Notes: generated by a model not told the origin, from the sequence alone. A stretch of 64,000 nt of DNA from Sminthopsis crassicaudata (GCF_048593235.1 NC_133618.1:29050478-29114477); one strand, 5' to 3'; shown: positions 1 through 64,000, numbered from the stretch's first letter. Translations and numbers: made by a program.

Positions 1-2786
1 TATAGGTTCCATGAACTGCTGAGAAGAAAGTATATTCCTTTCTGTCTCCATTTAGCTTTCGCCAAAGATCTATCATATCAAACTTTTCTAGTATTCTATT
101 TACCTCTTTGACTTCTTTCCTATTTATTTTGTGGTTTGATTTATCTAATTCTGAGAGTGCAAGGTTGAGATCTCCCACTATTATAGTTTTGCTATTTCCT
201 CTTGCAGCTCTCTTAATTTCTCTTTTAAGAATTTAGATGCTGCACCACTTGGTGCATATATGTTTAATATTGATACTGCTTCATTATTGATGCTACCCTT
301 TAGCAGGATATAATGCCCTTCCTTATCTCTTTTAATTAGATCAATTTTTGTTTTTGTTTGATCTGAGATGAGGATGGCTACCCCTGCTTTTTTGGCTTCT
401 CCTGAAGCATAGTAGATTCTGCTCCACCCTTTTACTTTTAGTTTGAATGTATCACCCTGTTTCAGGTGGGTTTCCTGTAAACAACATATAGTAGGATTCT
501 GACTTTTAATCCAGTCTGCTAACTGCTTCCTCTTTATGAGGCTGTTTGCCCCATTTCACATTTATGGTTAGAAGAACTAATTCTATATTGCTTGCCATCC
601 TATTAACCCCTGCTTATGCTTTCCCCCTTTCCTTCCCTCTTACCCCCTACCCAGTATTAAACTTGTGAATACCACTTGCTTTTCACAGCCCTCCCTTTTT
701 AGTATCCCTCCCCTACCTTAAAGTTCCTCCCCTTATTTTACCCCTTTTCCTCACAATTTCTGTATTCCCTTCCCCTTAGCTTACTCCTTCCCTCTCACTT
801 TTCAATGAAGTGGAAGAAGTTTCACCATAAATCGAATATGTCTATTGATACACACTATGTTCATCTCCCTCCTTTCTTTCTCTCAGATATAATAGGTTGG
901 TTACCTTTGCCTCTTCATGAGATGTAGTACCACCACTTTACACTTTTTTATAATATAATTTCCTTTCCACCTCTAGTTTCTAGGACAAATTATACATATG
1001 TTCTTTACATATTTTTATGGCAGAAGTATAGTTCTCAAGATTTCTTTTTACCTTTTTAGAAATCTCTTGAGTTCTGTATTTGAAGATCAAACATTTTATG
1101 TAGGTCTGGTTTTTTCATCAAAAATAGATGGAATTCATTTATTTCGTTAAATGTCCATCTTCTTCCCTGGAAAACGATGCTCATTCTTGCTGGGTAAGTT
1201 ATTCTTGGCTGCATACCAAGTTTCTTAGCCTTTTGGAATATCATGTTCCAGGCCCTTCGTTCTTTTAATGTGGATGCTGCTAGATCCTGGGTTATCCTTA
1301 TTTTGGATCCTCCATATCTGAATTGCTTTTTTCTAGCAGCTTCCAATATCTTTTCCTTTGTCTGATGGTTCTTGAACTTGGCCACTATATTTCTTGGCGT
1401 TTTGATTTTAGTGTCCCTTTCAGTAGGTGATCGATGAATTTTTTCAATGTCTATTTTACCCTCTGTTTCTAAAACGTCCGGGCAGTTCTCTTTGATAATT
1501 TCCTCGAAAATAGTGTCCAAGCTCCTTTTTACCTCACATTTTTCAGGGAGTCTGATTATTCTCAAATTGTCTCTCCTGGATCTGTTTTCCAGGTCTGTTG
1601 TCTTTCTAATAAGGTATTTGACATTCTTTTCAATTGTTTCATTTCTCTGGTTTTGCTTGACTACCTCTTGGTTTCTCCTTTAGTCATTCATTTTTACTTG
1701 TTCGAGTCTAATTTTCAATGATGTATTTTCTTCACTCACTTTTTTATATCTTTTTGTAATTGTCCAATTGTGTTTTTATCTTCTATGGAATTTTTTTCCA
1801 TTTTATCCATTTTATTTTTTAGAGAGCTGATTTCTTTATCCAGCTCACTAATTCTGTTTTCTTTGGAGTTGTTTGCCTTTTCTAATTCACTAATTTTGTT
1901 TCTCAATGATTTGATCTCTTTACCCACTCTGGATGACTTCTCCAGGCTCTCTTTCCAAGCTTCCCTTTCCTTTTCCCATTTCTCTTCTAGCTCTCTTGTG
2001 AGAGCCTTTTTGATTTCTTCTATGAGGTTCTTTTGTATTGAGGAGCAGATCATATCCCCCTTAGGGGATTCCTCTGGGGACAGTCTGTTTTTAGTCTCCT
2101 CAGTATTTGAAGTCTGCTCTCTCTGCATACAGAAGCTGTCAATGGTTAAAGTCCTTTTGAATTTTTTGTTCATTTTGTCAAGAGCAGAATGGAAGAAAAC
2201 AAACTGACAAGAGAAACAATTGGTCTGTTTTGGGGGGGATGGGGCTGGATGGTGTTAATGGGCTTCCTCTACAGACTGGGGGGGGGGTAGGGCAGCAGAG
2301 AGCCACTAACAGAACAGCGATGGCTGCACTGCGTCTGCGCTCTGAGGCTCTGAGAATGCGCTAAATCACTCCAGGTGGGGGTTGGGGGTGCCAGGCTCCC
2401 AGAGATGCTAGTTTTCCGGGGTTTTAATCCTCCTGGCTTTAAAGCTCCTGGCTTGCTGCCAAGACGGAGTATCCACATTAGGGTAAGAGTCTTTTCACTG
2501 AAATGGCAGAGATCCTACCCCTCCCCCTCTGGTCTTAGCTGTGTGAGCTGCCTGTCTCGCTGTGGCTTGCCTGCCCTCAATCTGCGCCCAGTCTGTTCGA
2601 CCCTCCCCCGAGCAAATACAGACCTTCTCTGGAGAATTTCAAGGACGTCTTCTCTTGGTGATTATTTGTGGATTTCTTTTCTGGTCAAGCATTAAGTCTG
2701 AGGCTTGTCATGAAGTAAGTTCTGAGAGAAAACGCAGAGCTCAAGCAGCTGTCTGCCTCCACGCTGCCATCTTGGCCAGAAGTCCC
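1..2786 (-). mobile_element. LINE-1, 5'-intact but inactivated (5'UTR, ORF1, start of ORF2; continues off the left edge)
   Basis: Minus strand starts GGGACTTCTGGCCAAGATGGC at 2786 (YY1-type L1 start). ORF1 pieces at 1736-2173 (coiled coil) and 1056-1565 (RRM/CTD: IHRSP...PRNIVAKF...IRITQDLAASTLKERRAW) are in different frames. The ORF2 endonuclease start is at about 598 (TINV-frameshift-NGANSLIKRKQLADWIKSQNPTICCLQETHL). Confidence 0.95.
1056..2173 (-). pseudogene. L1 ORF1p, frameshifted/stop-disrupted
   Basis: Two ORF-track pieces in different frames with typical L1 ORF1 motifs; in-frame stops lie between 1565 and 1736. Confidence 0.9.
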
Positions 2787-2986
2787 TGATTGTTAAATTT
2801 TCAATGTATGAGTATTGACACCCCATAAATCGGCAAACCCTACAAATCAGGACATGATTTATTGTTTTGTTGATTGCCTAGACTTAAGAAAGTGATGGAG
2901 AAAACTTTAATGATGCAGATTAAACTAAAAAAGGTACACTGTTACCCCAGAAAGTCACTTGTTAAACATTTACCAGCACACTATTG
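2787..2986 (+). mobile_element. MER63-like hAT DNA transposon remnant, interrupted by the L1
   Basis: Matches remembered MER63 consensus blocks: ATTGTTAAATTTTCA...AAATCGGCAAAC.CTACAAATCAGG...TTGATTG.CTAGACTTAAGAAAGTGATGGAGAAA...TTGTTAAACATTTACCAGCACAC (terminal). Confidence 0.7.
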
Positions 2987-4404
2987 TTAGCTTCCCTGTG
3001 AGTATTCATACTAACAATATATCAAATATAGAAGGCCTTTGTTTTTCCCAATGAGAAAATGTCAAGCATAAAGGACTCACATTTGAGCCCATGAATACAT
3101 CTCTTCCATGGGTCTAGGCAGAGTTCCAAATTGATAATATCATGCTAAAATGGAGAAGATAATGGAACTAGGTACTGTTTGATTATGACTAGACTATGCA
3201 ATAGAAACCTTTCCAGCCCCAGAGATTTAGAGGATGCTACTCTGAGGTCTACATTTCCTTTGGGAGAGGAAAATACTTTAAGAGTTACAGAGACCTGGAC
3301 TCTGGCTCCCTTCAGGACCTATCTAGTCCTCCTAGTTTACATGATGCCTTAGGGTTGACACCTTGGGAAGGGGAATGAAAGAGCTCCTAGACATGAGAGT
3401 AACTCCATCCCTCCAGTCTCACACATGCCACATAACTCATGGAATCCTCAAAGGTGCTCCCCATCATTACCGTGTTTCTCACAACAATCAGCCACTCTGC
3501 TCTTCTCCCACATAATATTGTGCATCAGACTGAGGAAGTTGGGCAAGTCCCCTGAAGCATCAAGGTGGGAGCTCCATGGGAGCAGGGAACCACATTGTGC
3601 TTTCTCCTCCTTATCCATGTGATGCTCTGCCTGTGTTTGTCCCACTTCTCAAGAAGGCAGCAGCTCTGTCAGGTTGCAAAAAAGTTTTTGTGGGATGCTG
3701 ATGTTGGCAACAGTGAGAAAAGGCCCTGGGGAGGGCTTCTCTCCCAGGAAGCAGTGGTCATCCTTAGATCAGATAGCCATCCTTGCCAAGCCCTCCCACC
3801 ATCAGTTTGCTGTCTCCCAGGAGGAGACCTGGAGCCCCAGAGAAACCAGGATGATCCTGAGAGGGATTTGTGATTATCTGTTGGAATAATCAGTTCATTT
3901 TAAGCCCCAGAAATGAAATAATCTGGCTTCAGTTTTAGGTGAAAAATTAAGAGTTCAATTTTAATCACTCTAAGCCCCCAGTTAGGAAAGTTCTTAACAT
4001 CTAGACAGAGGTGGGACTTTCTGTCTAATTTAACATTCATATTTACCTTTACCAACACCCCCCCCACCTTCCCCCCCCCCCCCCCGTTCCTTTATGGTTG
4101 AGGTGAAGTTTGGTTTACTGGAAATATTTGTGTAATAAAACCATAGACTATATCCACATGTCTGTGGATGATCAGGGATTGAAAGAAATTGGATAAGAAC
4201 TGACATGTTCTTGGGACTTCTCTCAGAATATCTCTTCTGTTCTGAGATGCATTTAAAGGGTAATTGACTTGCCAGTGGTCACCCAGCAGTTAATAAGTGT
4301 TAGAGGTACGATATGAATCCAAGACTCCTTGATTCCGAACACAGGATTCTTATCCACTAGCTCAATTTGCCGCTAAGAATCTAATTAAAACAGAGATTTA
4401 TGGT

Positions 4405-4670
4405 CATGTATTTGTTCAGTCATTTTCAATCCTGTTTAAATCTTTGTGACCCCATTTGGGGTTTTCTTGGCAAAGATACTGGAGTGGTTTGCCATTTCCT
4501 TTTCCAGCTCATTTTACATATTAGAAAACTAAGGCAAACTAAGGCAAACAGGGTTAAGTGACTTGCCTAGGGTCATACTGCTAGTGAGTGTCTGAGGCTG
4601 GATTTGGACTCAGGTGAGTTTTCCTGCCTCCAGGCTTGGCACTCTATTCATTGTGCCATCTAGCTACCCC
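4405..4670 (-). mobile_element. MAR1-like marsupial SINE
   Basis: GTGACCCCATTTGGGGTTTTCTTGGCAAAGATACTGGAGTGGTTTGCCATTTCC followed by the MIR/CORE block (AAGTGACTTGCC.AGGGTCA). Confidence 0.8.
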
Positions 4671-4899
4671 ATGGTCATTTATAATATTAAATAAAATGTT
4701 TAAAACAATTTAGAAATGAAACAATAGAGCTCTCTTTGGCTGATCTTTTGTAAAGTGCAGAGAAGAGCACAAATTTTTTTTTTGTAAAGTGCAGAGAAGA
4801 GCACAAAGTTTTTCACCATGGTTTATTCTGTTTTTTCTTTTTTTCTTTTTTTTTTTTTTTTTTTTTTTTTTGAAATGACACACTATGAAAGGAAGGCTC

Positions 4900-5438
4900 C
4901 CAAAGTCTTCAGTGAGGAGCCCGCGGAGCTCCAGCGCGAGGGAGACTAGAGGACCCCGCTGCCCCCGGAGACTTCCTGCACAAGAAAGCCTCTGCCCTGT
5001 GCCAAGCTTCCAGGGGAGTTCCCATAGAGACGCTGGGGAGTGGCCAGAAAGGCTGGGCAGACTTGGCTCTAGGCTAGTACAGCCGGGCAGCCCCTCGGCA
5101 ACCGCGGAACAGGCCCAGGTGAGGGGAGCGGGAAAGCGCATCTTCTCCCGAGAAGTCCTTGGCCTTGGAGTGGGGGGCTGGGCGGGGGGAGGGGGGGCAT
5201 TCCCCTCCCCCTGGCAGAGGGGGCCCGGATGGGGCTTAGAGGGAAGTTCTTTCTGTCTCCCTCCTTAGTAACCCCGGGTGCTAAGTCTGAAGGGCCTGGG
5301 GTATCAGGAGCTGTTCAGGGCTGAACTCCTTGACCCTTCCCTCAGAGGATGTCCTCTCTGAGGTTCGGAGGCAGGAGGGGGGATGGGGAGGAAAGTTGGG
5401 GAGCGGGAATAGGCTCACTTGGATTTCATCCACAGCAG
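4900..5438 (+). promoter_or_regulatory. GC/CpG-rich promoter, putative non-coding exon 1 (donor CAG|GTGAGG at 5118/5119) and short intron of the NAT8-like gene
   Basis: CpG-rich stretch; strong donor at 5119; acceptor TTTCATCCACAG (5435, tandem NAGNAG to 5438) about 30 nt before the ATG. Same layout as eutherian NAT8 (non-coding exon 1 plus one coding exon). Confidence 0.6.
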
Positions 5439-5465
5439 TCCCGCTACAGGGACAAGGACGCTGCG

Positions 5466-6134
5466 ATGTCTCCCTGCCACATCCGGAGGTACGAGGACCG
5501 AGACTGGGCCGAGGTGAGGGCCATCTTCGCTGAGGGGATGCTGGAGCAAGTGCCTGCTAACTTCTGGCATCTGCTGAAGCAGCCCGGGGGCTTCCTGCTG
5601 CTGCTGGGAGGCCCGGGGGCCCTGCTCCTGGGCTCCGGCTCGCTCCTCCTGGCCCTACTGGCTCTGCTGGCCCTCTTGTCCACGCTGTGGCTGCTCGCCA
5701 GGTATCCTTTCTCTTACTACGTGGCCCACGCGTTACGCACCGACATGCGAGACATCGGGGCCGCCTACCTCAGGGACCCAGGCTCCTGTTTCTGGGTGGC
5801 CGAGTCGGGGGGCGGGGCGGTGGGCCTGGTGTGCGCCCGCGCGGCGCCGGAAGCTCCGGACCCGGGTCAGCTGGAGCTGCTGCACTTGTCCGTGCGCCGG
5901 GAGCAGCGGGGTCAGGGGGTAGCCAAAGCCTTGGTCCGGACCGTGCTTCGCTTTGCGCAGGAGCGGGGCTACGGCGGCGTGGTCCTGACCACCACCAGCC
6001 TGAACGCCCCAGCGAGGAGACTCTATGAGAGCCTGGGCTTCTGGAAGTCCCACGAATCGCGGACCGGGCCGAGCTGGTCCCCAGCAGCCATTGCTTTAGC
6101 GCATTACAAATACGCCCTGCCCCTCGCGTCCTGA
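5466..6134 (+). CDS. NAT8: NAT8/camello-family GNAT N-acetyltransferase, 222 aa, single coding exon
   Basis: MSPCHIRRYEDRD aligns with NAT8 MAPCHIRKYQESD. Has a hydrophobic membrane anchor (LLLLGGPGALLLGSGSLLLALLALLALL), TDMRDI, GSCFWVAE, the acetyl-CoA motif A (REQRGQGVAKALVRTVLRFA) and LYESLGF. Adjacent to TPRKB as in human. Confidence 0.9.
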   Translation: MSPCHIRRYEDRDWAEVRAIFAEGMLEQVPANFWHLLKQPGGFLLLLGGPGALLLGSGSLLLALLALLALLSTLWLLARYPFSYYVAHALRTDMRDIGAAYLRDPGSCFWVAESGGGAVGLVCARAAPEAPDPGQLELLHLSVRREQRGQGVAKALVRTVLRFAQERGYGGVVLTTTSLNAPARRLYESLGFWKSHESRTGPSWSPAAIALAHYKYALPLAS

Positions 6135-7411
6135 AAGGCCCCCCCTCAGCTTTCTGGCTGGTGGCTAATCACTGATCCATCGAGATTGCTGATTGTCCCG
6201 GTACTCGGATGGCTTCTGCTTCTGCAAAACGGCGTCTGCCTGGAACGCCCTCCAAGAACAAAGTGCAACGTACTTTACACAGAGTGACCGCTGCGTGGGC
6301 AGCTGGGAATGACCTCTTCTTCCCAGTAGTACAATCATCCACCGCTGCAGGACTCCCACTGGCAAATCCTGGCCCTGCACTGAGGGAACTGATCGTGTCT
6401 GAATATAGCTCGAAGCCCTCTCGATTGCTCTCGATTTTTAACTTAATTTTTCTTGAGGATTTTCATTTTCATTTTTTTTTTTTTTAATCAGGGCGAGAGA
6501 TCTATTTTTCTTTCACAACTTGACTTTTAAGGAAATGTTTTGTATAACTTCACATGGGGTTTCTTAAGTGTGGATGGGGATAATGGAGAAAATCTAGTCA
6601 AAAATAAAAACAAATGTAAAAAATTGTTTTGAATGTAATGGGAAAATATTAAATGAGTAAATGAAAATATGCTTCTAGGATGGGGGCAACTTAGAGAAGG
6701 ATGGTTTTTATTAAAATGCAAATATGTGGGAGGGTCTGAATGATTGTATTTTAAAGGTTTTAAGTTCTTGCTCAAGTGGGAGCTGTGTAGATGTCTGAGA
6801 GCAGGAGTAGAAAAGGATTTTTCCTCCGGATAACTGTTTGCTGTGAATCTTTACACACAGCGGACTTCAAACTTGATCGCGTGAGGGATGAGAACATTGG
6901 GTTGGATGCAGTGAGGATTATTCATAGAGATAAGGGGACAAATGAGACACAGTGGCAGCTGCTGTGTGACCTTTACTCAGGCGAGGGCTAGAGGGTTTGT
7001 AAAGGCTGAGAAATGACATTTTCAGTGAGGAGTATTGCTAACTAGTAAGACGGTTTGATTTGTTGTTTTGTTACTTTTAAATGGGGCAGAGAAAATGTGA
7101 ATGCTATTCACTAAACTTAAGTATGTTCCAAAGTACTTTTTTTTTTTTTTTTAATTTTGAAGAGCCAGGTGTTAAATATCTGTCATCACCTTACTGCTTA
7201 AAGCCTGATGTAAGTGTCGGTTTACCCCAAAGACAAAAACAAACCGTCTCTTTGCTAATCTCACAGGTCGTTTCTCCCATATTACTTTGTTTCCTTGCTT
7301 TTTAAATAAGTTTTTATTGTTTTATTTACTTTTGCATTACCTTGATTCCCACCTAATCTTTTCCTTGTCTTAGAGAATGCTTAAAATAATTTTTGGAAAA
7401 ATAATAGTTTT

Positions 7412-7545
7412 GGGCAGCTAGGTGGCGCAGTGAATAAAGCACAAGCCCCAAATTCAGGAGGACCTGAGTTCAAATGTGACTTCAGACACTTAACACTTCC
7501 TAGCTGTGTGACCTGGGGCAAGTCACTTAACCCCAATTGCCTCAC
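7412..7545 (+). mobile_element. WSINE1-like CORE SINE
   Basis: GGGCAGCTAGGTGGCGCAGTG...CAGGAGGACCTGAGTTCAAAT...GTGTGACCTGGGGCAAGTCACTTAACCCCAATTGCCTC; tRNA-derived A/B boxes. Confidence 0.9.
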
Positions 7546-7549
7546 CAAG

Positions 7550-8510
7550 ATAATAATATTTTTATTTTCCAACTACAAGCAGCTTTCAACATTCAAAATC
7601 TTACGTTCCAAAATTTTCTTTCTCTCTCCCTCCCACCCCATCCCCTAGTCAGCAAGTAATCTAATGTATGTTAAACATATACAATTCTTCTATAAATATT
7701 TCACAATTATCATCCTGCACAAGAAAAATCAGATCAAAAAAGGAAAAAAATTGAGAAAAAAAGCAAGCAAACAACAATAAAAAAGGTGATATTATGCTGT
7801 GATCCACATTCAATCTCCCCAGTCCTCTCTCTGGATGCAAATGACACTTTCCATGCCAAGTCTATTGGAATTGGCCTGAACATTTCATTGTTAAGAAGAG
7901 CCACGTCCATCAGAATTGATCATCATACAATCTTGTTGCTGCATTGTTATTTTCTTGGTTCTACTCACTTCCCTCAGCATCACTTCCCATAGGTCTCTCC
8001 AGCCTTTCTGAAATCATCTTGCTGATCATTTCTTACAGAACAATAGTATTCCATAACATTCATATACCATGATTTATTCAGCCATTCTCTAACTGATGGG
8101 CATCCACTCAGTTTCCAGTTTCTGCCCACTACAAAAAGGGCTGCTCTTACAAACATTTTGCACATGTGGGTCCCCTTCCCTCCTTTAAGGTCTGAGATAT
8201 AAGCCCAGTAGAGACACTGCTGAATCACAGTTTGATAGACCTTTGGGCATAGTTCCAAATTGCTCTCCAGAATGGTTGGATCAGTTCACAACTCCACCAA
8301 CAACATATTAGTGTCCCAGTTTTCCCACATCCCCTCCAACATTTGTCCTTATCTTTTCCTGTCGTCTTAGCCAATCTTAGAGTTGTGTAGTGGTACTTCA
8401 GAATTGTCTTAATTTGCATTTCTCTGATCAACAATGATTGAGCATTTTTTCATGACTAGAAATGGCTTTAATTTTTTATCTGAAAATTGTCTGTTCATAT
8501 TCTTTGAACA
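7550..8510 (-). mobile_element. Old L1 3' fragment (ORF2 C-terminus + 3'UTR)
   Basis: Broken ORFs 8225-8434 and 7980-8258 with L1 ORF2 C-terminal motifs (LIREMQIKT, CWRGCGKTGTL, MEYYCSVRNDQQ). Confidence 0.9.
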
Positions 8511-9012
8511 TACAATAATTTTTTAAAAAATTAAGAGAAAAACATAGTCAAATCGAATATCTACCCCCTCCCCAAAAGACATATGCAATGTTTTATACCC
8601 AGAGACCCCGACTTCTGCAAAAATCACGAGACTTCTCATAGTGTTTCTTTGGGACCAGCTTGTTCTTTACCATTTCATAGCATTTAGGGTCATTGTTTTT
8701 TGGTTTTTACATTTACATCCAGGTAGTCACTGTAAGGGCCTGAATTTGAACACAGGCTCTGCTGCACAGCCCTTATGGGGACCTTGGATAATGAAAACTA
8801 ATTGCTTTAAAATATACAAAGTGCTTCATAGACTTTCTGCATTTGAGTCTCCTAAGTCAGTGAGGTAGCTCCTGTAAAGTATTGATATTCCTATTTTACA
8901 GATGAAGAAACATGATTTTTTTAAAAATTTATTTTTTGTTTTTTTAGGTTTTAAGGTGTTTTTTAAATTCCGAACCCAGCTCTAGAGAAGGGCACCATCT
9001 GATAGAAATATG

Positions 9013-9014
<2 letters not shown>

Positions 9015-9056
<42 letters not shown>

Positions 9057-9066
9057 TGTTTGTGTG
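9015..9066. repeat. (GT)n microsatellite
   Basis: Directly visible. Confidence 0.95.
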
Positions 9067-11075
9067 TAAGGGTGGGTGAGAGTATATAAAATTCCTTAAA
9101 ATAAAGGCAATGACAGCTCAAATTTCTATATAGTTTTTTTAGATCTAGAAAATCTTTTTCCCTTCCAAGGAAGACAGCACCAGAATGCTCATTCTACAGA
9201 AGAAAAAACTGAGGCCCTGAAATGTTAAATTACTTGTACATGGTAACAAAAACAAGCACTTTAGAAGAGGTCCCTACCCTAGATTAAAAAGAAAAGAAGC
9301 ATAAGGGAGAACATCTGGATTAATAACTGCCTAGAGTGGGAACACAATTTCTCACACCTTATTTTTTTCTCAGTTCCTGTGGTCCTCCACATCAGCCTGA
9401 TGCTGACTGGCTTATTCCTAGGGATCTGGAGCCTTCTCCTGGGCTCCTGCACTTGTGAAAGCCCCCCCCCCCCAATTTGTCTTACTGAAGGTCAAACCCT
9501 CTGGTCCTGATGGAGGAGCCAAGCAGCAGCTGGCAATTTTTGGCAGACCTGGTTTCCTGGCCTGATGATATGTGGCTTCCTTTCTCAGAATCAAAACAAG
9601 ATTAAAAACACGGATTTAGTGAAGAAAATGACTATATCTCCTTGTGTCCTTCTGAAACTGTTTCACAATTTTGTGTTTTTACATTTTAAAAATATGTAAT
9701 GATACTTTTTTAATATTAAAAATCTGTTGAATTGGGGTAAAGCTGTCCAAATTCAACCAAAAGAAGTAGATGAAAACATTTCTTTGAATGCTGAGAAGTG
9801 GCTTCTCATGAATCATTAATCATGATGTAATAAAATTTGTAAGCACAGATCTTGGGAATTTAGTTTCCAGGTATTTTAACTATACTCTGCAGATCATAAT
9901 TTTGGATTCAAATAGTTATTATTTAGGCACGTTTCAATATGGGATATTAATCAAGAATCTAATAAAGTTGGTCAGTAGCAATGTTTTACTCAAAAGCTTA
10001 TTCTGTTTATCTTTCTCCCAACAAACCAAAATTAAAGTCAAAATAATTTTGTTTTAGAATAGTATCACTGCCATTCCTATTTCCTCTCCCTATTTCTTCT
10101 TTCCCTAAGCTTAATAACCAAGCTTTGCCATACACACAAAAACACCCAAAACACCATCCCTTGCTCCAAGCCCTGCCAGGCTGAAAGGAAAAGACAGTGT
10201 ACAATTAGCAGAGCCTTCACTCCTCAAAGAGATTGATAGGAGAAGACTCTACTGGAGAACTCACCTGTCATGACTTCCATAAGTAAAAGTACAAAAAATT
10301 ATCATTAAAATAATGCTCAAAGAGGATTCTGGGTAGATGACAAAATAGGTCAGAAACTTCCAAGCTCTCCAGATTTCCTCCATAAATGATACAAAACTGC
10401 TAGGCTAGAATACTAGGATATACATGTATACACACACACACATACACACAGCTAGGATACTAATATATACATACATACATAAACACACATAAGACAAAAA
10501 ACTTTCAAAATTTATAAACAAATAAGAGGGGGAGGGAACAGGAGAAGGGAAGGTATAGATGGATGTGTAGAATAAGAGAAGTGGGATAAATATGTAGAAT
10601 AATGGGAATGGGACAAAAAGGAAGGAAAAGGGTAGGGGGAGAAGACAAGGGGAAGGTTAAATAATAACAAAGCAGGGTAGCAGATAGAAATAAAGTAGCA
10701 GGGATAGGAAACAAAAAATACAGAGAAACACAATAACAATGATCAGGAGTAGAATTTATTAGGAAAAAAAAGGGTAGTAATCATTAATCTCAAAATCAAA
10801 GTTAAAAAAGATTTGATCAAAAGAGAAAAATGTACATTACATGTCAACTATATAAATATGCTTTTAGATGAATATATGGATATATGCACATGTACTACTA
10901 TGTATGTGTATGTATGTGTCTATGTGTGGATATATTTTGAATCCTCTCATATTCTGCAGGTCACATGACAGTTTTTTCCTCCCTTTTTTTCTATTTTGTG
11001 TTTAAATTTTAAACAAATATTTAAAATATAAAATAAAATAATGCTAAAAACATTTCTTGATTTTTTTTTTTTATT

Positions 11076-12893
11076 TCACAAAACATCTTTAGTTGCCATT
11101 CTGCAAATGATACTTTCTAATAATGTCCCAATCTTTTCTTCTTTGGAAGTTAATTTGTATACCTGTAAAAATAAAGCACATATGGCAGATTAACATTTGG
11201 CATGACTAAATCACACAGAATCAGAAGAAACTCATTGTCATCACTTTCTATTAAGGAAGCGGTCAGATATTTCAAGAGTAGACAATGAAAAGAATATGGA
11301 AAATAGGCAGCGGTCAATATTTCTCCAAAGGCTTATGAATCTAGAAAAATTTCTCAAGTGATTTCCCCACAGTTCTTTACTCGATGCTGCCCAAAATTAA
11401 ATTGTCTTGAAAAAGCTTAAGAAAATATATGTTTCCACCCCAAGGTCCAGAGGACTCAGAGGTGAACTTTCTGATCAAGCCAAAAATAACAAAATAAACT
11501 CTTCCATCCCGTCACTTTCAATCTGAAAACCCAGATTCCTCAAACCTTTTTCACTTTGGAGACATCTGTTATTTCTGGAAGAATGTCGAAGGAAACCTGG
11601 TCACCATCCACCTGAGATACCACATCTTCTGGATTTATCTGTTTTTCTCCTTCTTCGACACAAGCAATTATAACTGAGCTGTCACTGTCGGAGATGCCGA
11701 ACTTCTTCAAGGCCTCTGAAATCTGCCATGAGAGAAAAAAGGCTCATCAGGTCTTCCAAGCGGCCAGAAGGAGCACCCACAATAACGGTGAGGTAAACAG
11801 TTCTCGGACCAGTGCAAGGGACCAGAGTCTTTCCCACTTAGAACAGCACGTTTAAATGACACCGAAGGCTGTGGCTTGCCTTTGCTTTGCTGCCAGCGAC
11901 ACGGGCACAGCACACTCATCAGTTTCATAACTCAGTTTATTTCACTGTTGCCTGTGAGGGAACAGACTTGGACGTGGCCCGCGGCCTCCCTTCCCCCTTC
12001 TATGTATTTGCTGGGACCTTGTCATTTCCACGGATCACGGCCTTTCACCAGGTCTGGCTGGGCCCGGTCTCCAACCTGGAAGGAGGCAGCCGGGGCCTGC
12101 GGGAGTCGGTGAGCACTTACGCTGTTGTTGGGGGAAAGGTTGAAGATAATTTCCGTGCACAGAGTCCTGGTCTTCATTTTCCCAAGCTTCTGGAGATGGA
12201 CGGCTTTGTTGGCTGCCGTGAGGATCTGAAAGGGGTCGACAACCTGCGGAGGAGGAAGGACGGGTGAGGAGCTGCCTCTGGGGGGAGGGGGGGAGCAAGG
12301 GGGGGAAGGGAAAGGAAGCTTCTCCTTCTGAAGATAAGAAGCCCAGAGGGGCCACTCAGAGTTAGTGGCAGAGGCCCAGGGCTCTGACTCACAGTTCCAT
12401 CCACTCCCCAAGCACAAAGGCAGCAAAAGCTGGCCGGATACCCCCCTCCCCCCCCACTCCCAGGGAGCGGGCTCACTGTTCTCTTCCCAATCTGACTCTG
12501 ACTTCAGGATGACAATAAAAGCTAAAAGCACATCAGAGGTGACAAAAATTAATAAAACTTTATTTGAATGGAAATACTTAAGAGTTTACATATGAAGGTA
12601 ACGTCACTTTTAAAGAGATGCTCTTTCGGGGTTGCCACTTTCTTTTTGTTTTCCTTCATAAACTAACTGCATATTTGGGACCAGGAGCTCTCTGTCTAAT
12701 GTGTCTAAAGCCAGAAGAAGTTCGGGCTGCCCCTAACGCTGCGCGCACTTACCATGGCGGCGTTAATCAGCGCCCCACTGAGGTTCCCTTCCATGGCCCT
12801 TTTCCTTAAACCCGCGGTGTTTTTTACATTACGAAACAGGAGAAGCGTCACGGTGCAGTCGGGAAACAAGTCCAGTCGCGAGGTAAACTGCAT
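11076..12893 (-). CDS. TPRKB: TP53RK-binding protein (Cgi121, KEOPS/EKC subunit), 175 aa; coding exons 12893-12753, 12243-12121, 11722-11546, 11162-11076
   Basis: Spliced protein [20 protein letters not shown]...INAAM|[41 protein letters not shown]|[11 protein letters not shown]...SKVKK|[28 protein letters not shown]. All junctions GT-AG phase 0; same length as human TPRKB. Confidence 0.97.
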
Positions 12894-12979
12894 TTTCCCC
12901 TGTGGCAGACAAAAAATTATTACTAGTTTTAATTTACTATAAAATATTATGGGCGTAAATGAGAGGCTGGAGCCCCTTC

Positions 12980-14330
12980 CCTCAACCTCCAAACTCTGAC
13001 CTTTGGTCAGTTCCCCGGGTGAGGTCATTTGAATCCCGCCTCTTTAAGACCCGGGTTTCCTCAAGTCAACAGTAACCCCGCTTTATGTCAGGGCCGGGAT
13101 CAGGGGCCAGCTTCCTCGGCCTGGATCGTTCCCAGGAGCACACCCACTTTACAGATGAGCAAACTGAGCCATTAAGTGATGCTGAGGCAGCGGAGGCCGA
13201 ATCTGAACGTTTTATATTCACTTTAACAATAACTTCTTGGATGGTTTCATTAATTCGTTCATTTACTCATTCATTCATTCAAGGATCGCAGTGTAAACAG
13301 AAACAGGAAGGAGAGGATTTCATAGGACGCTCGGGGGACCGCCCCCCCGTGACCCCACCCCACGACTCCCGCAGCCACCAATGACAGCCTCTGGCTGGCC
13401 TCCAGAAACCCGACGCGTGACGTCACATCGGACGCCGAGCGTCTCCGCGGCCTCCGGCCGACTTTTCGCCATTCCCAGACCAGAACCCCGGGAGCTTCGG
13501 CCCGGTCTGAGTCCGCTCCGATCCCCGCTCTCTAGGCTCTGGTGCCACTCTACTCAGAGAGAACTTACACAGATCCGATTCCTCCCCCACTGAAAGCCGC
13601 CTTTCCTGTCGGAAACGGCGCCCTCTTCCTTCCTCACAACTTCCGGCGCTCACGCATGCGCCCTCGGCACCACTTCCTGCCCTTCGGCTTGTGTGCCCTT
13701 CCGGCTTCCGTTCGCTGGCGGTCTAGTTCTTCCGGGGCGCCTCCTAGGAATGTCGCGGGATCTGCCTGCACACCTGAAGCTGGTTCGGGGCGCGTTGTCT
13801 CTGCTTTCTCTCTGCCAGCGGCTTCTCTGGGCTTCCACTTCCCCTTCTGTCGAGCGAGGGGTGGGGCTAGATTTATTGAGCGAGCACTATTAAGCACCGG
13901 CTGTATGCTAAGCCCCACGCTGGGGGGGAAGGGGGGGAGATTGCCCCGTGTACCAATCGCTCCGTATTTTATTTGTGGCTATTTACGAGCCGACCCCCTT
14001 CTCTCCCCGCGTTAAGCGTTTGAGTCCCTTGGGGAGGGAATGGCCTGGCATACAGTGGGCGCTTAATAGATGCTTGCGGACAGATCTCTCTAGAGTTGCT
14101 TAGCCTCCATCCGGGGGACCAGGCGGTGAATTCGGAATATTGTGAAGGTGCGGGGGGAGCACGTTGGGCGTGCAAGCTGAAGGAGAGCGCAGGGGAGTCC
14201 CCTCTGCCGCGGGGGGAGCGTGGGTGGGAACTACTTCAGCCAATCAAGCATTCATTAGGCGCCTCCTACTCTGGGAGTAAGCCCCGCCCCTGCTCTCTGG
14301 GAGATCCCACTCTACACGCACACGTGATGA
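12980..14330. promoter_or_regulatory. CpG island / TPRKB promoter with non-coding exon 1 (donor at 13569/13568)
   Basis: High CpG density; ETS/GABP-type CTTCCGG at 13640-13646 and 13698-13704; NRF1-type GCATGCGC 13654-13661; CRE TGACGTCA 13418-13425; minus-strand donor TGT|GTAAGT. Confidence 0.8.
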
Positions 14331-15345
14331 GATAGAAGCTGGATAAACTCTGAAAAAGAATTCATTTGTTACTTAGCTGTGCAACATGAAGCAATCCTAG
14401 GCTTATGCAGTAGTCTTAGCCGTTCACTGATTCTTTGCCACCATGTTGGGGGTTTTCTTGGCAAGGATTTTCTTCTCCAGCCCATTTTACAGAAGGAGAA
14501 CCCGAGGTAACTGGGGCAAGGTCCCAGAGCTGGATTGGCGCTCCGGAAGATGAGTCCTCCCAACTCGAGGCTCTGCGGTCTGTCCATTTCCACCTTGCAC
14601 TTCCCGAAATTAACTCGCTACTCCCTTTACCCCAGCAGCTTTTTCAAATCTTTTCATCCTTTTGAGATAGTTGGTTCTTACTAAAAAGACCGTTTGCAGA
14701 GGCCGCCCCTCATCCCTCCGGGACCACATGGCCCAGGTGCCCTCCACCCTGGCTTGAGGATGACCATTCTCCCTGCAGAAGCGATCCCATTCCGTGCGTC
14801 CTCTTCCACTCTGGTTCATCTTCACCCCTTTCCCGTTACCTGGCTGCCACCAGCCTGCTCTCCCCCATCCTGAAAAATAAGGGCAAAACTCACTCCTCCG
14901 TGTATTCTCCTAGAGATCGCCCCCTGTAGCCTTTGTGGTAAGCCTGGAGAAGGCCATCTTCCCTCTTTTCTCCTCTTGTTAACTCCGGGTTCCGCCTTCA
15001 GCTGGAACTGCCGCTCAAGTTGTTCATCTAAGAGGTGACTTCTCTGCCTCCTCTTCTGTACATTTGATTCTCAAATCTACTTTTCCTTAACCTCACTGCT
15101 AACCTCCAGTCTCACCTCTCTCCTTACTTATTACATATCTCAAAATGTCTTCTAGACTCCTTAAACTCAAGAGCCCAAACGACCTATTATTTTTTTTTTC
15201 TGAAGATAACTCTCTTAAACACCATTTTCCAGATGGGAAACCTGAGCCTCATTGTGATGAGCTGGCTTGCTCCAAGGTCATACAACTTATTGGGCTGGAC
15301 TTGAATTCAGATATTTTAGAGTTGTTTTTTAAACTGTGTCCCATT

Positions 15346-15465
15346 GGGGCAGCTGGGTGGCGCAGTGAATAAAGCACAAGCCCCAAATTCAGGAGGACCT
15401 GAGTTCAAATCTGGTCTCAGACACTTAACACTTCCTAGCTGTGTGACCTTGGGCAAGTCACTTAA
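15346..15465 (+). mobile_element. WSINE1-like CORE SINE
   Basis: Same consensus as the 7412 copy, sharing its diagnostic variants. Confidence 0.9.
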
Positions 15466-16078
15466 TGGGGGGGGGGAACCCTGTGTCCCATTGTCTTTAA
15501 GCAGAGAAGATAATTGTGATTGCTACAAAAATCAAAGAATGAAATGCATTTATTAAAGGGTTCTATATGCCCAACACTGTGCTTAGAGCTGGGGGTACAA
15601 AGGAGCAGAATGCCCTACATTCTGACAAGGAGAAGTCACACTAATATGGAGGGGTGGCTGGGTTAAGAGATTTTAGTTTGGAAAGATATATGGTGATTAG
15701 AGCATTATTGGGGCAATTTGACATCCTCCTTTCAGTAACAATGGTTTATAACAGCTGCAAAGAATTGGAGGCCTATGTAAGGAAGCCTTCAGGAAGATGG
15801 CGGGGATTAAAGTGGAGCTGGACCTGGTCTCCATTAGGTGCTGACCATCAACTTGAAGCGTAGGACAGGGAGAGTCCTATGTGGCCAAAATGGCCCTAGA
15901 AGTTGTACCAGGACATTAGAGGCTTGAATGGGGGGAGGATGGGGGATTCAGACCAGTGTCTGGTGCTGGGAAGGAAGGAGATCTAGATGTGGATGGAAGA
16001 AGCAGAGTCTGAAGTGTCCCTGGATCTTTCATGGCTCTGTGAAGGCAGGATGGGGGCAGGTGGGGAGCTTGCCCAGGG

Positions 16079-19000
16079 CTATGGGCGCTGTTCAGGTAGG
16101 CCTGTCCACTTCTTACATATCCAGGGATGAGGTTTGTCACAGAGCATGTCATTCCACTTCACCTCAGTGTGGACACAGTCCTCACTCAGGCCCTTCCCAT
16201 ACTGCCAGTTGTCCGGCTGGTTGGTATTCCAAAACCTGTTGAGAAGAACAGCCCCAGGTCATGAGTAATTTGTATGTCCTGGTGGACACTTTTCCTACAG
16301 TGCACCCAGCCAGGCTAATGAGCTCAATACCAGGAAGACCTGGGGCCACATCTCAAACTGATCATTACTATGAGACCCTGGACAAGTCACTTTATCTCTG
16401 AGCCCATTGCCTCCCTGTTTTGGTGACATCCACATTGGGCTAAACAAATGCTGATGATTAACTGTAATAAAAAGATGGCTGATGTGAGAGGGAGGTTACT
16501 GCCCTGGATGTGCAGAGTACTGCTCTCCCTTTAGCCAGTTGCCTGACTTTCCTCTGTCTCTTCATCTGTATAAAAAGAAGGAGCAGGTGACCTTTCAGGT
16601 CCTTTCCCACTTTGGCCCGCTTTAAAGAAATCTCAAGAGTTTCCCAACAAAATGTCATTTGAGATTTGAGGAAGGTCTGTTATGACTGTGGATTGGGAGG
16701 AAGCTTCATGAAAAGTTGGCCAACATGGGGAGGAGATTGCAGCAGGTCTCAGTTGCCTATGGTATAGAATAAAGAGCTTGGACCAGATAATCCTCCAAGT
16801 GCCTTCTAGCTCAAAATTTGACATGACAAGTGATAGAAAAGTTTCTGCACTTTATAGAAAGAGAATAGCAACTCTATCCCAAAGTAGTTCTGCTGAAGCC
16901 CTCAATCTTCCCTGTCCAACCAGCATTATGTAGGCTACATCCTGGAAGACCAAGTCCTGGAGAGGATCCAGGAGTACTCCCTAGTGACAGCATTTATCAG
17001 TGGATTACTGTCCAAGGGGCCTTCACTGTTGGTCAGCTAGAGAGGCCAACCACGCCAGTACATTTATCAAGAAGACCCCTCAAATGGGGTTAGGATGAAT
17101 TGGGCATGATGGAGCAACAAAGGGCCTTCACCTTCTAGGCACAAGGCCAGGCCCTTCTCTCTCTGCCTTAGTACATATTCATATTTTGTTGTATGTGCTT
17201 TTTTCTGTTCATGTGTTTACATGTGTTCTTTCCCTCTAGAACAAACTCCCTGAGGGCAGGAACTTTCATTTCTATCCTTGCATCTGCATTGCCTAGCACA
17301 GTGTCCAGCGTATTGTTGCTGTTCAATCGCATCTCATTGTGACCCCTTGGACCATACTGTCCATGGAGTTTTCTTGGTAAAGATACTGGAGTGGCTTGCC
17401 ATTTTCTTCTCCAGCTCTTTTTATAGATGAGGAAACTAAGGCAGAGCAACTGGAATGAGTTGCACAGGCTCCCACAGCCAATAAATGTCAGATTTGGATT
17501 TGAACTCAGGTTTTCTTGACCCCAGACCTAGCTCTCTTATTTACTGAGTCACCTACCTGTCTCCTAGTAGGCACTTAATATATGCCATCACATAGTAGGC
17601 ACTTATATATGCTTCTTGAGTGGTTGATAGAAGGAATTCTTGTCCAAACCTGTATTGATTTAAATAGCCTCTTCCTTCCAACTCTGGGATTTAGATCTCC
17701 CTGATCTGGCTTTGGGAAAAACTGGGATGCTCTGGAGCAGGAGAAAGTCATCCCACTTACACTTTGTTCTCATTATACGGAGTCCCATCCACCCAGTGCC
17801 AGGTTCCTTCAGTGTCTTTGTCAGTCAGCCCAATCCAATGATATACTCCATTTGTCCTCTTACTCAGAAATTCCTACAGAGGAGAATTAGCAGAGAACGG
17901 GATTGTCATGGGTATATGTGTCTAATGGGTGAGATTTTCCCATTGCCTGAGAGTAGCCTCTAAGGACAAAAGGAGGACATGTCTGTTCATCTGTTCATTC
18001 TTCTCACTCTCCTTCCTTCCTTCCTTGCACTTCCCATCTTTCTGTTTCTGTCTTTGCCTCTTTGTCTCTGCCAATCTTTCTAGCTCCTTTGCTCTTTTTC
18101 CATTTCCCTCCCATGATGCTTTTCTGATTTCCCTTCACTCCTAGAACTCAAGCTCTATTCACACTTGCCCTTTTCATCTTGGGCTAAGCTGATTACATCA
18201 CTTGGTTCTCTATGGTCGGTTCCCCTGAGTGACCGCTGGTGCACAGACAACATGCCCCTCTTCTAAACATCCTTTAGGTCCTTTAGAGCATGAAAAGGAG
18301 AAATGCCATTATGAATTCTGTTGCTCGTGATTACATAGGGAATAGTAATACTTTGTCTTTTATAAGATAATGACATAACATGACCAGGTCATGGTAGCTC
18401 TATTAAGATCATAAATTCACTTGAGCCCCCAAAATATTAAGCTCTCTCTATACTAGGATATACAAACCCTAAAACCAAACAGTCATGGCTCTCAAGGCAC
18501 AAAGACAATTGAAGGAGAGCATGAATTAGGGCCTGAGATGTCTCTGTTCTTGGTACTGACTGTTCCAGGTACCTGGAAAGCTCTCCCTCTCCTCTGCATT
18601 TAAGATGCCTTGCCAGGCTAACTTCAGCATCTAAGACTTTTGACATTTTATCATTAGACTTTTTCTCCCACACTAAAATCACTCTGTTTTTACCTATATA
18701 TGTATTATTGCCCCCAACTTAATGTAAGCTCCTCAAGGTCAGGAATCATTTCTTTTTTCTAAGGGCCTTGGATTTTGAAAGCATTTCATCCAATATTTCT
18801 GATTAATTAATACCTTTACGTCATTTGGATGAGTGTTGTCTCCCTACTTTGACTGTCTATCATCACATTTCCAAAAGCAAAGTGGTTCTCTGTCCTGTTT
18901 CTTACTCTCTCTCTCTCCCCTCCAATCCCTATTCTGTCAACATTATTCTTTAGGGTCCTTGGGGAGAACACATACCTGTTCATCATCTGAGGTCACTGAG

Positions 19001-22000
19001 GCCAGATGAGAATTGTGGGCCACACAGAACTCCTCAGCCTCATCCCAAGTCTTTTGGGTCTCTGAAAAGTAGTACGCATTCCCCTTGTAGAAGTGCCAGC
19101 CTTGGATGACCAGCTGCAGAAGAGAATCTAGAAGCAGAAGGGTCAGGATAATAAAGGGAATTAGGAACTTCTGAAAAGGCATAAACTGGCTTTGCCACCC
19201 TCTCTGAAGGTTGACACTCTAGGCAGCCTCATGATTGGCCGGGTGGAGTCATGGTGGGGTAAGGGGCTAAATCTCAAACATTTTCTAAGGGACTTTTGAA
19301 TCTGTGTCCTTACTTGTTCCTCAGCACTTGGGAGGTCAGCAGGGCTGGAATTTGTGTCTTGTAGATAAGGAAATTGAGTAAGGTAAGAAAAATTGTGAGC
19401 TGCCCTAGATCCAAGCTAGTTAGGCCTAGGACCTGAGTCTCCACACTCTGCCCACCTGCCATAACTATTGATGGGATGCTTTTTTCCATGACAAAAATGT
19501 GGCTTATGATTCACAGCTGAGTGTGTTGGCCATTTCTCTGTAGGATGAGCTACCTCCCAAAGACATTCATGTTTTAACCCAAAGGGATGAATCTTTAATG
19601 GCAGAATAGCAGGTCTGGCCTCAAGTTCCTAGTCTGTACAAAAAAGGAGAGAATGAGCTCAGAGAAGGTCCCTCTCATCTCTAAATCCTATGTACCAGGG
19701 CCCTCAAAGGCCCTCTGTGATAAAAGCCATTGTCACTGTTACTCACTCTGATGGCTTTGCTGTTGCTGTTGCTGTTGTGCTGTGAGATTCTCCAGTTGCT
19801 GTTTTAAGCCTTGGACTTCAACTTTTAGGCTACTGGTGTTTACCAGGCTTTCCATTATCTTCTGTATTTCTCCATTTGCTTTCTCCAAACCACTACTTAG
19901 CCTTTGGGCCTCAGAATTGAAAGCATTTGTGTTTTCCAAAGATTCCTTTATTTTTTTTATTTCATCACTGGCACTCTTCAGACTGCTGTTTGCCATCTGG
20001 GTCTGAACATTGGCATTTTCCAGCCCCCTTTTTAATATCTGGATCTCATCACTGGCATTCTTTAGATTGCTGTTTGCCCTTTGGCTCTCAGAACTGACAT
20101 TTTGGAGATCTTTTTTTAACATCTGGATCTCAGCATTGACATTTCCCAAACAAGCACTCATCATCTGGGCTTGAGGATGAGCCGTATCCAAAACATCAGT
20201 CAGCTTCTGGCTGGAAGTCTGAATATCTGTTACCTTGTTGAGCATTTGGAAATCTGGAGGAAGTGAGAAAAGATCAGGAGGTCTCACTGCTGAGAAGAAT
20301 CACAAAGATCAAGAGAAGTTGAACTCTTCCCCTGGAACCCCAGGCTATGATAGGCAAGCCTTTATCTCCTTGTGCCCAGCAGTCAGGTGACCCCACATTA
20401 CTGGGGTCATTTAAGACAGGCCACACATGGCAAGAGGGGAAAAGAAACAACTGCTCCACTTAAAGAGGTAAGGGTTAATACGGAGACATAGCTTGGCTGC
20501 TGTAGAGATGGGGCAAATCCACCTGACCTGTGAGACTACTATTGGATTTCCTGGTGATGGGCATTATACAAATTTCCTGAGGCACTAGAGTTGGGTCTGG
20601 GAACTGGGGACAGCCTCGTTTGCCAGAAAACCAGAAAGAAGTCTATACTGAGTCACATAGTTAGGTGGAGAAGAGGTCTGCACTCTAAAAATTAAGGTCA
20701 GTGGGAAATATGCTTTGGGGCTGCAGGAAAACTTACACCCAATGAGGACCAAAAGGAAGGAGAACACAGCCAGAAATATCATGCTGCCTCTGACCATCTT
20801 TGGCTTCCTGAAGAATGAAGGCACTTCTTTCTTGGAGAGCAACCCTGAAGGATAAGATCACTGTTTAAAAGATTTAAACATGTCACATCTAATTACCATA
20901 AAGGTCAGTTTTCTTCTCTGGAAAATCCAGACAAGATATCCTTTTGGCAAGATGACAGAAGCCACCAAGTACCTCAATCAGAACTCTTATCCCCTTCTCA
21001 ACCGAGTATAGGTAAAAATGCTCTAAATAAAGGAAGGTCTATTATCAGCAAAAATGGAAGAAGATAATTATAAAAGTCAGCAATAAGGAATTGAAATAAT
21101 TTCATAAAAATAACTTTAGAAATCCATTAACAGAGAAAAATATGGTAATGAAATTATAAGGAACCAATGATTATTGATATGTCAACATTTATATATCTTG
21201 CCCTAACAATATAATTTAAATTTTAAAGGAAAAGATAGAGGCAATTAGGTGACTCATTGATTAGAGAGCTGAGCCTGGAGACAAAAAAAACCAAAAAAAA
21301 CTAGTTCAAATCTAGTCTTAGACTAACTGTGTGGCTTCTGTTTGTTTTAATTCACTGAAGAAAAAAAATTATGAACTATTGCAGTTTCTTTGCCAAAAGA
21401 AAACTACATGGACAGTTTGGTACATAGTGTCACGAAGAGTTAGAAATGACTTAACAACCACAGAAGGAAAAGATTAATTAATTATAAAAGCAACTAGATT
21501 TTTTAAAGTTAATAGATGAAGTCAATATAAAATTTCAGCCTGCTCCAATTAGAATGAAAGAAAAGTTACAAAGTTATGTGGAATATTGAAAAAAATATTT
21601 TAGAAAAATATAATTTACTTTATGCAAATGAATAGAGCTTAACTTTAGCAAAGTTGTAGTATATTCAGCTTTTATATATATTAGCAATAAAATATTGCTA
21701 GAATAAAAAGAAATTCTGTTTAAAAAACTGCAGGAAGTATAAATTACTTATAAGTCTAACTTTCAAGAAACACTTAGGAACTATAAGGACACAATTATAA
21801 ATCCCTCTTATGTAAATAAATGGAGAATTAAACAGTTGGAGAAATATTAATTTCTCTTGAGCTCATGAGCCAATACAATATATCAAACTATTAAAGGATT
21901 TATTTGTGGTGCTAAAAAAATAAGTAAAACTCAACTAGAGAGACCAATGGTCAAGAATATTAAAGGACAATGAAAAACAAAAAGGAAAAAGGGGAACTTA

Positions 22001-25000
22001 ATAATAGTACCAGGCTTCAAACTATACTACAAAGCTGTAATCATCAAAATACTTTGGTCCTGGGTAAGACATAGGTTAATCAATAAAATAGATTAATTAG
22101 GCAAGACAGAAGCAAACGAACATAATAAAATAGTGTTTGATAAGCTGACAATCCCAGGTTAAGAACATATTATTTGACAAAAACTATTGTGAAAACTGGT
22201 AAACAAATTGGCCAGAATTAGATATAGACTAATACTATATACTAAGATAAGCTCAAAATAAGTACATGATTTAGACATAAAGGATGACTTCATACGCAGA
22301 GTAGAGGATCATGGAAGAAGTTACCTGTCAGATCTATGAACAGAAGAACAGTTAATAACCAAATAAGAGTTTCCTAGGGCAACAAAATGGACGATTTTTA
22401 TAACTTAAAATCAAAAGGGGGCATCTAGGTGGTGTAGTGGATAGAGTACCAGCCCTGGAGAAGTCAGGAGGACCTGAGTTCAAATCTGATTTCAGACACT
22501 TCCTAGCTGTGTGACCCTGGGCAAGTCACTTAACCTCAATTGCCTCAGCCATAATTTAAAAAATCAAAAAAGGTTTTGCACAAACAAAACCAATACAGCT
22601 AAAATTAGAAGCAAAATATTGGGGAGGGAGCTTTGCAACAAGTTTCTCTGATAAAGGTCTTATTTCTCAGATAACATAGTGAATTAAGTTAAATTTATCA
22701 AAAATAAGAGCCTTTCTCCAGTTGATAAAAGATCAAAAAATATGGATAGATTCTATTTAAAAGAAGAAATTCAATCTATCAATAGTTATGCAAAAAAGAA
22801 ATGGTCCAATTCACAAATAGAGAAATGCAAATTAAAATAACTCTAAAGTACCACCTCATACCAATCAGATCAGATAGACTGAGTTGACTAAAAAAAAATG
22901 ACATGCTTAAAGAAATCATGGGGAAATAAAAACTTTGATGCCTTGCTGATGGAGATGTAAACTGATCTGAGCATTCTAGAAAGCAATTTGGAATTATGCC
23001 CCCAAAGCTATTAAATCATGCATGTCTTTTGACCTAATATTAGTCCTATGCCCTAAAGAGATCAAAGATAGAGGAAAAAGACTAATGTGTACAAAAATTC
23101 CATGTAGACAGGATACTTTAATAAATTCTGTAAGAAATGATGAAAGGAAGACTGTGAAGTGATGCAAAATGAATAAGCAGAATCAGGAGAACAATTTATA
23201 AAATATAAAGATAATCAAATTTAGAAGACTCAGGAACTCCAATTAGCACAATGACTAATTTCAATTAAAAAAATCATGATTAAACATACTATCTATATCT
23301 AAATAGCTGATGGATTCAGAGTGAAGACTGAAGCTTTCCTTTCTTTTTTGGACATGGGCTAATGCAAGAATTTGTTTTGCATGACTACATATTTATGATG
23401 GATTTTGTTTTTGCTTTGCAGTGGATGAGGAGAGGTGAGAGGAGGAGGAGTAAGGATTTTGAATAGAAATAGAATAGAATTAAATAGAAAATAGAAAAAA
23501 TAAATAAATTAACAAAACAAATATATGAGACTTTCACACACATACATATACATATATACACAATTCTCTAAGACATAGAGAAGAAACATAAGTGCTGAAA
23601 ACTAATAAAGAAAAATAATACAGAAATTGGTAGAATCCAAAGTGACTTAATAATAGTTGAAGTCAAAGATTAAATGAAAGCAACAATAAAAAGCATGTGA
23701 AAAATCAATAACATCACATTCTAAAATTTTTAAGACCGGCAAGATTTCTGCAATTGTCAGGAACCTTTAAAAGAAGGAATTGGGTCTTAAGTCTTAGAGA
23801 TTAGAAAAAGAAAACAGACTTGGACACCAAGAGAAAAGACTCAAGATCTGAATGGGATCTTTCAGTGATCTTTACTCTTAACTGGACAGATCAATTATTG
23901 TGTCTTAGATGGATACCTTTGGAGTTTTCTGTGTGGGGGCATTTATCAAAGGCCACAAGAATTATGCTACATTATTATGTGGTACTCAGACTGCTACTGC
24001 TACTGCTGCTACCTTAGACTGAAAAGGGAGATGGAGGCCAAGATGGCAACTGGTACAGCAGATCCTTGTTTCTGAATCCAAACTCAATGTGAGAAAATAG
24101 TCTCTAGTCGGAAGAGATCTCAAGGAAATGTTTTATCTATTCTCGGTGTTCATCTTCTATGTTCCAGATGGTTGTATATTACATAGTTTTAAGAATTTAA
24201 TGAAGATAATTCTTAATAGTGTTTGTGTTTTGGGTGAGGATATGGATAGAGGCTGAAGGAAAAATGGAAATCCTTGCCTTTGAGAAATTTATATTATCAT
24301 GAATCAGTGTGCACACAAATGCATATGAATCAAATGCAAGGTGATGGGGTTGGGCAAGGGGAGCTGGTACATACACTATGATATAGCTACATTGGTTCCT
24401 TGCAGTTCCTCATACATGACACTATTATTTCCAGATTTTGACGCTGTACTTCTGTCCTGTGAATCTCCATGCTTCTCAGATTCTTTGGCTTCCTTCAAAA
24501 CTTAGCTCAAATCCTCCCTTCTAAAAGAGGTCTTTCTTCATCTGTCCCTCAATGGCTAGTGCTTTAAATGCTTTTTGGTTGACAGACCTTAAGGAATGAA
24601 CCACAGACTGAGGTTTTGATTGCCCCTTGTGCTTTGCAAAGTGGTCCCTACAGAGAAAGGTAGGATTTGCCTTCTGGTTCCACATAACCCACTCATCCCC
24701 CATCCCTGACTAAATGTCCAGACACTAGTCAAATAGTCAATAAGTATATATTAAGAACTCACTATGTACCAGGAACTGTATTAAGTGCTAGAGTTAAAGA
24801 AAAAGGCAAAAACAGTCTCTCCTCTGTAGAGGTATACGCTCTAATGGAGGCAACCTATAAATGAATGAATGAATGAAAAATACATCCAGATTAAACCAAA
24901 AATGAAGATTTTAATAGCCAAGGGAGCTATAGTAAGATAAGCTGAGCTAAGCTTTGTTTAGGAGAGGGTCTGAGGGAAGATGAAATGGAAGGGCAGCTAA

Positions 25001-25100
25001 TGCTGAGTGCAGGAGGTCTGGCAGGCTCACCTCGGGGCCATAGGAAGATACGTTGGCTAAGTGCACTGAAATGAGCTTCTTGGTTTTGTTGGCCTTCCAT
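16079..25100 (-). CDS. CLEC4F: Type II C-type lectin, CLEC4F (Kupffer cell receptor)-like with langerin-like exon 1, ~391 aa; exons 25100-25031, 20844-20737, 20596-20528 (tentative), 20253-19747, 19127-18976, 17873-17761, 16235-16079
   Basis: Cytoplasmic MEGQQNQEAHFSALSQRIFLWPR; TM GSMIFLAVFSFLLVLIG; heptad neck with N-glycosylation sites; CRD QGWHFYKGNAYYFS..KTWDEAEEFCVAHNSHLASVTS..EQ|EFL...WIGLTDKDTEGTWHWVDGTP|FWNTNQPDNW...EDCVH...WND..C...WICK. Phases 1-1-1-1-0-2 keep the frame. Upstream in-frame ATGs exist at 25142 and 25151. Confidence 0.85.
17310..17560 (-). mobile_element. MAR1/MIR-like SINE in lectin intron
   Basis: TTTTCTTGGTAAAGATACTGGAGTGGCTTGCCATT...GATGAGGAAACTAAGGCAGAG. Confidence 0.7.
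21500..23480 (+). mobile_element. Degenerate L1 ORF2 3' half in lectin intron 1
   Basis: Recognisable blocks such as AAACTATACTACAAAGCTGTAATCATCAAAAT, GAGAAATGCAAATTAAAATAACTCT and GCAATTTGGAATTATGCCC; many indels. Confidence 0.75.
22417..22548 (+). mobile_element. WSINE1-like SINE nested in the L1, TSD about AAAATCAAAA
   Basis: SINE consensus; AAAATCAAAA at 22407-22416 and again at 22560-22569. Confidence 0.85.
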
Positions 25101-28100
25101 GTCTTCTTCTTCTTCTTCTCTATCCACGTCTTCTTGGTCCATGCTGTTCATTGCCAAATGCTCTTAATCCTGTTCTTATTGATGGACACTCCAAGAATCT
25201 TTTTTATGTTTCCCCTCCATAAACAGAAAAAGGAAATAAAGCTGATACATCCCCTTGGTTTCTATAGGCCTATGACCCTGTACTGTCTGCAGATGACACT
25301 TAACCCTAGATCCTTGCTGACTTGGTAGAAACTGTTAGACTGTTAGAAGGATCCCAGGGCCCCCTGGATTCTCAGTTGTATTATATTGTCACTGCTTTCC
25401 CATGGACAACAGATATTTCTCTAAATATTTTATAGAATATTTCCTAATTGTATATGGGTGCTTTAAATAAGTTCCTAATTGTTTTATATATTCTGTCATT
25501 ATTTGGAATGGAATTTCTTTTTTGAAAACTCTTTTAGTTGGGTTTTGTTCATTTTAATGTTTTTTAAACTTTTTGTTTTCAATTTTGTTAATCACTCCTT
25601 TGAGTTTCAAGACTTCTATTTTAGTATTTGGGGATTTTTGATTTGGGTTTTTCAATTGCTTTTCTAATTTTCTTTTAGTTATCCAATTCATTTATCTATT
25701 TTCTCCCCCTCTCTTTTGTTGTTGGAATTATTTAGAGATAAAAAAATTTCCTAAAGACTACTTTAACTTTATTACATAAGTACTGATATATTAACTCATT
25801 GTTGTCATTTTTTTTCCTCTGGCCCATCAAACCTTCTGAATTTTTAATCCTCCTATTCTGTATCTTTCTCTGATGTCTCTTCCCTCAAAACTGTTTACTT
25901 CACTCGTCATTCAAGTTCTCTTAGACTGACCTCAATTTATTCCAAAGCATTTCCATTCTTTAGGACAGAGCTGCATGCATTGGTGCCTGAGAGCTGATGA
26001 GACAAGGTCACAGATTCAGATTCTGTAAATGCTTGGTGACATTTCCTAAGAAAGGGGGGGATGTTTTTTTGGTCAAAGACTCAACATCTAGTCCCAAACA
26101 CACCCTGGCTCTTCAGCCTAACCCAACTGCATGCTATGGACCAAAGAGAAGAATGGAATATATGTGAGTTACTGCTGTCTATCCTCATAATGGATCTGGG
26201 TTCCTATTAATTCAAGACAATATGCATCATATTGCATCTCATTTCAGCTTATGTACTCTCTTCATTTCTCTTTAACCATTCACTACAATGGGTTTGTGAC
26301 TCTTTAATTTCTTCTGATATCACAAGAGTACCAGTGGAATACCCTGGCTTTATACCCATCATCCCTTCCACTCTGACCAGCATTCTCTTTTTCTTATCCA
26401 TTCATTAAAGGCATCCTTTATACCTGTTCTTTGTTACATTAGTTACAATCACCAGCGGGCCTCTCCCTTGTTCTCTTTTAGGATTCATTTTTAATTCTTC
26501 AGATACTGTAGCATATCGTGTCTCAAAGAAACAATGTCATCAACAATGATAGCAGAGGAAAAGATTGCTTCCATTGGAAGTTTGGGATCATTAAAAGAGC
26601 TTGTTGATTTCCAAAAGGCAGTCCATTTTACTCTCCTTTGTTCTACTCTGGTCCCAAATCATTATTCATTTTTTTATTACTTACTCCCTACCCCTCTCTT
26701 TGTACTTCTCCGTACATTATTGATCATTTTTTGCTGCCTATCCTTTAGACATGTCTGTATATATACTCCTTTGAGTGGTTCTAGATCTCTTCCAGGAGAT
26801 GCTATGATAGTATGCGTATAATCAGAATATAATCAGAAAACAATCCTTATTATTTAAAAAGCACATACACATGAAACATGGTTAATTTACTTAGAGTAAA
26901 TCAGACGGATTATCTTTGTCTATGAAGAAGAAACAATGAAAAACCAAGAATAAGCTCTGGGGGGATTTAGAAAACTGAGGTTCAAATTCTGGCCTCTTCC
27001 ATTTCCTCACTGGGTGATCTTGAATGAAGCACTTTCCCTTTGAGCCTCAGTTTCCTTATCTTTAAAATGAGTGTCTTGGACTCAATGAAATTCATGTCCA
27101 TTTGCAGCTGTAAATCTATGATTGTATGACCCCAAACTGTCAGGTCTAAGCGGATCATGTCTCAGACCATGGAGGGAGCCCTGAGCCTGAAGAGCAAATA
27201 GACACGTGCTAGTGTTCCCCTAGCTGGAGAGAGTCACCTGCTCCCCCTGCTTCCTGTTGGTCTTCCTTGCCTTAAAGGTATGGAATGGGTTATGCTTTTA
27301 GGTTTAGTTCTACTCTCCAGATAACCTGAGCTTTAAAACCCAGAATAGAGTTCATGAATCCCCCAGTTCCGCTAAAATGAGACGGCGCCATGAAGCCCAA
27401 GAAAGGTCCGGGGGCAGTTGGAAAAAGGAGAAGTATTGATTCAAGGTTTCCATTTCCCTACTGTCCCTGTTCCTCTTTTCCCCACGGCCTAGAGAGGCTC
27501 CCACACAAAGCCTTGCATAGGAAACTTTTGTTGGAAAGTAACTTGCTTTAAAGGAGTGACCTTAAATAGTGTTACACAGTTGGCAAAATCTGATATCGGA
27601 TTTGAACTCCTCTTCATGTCCAACACTGACCACTGCATGACTCAGCTGCCTAGCTAAACTTTTCTGCTGACTCTTCCTCATCACAAATGCAACACGGCCC
27701 ATAAGTCTAAGTCCTGTCTCTGTGATGTACCCACAGACCAGGGCTGCTGCTTCATCATTGCCCCTACCAATCTCTGCCTGATATCTGGTATACAGTACCT
27801 GGCACACAGCGACCATCCTATAAATGCTTATTTCCTGCCTGCCTGTTTACATGGGAAGATAAAAACCTCATGGAAGCTGACCATTTCTTGAATTAGGGTA
27901 GAAGTAACACCTTCTTCTTCAGCCATTTTTGGTGGCTTTCAGGTTTTAGATGAACTATGCAGAATTAAGTAACAGTTAGACTCTTAGATATTGAAGAAGT
28001 AATTGTTATTCCAACTCTGCTGTTCTTTGTCCCCCCTGTCACCAGCCAGAGTGATATGATCATGGACAAATCACTCACATTTTCTAAGCCTCAGTTTCCT

Positions 28101-28444
28101 CATTTGTAAAATGCCACTTCTCAACAATAAGATTTTATTGTGTCCTATGATACTGGGGAGACAAAGTCAAAAATGAAAGTCAAAATTTTTGGCAGCATTG
28201 GAGGCTTATGCAAATGTGAGTTATTATTATCTGCACTGAAATATTCTCTAGATTTTATGCTAATGTCCTGTTAAGAGATAAGAGATTTTTGCCTGAGGAT
28301 TTTGATATTTATAACTTGTAGATGGAACAACAGGGATGTATGGGGGGTTCAGGAGAGTTAGCAACTGTGATGTGTAGGTCTGCTAAACCCTTTTCAGGGC
28401 TGCTTATTCACCTTTCTGTCACCAACTTTCATGTAGACCTCCAA

Positions 28445-28531
28445 GAAGAAGAAGGAGGAGGAGGAGGAGGAGGAGGAGGAGGAGGAGAAGAAGAAGAGAG
28501 GAAGAGACAGAGAGACAGAGAGACAGAGAGA
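28445..28531. repeat. (GAA/GGA)n and (AGAGAC)n compound microsatellite
   Basis: Directly visible. Confidence 0.9.
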
Positions 28532-29071
28532 TAACTAAATTATATAAAACTTAATAGGGATAAGTATAAATTCTTATATTTGGGTTCACAAAATCAATTT
28601 ACCAAGTCACAGTATTGGGGAAGTGTTCCCTTTGGTCCCCAGGAGACTCAATACCATGTCAGATATGAATTAAATGGTTAACAAATAGAGAGTGAATGAA
28701 TGGATATTGTTTCTGGGAGGAAACTGGAAAAGATACCCCTTCCTACATGTCATGAGATCTCCGCCTTTTCTTCTGAAGCACACACACACACACACACACA
28801 CCCCATAACCCATAATCAGTCTTCAAACAAAAATGATATATGACAAAGTTTAGAAAAAAGAATGGTTTATTCTGGTTGCCTGGTGTTTTATACCAGACAG
28901 CCCTCAAGGAAAGGAGGAAGGAGATATTCCCTAAAGGAAGAGGAGGGAGCTGAAGGGCAATTACAAAAGGATGAGACATATTAGGATGAAGAGCTTATAG
29001 CCAGGTTTTCATAGGTGAAGGTTTGCTCCCAAGATTGCAGAATCCCAACTCCTTTCTCTGTCTTGTAATCT

Positions 29072-31900
29072 CTAGGATTTGAACTTGCAGATGTAGAAGT
29101 TTTTGTTGCTACATGGTTGATCTCTCCAATTTTTGAATCCTAAGAAGAGACATGATTCATCATATTGGGAAGCAAGTATACTGGAATTTGTGGCTCCACA
29201 ACCTAGTAAATTTAACCCCTAGCCCTGGGATTCAAAGCATTCCCAAATCCCCAAAGCACTAGCAAACTTAAAGCTGCTTAGAGGTTTGTGATGACCAGAA
29301 ACAAGGAGAAGAGAGGAAGGGAAACAAAAGGATTTCCCCTTAATATGGGTGAAGTGGATCCTTCTAATCCCCAATGTGTTAGCAAATACAGAGGTTTTGT
29401 TTATAATTTTCTTTTGTCTCACCTGTTTCTGGTGTCAAGGTCACACAGTATCCAGGACTGGTATTGCTTGGGGCTCTTGTAGCCCAGGACTGGTAGGTGA
29501 ACAGGGCATTGCTGCTCCATTTCCAACGCCGGTTCTGTAGGGAGAAGGCAGTGATTAGGGAACCCTTGCAAACACACACAATCTTTCCTCACTCAAAATT
29601 CCCACATTTGTTTTCCTACTAAGTGTTTCCAGATCTTATATTCTTCTTAGAATTCTAATCAGCTGGTCCTCAAAATCCTAGATACAAGGACTTGACACAT
29701 GATATTATGGAAGCCAGATTAACCTTGTTGCTCTTGATCAAAGTTTGAAGCAATGGGGGTACAGTGCAAAGAGAATTTAATCTTGATGTAAAAAAATCTT
29801 CCTGATAATTAGACATGTCTAAAATCAGAACAGGTCGTGTTGGAGATGATCGGTTCCCTTTCCCCATCAAAATTTCTCGGATCCCGAATGCCTCCCCTTG
29901 ACACTAACTCTCTGTATTTGCTAACATACACCTTGGGGATTAGACTTCGCTCATATTAAGGGGAGATACTTTTGTTTTCCTTCCTCTCTTCTCCTTGTCT
30001 TTTCTAGAAGACTTGGTACACTTGAATTTAATAGGGGGGAAGTCATTCTATTTGGTGCAAAGACTGGACTAAGTGGTCTCAGAAGAGCTTTCAAATTCTC
30101 TGCAGGATGGAATAAAAAGCCCATCTCCTCCAGGAAGCCTTACCTAACTTCTTCCACATTGATGGGTCCCTGCTCTGATCATCTACAGCCCAGACAGTCC
30201 TGGTCAGCCAATGGAGTCTTAGGCTAGCCTCTGTCTAGTGTTACAGATANNNNNNNNNNNNNNNNNNNNNNNNNNNNNNNNNNNNNNNNNNNNNNNNNNN
30301 NNNNNNNNNNNNNNNNNNNNNNNNNNNNNNNNNNNNNNNNNNNNNNNNNNNNNNNNNNNNNNNNNNNNNNNNNNNNNNNNNNNNNNNNNNNNNNNNNNNN
30401 NNNNNNNNNNNNNNNNNNNNNNNNNNNNNNNNNNNNNNNNNNNNNNNNNNNNNNNNNNNNNNNNNNNNNNNNNNNNNNNNNNNNNNNNNNNNNNNNNNNN
30501 NNNNNNNNNNNNNNNNNNNNNNNNNNNNNNNNNNNNNNNNNNNNNNACACATTAGCTCCTCATTGTCTGGGATTATAATTTGTGATTAAACAACTGGGCC
30601 TGAAAAGGGAGACAAATCAACTCCTTTATCTTTTACATAAGCAGAGAAAATATTACATTACTTGCCTCAAATCCCTTCTTTATAACTTAGAATATGTTAC
30701 AGATGATGAGGTGCTTCTAAGGGGCTAACATGTTCTTCTTTATCAACTATGAACATTTCTCCCTTATCTATCATTTGTTTGATTCTCTAAAGGAAAAGTG
30801 AGGTGACTTTATGTTTTATTTCCATCAGGATGGAGACCATGACCTTCAGTTACGTGAATATCCTCGATGAGAAGAAATAGGAGTTTGAATGAGGTATGGG
30901 CATGTGTGTGAACGAAACTGAGTTAGAACAGACAGCTTGATTCTGACTAGAGACACCTGGATGGAGTTATAAAAGCTAGATACCACCAGAAATGGGTCTT
31001 CCTTAGCCCTCTCACCTCCTTCTAATTCCCTCTTCCTAGAGCTCCAAGGGAGAAGAGGATGATGTTTTCTGAGCAGCCCCCCCCCCCTACTCTCTCCTCT
31101 AATAATCTGGGCAAGCAGAAGGACTAGCAGAGAGAAGGACAAACCTTGTTAGGGTCATAGAGACCAATCCAGATGCCATTGCGGCTGCCTCCGCTCTCAG
31201 CCACCAGGGAGGCCACAAAGGAAGCTTCTGCGTCGTTCATCAGGGAAGCCAGATGGCCTGAGGTCTGGCTCTGGCAGTTCACCTGTAGAGGAAGGGAGAA
31301 GAGAGCTTTCCTCATATAGGGTGAAGAATAGGAGACAAGACAGAGATTACATCTTCAGGGAACTAGAGGAGAGTGTAGGAGACAGAGGACGGCTTAAATG
31401 TCCACAACTGAGCCTCAGGGGGCACTGTGATAAAAGAGAAAAGACTGGTATCCCCATCCCTGCTTGGAAATTCCCCCAACTAACCTCTGCAGCATCCCAG
31501 GTCTCTGCCATACTGAACAAGCCATAGCAGTAAGAACCAAAGGCTTTGGACCCTTCAGGACAGGACCTCCGAAAAGAGGCAACAGCAGCAGCAGCGGAAG
31601 AAGCAGAAGAGGCAGTCTCACCTGAAAGAGGAAGGGAAGGAACTAGAGAGAGGGTGTCTAGAGCTCCTGCCCTCTGGAATTCCTGGATGTCCCTCTCCTC
31701 CTTGCTTCTTCTCCCCCTTCTTTCCTTTTCCCTATGAGTCTGCTCTCCCTCTCCCTCTCTACATACCTATGAGGCTGTGCCCAAGAACATCCTAAGTCAG
31801 GGAGGAAGGACAGGAAGCACTCACCACGTGCCAGGCCTACGAACAGCAGGCAGACCAGGAGCAGCCTGGAGAAACTGGGGGACATCACCAGGGGCAGCAT
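29072..31900 (-). CDS. REG-family secreted C-type lectin, copy A (lithostathine/REG1-like CRD), 176 aa; coding exons 31900-31825, 31621-31485, 31282-31145, 29534-29423, 29139-29072
   Basis: MLPLVMSPSFSRLLLVCLLFVGLARG|ETASSASSAAAAVASFRRSCPEGSKAFGSYCY...TWDAAE|VNCQSQTSGHLASL...WIGLYDPNK|NRRWKWSS...PGYCVTLTPETG|FKNWRDQPCSNKNFYICKFKS*. Six cysteines, REG exon phases 1-0-0-1. Minus-strand AATAAA at 28866-28871. Confidence 0.92.
30250..30546. other. Assembly gap (297 N) within intron 4 of REG copy A
   Basis: N run. Confidence 1.
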
Positions 31901-32218
31901 GGTCTCAGTCTGAAGGGACAGAAAGCCCAGACACTAAGGAACATGCACCTTGACCCAGACCAGACCTCAGAGATGGGATCAGGAAAGGGGAGAGTGACAA
32001 AAGATCCTCTGGGCTCTCTTTCTTCCTCCCTTCAGACCTGGGGGCAGATTTTCGAGCCATCTCCCCCCCCTTCCCCAGATCTGTGGGAAACTGGGGCCTC
32101 TGGGAATAGCATCTACCAAAGGCAGCATCCCCCCCCCACCAAGATTTATCCTTCTCCACTGAGAAGCAGAGTCTCAGGAATCCCAGGTCATCCTTGTTCC
32201 TTAGGTCCCTCCACTTAC

Positions 32219-32721
32219 CTATCTGATGGGGCTGAGGGATGGTTTGTCTGGGGAGCCAGTGATGGGCTTTTATAGCTTGAATTCAGGGGGAGGTGACGCA
32301 GGCAGGAATGAAAAGGAGCTGATAAGCAGCTGAGAAATGTGGGAGGAGGTGGAAAATTCATATGGGGTCAGAGTGCATATGCTGATGAGCAATAGGGTGA
32401 TTCCTGGCATCCATCTGAAGTTTCCCAAGCAGCAGATACATACTGACAACAGCCTCTTCATAAGACACAGGGACAAAGGTTTGTCCTGGGAGGGGCACAG
32501 GGAGAGTCCCTTTTCTGAAGGTCTCCTGCTGCCCATTCCTATAATGCTGGAAATAGATCCAAGGGCAAATCACCTTTCACCGATTCCTTAATTGGGATTG
32601 AGGGGAAAGTGTTATAGAATCCTAGAAGAGCAGAAGAACACAGCCTGGGAGCCAGGCTAATGGAAGGAAGGTCCAAAGGTCCAAAGATGAATCCATATTC
32701 TCTCTGTATTCATTCCTGGAA
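32219..32721 (-). promoter_or_regulatory. REG copy A exon 1 donor, TATA box and upstream elements
   Basis: Donor TAG|GTAAGT at 32219; TATAAAA at about 32268-32274 (minus); GATA site near 32320; TTCCTGGAA at 32713-32721. Confidence 0.7.
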
Positions 32722-33927
32722 TCCCATAACCCTGGAGGAAAAGGGCAGAGGGCTGAAAAGCGCTAACTATTCCTAAGTGGCCTAGTACACACTTTAATTT
32801 AAAGTTTTCTTACATGTTTCATGTTTCTTGACATCTTTATTTCTCATTTCTAAATATATCTCTCCCCTTACCTATCTTTTTAAAAAAAGTAAAAAAGTGT
32901 AACCCTCGTCCCAAAGCCCATTGGTATGGAACTCTTTCCTCATTGATGGAGCTTAATGATCTGCCCTGTGTAAAGGAAAGACTGGGAGATGAGGAGAGTT
33001 CTGAAGTTCTCTTTGCATGTTCTAGAGCTCTCTTGAAACCTTGCATTTCTCAAGCCTTTACAGGGAAGGTAGAGTAGGTCAATGCTTTCAGATTACTGAA
33101 GGAAAAGACTCTTGGGAGATATGAGAGGAAGCAGCAATCTCCATCAAATTAAAGGTGAACCAAAATAGAAACGGTCAGACAACACTTTTGATGGTCCACA
33201 TCCATAGGCCCCCACTCCTGCAAAAAGGAAATTGCCTTTTTCTCAAATCCTTTTTGGGGACAAACCCATTTATTATAATAGCACAGTGCTGGGTTTGGTT
33301 TTTGTTATTGTTGAGCCTCCATTTACAAAGTTCTGGTCATTGTTATTTATTGTTTGTGATTTCTCCCCTCTGTACCAGTTCATACAATTCTCTAATTCCT
33401 AACTACCCTATGTTAATATTAGCTATTATTTGTAGTATAGGCCAGTGTTGCTCCCAGAGACACATGCAGACAGTCTCCCAATGAAGGGGTTGTAATTTAT
33501 AGGTGATTGTATAACAGGCGGTCTCCCTCCTGCCAGCTGACTTGTCTGGAAGTAATGATCCAGATTGTGGGTAGTTGGCGATGGCACAGGCTCACAGAGA
33601 GGGTGTATTAAAGGTATTGTTTTCAATGTACAATCTGAACCAGATATGGGACAGCTACTTTATTCTCATACACACAATCCAATCTCCTTCAGGAACACGG
33701 GCTCCTTGGGGAGAGAGCCTGTTTTTGTCTTTGTACTTTCAATGCTTACCACACTGCCTGACACAAGGGAGGTACTTGGTAAGGGTTTATTGATTGAGTC
33801 ATTGGTCAATGTTGGGTAAATCTTCTCTAACAATAACTGGTTTTCCAATTTTTTTTTAATTTACTCTTTTCTGTGACAACCATAACACTGTCAGTGTTTT
33901 AAGTTGACAATACTAAAGGAGAATTTG

Positions 33928-33981
<54 letters not shown>
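33928..33981. repeat. (AC)n microsatellite
   Basis: Directly visible perfect run. Confidence 0.95.
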
Positions 33982-33983
<2 letters not shown>

Positions 33984-36339
33984 TGCTCCTCAATAAAAGC
34001 AGCCATTTTGTTGAATTCTTTCCAGTACATATTTTGAGATTAAGACATATAGGTAACACACATGCTTTGTTTGCTTTGTGAGTATTATACTAACCATTCT
34101 ACTATGCTATGTGAATAAAAATATATTAAATTATTTCGGAACGTTCTTTTTTTGCAATAATAAGATTTATGTAGCACTTACTATGTGCTAGGCTCTGTGC
34201 TAAGCACTTTACACTGATTATCTCATTTGATTCTTATGACATCACGGGGAAATAAGTGTTATTATTATTATTGTTATTATTGTACCCAATTTACAGAAGA
34301 GATAATTGAGACAAACTAAAATTAGAATGACTTGCCCCACATTACTTGTTAGTAAATGCCCAAAGACATTACGTAGTCTATGTCATCCAACAGCAAGAAT
34401 ATAACACCAAGAATTTTACAGGGTCAATAATGAAACTCAGGGCACATCCTATGAGGGTCATGACTGTTATAATCCCTGCCATTTGTATGTCAGTTCAAAG
34501 CACTTTAAGTGTGTCCTTTTTTCTGAGCCTTATTACAAGTATTCTTCTGCCCCTTCTCTGGATTTGGAGGCTGAGGCTCAGAGCAGAAGCAGTTAACAAG
34601 AATCAGGGCTGGAATTCGGGCCTCCATACCTCCAAGTTCAGGACTCTCTGCCCCTGGAGGGAAGCATGAGCTTTGTGTAGCTCCATCTCACTCAGATCCA
34701 ATTCACTCCTAAATTAAGATATCACCATTGTGATGTCAATGGTCCTCTTCAAGAATGAAGGACACTTATTAAAGTCTTACGGATAGCTTTCATATTTTAC
34801 TCCATAGACATTAACTGTTTAATTCCTTCCTAAATAGTGTTCTTTTTTGTCATAAAGAAAAGCAGTGCTCGACAAACGGATTATGTGTGATTTGTCCAGG
34901 GTTCCAGGGCTGGATTTGAACACAGATATTCCTGACTCCAGACTCAGTGCTTTGTACACTCTGGTGCCAAAATAAAAGACATTAAATAAAACAAAAGACA
35001 AAAATAAAAGAAATAAAAATTATCTAAGAGTATGCAATATTTACCATCTATAAGAGCCCCCATCTCTCTAAAGAAAAGAACATGTCTTTTATCTTTTTTT
35101 AATCATATTTTAAATCTTTTATGTATGTACACATATATTACATAGAGTGAAACTATAAAAGCACATAGCATTACCCCAAATGCTAATGCATTTATTATAA
35201 CATAAATAATAAAATATAATAAGTCATAAATAAGTGGTAATTTTCTTTTTTCCCCCCCAAAATTATAGCTTTTTATTGACAGAACATGTGCATGGGTAAT
35301 TTTTCAGCACTGACCCTTTGGAATGTTCTGTTCTAACTTTTCCCCTCCTTTCCCCCACCCCCTCCCCTGGCAGGTAGTCCAATATAGGACACGTCTTTTA
35401 TCATCTGTGAGAGAGTCTCCTTGAGACCCCTGAGCACGTTCCTGAGGCGTCTTTGGGTATCTGTTACCACTTACTGCTGACTCTCAGTCACCCTCCACCT
35501 TACTAAGGTTCCATTCCAACGTGGCAACTAGCAAAGAAAGCAATCTCCTAGAAGTGAGCTGAGTGAAACAGATGACTCATTTAGCCCAGGAGATTTGATG
35601 ACCGTGAATTTCCTTTGGGAACCTGGACTGGACATTACACCGCATCATTTCTGCCTCCATTATATTAATCCACTTTCCCTTTTCTCCCCGGATGTGCTGG
35701 GCTCTCCGTGGGTCTCCTGGACAGCCACGTTCATCCTCCTTAGACAAGATGATGCTATTTCTGAGCACTCTCGTTCTCAGCTCCCACCCCAGCCATCCTC
35801 TGTCTGTTTCTGTCACCTCCCTACCTGTTTTTAGATTCTGGGGATACAACACTATTTCTTGCCCTTAAGACACTTGTATTCTATAGGCAAATAGCCTTCT
35901 TATTTTAGATTAGATATAGGGTGATAGGCGTGGGGCAGTCAGGGCAGCAGCATGATAGTCTAGGAATATGGAAAAGCTTTAGGAAGAAGGCGACATGAGC
36001 TGAACCATGGAGGAGACTATAGGACCTAAAGTCTAACAAAGCATTATTAGGAACATCCGAGCAAAGGAGCAAGGCAGGTGGAAAGTGAGAGTATCACCCT
36101 TGAGGAAGAGCAAAAATGTTAGTTTGATGGGTTTGTAAAGCAAATGAAAGGACTAACATGCAAGTAGTCTGGAAAGGGAGATTGGGGCCACGTGGAAAGG
36201 GCTTGAAATGAAAAAATACCTGATGCTGGAGACCCTAGAAAGGCATTAGAGGTCATTCCAGGACGAAAGTGCATGGCTGCACTTTAGGAAATTACTTTGG
36301 TAGCCTTGTGAAGACTGGGTTAGAGTGGGTTAGATTTAG

Positions 36340-36448
36340 CCAGAATAGTAGCAGTCCTGAAGTCAGGAGGACCTGAGTTTAAATCCAGCCTCAGACACCT
36401 AATACTTCCTAGCTGTGTGACCCTGGGCAAGTCCCTAAACCCCAATTG
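36340..36448 (+). mobile_element. WSINE1-like SINE, 5'-degenerate
   Basis: GAAGTCAGGAGGACCTGAGTTTAAATCC...GTGTGACCCTGGGCAAGTC. Confidence 0.8.
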
Positions 36449-36544
36449 TTGGTTAACTTTTCTATAGTGCTTTTAGTTGCAATCGCCTTTTACATATATT
36501 ATCTTATTTGATCCTTGCAACAAACCCATAGGGTAGATGATCTT

Positions 36545-37190
36545 ATTTTTTTTTAATTTTCAATATTATTTTATTTTTCCAAATACATGTAAAGATAGTT
36601 TTCAACATTCATTTTTGTAAGGCTTTGTGTTCCAAATTTTTTTCCCTTCCTCACTTTCCTGCTTTTCCCTCAAGACAGTCAGTAATCTGATATAGGTTAA
36701 GTATGTCCAGTTCTTTTAAACATATTTTTGTCATTTGTCATGTTGTATAAGAAAAATCAGAGCAAAGGGGAAAAAAACACGAGAAAGAAAAAACAAGCTA
36801 GAAAGTTACAAATACTATTCTTTGATTCACATTCAGTCTCCATAGTTTTCTCTCTGAATGCGGATGGCATTTTCCATCCCAAGTCTAAGGGTATAATAAT
36901 CTTTAATACTATTCTTTGATTCACATTCAGTCTCCATGGTTCTCTCTCTGGATGCAGATGGGATGGAAAATGCCATCTCTAAGGGTATAATAATATTTGA
37001 TCATGTTATTGAGAAGTGCCACGTCCATCACAGTTGATTGTCACATGATCTTGCTGTCACTGTGCACAATGTTCTCTTGGTTCTGCTCACTTCACTCAAC
37101 ATTAGTCCATGTAAAATTTCCAGGCTTTTCTGGAATCAACCTGCTCATGATTTCTTATAGAACAATAATATTCCATTATATGGCTATTAG
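36545..37190 (-). mobile_element. Old L1 3'UTR fragment
   Basis: Same 3'UTR consensus as the copies near 7550, 48740 and 62270. Confidence 0.8.
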
Positions 37191-38479
37191 GTGATAGTAA
37201 TTCTCCCCTTTTCCAGATGATGAAACTAAGGTGGCAAAGATGAAGTGACTGCAAAAGTCTGAGGCTGGATTTGAACTCATGTCTTCCTGACTTCCAATAG
37301 AGCATTACATCTAATAGGTCCCTTAGCTATAGGGAGACCACTTAAGGGTCTACACCAAAATCCCCTGATGAAAGGCTTGAATTTTCATGTTGGAAATGGG
37401 TAGAGAGAAATGAGCTTCTGTGAGAGATTCTATAGTGAAAAAATACAAATATAGTGAAAAAATAGCGAGAGAAACAAGAAGCTTCTTGTTAATATGGAGT
37501 GGGAACGAGAGCTTGGAATGACGCAAATGTTGAGAAGCCATCGTGAGTGTTGATTAGGAGGCTCCACAGCAATAGAGAAAGCTCAGGGAAGGGAGATGGG
37601 ACAGCCATCAGGCTCCCCGAGTCACAAAGCTATGAAGTGGTACAGCTCAGACCTGAAAGCGCATCTCTGGATGTACTACCCTTAGCAACAACTAAAGGCA
37701 TGTTTCCTTAAACAAGCCCTGGCTCTATTCCTGTTAAGCTGGGCACTGCTAACAGGGGTGGGTGGGGGGCTTCTTGGGCCCTTCTAGAACTTCCTATTCT
37801 TCCTTATGGGGATGGATACCTCCCTTCTCAGCTGACCCCAGTCACATTTCCCTTCTGCCTTTGTGGTTGTTATGGCCTCTTGAATTTCTGTTCTACTCCT
37901 TGTTCTCTTGGATAAGAAAGACTCTGTCCTGTTTCACCTCCAGGAGTCCTGCCTTCACCTTCTTATTTAGTTTTCCTGAAGGCTTTTCCAGAAGTAACCC
38001 TAGGAATTCTCCCCTCCACTGATGATCCCTCTGTTCTTATCCATGTAAATCATCAGGAATGATAATGACAGATTGGTGGATAAATTTGACCCGCCCCTCA
38101 GCAGAAGAAAACTTTCTGCAGATTCAGTGAATTCCAGATTGAGGTTCTCCACCTGTAATTTTAGGTTCCTATGTAGGCCGGTCACACTACGGGCCGTGGG
38201 TCCTCCTTTGTGGTCCCATCTCATGTACAAAGCACATTTTCCCAATTCTAAGTTTGTGTCCCTACCTTCTGACTTCTCCTCCAGTGTGAGTCTGGCCCTC
38301 TATCCACTGATCCATGGGACCTCTTAGTGTCCTGCTTATAGGCTCAGAAGGGGATTAGACCAAGTAAAGACATTACCTGAGGAAAGCTTGGTAGGCAAAC
38401 ATGGAGGACAATGTGGTGAAGGTGGGGAAGAAGAAAAAGATGGAGGGGGAGAAGGAGGGAATTAAGGAGTTAAGTCAGA

Positions 38480-38640
38480 GAGTCACAGAGAAAGCAGAGA
38501 GGAGAGACAGAAACAGAGAGAGAAGAGAGAAATAAAGACAGAGAGATAGACAGAGAGATAAACAGAGGTAGAGAGAGACAGAGTGAGAGAGAAAGAGATA
38601 GAGAAAAACAGAGACAGAAAGAGAGAGAGAGACAGAAAGA
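38480..38640. repeat. AG-rich degenerate microsatellite
   Basis: AGAGAC/AGAG repeats. Confidence 0.85.
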
Positions 38641-39319
38641 TGGGAAAGATAAGGAGAATTAGAGTTTAGACATCCATCGTGCCAAATTGAAACAATAGAT
38701 GTTCTCCAAGATCCTTTTCAATGCTGACAGTGGTGAGATATCTATCAGAAGATATTGGCCAGTGGCCAATGGCTCTGGTAGCCCTGGAGCAGTGAAAATG
38801 GGAGGTTCTCCATAAGTGTGCCATGGCAACACATCAATCAATAAATAAACATTTAGCTCCCAGTATGTGCCATGCAATGCACTAAGTGCTGGAGATACAA
38901 AAACAGTTATAATGGAACAGCAGTACACATTCTCTCCGCGTTTGCCCTTCCCTGGTGCCCGTCTCCTACATTTGTACCTTAGACATGGCGTTCTGTACTT
39001 GGGTCTTCCTCCAGATTTCTTCCCTAGCTTCCCATGTTCCATTGCATGTTCCCCCTTTATGAACCAAAGCAAGCTCATTCTTCCCTGACAGCATGTATTT
39101 GTGAGACAGCGGGCCCCAAGTTTGTACAGTACATAGTCTGTTGCTTCTGTGACTATTTGTTATTCCATTAAGTCCCCTTCACGTTGCACTGTGCATCTGC
39201 TGGATGACTAGTAAAGGAAAACCCACTGGATTTGCCACGGACTCAGGCTATGATTTTGAATGGTTGCCTTGAACCTGCCATAGCTTTTCTAAGGACCCAT
39301 ATTTGAGAACAATGTTTTT

Positions 39320-40630
39320 GTTTCGGGAAGAAACAGAAGATAATGGAATGGAGGGGAAAAGAGCTGGTAATCATAACTGTAACCATGAATGGAATGAGCT
39401 TACCTTAAAATGGAAATGGAGGGCAGAATGGGTGAGAAACCAGAATCCGACAATGTAGTATTTACAGGAGACCTATTTGAGACAGAGTTAGAATAAAGAG
39501 CTGGAGCAGAATTTCATATGCTTCAAATGAAAAAAAAAAAACAATTTAAAGAAAGAACAGGAGTACAAATCATGATCTCAGACAAAGCAAAAACAAACAT
39601 AGACCTGATTGAAAGAGAAAATTAGGGAAGTTACATGATATTACCTTAGCCAATAAAGCAATATTTTAAAAATTAAGGACAAGTTTATCTGATAAAGACT
39701 TTATTTTTCAAATATATACCGAGTATAGAACTGGGTAAATTTATAAAAATAAAAATAATTCCCCTTTTGATAAGTTATCAGAGAATATAGATAGGCAGTT
39801 TCTAGGGGAAGTCAAATCTGTGTATAGTCATATGAAAAAAAAATGCTCTAAATCACTATTGATTAAAGAAATGCAAATTAAAGCAACTCTGAGATGCCAA
39901 CTCATACCTATCAGAAATGACAAATACTGGAGAAGTTGTGGGGAAAATAGGTATACTAACAAATTACTCATGGAGTTGTACACTGGTCCAACCATTCTGA
40001 AAATAATTTGGAACTCTGTCTAGAGGGCTATGAAAATGTGCATGCTCCAAAGAGCATATTGTTCTCACAAGTACAGAACATTTATGTCCAAGGAACAAAT
40101 AGAGGGGATAGAACAAACACCCTTGTGGAAGGGCAAACAGAGAGAATATGCCATTTGATTGTAGGCTCTTTAGGGAAAGAACTATTTTTTGCCTCTTTTA
40201 GTATCTCTAGCATTTAGCTGGCACCTATTAGGAACTTAATGTTTATTTATTGATTGATGTGTTACCATGGCATACTTATGGAGAATCTCCCATTTCTACA
40301 GCTCCAGGGCCACTATCTTCTGAAAAAGATATATCACTGCTCTCGGCATTGAAAAGAACGTTGGACTTAGCTAATCTGATGAATTCAAGGATCTAAATTG
40401 ATTCCATAGGTCCCGTGATGAAAAAATGCTGTCCACTTCCAGAGAGAGAACTGATAAATTCTTAATGCAAATTGAAGTATAATTTTACATTTTTATCTTT
40501 CTTGCTCTTTTGGAAATATGGCTAATATGTAAAAATGGTTTTCATGATTCCGCATGTATAATTAATATATTGCTTGCCTCTCTCAGGGAGAGAGAGAATT
40601 TGAGATGCAAAATTTAAAGACAATAATGTT
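39320..40630 (+). mobile_element. Highly degenerate, internally deleted L1 remnants
   Basis: Endonuclease-like bits near 39370-39640, ORF 39820-40023 (KKCSKSLLIKEMQIKATLR), and 3'UTR-like 40340-40630. Confidence 0.65.
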
Positions 40631-41112
40631 TAAAAAAAAAAACCAAAGGAATGAATGAAAGAACAAAAAAAAAATTAATGAATGAATGAAAACTTTTCCT
40701 TAACATCCAGGCTCCAGTTGACTTTTTTGGAGCTCATGTGCTTCATGCACTCTAAGTTCTTGTCATACTGTCAATTTTGATGTTCCTTGCATACAACACT
40801 CCATCTTATTATTCTTTGCCTTAGCATAGGCTAGTCTCCCCTTTCCATGCTAATATGCTTTCCTTCCTTATCTTTGCATTTTAGTATCCCTAGTCTCTAT
40901 TCAAGTTCAGTTTAGCTGCCATCTCCCATCAAAAACCCATCCAGATACTTCTCCTCATGCCAGAAATTGTTTTGCACTAATATATGTGTATACATATGTA
41001 CAAACACATCTATGAAATATATATGTATTTGTTGATTTTCCTCTGTAGAATGTAAATCCTTTGAAGAGAGTAATTTTTTTGTATCCCCAATGATTTCCCA
41101 TAGCTAACTCTT

Positions 41113-43030
41113 TTTTTTTATTCATTTTTCCAAATTATCCCCTCCCTCCCTCCACTCCCTCCCCCCAATGGCAGGTAATCCCATACATTTTACATGTGTT
41201 ACAATATAACCTAGATACAATATATGTGTGTAAATACCTTTTTCTTGTTGCACATTAATTATTAGCTTCCGAAGGTATAGGTAACCTGGGTAGATAGACA
41301 GTAGTGCTAACAGTTTACATTCACTTCCCAGTGTTCCTTCTCTGGGTGTAGTTATTTCTGTCCATCATTGATCAACTGGAAGTGAGTTGGATCTTCTTTA
41401 TGTTGAAGATTTCCACTTCCATCAGAATACATCCTCATACAGTATTGTTGTTGAAGTGTACAGTGATCTTCTGGTTCTGCTCATTTCACTCAGCAACAGT
41501 TGATTTAAGTCTCTCTAGGTCTCTCTGTATTCCTCCTGCTGGTCATTTCTTACAGAGCAATAATATTCCATAACCTTCATATACCATAATTTACCCAACC
41601 ATTCTCCAATTGATGGACATCCATTCATCTTCCAGTTTCTAGCTACAACAAAAAGAGCTGCCACAAACATTTTGGCACATACAGGTCCCTTTCCACTCTT
41701 TAGTATTTCTTTGGGATATAAGCCCAATAGCAGCAATGCTGGGTCAAAGGGTATGCACAGTTTGACAACTTTTTGGGCATAGTTCCAAATTGCTCTCCAG
41801 AATGGCTGGATTCTTTCACAACTCCAACAACAATGCATCAGTGTCCCAGTTTTCCCACAGCCCCTCCAACATTCATCATTATTTGTTCCTGTCATCTTAG
41901 CCAATCTGACAGGTGTGTAGTGGTATCTCAGAGTTGTCTTAATTTGCATTTCTCTGATCAGTAGTGATTTGGAACACTTTTTCATATGAGTGGAAATAGT
42001 TTCAATTTCATCATCTGAGAAATGTCTGTTCATATCCCTTGACCATTTATCAATTGGAGAATGGTTCGGTTTCCTATAAATTAGGGTCAGTTCTCTATAT
42101 ATTTTGGAAATGAGACCTTTGTCAGAACCTTTACCTTTAAAAATATTTTCCCTATTTGTTACTTCCCTTCTAATCTTGTTTGCATTAGTATTGTTTGTAC
42201 AGAAACTTTTTAGTTTGATGTAATCAAACTCTTCTATTTTGTGATCAATAATGATCTCTAATTCTCCTCTGGTCATAAATTCCTTCCTCCTCCACAGGTC
42301 TGAGAGGTAGACTATTCCCTGTTCCTCTAATCTATTTATTATCTCACTCTTTATGCCTAAATCATGGACCCATTTTGATCTTATCTTGGTATATGGTGTT
42401 AAGTGTGGATCCATATCTAATTTCTGCCATACTAATTTCCAGTTTTCCCAACAGTTTCTTCCGAATAATGAATTTTTGTCCCTAATGTTGGTATCTTTGG
42501 GTTTGTCAAAGATTAGATTGCTATAGATGTACCCTTTTTTGTCCTTTGTATCTAATCTATTCCACTGATCTACCGGTCTATTTCTTAGCCAGTACCAAAT
42601 GGTTTTGGTGACTGCTGCTATATAATATAGCTTTAGATCAGGTACACTTAGACCACCTTCCTCTGACTTTTTTTTCATTAGTTCCCTTGCAATTCTCAAC
42701 CTTTTATTCTTCCATATGAATTTTGTTGTTATTTTTTCTAGGTCATTAAAATAGTTTCTTGGGAGTCTGATTGGTATAGCACTAAATAAATAGATTAGTT
42801 TGGGGAGTATTGTCATCTTTATTATATTCACTCGGCCTATCCAAGAGCACTGAATGTCTTTCCAATTATTTAAATCTGACTTTATTTTTGTGGCAAGTGT
42901 TTTGTAATTTTTCTCATATAATTCCTGACTATTCTTTGGTAGATGGATTCCCAAATACTTTATACTCTCAACATTTGTTTGGAATGGAATTTCTCTTTGT
43001 ATCTCTTGCTGTTGCATTTTGTTGGTGATA
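41113..43030 (-). mobile_element. Young 5'-truncated LINE-1 with 15-bp TSD CCATAGCTAACTCTT
   Basis: Uninterrupted 500-aa ORF2 C-terminal half (41515-43017; YLGI..., CCHC region CWRGCGKTGTLMHCCWSC) with a nonsense codon near the end, 3'UTR and poly(A). TSD at 41098-41112 and 43031-43045; TT|AAGA endonuclease site. Confidence 0.97.
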
Positions 43031-44432
43031 CCATAGCTAACTCTTAATAAATACTTATTGAATGAACAATTTCAATGAATGGCTGACCACATTAGCTTTT
43101 GATCTCTCCCTCTGTGTTTTGTGTCATTTTCTCCTCATAAATCTAGGAATTGCTATGGATTACCCAATCTATTCAATGGAGACAACTGAAAGTACAATTC
43201 ACAGAGTGACTGCTGGTTTTGGAATTAGGAAGACCTGACCTCAAAACTAGATCAAATACTAACTACATTATCCTGAGCAAGTTACTTAATTGCTGTTTGC
43301 CTCAATTTTCCAAACTGTAAAATGGGGATAATAATAGCACTTATCCTACAAGATTATTATGAGGATCAAATGAGATAGTATTTGTAAAAAGTGCTTAAAT
43401 GCTGTATAAATGCTTACCATTTTTGCTCTGCAATCAAAATTATATTCACAATCCCCATTGACTGACTTCCTCCAATGGTTTTATTACTAGCTAAGTGCCT
43501 CCAAAACTAGTTGGAGGAAATTTATTGACATTATTTCCAAGACATACTTTATAGACTTAGTAATAAAAGGAGAAAAATGATTGGGTTACATAGATCAGAG
43601 TTTCCATTCAATCTTTGGATCCAGCTACCTCCAAAGGCAGACAATTTTCATTGACTACACTGTTTTTTTTCCCAGCCTCAAGACAGGTGCTAATCTGGAA
43701 ATTTAGTTCTCAGTTAAGAGCTTATTAGGAGCTGAGAAAGCACATTATTTTTTCATTCATGGGCTGGAAAATGGAAGAGTTCCAGGGAAGTAAATAGTAA
43801 AATCCAGTAATAGGCTTGTAAATATTTCACAGCAACTTTTTAGGGGTTAAAACTATATGCATAAAACATTTTAAAGTTTAATATGTGTTATTTTTAATCT
43901 GTATTGTTAACAAAAAAAACAAATCAAGGCCTGATGTATAGGATTAGTGATTTCCCAAGGTGTAAATGATCACACTGAACATTTAACAATCAGCTCTGAA
44001 GGGCCAGCTCCAGAATACCATGAGATTCCTTAGATCTTAAGAAGTTTACAAACTGTTGCAGTGGTGGATGCTGCTGGGATATTGGAAATTCAGCAGGGCC
44101 TATGGTGGAGTCAGAAGCCTTGGGCTTCAATTCTATTCAAGAACTTTGATTAAAAGCCCTGTTTCAGGCATTGTGCCTAGTGCTGGACACATGAAGACAT
44201 AACTGAAAACAGTTCCTGCCCTCATAGAGCTTATATTTTATTAGAGCAAAATGACAACTGCACAGAGACTCTGCTGAGAACTGGGGCAAAGGAGGTAGCC
44301 ATCTTGAAGAGAAGAGCCAGGCTTCTCCTTTGCTCTAGTGTTCACTAAATCTAACTGAGTGAATTGGATTTAACTTCTGAAATGAGCCTTGGAGAGAGAT
44401 AGAGAACCCAAAGACCCCCATGGGACTGCTCT

Positions 44433-44897
44433 NNNNNNNNNNNNNNNNNNNNNNNNNNNNNNNNNNNNNNNNNNNNNNNNNNNNNNNNNNNNNNNNNNNN
44501 NNNNNNNNNNNNNNNNNNNNNNNNNNNNNNNNNNNNNNNNNNNNNNNNNNNNNNNNNNNNNNNNNNNNNNNNNNNNNNNNNNNNNNNNNNNNNNNNNNNN
44601 NNNNNNNNNNNNNNNNNNNNNNNNNNNNNNNNNNNNNNNNNNNNNNNNNNNNNNNNNNNNNNNNNNNNNNNNNNNNNNNNNNNNNNNNNNNNNNNNNNNN
44701 NNNNNNNNNNNNNNNNNNNNNNNNNNNNNNNNNNNNNNNNNNNNNNNNNNNNNNNNNNNNNNNNNNNNNNNNNNNNNNNNNNNNNNNNNNNNNNNNNNNN
44801 NNNNNNNNNNNNNNNNNNNNNNNNNNNNNNNNNNNNNNNNNNNNNNNNNNNNNNNNNNNNNNNNNNNNNNNNNNNNNNNNNNNNNNNNNNNNNNNNN
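44433..44897. other. Assembly gap (465 N)
   Basis: N run; lies just downstream of exon 4 of REG pseudogene B. Confidence 1.
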
Positions 44898-45057
44898 CCT
44901 TTGCTTGATGGATATCCTCCCAATTTCTTCTTTCCACCTATAGTCCCAGCACTCAAAGTGGAAGAGCAGACAGGTTCTGAGTTGGGGATGCGGGACCAGA
45001 AACTCCCTCCTCCTCCATACTTTTGAGTAGAAAGAGAGGAGAGAACAAAGATCAAGC

Positions 45058-46181
45058 CTTCAGGGGATTGTGAAGGCCTATCCAGATGGAGCCCCAGCTG
45101 CCACATTCTCAGCAATCATAGAGGACACAAAGGAAGCTTCAGCTTCTTTTGGCAGGGATGCTAGGTGACCCCGTGGCAGATTCTGACAATTAGCTATAAG
45201 GGAGTAGGGAAAGGTTTAGTTATTAGCAATGGAGAGGAGGAAGGAGCAATGGGAAGCTTTGGGATAAGAAATCTCTAGACTCAGCCTCTTCTTTTCCTCT
45301 TCTTGGATCCATCTCCTTGATAGTCCCATTTCCCCCCTTCCCTTTTCTCTCTAAGTTTCTCACCACTCTGAGAACTGTCCTCAAAATAGTGCTGAAGGTG
45401 GTGGGAAGACCCTGGAGGGAGGGACCCACCTGTTGGCTCATACTTGGCACATTGGAGGTGCTTATTAATTCTCAACCATTGAATTTTTGGTTGAATTGCC
45501 AGGCTTAGGCCCAGCAGGGAAGTGAAGAGAGGGCCTAAGAAGCCTGGGGGCATCACCCAGGGCAGCATTTCTTTCAATCTGAAGGGAGGGCCATAGGATT
45601 GGGGCAAAAGACATTCCTAATTTAGAGATGGGACCAGAGAAAGGAAGTTTACAGTTGGAAAGAGCAAAGATCTTCCTTTTTTTTTCTTTTTGCTTTCAGA
45701 GTTGATGACAATCCCTCTCTTGTGCCCTTTCTCTTCCCTCTAATAACTAGGGAAATCTGGAGACACTATGGGGAAAAAGCTAATGGCATAGGAGCCAGAG
45801 ACACATCCTGTCATACATATTCTAGGATAGCTTTTGCTGACAACCTTCCCCTCTAGCAGCTTTCTCCCCAAAGTTAAAATGGCTCATTCCCTATCCCAGC
45901 ATAAGGAATGGCCTGAATGACATGGAATGATCTCTCCACTTCCAGTTTATCTGTCTTAAAAGACTGTAGGATGGTATATATGACCAGGAAGTGTCAGATC
46001 CTTTATAGAATAAACTAGAGGGGGAAATAGATATGAGCAGGAATGAAAGGGAGGAACCATGGCAGGATGGTTCTAGGAAGGAATCAAGGCAGATGAAGAG
46101 AGTAGATAATAAAGAGTCAGAGTACACATGTTGACAAGTGATGAGCTAATGTTGGACATGGGGACGATTCTTTTCCAAGAA
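45058..46181 (-). pseudogene. REG-family pseudogene, copy B
   Basis: TATA at 46002-46007. Exon 2 at 45568-45430 (MLPWVMPPGFLGPLFTSLLGLSLA plus a 63-nt insertion). Exon 3 is missing. Exon 4 at 45193-45058 (NCQNLPRGHLASL...EASFVSSMIAEN/GSIWIGLHNPLK) is 2 nt short with frameshifts and a GC donor. Confidence 0.85.
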
Positions 46182-48334
46182 GTGTTCAGGAGCTGGCATA
46201 GGCAATGCCCTCTTCCTGGCATGCAAGATCAAAGATATTTCAGGAGCATAGAATTGGTTCATTCTCAAATGATCATAAAATCATAGAACTTGAACTTGGA
46301 AACACTTCAGAGGCCATTTAGTTCAACCTCCCTAATTTCAGTTCAACCCCTCCAATTTCACATTTAAGGAAACAAGCCCAAGAAGGTTGTGTGAAATACA
46401 GCTTTATTTTTATTTTTTACTAACATTTAACTGAAATTTAGCATTTCCTCTAATTATTTGAAAACATTCTGAGGAGTCCATAGATTTCATCGGACTGTCA
46501 AAGGGATCCATGCTGAATAAGAAAGATTCCTGTTGCTCCATTCCAATAGTCCAGGGAGTCAGGAACAGGAAGAAGAACATATGCCCCCAGGAAGGAGTGA
46601 GGTTCCAACAAAGCCCTGAAAGGGGAGGATCAGATCCAGAAAAAAGGTGCGGGCACGATCCTAATAACAGAAGTAAACAAAGAGACTGAAAATACCAACA
46701 TATATTACCTGTATGTTCAATCCTTTAGCTAAGAAATATGGTGGCAAGGGTGTTGAATGAAAACCACAATCCACAAGTGGCCAGTATTAACGAGACATTT
46801 TTAGTATAGAACAGAATGAACCAGATGCCTAATCTAGCCCAGACTAAGTTTCTGGGAGAAAAGGGCTAAGGAAATCAGGAAGTGCACAGGAGACCAGTAG
46901 CTCCCCACTGCCCAAATTCATGATGGTGCACACACATCACAACTGTGCAACCTCAGAGCAACAGGACACAGCCAACTGCTGGTCTCTCCTCTCTCAGGTC
47001 CATGTCGACTAATTGTTTAAATTTTTAAGAATAGAAGATTTGAGAAACGGAAGAGATACAAAAGGACTCTAGTAATCACCAGGATCAAGCCTACTTGAAT
47101 GTCCCTTGTCAAGTGCTTGGTGTCTACTGGTAATTAGGGATTGCAGGCTGCCTTTTTCTATATACTCTGTAACTTGTCTTTATTCCTCTTTAAAATTTGT
47201 CTCCTAGGATAGAAGCCACTACTATCTTGTACCCACGAAGTACATCCCCGTTTCTCATTCAGGATGTTCTTTCTCTTTTACTTTTACCATGTCATTAGTA
47301 TAGGTTCAAAAACCATTTTTATTATATATTATATTATTATTATTATATTATATGTAATAATATATATAATATAAATAGCACTTATTATATGCCAAGTACT
47401 GAGCTAAGTGCTGCTGGTACAAAAAGGCAAATATCAGCAGAGTCTTGGATGTGCCCAGTCCATGCCCAGATGACAGATTCTCCCTTTATTTAACATCTTC
47501 AGACCAAGGCTGGAAGACTACTTGGTAGGGAACTTCTGTGGGACTTCTTTTTCAAATGCTGGTTATACTAGATGGCCTTCACTGCCCTCCCTTCCTGCTC
47601 TGAGGCTCTGCAATTTGAGAAGCAGATTCCTCTGTTGATCTATTATGGTTGCCCCAGTAAACTCCTTGAGGGAAGATACTGTCTTTCATCTCTTTTGGTA
47701 TCCCCATCACCTAGCAAAGTGCCCAGCTTATAATATGTCGATTGATCAAATTTCTCACCAATCACCATGCTGCCGTGGACAGAGACCATTCCCAGACCTT
47801 AATTCTTTCATGATTGGAACTCCATTGCCTCCATTACTGGTTGCCTCTGCTCCTCCCGTACTCTAGGAAGGAAATGCCTCCATGAATCTAGGGGTTCCTA
47901 CATCCCAGAGGGAAGAGAATGGCATGGGATAGATAGTGGAGGTGCAAGTGTCTTTCTTACTCTAGCTGAGGAATCAGCTTCACACAATAGTTTGAGCTGG
48001 TTCTGTTTGGGGAACCCTTTTCTCAGGCTTAGTAGAGTTAAAGGATATTGTTACTCCATCATCACCTATGGTCTGGGTGGAGAGGATTAGGCAGGGCAGT
48101 GGTTAGAAAATATATAAATAGTGAAATAAATAGTGAAACACCTTCCACTAACCACCTACCTCCCCTGCTTCCCACCATAAACAGATGAAGAGCATCTTGC
48201 TCAAACTCCGTCCCTCAAGACATTTATCCTAGTCTCTAAAAATTCTACATGCTACCATTCCTACTGCTCTGCTGGGATTCCTCAGCACCAGCCCCCTTCC
48301 ATATCCATCACATCCTCTCTATAAGATCTGGGAA

Positions 48335-48710
48335 GAGTCTTTGAACCCTACAAACTCCCAACCATTTCTCTGTCTCATGGTGCCTGCCCCTGCTGCTGTC
48401 CAGGCCTCTCCTATTCCCTGTGAATATGTCCAAACTCCCAGGTTTTTTGTGGGACTCATCTTGTGTCAGGTCTGGCAGCAGCAAGCATGTGAGGAGCAGT
48501 CCTGAGAAGCTGGGGGACATCATAGCAGAGAGCTATTTGATTGATTCTGGGGAGGAGACAAGAGAAATCCTGTTCTCCCTGGGCATGTCCCACCTAAGGA
48601 TCATGGAGAGAAGGGGACAAAGATAGTGCCTTAGACCTCTATTGAACCAGGGTCATACTGTTCTCCTGTACTCTTGGCCCAGACTATGGCTAACCTCTCT
48701 CTTTTTGTTC
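48335..48710 (-). pseudogene. REG-family gene fragment, copy C (exon 2 with flanking introns)
   Basis: Paralogous to 54085-54470 of copy D. Reads MMSPSFSGLLLTCLLLPDLTQ; first ATG mutated, donor GT>AT; no exons 1 or 3-6 recognisable nearby. Confidence 0.85.
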
Positions 48711-48736
48711 AAAAGAGGCTAAGTAGTAGGCAGTAT

Positions 48737-49281
48737 ATTTTTATCTATTTTAATAGCTTTTTATTTTTTTAAATACACGCAAAGATAGTTTTCAACATTC
48801 ATCCTTGAAAAACCTTGCATTCCAAATTTTTCTCCCTCCCATCCCTCCCCTAGACAGCAAGTAATCCAACATATATTAAACATGTGCATTTCTTCTAAAC
48901 ATATTTCCACATTTATCATACTGCACAAGAAAAATCAGAGCAAAAAGGAAAAAAATGAGAAAAAAGCAAGCAAACAACAACAAAAGAAGTAAAAGTGCTA
49001 TGTTGTGATCCACACTCAATCCCCATACTCCTCTCTTTGGGTGCAGATGGCTCTCTCCATCACAAGTCTTTTGGAATTGCCCCAAATCACCTCATTGTTG
49101 AGAAGAGCCAGGTCCATCAATTGGTCATCACATAATCTTGCTGTTGCCGTGTACAACGATCTCCCGGTTCTGCTCATTTCCCTCAGCATCAGTTGATGTA
49201 AGTCTCTCCAGGACTCTCTGTATTCATCCTGCTGCTCATTTCTTACAGAACAATAATATTCCATTACACTCATACACCATA
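48737..49281 (-). mobile_element. Old L1 3' fragment
   Basis: ORF 49016-49333 contains VMEYYCSVRNEQQDEYRESWRDLHQLMLREMSRT; 3'UTR follows. Confidence 0.9.
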
Positions 49282-50609
49282 CCAGAAATGAACAGAGAGG
49301 ATCTCCAAATCCACATGCCAGGACAGGTGGCATCTGGCCAAGTCAATTAAAGAAGCATCTGATGAAGACTCCATGTTTGCTGAAGTGATGTCTATCAGAG
49401 AGATCAATGGGGAACAAATCTGGTGGGAATAGCACAATGGCATCAAATGATTTCTGAGGCTCTGTGCCATTGGAGGCTTGTTACCCCCCCCCAAAATAGA
49501 ATATTTATGTATTCTAATTATATGAATTCCTGTGGATACTGGGCTGCCATTGTCTTTGAGGTCGCCCTCAAAGCATGTACTTTACTTGCTGATGCTGACT
49601 TCACCTCCAACATTTAGAGAAGTCCAGTAGTTCCTAAACATCAGATTTGTTTCTTCCTTCTGTAAATGATCCCTGCATTTCATTGTTCCCAATGATGCTG
49701 TATAAATTTGGAGCAGAATTATCCCTGTTTTTGTGACTAAAAGATTTTATTGCTCCTTTTCTTATCATGTCTTCTCCTGAAATGCCTTTGTTTTAAACTA
49801 ATTAGTTGGGCATCATAAGATAGTTTTAGTAGACGATAACCCATAGAACACCTCAGATTAGGTGTAAACTTCTTTAGGCAATTTGCCCTAGGACTTGAGG
49901 TGTGCTTCCAAGCACTACATTTGGGATAGATTTGTTGGAAAGATGGTAGAAGGCTATGTTAATGGCCCAAGGTATCTGCCACATGGCAATTTTATGCATT
50001 TTCTCTGGCTGTCCTCCATGCCTGAAATTGTCCCCCTGCTCATCTTCATGTCCTAGCATAGGAGATGGAAGAGGGACACGGCCACTACAAGGTCCCAGGG
50101 ATCTTACTTGTGTGTTAATATCAACATTGTCTCCCATTCTGAACAGGACCCTTCCCAGTAAAGTCTCAAAGCACGCACAATACTTCAACACATGAGGATG
50201 GCTGCTCCATTAACTATGTACTTTTTTTGAGAGGGAATAAGGAAGAACCCAAGAATGTTTTATATGTGTCCAAGTACGATGGTCTAGCCAGACACTCTAG
50301 GGCATCGCCCTCCTTACAAGTGGCTTAAACAGAGCATTGCCTGACTCACTGCCATATACAGTTTCATTATTCTGAGTTCTGTGTGATCCATTGGTACTCT
50401 TATTTATTAATTACTAAATTTGAAACCTTTTTCATTAATTACTCAATTTATTTCTGATACCTCTTTCCCAATATTATGTGTCATTTTTGGAGAAACTGTA
50501 CAAATGCCCCTGTCCCAATATGCAGTTCCTCACCTCTTTATACATAATACAGTCCCCCAAACTCCTAATCTTCAAGAAACATGTGTGATCTTTTGTTCAA
50601 AGTTAATAG

Positions 50610-50830
50610 ATATAAAATTCATTGACTTGTCCAACATTTTGAGATCCAATTTGGGGTTTTCTTAGTAAAAATATTAGATAGAGTCTTTCTCCAGGTTATT
50701 TTACAGATGAGGAACTGAGATAAATAGTTATGTGATGTGCCCAGGGTCACACAATTAGGAATTGTCTGAGGCCACATTTGAACTCAGAAAGATGAGTCTT
50801 CTGTTTCCAATTCCAGTGTTCTGTCCACTG
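50610..50830 (-). mobile_element. MAR1/MIR-like SINE
   Basis: TTTGGGGTTTTCTTAGTAAAAATATT...TTTTACAGATGAGGAACTGAG...GCCCAGGGTCACAC. Confidence 0.65.
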
Positions 50831-52176
50831 AACCACTTGGATGCCACATAGGGATTTATAGAGACCTAGATTTAGAGATCTAGGGGCTAGCTCTTTTTTC
50901 TAGGAGCATTATGGGAATTAGTCATCAGAGAGGACTCTGCATCAGAAGAGAGCTTTTGCTACTCTCTTTGTTTCTGTTCCTGGTTTGGATGATGCTCTTT
51001 CTTTGACTATCTAATGAGTGAGGCTTCACGCCTCTGGCTCAGTTGGGACTAACTCAATAAAGGCCCCTCTGAAGTGATCTTTTATCTCTTCTGTATTATT
51101 CTTGTATAGAGAGACTGATGTATGCTCTCTCCCCCCTTTAGAATGTGAGTACCACATTCTTTGAGATCAAGGACCTATTTTTGGCTTTTATTTGTGTCTT
51201 TAGAGTGTCTGGGACATAGAAAAAGCTGAAAAATAATATATGGATTGATTAGTTGAAAAATAAGCAGATGAACTAATTTTCAATAGCATTTCTCACACAT
51301 GGGGAGAAGACTAAGTTCAAGTTTAACAAAAAATGGCAATTCCTACTTGACCTACCAGAAATTCTTAGCTGAATTAAAATAAGGATGAAAAAATGATATT
51401 AGGGAAAGATTCAGGGACCAAATGTGGAATCCATTTCTAACTCTGTAACCTTTGTAATTTCTCTGAGTTTCAGTTTCCTCTTCTCTAAGTCTTTCACAAA
51501 TCTAATATGAGGAAAGAATTTGTAAACCATGAAAAACCACAATATTTAAGAACTGGAAGTCCATCAAAAAATTTCAGAGGATCAGGTCAGAAAGTTTATT
51601 CAAACTTATAAAACCATTACAGGAGTCTGCAAGACATAACATTCACAAACATAACCCAATAGGAAGGAACCTGAAGGAGAATCCTCCCTAAATCAATGAC
51701 TATGAGGAGTCCACAAAGGAGAGAACTGTCTCCTCCCTTCCAACAATACAGGAAAAAGCAAAATTTCATATATCATAATCAAGTTTAATTTTTCAATTTC
51801 AATGTGATCCAAATTTTTTGGGGGGATCCTCCTAATTCTTTAGTAAGAACTCTCACCTTCACAGTATATGTGAGAAATTCAACTTGATCTCTTCTACTTT
51901 TTAAAAACATTGTGACCATTTACATTCAGGTTATGTTTTAACTTTGAAATAAAGATGGTAAATGGCATAAATGGCACTGGGGAAGTTAGCACTGAATTCA
52001 GTGTAAGAGGAAAAGAAGAAATGGAAAAGGAGAAGTGGAGACAGATGGCAGATAATAAGAGGAGAGGGGCTGGTGTGAGGCTGCTCTGGAAGGGCAGAGG
52101 CATTATGGCCATGGCCGTCCTTGGCTGTGCTTGGATCCAAACAGCTGAATTCCAGCCTCTTCTTCTGCTTTCTCCT

Positions 52177-54315
52177 CTAGGCTTTGAACTTGCAGAGGTA
52201 GAGGTTCTCCTTCTGACAAGGTTCGTCTTTCCATCTCTGGAATCCTGTAAAGAGATGGTCTAAGTTAGATGGAGAGACAGGTCAGGAGGGTAGGTCCCTA
52301 GTCTGTTGACTGAAACTTCTTGGTACCAGATATTCTATTCATCAACTTTACCCATGAGGAGCTGAAAACAAAGGATAATGAAGAGGAGGGAATAGAAGTA
52401 AAAAGAGAGAACAGAAAAAATGAAAGAAAGTAAAGAAAGAAAAGGGTTGGTAAAGGGCAAAGAAGAGACAAGAGAGGTGGGGAAAAGGAAAGAATAGACA
52501 AGAAATAGAGAGGAAAATCTAGAAAGGAGGTGCCTCATCCCCCCAGGCTTCCACACAACAAAGGAGAAGAAGATGTTCCTGTGCAGCTGGCAGAGGGGAA
52601 GGGTTGAGCTCACCAGACTCAGGAGTCAGGCTCACACAATAGTTAGGATTGGTCTTTGCTGGGAAGCCCGTCTCCCAGGCATGGTAGAGGTAAAGGGCAT
52701 TGCTGCTCCATCTCCACCTGCGATTCTGGGGGAGATGATTGAGAAGGGGGCAGTTAAAGAAGAGTGAGACACCCCACCACCACCTACCTCTTTTAACCCC
52801 CTAACTAATAGACGAACTGCACATGTGCCTTTATTTAGCCCAGATCTCCCAACATGCATCTTCTGTTTTCTAAATCTTTCTTGCTGCTGTGATCCTGGCT
52901 GCTGCTTCTGGCATTATTCTACCTTCATCCCATTTTCTGAGATCCAGGCAGAGTCTACTATCCTTCCCACCTTCTCTACTATCCCCTGCCCTGAAAGCCT
53001 TGAACCTCTAGGGGAGTTCAAGGTCCTGGGTTGCCTTAGGCTGTTCCCCAGATGAAAAATTTCCTGATTGCGACTCTTTTCTATGAGGATGGTACAGAGA
53101 AGTCCCATCTGGGGGATGCTGAGAAATAAGAACAAAAATCCTGCTCGTTGAATGAAAAAGAATGGATGGTGATACTGAAATGAAATGGGGGCTAAATTGG
53201 GGAGAAAAAAATTCTGCTGGTGGAGGTGTAGAAACCTTCTGGAACTGGACACAGTCCAGAACTCTCCCTCATCCTGCCCCCTGCACTGCTCATTTATTTC
53301 CCTAATTCTAGTGCTTTTCTCAAGGTCTTAGACCTCCAAGACTGGTAGGAATCACTTCCCCATCATCCACACACACTGTTGTTCCCCTTCTCTCCAGTCT
53401 CAGACAGGGACGGCCCCTCGGTCATACCTTGTTGGGGTCGTGCAAACCAATCCAAACTGGGTTCTGACCAACCCCGTTCTCCACAATCATGGTGGCCACA
53501 AAGGCGGCCTCAGCCTCGTTGAGCAGGGAGCCCAGGTGGCCCGAGGGGTAGCCCTGGCACAGCAGCTGTGGAGGGCAGGGAGCAGGTAAATGTGTGGGGA
53601 AGGGAGCGAAGGAGGCAGGAGAAGGTTCCTGGGAGCTTCAGGGGACAGGATGGTCAATGGGGTAAGAGAAGAGGCTAAAGGCCCAGGGGGAGGGGGCCAT
53701 TATAAGATGAGTATGAGATGACAAGGATAACCACTGTGGGAAGCTGAGCTCTAAGGGACACAGAAAATAAGAGAGCCCAGTTCTGGAGTCCCCTGACAGG
53801 GGAAGATCAGGGTGAGAGATGAGGGGCTAAGGACTTGTTGTGACCACACTGCTGACCCCAAGGAATATGGAGACAGGGACACAGACCCAGTACCTTCTCC
53901 CCAACCCACCTCGGCAGTGTTCCAGGTCTCCTTGGGACCCAATACTCCATAGCAGTGGGAGCCATGGAAGCCAAAGCCCTGGGGGCAGGAGCTCCTGGCA
54001 GAGGGGGGTGCAGGGGCCTCTTGCTTGCCTGGGGAGGGAAGAGAGCAGTTACAGGGGAGGTCAGCTGGGGCTTCTGCTCCCTGGACATCAGTCTTTGAAC
54101 TCTACAACCCCCCAACTGCTTCTTCCCTGTCTCACTGTGCACCCTCCTTCCATCCAACCCCTTCCCTTTCCCTCTTACTGTGTCCAAGCCCCTGTTCTAG
54201 GCCCAGGTGGGCAGTCAGAGGGAGGCCTGAGGGACCCACCTTGTGTCAGGCAGAGGAGCAGCAGGCAGGCGAGGAGCAGCCCTGAGACGCTGGGGGACAT
54301 CATGGCAGATAGCAT
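52177..54315 (-). CDS. REG-family secreted C-type lectin, copy D, ~170 aa; coding exons 54315-54240 (alternative ATG 54318), 54028-53910, 53565-53428, 52725-52614, 52244-52177
   Basis: MLSAMMSPSVSGLLLACLLLLCLTQG|KQEAPAPPSARSSCPQGFGFHGSHCY...TWNTAE|LLCQGYPSGHLGSLL...VWIGLHDPNK|NRRWRWSS...NPNYCVSLTPESG|FQRWKDEPCQKENLYLCKFKA*. Exon sizes 76/119/138/112/68; all junctions GT-AG. Confidence 0.93.
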
Positions 54316-54720
54316 CATCTCTGATTCTGGGGAGGAGACAAGAGAAACCCTGATCTCCCACCCAAGAGCCATGGGGAGAAGGGACAAGGATGGTAGCCTA
54401 TTCCTCAACAGACTCATAGTGCTGCTCCTGTTTCCTGGGCCCAGGTTGGGACTGAATTCCCTACTTTTGTCTTCCTCTTCTCTCCTTCCTGGGGTCTCAG
54501 GGAATATGCAGACTCCAGGAGCAGGACAGAATCTGGGAGCCACTGGAGGGGCAGACCAGTGTGCAGGGACCCTTCTTTTAGAATCGTTTCAAAATGACCA
54601 TTTACTGGCCTTTCCCCCAAGGTAATGGCCTCCTGGAGCAGTTGCCTCCTCTCCCCATGGGAAGGGAACAGCCTCAGGGGCCTGCAGGAACCCAGTCTCC
54701 CAGGCTTCTCCCTCACTTAC

Positions 54721-55139
54721 CTAGCTGAAGAAATCGTGTGTCTGAGCAGAAGAGGACGGGACCTTTATAGAGAGAGGGCCCATTATGGAGGCAGGGCCAG
54801 AGCACAGGGGCTGGTGAGGGGCAGGGGCTTCCTGGAAAAGGGTGAGGTCTTCCTCAGTTTTGGGTCAGGAGCAGAGAAGAGCCTTGGGTTCTTCCCATAA
54901 TGTGAGGTAGAAGCCCATGACTGGCTCCTGCCCCAAAGCTCGCCAGGTGCCACGTTCCCAAAACTTGGAGACTGGAGGAAGAGAGAACACACAGAGGAAT
55001 GAGTGAGGTTCCAGCAGGGCTTGGATGGAGAAAACTGAAATCTGAGAAAGGGTTAGCGTCAGAGACCTTGGCCTTGGAGAAGGAGAATTCCAGTCAGTGG
55101 ACTGAACCCTCTGTCTTCCTATTAATTACTGGAATTTCC
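54721..55139 (-). promoter_or_regulatory. REG copy D exon 1, TATA box, STAT (GAS) and kB-like sites
   Basis: Donor TAG|GTAAGT at 54721; TATAAAG at about 54763-54769; TTCCTGGAA 54829-54837; TTACTGGAA overlapping GGAATTTCC 55126-55139. Confidence 0.7.
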
Positions 55140-56169
55140 TGGACAAAGAACGAAGATTTTTTTTCAGGCTCTTGGAAATGGCTCAGTATCACCAGCACGT
55201 TTTCGGTGTTGATTTGGGGTTACACTGGCATTTTCAACAAAGAATAAAGTTCCATCATGCTTTTTTGAGCACATTTTTGTTCTCAAAGGTGAGAAATAAG
55301 AGAATATGGACAGGACCAAGCAGCAGATCTTCCAAGATCATCAGAAAACTGAAAAAAAATAGCCCTAAATCTCCTGAATTCTGGTGAAAATCATCAATAT
55401 CTGTAATCCACATGTATATTCCTTTTAGAACGTGTCTCCCTTTTAGAATATTCTTTACTAGAAGTTTTTAATGCTTCCCATCAGTGGGACTTTAGCAATT
55501 GAAAATCAATTTCCTTCTCATTAACAGCTGTGGAGCCTATTGACCAGCCCTTGGGGTGCCCAGTGCACGATTAAAGTAGGTGATATTAGGACCTGACCTG
55601 CTTTAAAGGCCAATATCTCTCTCAATATAATTTCCAGCGCCGCCCACTAGACCCTGGAGAGGATGGGAGAAATTCTGAGGGCACTGACCCCATCCCTTCC
55701 TTTATTCTGGGCACCAGGATTCCCAATCCAAGATCCTTAGATTTAGCCTGAAATATTGTGATGACCTCCTTGGGGTCTGCCTGCCTCTAGTCTCTCCCCA
55801 TTGCAATCTAAATCCAAAGTTCAGATCTTCCCACGACACGTCCTTCCCTAATAATCTCCAGTGCTTCCCCATCACCTCCAAGATCCAATACAAAGTCTTC
55901 TGTTAAGTGTTTCAAACCTTCTATAACCTGCCCTTCTCCCATCTTTCTCATCTTTCTCCCAACATACACATTCTCGGGCTTAGTTCTATCCTATAACAAG
56001 ATATTTCATTTCCAGATTTAAGACATTTTCTCTGCCTGTCTCCCATATCTGCAGTGTTCTTCCTCCTCATCTCTGCCTATTGGCTTCCTTGAATATCCCA
56101 TCTTCTGTAGGAAGCCTTGGCTAAACCCTCTTAATCTTAGTGTTTTGTGTTTCTTAATAGTTTTCTTTT

Positions 56170-58090
56170 TTGTTATTAAATTTATTTAGTATTTTATTTT
56201 TCCTCAATAACATGTAAGAACAATTTTAACATTGAATTTGTAAAACGTTGAGTTCCAAATTCTCTCCCTTCTTCTTTCTCCATCTTACCTCCTTGAGAAG
56301 ACAAAATAATATGTTCTAAATATGTAATCTTGCAAAACATTATAATATAATATTTTAAAATAATATAATTCTTTATATATAATAATATAAAATAGTCATG
56401 TTGTAAAAAAATGAACAAAAAATCCTGAATAAAAGTCAAGTTAAAAATACTATCTTTCATCTGTATTCAGACATCATCAATTCTTATCTGGGAATGGATA
56501 CCATTTTTTTTCCCCCTGAGGCTGGGGTTAAGTGACTTGCCCAGGGTCACACAGCTAGGAAGTGTTAAGTGTCTGAGATCAGATTTGAACTCTGGTCCTC
56601 CTGAATTCAAGGCTGGTGCTCTATCCACTGCACCACCTAGCTGCCCCCTGGATACCATTTTTATCTTAAGTCTGTCACGAGTTGTCATGGACCGTTGTAC
56701 GGCTGAGAATAACCAAGTTATTCACAGATATTCTTACAATATCACTGTTACTATGTACATGGTACATTTCACTTTGCATCAGCTCATGGAAAGCTTTCCA
56801 GGTTTTTCTGAGAGCATCTTAGAACTCATCATTTCCTTTCTTTTCTTTCTTTCTTTTTTTTTGAGCTCATCCTTTCTTATGGCACAATAGTATTCCATCA
56901 TAATCATATGACACAGTTTGTTTAACCATTTCCCAATTGATGGACATCCCCTTCATTTCCAATTCTTTGCTATCACAAAAATTGATATTTTGTATGTATA
57001 TGTCAATTTCCTTTTTTAAAAATTCTTTTATGATACATCCCTAGAAGTGGTATAGCCTTTTGGATATAAGTTTTTTTGAGCTTTTCCATGGACCGAGACC
57101 AATTCATATTTTTTTCTTGGAGGCTTTTAATGCAAGAGTTTCAACTTCTTTTTCTTTTTCTGAGTGTGTCTTTTGAGCTTCCTTGTCACCATAGTAACTT
57201 AGTACATTATTAGGGTCAGACTTTTTTTTGTGTGTTGTCCATTTTTTCCAGTCTACTTCTTGACTTTTAAGGCTCTACTTCCAGGATGGAGGAGCTCCAT
57301 CTTGACCTTCAGGGGTTTTTGTGTAGGTGTTTCCAGAAATATTTCTAATGAGCTGTAAATGTTTAGCTCTTCCAAAGTGACCCAGATCTGTGTGTGGGCA
57401 AAGCAACAGAGTCCTGCACAAAGAAGGAGACCCCTTACAATCTGTGGGCTGAGGGCTCTAAAAGGAAAAGCTGCTGCTAATAATTTAGAATCTTCCAAGC
57501 CTTGCTCCTAGTTTGCTGGAATTTGGTCTATACTGGTATAGCCTGCACTGGACTATGCTCCACTCCCACCTTGGTGCCACTGTGCCCTTTTCTGCCAACA
57601 TTATACGTTGTCTTGGGTTGGAAAAGTTCTGGTATTCTAGAATTTATTCAGTCATTGCATAAAGACATTTGCAGAGATTTAAGGGAGAGCTCAGGGGAGA
57701 CCCTACCTCTATTCCACCATCTTGGTCTAAGAGTTTTTCTCTTAATTACTTTGTTTTCATCTTCTTTGTATAGAACTTGATTTTTTATTTATTTATTTTT
57801 ATTATTATAGCTTTTTAATTTACAAGATATATGCATGGATAATTTTTCAACATTGACCCTGTAAAGCCTTCTATTCCAACTTTCCCCCCTTCCTTCCCTC
57901 CACTCCCTCCCCCAGATGGCAGGTAGTCCAATACATGTTAAATATGTTAAATACATGTTAAATCCAATATATGTATACATATTTATTCAGTTGTCTTGCT
58001 GCACAAGAAAAATTAGATTTAGAAAGAAGATGAAAATAATCTGGGAAGAAAAACAAAAATGCAAGCAGACTAACAGAAAGAGTGGAAATG
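56170..58090 (-). mobile_element. Cluster of old L1 fragments (mostly 3'UTR)
   Basis: Repeated 3'UTR consensus at about 56170-57050 and 57780-58090. Confidence 0.7.
56509..56648 (-). mobile_element. WSINE1-like SINE with 14-bp TSD TGGATACCATTTTT
   Basis: Full SINE on the minus strand; TSD at 56495-56508 and 56649-56662. Confidence 0.92.
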
Positions 58091-59279
58091 TAGATTTTTA
58101 CATGTTGTTTGTGAAAACAGTTTTATAGAGGGACCGATGGACTGACTGACCACTCTGTAGCTCCCGGATAAGTCCTAGATGGAGAAGAGGAAGCAGGTCC
58201 CCACTTCTCCCCCTGTGCTGGTGCCCCTGAAACCAGAGCTCAGCGCTTGGCAGGATTTCTGAGGCTTGTTATAGTCCCTTCTTTCTAGAAAGCTGGTCCT
58301 GATCCTTGCAAAGGGTTCCCAAATTCTCTCCTTTCCCCTTCATTCCCCACTCTTCATTCCCTTCTCCCTGAAAATGAAAGAAAGGTCAGCTTCTCAGAGA
58401 CTTGTTGTAAGCTCCACTTAAAAACAAAGAAATGGACTAAAGAAAGGGTTTAGGCAAAGGGCCAGAGACTCTCAGAATCCTCCCCTGCTCGTTTGAATTC
58501 ATTTGGCCTTTGCCAGCTCTTTCATTTCATGGGAAACTGAGAAAGGTTTTGTGGCATGGGGCAGGACTGAGGGAAGCTTCAGTAACTATGGCACCCAGGC
58601 CTTCAGAGATGTGGGAAGCCAGCCCCCATTATGGGGTCACTTTGTTCCCTTAAGCACTTCTTTATACTAAGCTGTTGATGCAAAAGAAAACAGTTTCCAT
58701 CAGGAAAAGAAGAGATTTCTATTGATTGCCAATTTTGTGAAAATTATGGACATTCTGATGTCTATTGGGCAGAGATCAGCTTGCTTTTAAAAGGCAGATA
58801 TAAATAATTTGTTTTAATATAAGAGAATATAACAAAGGGGTGTTGGGCTGAAGAGTTGGAAGAAGACTCTGGGGGTTCAGAGGGAATGGGAGACAGGGAG
58901 AAGGTGTAGAAAGACTCTATTCAGATCTGGGAGACTCTGCTCCTGGCTCTTAAGTGGCTAATTCCTTCTTTTGACTTGTCATTTCTATGATTGATAGTTT
59001 AAGGCAGAGAAAAATTTTCATAGTGCAATTTATTCTTTTCTGTGTGAAAGGCTGAGGAGGCATATGATGGGCTAGAATGTGCCAAATATCACCACTCTAG
59101 TGAGCTCTACACTCTATAAACTAGGAGGAATGGCAGGGGACAAAAGAGAAGGGGAAGAAAAGTCCCATGCTCTAAGTGAGTAGTGCCCATTTTCAACCAG
59201 GGGCTTAGCAAATACAGGAGTGGAAGGAATGGCACGGAATGCGGAATTCTGAAGGTTGGTACTTTCTATGTTTCTGTCT

Positions 59280-59357
59280 TTCTGTCTCTGTATCTCTCTG
59301 TGTCTCTGAGTCTGTCTCTGTCTTTGTCTCTGTCTCTGTCTCTGTCTCTCCTCTCTC
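59280..59357. repeat. (TCTCTG)n microsatellite
   Basis: Directly visible. Confidence 0.9.
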
Positions 59358-62261
59358 TCATAGTACCAAGTCTCACCCAATAGCCCAGAACCCAAAAGCT
59401 ACTTGATGAATGCTTGGTATTTAGGGGAAAAAAACAAAACAACAAAAAAAAAAAAGAAAAAAAAAAGAAAAGAAAAAAAAAATGAGGTATCTTTTTTCCT
59501 CTCCATCCCTCAGCCAGGGATGATATTTTTCCTATTTCTGAGGTTGCTATTTTCCTATGAGAAATTACTTTTTAAAATAGCCTATTTTTTAAACTAAAAG
59601 AGCATGGCAGAGCCTAGTGTTCTCATGAGAAAAAAACAGTACCAGAGCCAAGAACTTCAGCCAGAGTCGAAAGTGAGAAGCAAAGGTTTCCAAGTGCCAG
59701 GAAGAATGTGGCAGTCCATATCAATCAAGGAAGCATCTGATAGAAACTAATATTCGGGAGCAGAGTGTGGCAAAGGCCAATGGGGAACAAACCTGCCGGG
59801 AAGAGCATGATGACATCACTAAGGGATTTCCTTGGCCCTGTGCTCCAGGAAACTTTGGTTATTCATTAATTTTTGTTCCAGTTTCACCAATTCCCAGGGC
59901 CACAAGGCCACCACTCTCTGTAGGGCTAATCTGAAGACATGTGTTCCACTTGCTTAGCCTGAAAGCAGTCCAGTATCTAGAGAAGGGCACAGCAGTTGAT
60001 CTTTCAACATAACAAGTATCTCTTCACCTTTACAAATGATTTCTATATCATGTTCCTGTTGCTAAGATACTTGTACATTTGGGGGAGGAATTTACCCAGA
60101 CTTAGGACTTAAAGTGGTTCATTACCCCCCACTTTTTATCTGTGTTCTCTAATGAAATGCCTTTGCTTTACTAATAATTGGGCAAGGGCTCATAAATGAT
60201 GCTTTTCTTAGTGTTATACCCCCAGAACACCTTGAACCAAGGGGATCCTTCTTAGGGAAATTCTCCCTGGGAATTGGGATGTGCCTCCAAGCACTACACT
60301 TGGGTGATGGAAGGGATATTCAGAAAGATGGCAGAAGACAAGAATGAGACTCCAACTCTATGCATTTTCTTTGGTTGTCCTCCTTGTCTGGAAGTCTCTC
60401 CCTCTTCCTTCCCTCTCCAAGCTTTCCTGGCTTTCTTCAAGTCCTAGATAAAATGCCATGTTCTTCAAACAGGTTTTCCTTCCTCCCTCTAACTTTCCTG
60501 CCTCTGGTCTGTTAGTTGCCCCCAAATTTACCTGCAGGTAAGTTATTTCAAAATTTTAGTTTGCAATAAACAAATTCTCCTTTGCTGCATTAAAGTGTGG
60601 AGTTGTTGAGAGCTCGGATAGGAAATGACATTTCTTAATGCTTGGGTCATTAACCAAAGTATCAGTTGAGGAAATTCATACCAGAGGAAGCAGCCATTTT
60701 TTTTTTCCTCACCACAGGAATCTGTCTTAACACAAGTTGGATTAGATGACTTCTAAGGTCTCCTAATATAGTGAGAGTCCTTGATTCTTAGTCTTTACTC
60801 CCAACTAAATATTTCCATTTTGCTCACCTGTTCCTACGGTTTTGTTTTTTGTTTTTTTTTTTGGTCCTTCTTATCATCCTTGCCTACCCACACCCAGCAA
60901 CCTTAATCTCTCTCTTAGAATACCAACAATATTGAAGATGTATGAAGGTCCTTGTCACCAAAGTCTTTGCCTAGACATCTAGGGTTCAACAGCTGAAATT
61001 TTTTCAGGAGAAAGGACATGAAAGGAGAATCTTAGCCATCCTTTTTGTTTCTGCACCTCATTGACCCTGGAAAGTTTCCAGATGATAAGATGACCTTTCT
61101 AGGGCATCTTCTCCTTCCAGAATGGGAACGCCTTGAAAGGAGGGGCTTTCTAGCTTTTTGGTTGGTCAGTGTTGATGAAACATGATGCTTTGTATATATT
61201 GAATGCTTAATGAGCACTTTTTCATTCATTTATTCCAAAAACCTCAAGAACTGAGGGATTAAGAGCAGTGTCAGGAACTCAAATGTACATGTGCAGCTCA
61301 AACCTAAAGGAACGTTCACCAACTTGAGTTTTCCTTCTGTGTGTAAGCCCAATTTCTACCATGGATTCACTTTCAGCAGCTAGGGCCACAAAAAATAAAA
61401 GGACAGAAGAAGGAGGCAGGGACAGGACTCAACAATCCAGCCATTGTGAGTCTCCAGGATCTTACCTGGATTTTAATGCCCACCTTGTCTCTTATACTAA
61501 ACAAAGACCCTCCCAATAAAACCTCAAAATGCAGTTGGAAATTAAACAAATGTGAGGACTTTTCCTCCCTCATCATGCATACTTTTTTTCAGAAGGAATA
61601 AGGAAATATTTCAAGAAAACTGAATATATGTATATATATGAATATAAATATTATATATATATATAAATATGTACACATCCACATGTATGCATAAATACAT
61701 ACATTTGTACCTAAAATAATCCACCAGGGTATCCTCCTTACTTGTATGTTAAACAATACTTACCTGTTAAACCACTACTTGACTCATTGCCATATTCAAC
61801 TTCATTACCCTAAGTTCCATATTGATCCACTGGTATGTCTTTATAATGATTTGTTTATTAACAAAAATTGGAATCTCTCATTAACTACTCAATTTGCTCC
61901 AAGGCCATCTCTCCAGTTTATTTTATGTTATTTTTAGTAAACTTTAGAAATCTCCCCTTTCCCATAAGCAGTTTCTCCTGTCTCCATAAATAATACAGTT
62001 CAAAATCTGATAACCTTCTAGAAGCATTTATGATCATTTGATACAACTTGCTAGCTACCAAATCCAGTAATAACAAGACATAAATATGATTTAAAATTTT
62101 CAACCCTAAAAAAGGTCACTGAGTCATGTATACCACTTTATATTATTTCTGATCATGATTCTCCTCACTTCTGGACCAAGCGCTATCATTCATCCTCTCC
62201 AGATACTTGCTTATGTCTCTCAAGAATCCTCTTTTTTTGTTCCTATTTAAGGGTGAAATTA

Positions 62262-63180
62262 TATTTTTTATTAAAGATTTTTATTTTTAAAACATGTGCA
62301 TGGATAATTTTCAACATTCACCCTTGCAAAACCTTGTGTTCCAAATTTTTTCTCCCTTCCTTCTCCCCATCCCCTTCCCTACACAGCAAGTCATCTAATA
62401 TATGTTAAACATGCAATTCTTCTATACATATTTCTACAATTATTATACTGTACCAGAAAAATCAGATCAAAAAGAAAAAAATGAGAAAGAAAACAAAATG
62501 CAAGCAAACAACAACAAAAAGAGTGAGAATGTTATGTTGTGGTCCATATTCAGTTCTCACGGTTCTCTCTCTGGCTGCAGATGGCTCTCTCATCACAAGA
62601 TCATTGGAACTGGTCCAATCATCTTGTTGTTGAAAAGAGCCACATGCATCAGAACTGCTCATGGTATAAACTTGCTGTTCCCATTTACAGTAATCTCCTG
62701 GTTCTGCTCCTTTTACTTAGCATGAGGTCTTGTAAGTCTCTACAGGCCTTTCTGAAATCCTCCTGCTGGTCATTTCTTACAGAACGATAATATTCCATAA
62801 CCATATACCACAATTTACCCAACCATTCTCCAATTGATGGGCATCCCCAGAGTTTCCAGTTTATTGCCACTACAGAAAGTGCTGCCACAAACATTTTTGT
62901 ACATATGGGTCCCCTTCCCTCCTTTAAGATCTCTTTGGGATACAGGCCCAGTAGTAACACTGCCGGATCAAAGGGGATGCACAGTTTGATAGCCCTTTGA
63001 GCATAGTTCCAAATTGCTCTCAGAATGGTTGGGTCCATTCGCAACTGCACCAACAATGTATCAGTGTCCCAATCTTCCCACATCTCCTCCAATATTCATC
63101 ATTATCTTTTCCTGTCATCTTAGCTATTCTAAGAGATGTATAGTGGTATTTCAGAGTTGTCTTAATTTGCATTTCTCTCC
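62262..63180 (-). mobile_element. Old L1 3' fragment
   Basis: ORF 62685-63092 (RAIWNYAQRAIKLCIPFDP...MEYYRSVRNDQQ) plus 3'UTR. Confidence 0.9.
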
Positions 63181-64000
63181 AAAGCACCTTTTCATAAATA
63201 ATAAATATAAATAATAAAAAACAAAATCTTTAGCTCTGAAAAAGGTCAATGAGTAATGTTTACTTCTTCACAATATTTCTGATCATGGCTTCTCCTCACC
63301 CCTGAATCAAAGCCCTATCATTCATCTTCCCCAGATACTTGCTTGTGTCTCTCAAGAATCCTCATCTTCTTTACTCCTATATAAGGGTGAAAGCTCTCTA
63401 AGGGAGGAGTTCTTTCTCTTCTTTTAAACTCTCTCTAGCCATGATAAGATTCTTTCTCTTTTCACAATTGCTTCTAAGAATGTCAGATTGTTAATGTCTA
63501 ATATTCCAAAATTAACTAAAAATATATTAACAGTCTCTATACTCTGCAAGACAGTTTTAGAAATTGTGTTACCCTGGAAAAGTGAACACTAGTGAGCAAG
63601 GAAGAAAAGAGAGGTCATAGGTTGTAAATGGCAGGAAGACACATAGCTACTGCAAAGAGAAAGTGAATTGGTGCCCAAAGGGAGGGAGATCTATCCCTAA
63701 ATGTGCAGTAATATTACAAAGAGAGTTAGTCAGCATGGAAGAAAGCGTTGCCTCCAGAGTGAGGAACATTTGAGTTCCAATTCTGCTTCAGACCTGAATT
63801 TGCTGGGGATGTCATTTAACTTTTCTCATCCTTAGGAAAAGTAGGACGATAATATCACCTCCTTCAGAGAATTGTTGCGACACTTAAGGAGATGGTTGTA
63901 AAGTGTTTCCCAAACCTGACATCTCTATATAAATTCTGGATTAGGCTAAACTCCTTCCTGTGATAAAAGGGAAGGCCCACCTGCTGTGCTTGGAATCTGG

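What the first reader, a model, noticed from the sequence alone, without database searches (positions are those of the whole stretch)
14330..54837. TPRKB, CLEC4F/CD207-like and REG genes are contiguous: a compact C-type lectin cluster
Seen: a group II membrane lectin ends about 2.4 kb from the TPRKB TSS and starts about 4 kb from the 3' end of a REG gene; all lectin genes are co-oriented. Recalled human chr2 positions are CLEC4F/CD207 about 70.8 Mb, TPRKB about 73.7 Mb and REG1/REG3 about 79 Mb. The marsupial order may preserve an ancestral linked innate-lectin locus that was later split by eutherian inversions, which would suggest a tandem origin or co-regulation of these lectin groups.
Basis: partly seen in the sequence, partly recalled or inferred. 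Interest (0 to 1): 0.7.

Follow-up and report, generated by a model that had tools for sequence, protein, structure and literature searches.

The report
Marsupial CLEC4F lectin beside REG array
In the fat-tailed dunnart, a Kupffer-cell-type membrane lectin gene (CLEC4F-like) really does sit between TPRKB and the start of a large array of secreted REG lectin genes, but the two lectin kinds are unrelated neighbours, most likely brought together by chromosome rearrangement and not a family that arose in place.

Summary
On the minus strand the window encodes exactly three RefSeq dunnart proteins:
- TPRKB
- a 385-aa CLEC4F-like type II lectin (LOC141554047)
- a 176-aa REG protein (REG-A)

It also holds decayed REG fragments and a second intact REG gene (REG-C). 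A NAT8-family gene lies on the other side of TPRKB. Both junctions lie in gap-free sequence. Gap 1 sits inside a phase-0 intron of REG-A. Gap 2 lies beside the REG fragments and matters to no claim.

The order is not a dunnart artefact. In Antechinus, the REG, lectin and TPRKB proteins carry consecutive accession numbers. The devil (lectin, TPRKB) and the wombat (same 12.5-Mb scaffold) agree.

- **Common origin:** the lectin and REG domains share no intron position and are 30% identical, so a tandem origin is not supported.
- **Ancestry:** CD207, always CLEC4F's tandem neighbour in placentals, lies on another chromosome in seven marsupials. At least the REG–CLEC4F junction therefore looks derived in marsupials. 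No monotreme or opossum check was possible.
- **Co-regulation:** untested.

The scan had already noted the adjoining REG array in the next window, but not the TPRKB–CLEC4F junction.

The parts
5466..6134 (+). NAT8-family N-acetyltransferase, single coding exon (an upstream in-frame ATG at 5349 would add 39 residues)
   Evidence: Pfam GNAT, E 5e-20. The nearest atlas clusters are 'N-acetyltransferase family 8 member 3' and 'N-acetyltransferase 8', score 0.98.
11076..12893 (-). TPRKB coding region, four coding exons (12893-12753, 12243-12121, 11722-11546, 11162-11079) plus stop
   Evidence: Exact match to RefSeq dunnart TPRKB P0216 with GT-AG, phase-0 introns. Pfam CGI-121 on three exons.
13400..13800 (-). 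CpG island, likely TPRKB promoter and transcription start
   Evidence: GC 0.64-0.65 and CpG observed/expected 1.0-1.1 in 200-nt bins. The transcription start itself was not mapped.
16079..25151 (-). CLEC4F-like type II C-type lectin gene (RefSeq LOC141554047, 385 aa). Exon 1, cytoplasmic tail: 25151-25031. Exon 2, transmembrane: 20844-20737. Exon 3, coiled-coil neck: 20253-19747. CRD exons: 19127-18976, 17873-17761, 16235-16082, then stop.
   Evidence: Exact match to P0217 with canonical introns. Pfam Lectin_C on the three CRD exons. The best solved relative is the mouse CLEC4F CRD, 6jjj. The neck hits eutherian CLEC4F at E 2e-38. QPD and WND motifs are present.
19962..20143 (-). 42/84-nt tandem repeats inside the neck exon (14-residue units, two heptads each)
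   Evidence: Tandem Repeats Finder.
29072..31900 (-). REG-A, intact secreted REG lectin gene (RefSeq XP_074141092.1, 176 aa), five coding exons
   Evidence: Exact match to P0230 with intron phases 1,0,0,1. The best solved relatives are lithostathine and REG3A.
30250..30546 (.). Assembly gap 1, inside REG-A's third coding intron (phase 0)
   Evidence: N run. The flanking exons are in frame and match one RefSeq protein and its orthologues. The flanks do not overlap each other.
45058..48532 (-). Decayed REG remnants: a signal-peptide-like exon (within 48311-48532), an exon-5-like piece with three stops (48058-47966), and an exon-4-like piece with a frameshift (45290-45058)
   Evidence: Six-frame reading and tblastn with P0230. 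The pieces are not in gene order, and no exon-3-like or exon-6-like piece was found.
44433..44897 (.). Assembly gap 2, just downstream of the exon-4-like REG fragment
   Evidence: N run. The flanks neither overlap nor repeat. Its content is unknown and was left so.
52177..54318 (-). REG-C, apparently intact REG gene of 171 codons: 54318-54240, 54028-53910, 53565-53428, 52725-52614, 52244-52180, then TAG
   Evidence: Canonical splice sites and the same phases as REG-A. 45-59% identical to REG-A exon by exon. The best solved relative is lithostathine.

Best explanation
This is a real piece of marsupial gene order: NAT8-like, TPRKB, one CLEC4F-type membrane lectin gene, then the first members of a long REG array.

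The lectin is the marsupial counterpart of the Kupffer cell receptor. It is a type II membrane protein with a coiled-coil neck and a galactose-type (QPD) sugar site, so it should form a trimeric galactose/GalNAc-binding surface receptor. That function is inferred. The REG genes encode small secreted single-domain lectins that lack the calcium/sugar motif.

The two kinds belong to different, anciently separated branches of the C-type lectin superfamily. They did not arise from one another here. They were most likely placed side by side by chromosome rearrangement in the marsupial lineage, the same event or events that tore CLEC4F away from its sister and usual tandem neighbour, CD207.

The arrangement goes back at least to the common ancestor of dasyurids and wombats. 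Shown: gene identities, exon structures, the physical adjacency in the dunnart, and the absence of shared introns. Inferred: adjacency in other marsupials (from accession order and shared contigs), the marsupial-side direction of the rearrangement, and function.
For: Genes and distances: exact matches to RefSeq proteins P0216, P0217 and P0230 with canonical introns. REG-C is intact.

CLEC4F type: summed exon scores against solved chains are 58.9 + 42.9 + 61.7 bits for mouse CLEC4F. For langerin they are 65.4 + 37.4 bits, with nothing listed for the third exon. The neck hits eutherian CLEC4F at E 2e-38. The CRD is 55% identical to mouse CLEC4F and 48.5% to the dunnart's own CD207, and QPD/WND are present. 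The marsupial lectins form one clade (support 92/96), well apart from marsupial CD207.

Shared order in other marsupials:
- Antechinus: REG, lectin and TPRKB are XP_051830206, 207 and 208-209.
- Devil: lectin and TPRKB are XP_023351357 and 358.
- Wombat: lectin XP_027695732-733, TPRKB 734-735, REG 737, all on one 12,485,224-nt scaffold.
- Koala: XP_020856723, 740-741 and 776.
- Control: in the rodent Fukomys, TPRKB and CLEC4F are 28 GenBank protein numbers apart, about what I recall of the human map.

No common origin: there are no shared intron positions and identity is 30%. REG exons hit REG1, REG3 and REG4 but no group II lectin.

Derived state: CD207 is on a different chromosome or scaffold from TPRKB and the lectin in dunnart, Antechinus, devil, wallaby, possum, koala and wombat. 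In placentals the two genes are tandem in every species examined (PMC6422238).
Against: The accession-number proxy is imperfect. The dunnart's own REG-A is 583 numbers away from the lectin although only 4 kb apart. In wombat, koala and wallaby the numbers run lectin < TPRKB < REG, which does not match the dunnart's physical order. The exact order outside dasyurids is therefore unknown.

No outgroup gene order (monotreme, American opossum) was obtained, so the direction of change rests on the CLEC4F-CD207 parsimony argument alone.

No reads could be laid across the junctions. Nothing was learnt about expression, so selection for co-regulation is not excluded.
Confidence: 0.6

Rival explanations
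1. One reading: the marsupial order preserves an ancestral therian lectin locus (REG, CLEC4F and possibly CD207 next to TPRKB), which inversions later spread over 8 Mb of placental chromosome 2p.
For: All three gene groups lie on one chromosome arm in placentals (positions recalled, not tested here). The order is old within marsupials. In turtles and birds, TPRKB sits on the largest chromosome, while the turtle CLEC4F-like genes sit on a 142-147-Mb chromosome. Some joining of these regions therefore took place on the way to therians, and its first form is unknown.
Against: This view requires CD207 to have left the locus alone in marsupials and at least two further breaks in placentals. REG1-type genes are reported absent from birds and reptiles (PMC8144736), so no outgroup supports it. 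No shared gene structure links the two lectin kinds.
Confidence: 0.17
2. The adjacency is kept by selection, because the membrane lectin and the REG genes share regulatory elements and form a co-regulated innate-immunity cluster.
For: All lectin genes are co-oriented and the spacers are short, 3.6-3.9 kb. The order has persisted since dasyurids and wombats diverged.
Against: In placentals, CLEC4F is expressed in liver or spleen macrophages (PMC6422238), while REG proteins come from pancreas and gut (general knowledge). TPRKB, a housekeeping gene with its own CpG island, is just as close. Persistence of an order over this time span needs no selection.
Confidence: 0.1
3. The junctions are an assembly misjoin in the dunnart genome.
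For: Two N gaps lie in the window. Read-level confirmation failed for technical reasons.
Against: Neither gap lies in a junction. TPRKB, the whole lectin gene and the 3' half of REG-A lie on one uninterrupted stretch, 1-30249. Independent assemblies of Antechinus, devil and wombat give consecutive or near-consecutive accession numbers for the same genes. Six DNA runs from two samples and two studies hold 77-84% of the sampled words of 24200-30199.
Confidence: 0.03

Closest known systems
Placental CLEC4F-CD207 (langerin) tandem pair on human 2p13.3 (Taylor, Snelling, Smith & Drickamer 2019, PMC6422238)
   Same: Same protein plan: type II orientation, heptad-repeat neck, CRD encoded by three exons, QPD galactose-type site. 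The dunnart CRD is 55% identical to mouse CLEC4F.
   Different: There is no CD207 next door. Marsupial CD207 lies on another chromosome. The neck is much shorter (385 aa in total, against about 550-610 in placentals) and is encoded by one exon, giving six coding exons against the seven the paper gives for placentals. The dunnart also has a second, 597-aa CLEC4F-like gene elsewhere on the same chromosome (P0123).
Placental REG cluster (REG1A/1B, REG3A/3G) on human 2p12
   Same: Small secreted single-CTLD proteins with five coding exons, tandemly arrayed. The best solved relatives are lithostathine and REG3A.
   Different: Here the array abuts CLEC4F-like and TPRKB, and according to earlier notes of this scan it is much larger (at least 16 genes). 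The copies are neither clear REG1 nor clear REG3.
True paralogous C-type lectin clusters, such as the NK gene complex or the Dectin-1 cluster (general knowledge)
   Same: Several C-type lectin genes lie close together in one orientation.
   Different: Those clusters grew by tandem duplication of one group with a shared exon plan. Here two groups (II and VII) with no shared intron position are merely juxtaposed.

Membership tests
CLEC4F (Kupffer cell receptor, group II C-type lectin) | Type II layout: short N-terminal tail, one transmembrane stretch, coiled-coil neck, C-terminal CRD | tested here: met
   P0217 is encoded exactly by six exons in that order. The hydrophobic stretch GSMIFLAVFSFLLVLIG was read directly and no membrane predictor was run. 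The neck exon gives coiled-coil-type Pfam matches only.
CLEC4F (Kupffer cell receptor, group II C-type lectin) | Heptad-repeat neck of the CLEC4F kind | tested here: met
   The neck exon alone finds eutherian CLEC4F (P0122, Chinchilla) at E 2e-38 among 1.8 billion representatives. It has a 42-nt (14-residue) periodicity.
CLEC4F (Kupffer cell receptor, group II C-type lectin) | CRD encoded by three exons | tested here: met
   Introns lie after residues 245, 296 and 333. The same plan is described for CLEC4f in PMC6422238.
CLEC4F (Kupffer cell receptor, group II C-type lectin) | Gln-Pro-Asp galactose-type site with the Glu and Trp-Asn-Asp ligands | tested here: met
   QPD, E and WND align with mouse CLEC4F. 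The dunnart's CD207 has EPN at the same place. Sugar binding itself was not tested.
CLEC4F (Kupffer cell receptor, group II C-type lectin) | CRD closer to CLEC4F than to langerin or other group II lectins | tested here: met
   Exon scores against solved chains. 55% identity to mouse CLEC4F against 48.5% to the dunnart's own CD207. Tree, though no placental CD207 was included in it.
CLEC4F (Kupffer cell receptor, group II C-type lectin) | Tandem neighbour of CD207, stated for all species examined in PMC6422238 | tested here: not met
   There is no CD207-like exon in the window apart from the lectin's own. Dunnart CD207 lies on a 258,107,999-nt chromosome, and the window's genes on the 684,596,898-nt one. 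The same split is seen in six other marsupials. This is a feature of the locus, not of the protein.
REG family (group VII, free CTLD) | Signal peptide plus a single CTLD, about 165-180 aa | tested here: met
   REG-A is 176 aa and REG-C 171 aa. Pfam Lectin_C on exon 4 of REG-A. The signal peptide was read directly and not predicted.
REG family (group VII, free CTLD) | Nearest solved relatives are lithostathine/REG1, REG3 and REG4 | tested here: met
   lithostathine at E 6e-10 and 7e-11, REG3A at E 4e-9, REG4 at E 2e-5.
REG family (group VII, free CTLD) | Five coding exons with conserved intron phases | tested here: met
   Phases are 1,0,0,1 in both REG-A and REG-C. That this equals the placental REG plan is recalled, not tested.
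TPRKB / CGI-121 (KEOPS subunit) | CGI-121 domain and orthology to TPRKB | tested here: met
   Pfam PF08617 on three exons. Exact match to RefSeq dunnart TPRKB, and 83-95% identity of one exon to TPRKB across vertebrates.
   None of the 2 CLEC4F-like and 3 REG intron positions within the lectin domain coincide. Identity is 29.8% over 124 aligned residues, the same as CD207 against REG at 28.8%.

The most novel reading that the evidence does not exclude
The therian ancestor had one compact innate-lectin locus next to TPRKB, holding REG, CLEC4F and perhaps CD207. Marsupials still keep it, minus CD207, and placentals scattered it along chromosome 2p. The persistence of the order in marsupials would then reflect shared regulation.
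Probability: 0.12. Interest if true: 0.55.

Novelty: new variant of a known kind. Interest (0 to 1): 0.3.

Why it matters
All the genes are already in RefSeq, so no new gene is involved. The new point is one of genome organisation. The one study of CLEC4F evolution states that CLEC4F lies in tandem with langerin in every species examined, and it mentions no marsupials. In marsupials the pair is split between chromosomes, and CLEC4F-like sits between a housekeeping gene and a much-expanded REG array. That gives a dated, easily checked rearrangement breakpoint next to two fast-evolving immune gene families, and it is a natural case for asking whether CLEC4F expression depends on its langerin-side neighbourhood. 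It also warns against reading physical closeness of C-type lectin genes as common descent.

Tried and rejected

3. Literature: no paper combines CLEC4F with marsupials or with synteny of CD207 or TPRKB. The marsupial karyotype paper (PMC4222502) has no gene-level data for this region. The dunnart annotation paper does not mention these genes.

4. Turtle outgroup: the TPRKB cluster held only one turtle species, so TPRKB and CLEC4F-like could not be compared within one species. The cross-species comparison of chromosome sizes is weak.

5. Earlier scan notes, searched by sequence and by words for the second lectin gene: nothing found.

6. A CD207 remnant in the window: none.

7. Accession numbers as a strict positional map: rejected, because the dunnart's REG-A is 583 numbers from its 4-kb neighbour. 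Only consecutive numbers were used as positive evidence.

Exons were searched one at a time by reference. Full-length comparisons used database proteins (P0216, P0217, P0230), which a local script mapped back onto the window junction by junction.


Full report
WHAT IS IN THE WINDOW. The window comes from the fat-tailed dunnart. Earlier notes of this scan said so, and I confirmed it, because three RefSeq proteins of Sminthopsis crassicaudata are encoded here without a single difference.

- TPRKB (P0216, XP_074141673/4) is encoded on the minus strand by four coding exons between 12893 and 11079.
- A 385-aa protein, 'uncharacterized LOC141554047' (P0217, XP_074141675), is encoded by six exons between 25151 and 16082.
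- A 176-aa 'lithostathine-1-alpha-like' protein (P0230, XP_074141092) is encoded by five exons between 31900 and 29075.

All introns are GT-AG. A NAT8-family acetyltransferase gene lies at 5466-6134 on the plus strand. A CpG island at 13400-13800 marks the likely TPRKB promoter.

The lectin's stop codon (16079-16081) is therefore about 2.3-2.7 kb from the TPRKB promoter. Its start codon (25151) is 3.9 kb from REG-A's stop (29072-29074).

THE GAPS. Gap 1 (30250-30546) lies inside the phase-0 intron of REG-A between 31145 and 29534. The exons on both sides are in frame and belong to one RefSeq protein. The residues on either side of that intron (…DPNK then xRRWKW…) run on unbroken in the Antechinus, devil and wombat orthologues. 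Gap 2 (44433-44897) lies next to a frameshifted exon-4-like REG fragment. What it hides is unknown and I left it so. The flanks of neither gap overlap. Neither gap lies in the two junctions on which the finding rests. Positions 1-30249 are uninterrupted sequence.

THE MEMBRANE LECTIN IS CLEC4F-TYPE.
- The three CRD exons each match Pfam Lectin_C.
- Against solved structures, the exons score 58.9, 42.9 and 61.7 bits for the mouse CLEC4F CRD (6jjj). For langerin they score 65.4 and 37.4 bits, with nothing listed for the third exon.
- The neck exon alone, searched against 1.8 billion representative proteins, finds a Dromiciops CLEC4F-like protein (E 1e-60) and eutherian CLEC4F (E 2e-38). It has a 42-nt, 14-residue periodicity.
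- The CRD is 55% identical to mouse CLEC4F and 48.5% identical to the dunnart's own CD207.
- It carries QPD, Glu and WND, where CD207 has EPN.
- In a CRD tree the marsupial proteins of this type form one clade (support 92/96), close to placental CLEC4F and far from marsupial CD207. No placental CD207 was in that tree.

Taylor et al. (PMC6422238) describe the same plan for CLEC4f: a type II protein, a heptad neck, a CRD in three exons, and QPD. I therefore read the gene as the marsupial CLEC4F counterpart. It probably encodes a trimeric galactose/GalNAc receptor, but function and tissue are inferred, not shown.

THE REG GENES. REG-A is intact. REG-C (54318-52180) is an intact 171-codon gene with canonical splice sites and the same intron phases (1,0,0,1). 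It is 45-59% identical to REG-A exon by exon. Both match lithostathine, REG3A and REG4 among solved structures. Between them lie only decayed pieces:
- a signal-like exon at about 48.4 kb;
- an exon-5-like piece with three stops (48058-47966);
- an exon-4-like piece with a frameshift (45290-45058).

Earlier notes of this scan report that the array continues past the window's end with seven more intact copies and at least 16 genes in all. I did not re-test that.

IS THE ORDER REAL AND SHARED? 

I therefore used two indirect fingerprints given by the protein collection: the length of the contig that carries each protein, and the RefSeq or GenBank accession numbers. Within one annotation run these numbers mostly follow gene order.

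As a control, in the rodent Fukomys, TPRKB is KFO21076 and CLEC4F is KFO21104, 28 proteins apart on one scaffold. That is about the number of genes I recall between them in human.

In the marsupials:

| Species | REG | CLEC4F-like | TPRKB | Contig |
|---|---|---|---|---|
| Antechinus flavipes | XP_051830206 (in the same 90%-identity cluster as REG-A) | 207 | 208-209 | one chromosome |
| Tasmanian devil | – | XP_023351357 | 358 | one chromosome |
| Wombat | 737 | XP_027695732-733 | 734-735 | one 12,485,224-nt scaffold |
| Koala | 776 | XP_020856723 | 740-741 | – |
| Dromiciops | – | XP_043838390 | 406 | same chromosome |

Two caveats apply. The dunnart's own REG-A is 583 numbers from its 4-kb neighbour, so non-consecutive numbers say nothing. 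In wombat, koala and wallaby the numbers run lectin < TPRKB < REG, so the exact order in diprotodonts may differ from the dunnart's.

Six DNA runs from two samples and two studies hold 77-84% of the sampled words of 24200-30199. That shows the sequence exists in independent data, but it does not show continuity.

Taken together, a misjoin or a dunnart-only rearrangement is very unlikely. TPRKB-CLEC4F-like adjacency goes back at least to the dasyurid-wombat ancestor, with REG genes beside or very near.

IS IT ANCESTRAL? Taylor et al. state that CLEC4f lies adjacent to CD207 in all species they examined. They also state that the two are each other's closest relatives, the product of a duplication. 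Their text mentions no marsupials.

In the dunnart, CD207 (P0224) is on a 258-Mb chromosome, while TPRKB, both CLEC4F-like genes and REG-A are on the 684.6-Mb one. The same split between contigs is seen in Antechinus, devil, wallaby, brushtail possum, koala and wombat.

From the human map as I recall it (not tested here), CD207 lies on the 5' side of CLEC4F in placentals. In the dunnart the REG array lies there. If the sister genes were born in tandem, the marsupial state is derived at that very junction.

Le Roy et al. (PMC8144736) report that REG1/lithostathine genes are absent from birds and reptiles, so a REG-CLEC4F linkage cannot predate mammals.

In birds and one turtle, TPRKB sits on the largest chromosome. 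Three other turtles carry their CLEC4F-like gene on a 142-147-Mb chromosome. This is a weak, cross-species hint that TPRKB and CLEC4F were not linked in early amniotes.

None of this fixes the direction of change. That needs monotremes, and I could not reach them. I put the ancestral reading at about one in six.

TANDEM ORIGIN AND CO-REGULATION. Within the lectin domain, the CLEC4F-like gene has introns after residues 296 (phase 0) and 333 (phase 2). REG-A has introns after residues 71, 117 and 154 (phases 0, 0, 1). In an alignment, none of these positions coincide. The two domains are 29.8% identical, no more than CD207 against REG at 28.8%. REG exons find REG1, REG3, REG4 and snake-venom lectins among solved structures, but no group II receptor. 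A tandem origin is thus not supported. Co-regulation could not be tested: no RNA run held the stretch.

VERDICT. It is an ordinary, if neat, difference in gene order between marsupials and placentals, at a place where two fast-evolving lectin families meet. The modest new point is that marsupials break the 'CLEC4F always next to langerin' rule.

METHOD NOTE. Exons were searched one by one by reference, and full-length work used proteins returned by the tools. The REG-C model was checked locally, exon by exon, carrying split codons only.

Noticed in passing
not in the window; dunnart chromosome of 684,596,898 nt (protein P0123): A second dunnart CLEC4F-like gene, LOC141554048 (597 aa, long neck, QPD site, XP_074141676), carries the GeneID and accession right after the window's lectin but is not in the window. 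Its CRD is 71% identical to the window's. It sits on a long branch of the marsupial clade, and no closer orthologue appeared in other marsupials.
   Followed up: partly
window 45058-48532: The REG remnants are out of gene order: the exon-5-like piece lies upstream of the exon-4-like piece. This may be the wreck of two copies, not one.
   Followed up: partly
proteins P0230 and P0217: RefSeq accession numbers of physically adjacent dunnart genes differ by 583 (REG-A against the lectin). REG-A spans an assembly gap, and the numbering may follow contigs and not chromosome position. This is a warning for anyone using accession order as a map.
   Followed up: no
proteins P0142/P0006/P0243, P0144/P0074/P0239, P0245/P0226/P0235: In wallaby, koala and wombat the accession numbers run lectin < TPRKB < REG, unlike the dunnart's physical order TPRKB-lectin-REG. 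Diprotodonts may carry a small local inversion.
   Followed up: no
proteins P0076 and P0183 (Tenrec ecaudatus): In the tenrec, TPRKB (contig 166,697,355 nt) and CLEC4F (contig 88,314,485 nt) are on different chromosome-sized contigs, unlike the other placentals seen here.
   Followed up: no
window 1056-2173 (-), 41515-43017 (-), 62685-63092 (-), 49016-49333 (-), 7980-8258 (-): LINE-1 debris. There is an ORF1 with Transposase_22 and dsRBD domains at 1056-1565. The 500-aa open frame at 41515-43017 reads like the ORF2 tail by eye, as do several short tail fragments, but the five stretches scanned gave no Pfam match.
   Followed up: partly
window 7430-7648 (+), 15344-15556 (+), 22352-22525 (-), 56467-56688 (-): One interspersed element recurs; its translation contains ...NSGGPEFKSDLRHLTLPSCVTLGKSLN.... 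It is SINE-like. One copy lies in the TPRKB-lectin spacer and one in the lectin's first intron.
   Followed up: no
window 28444-28531: An (AGG)n/(AGAAGG)n microsatellite lies in the lectin-REG-A spacer.
   Followed up: no
   Followed up: no
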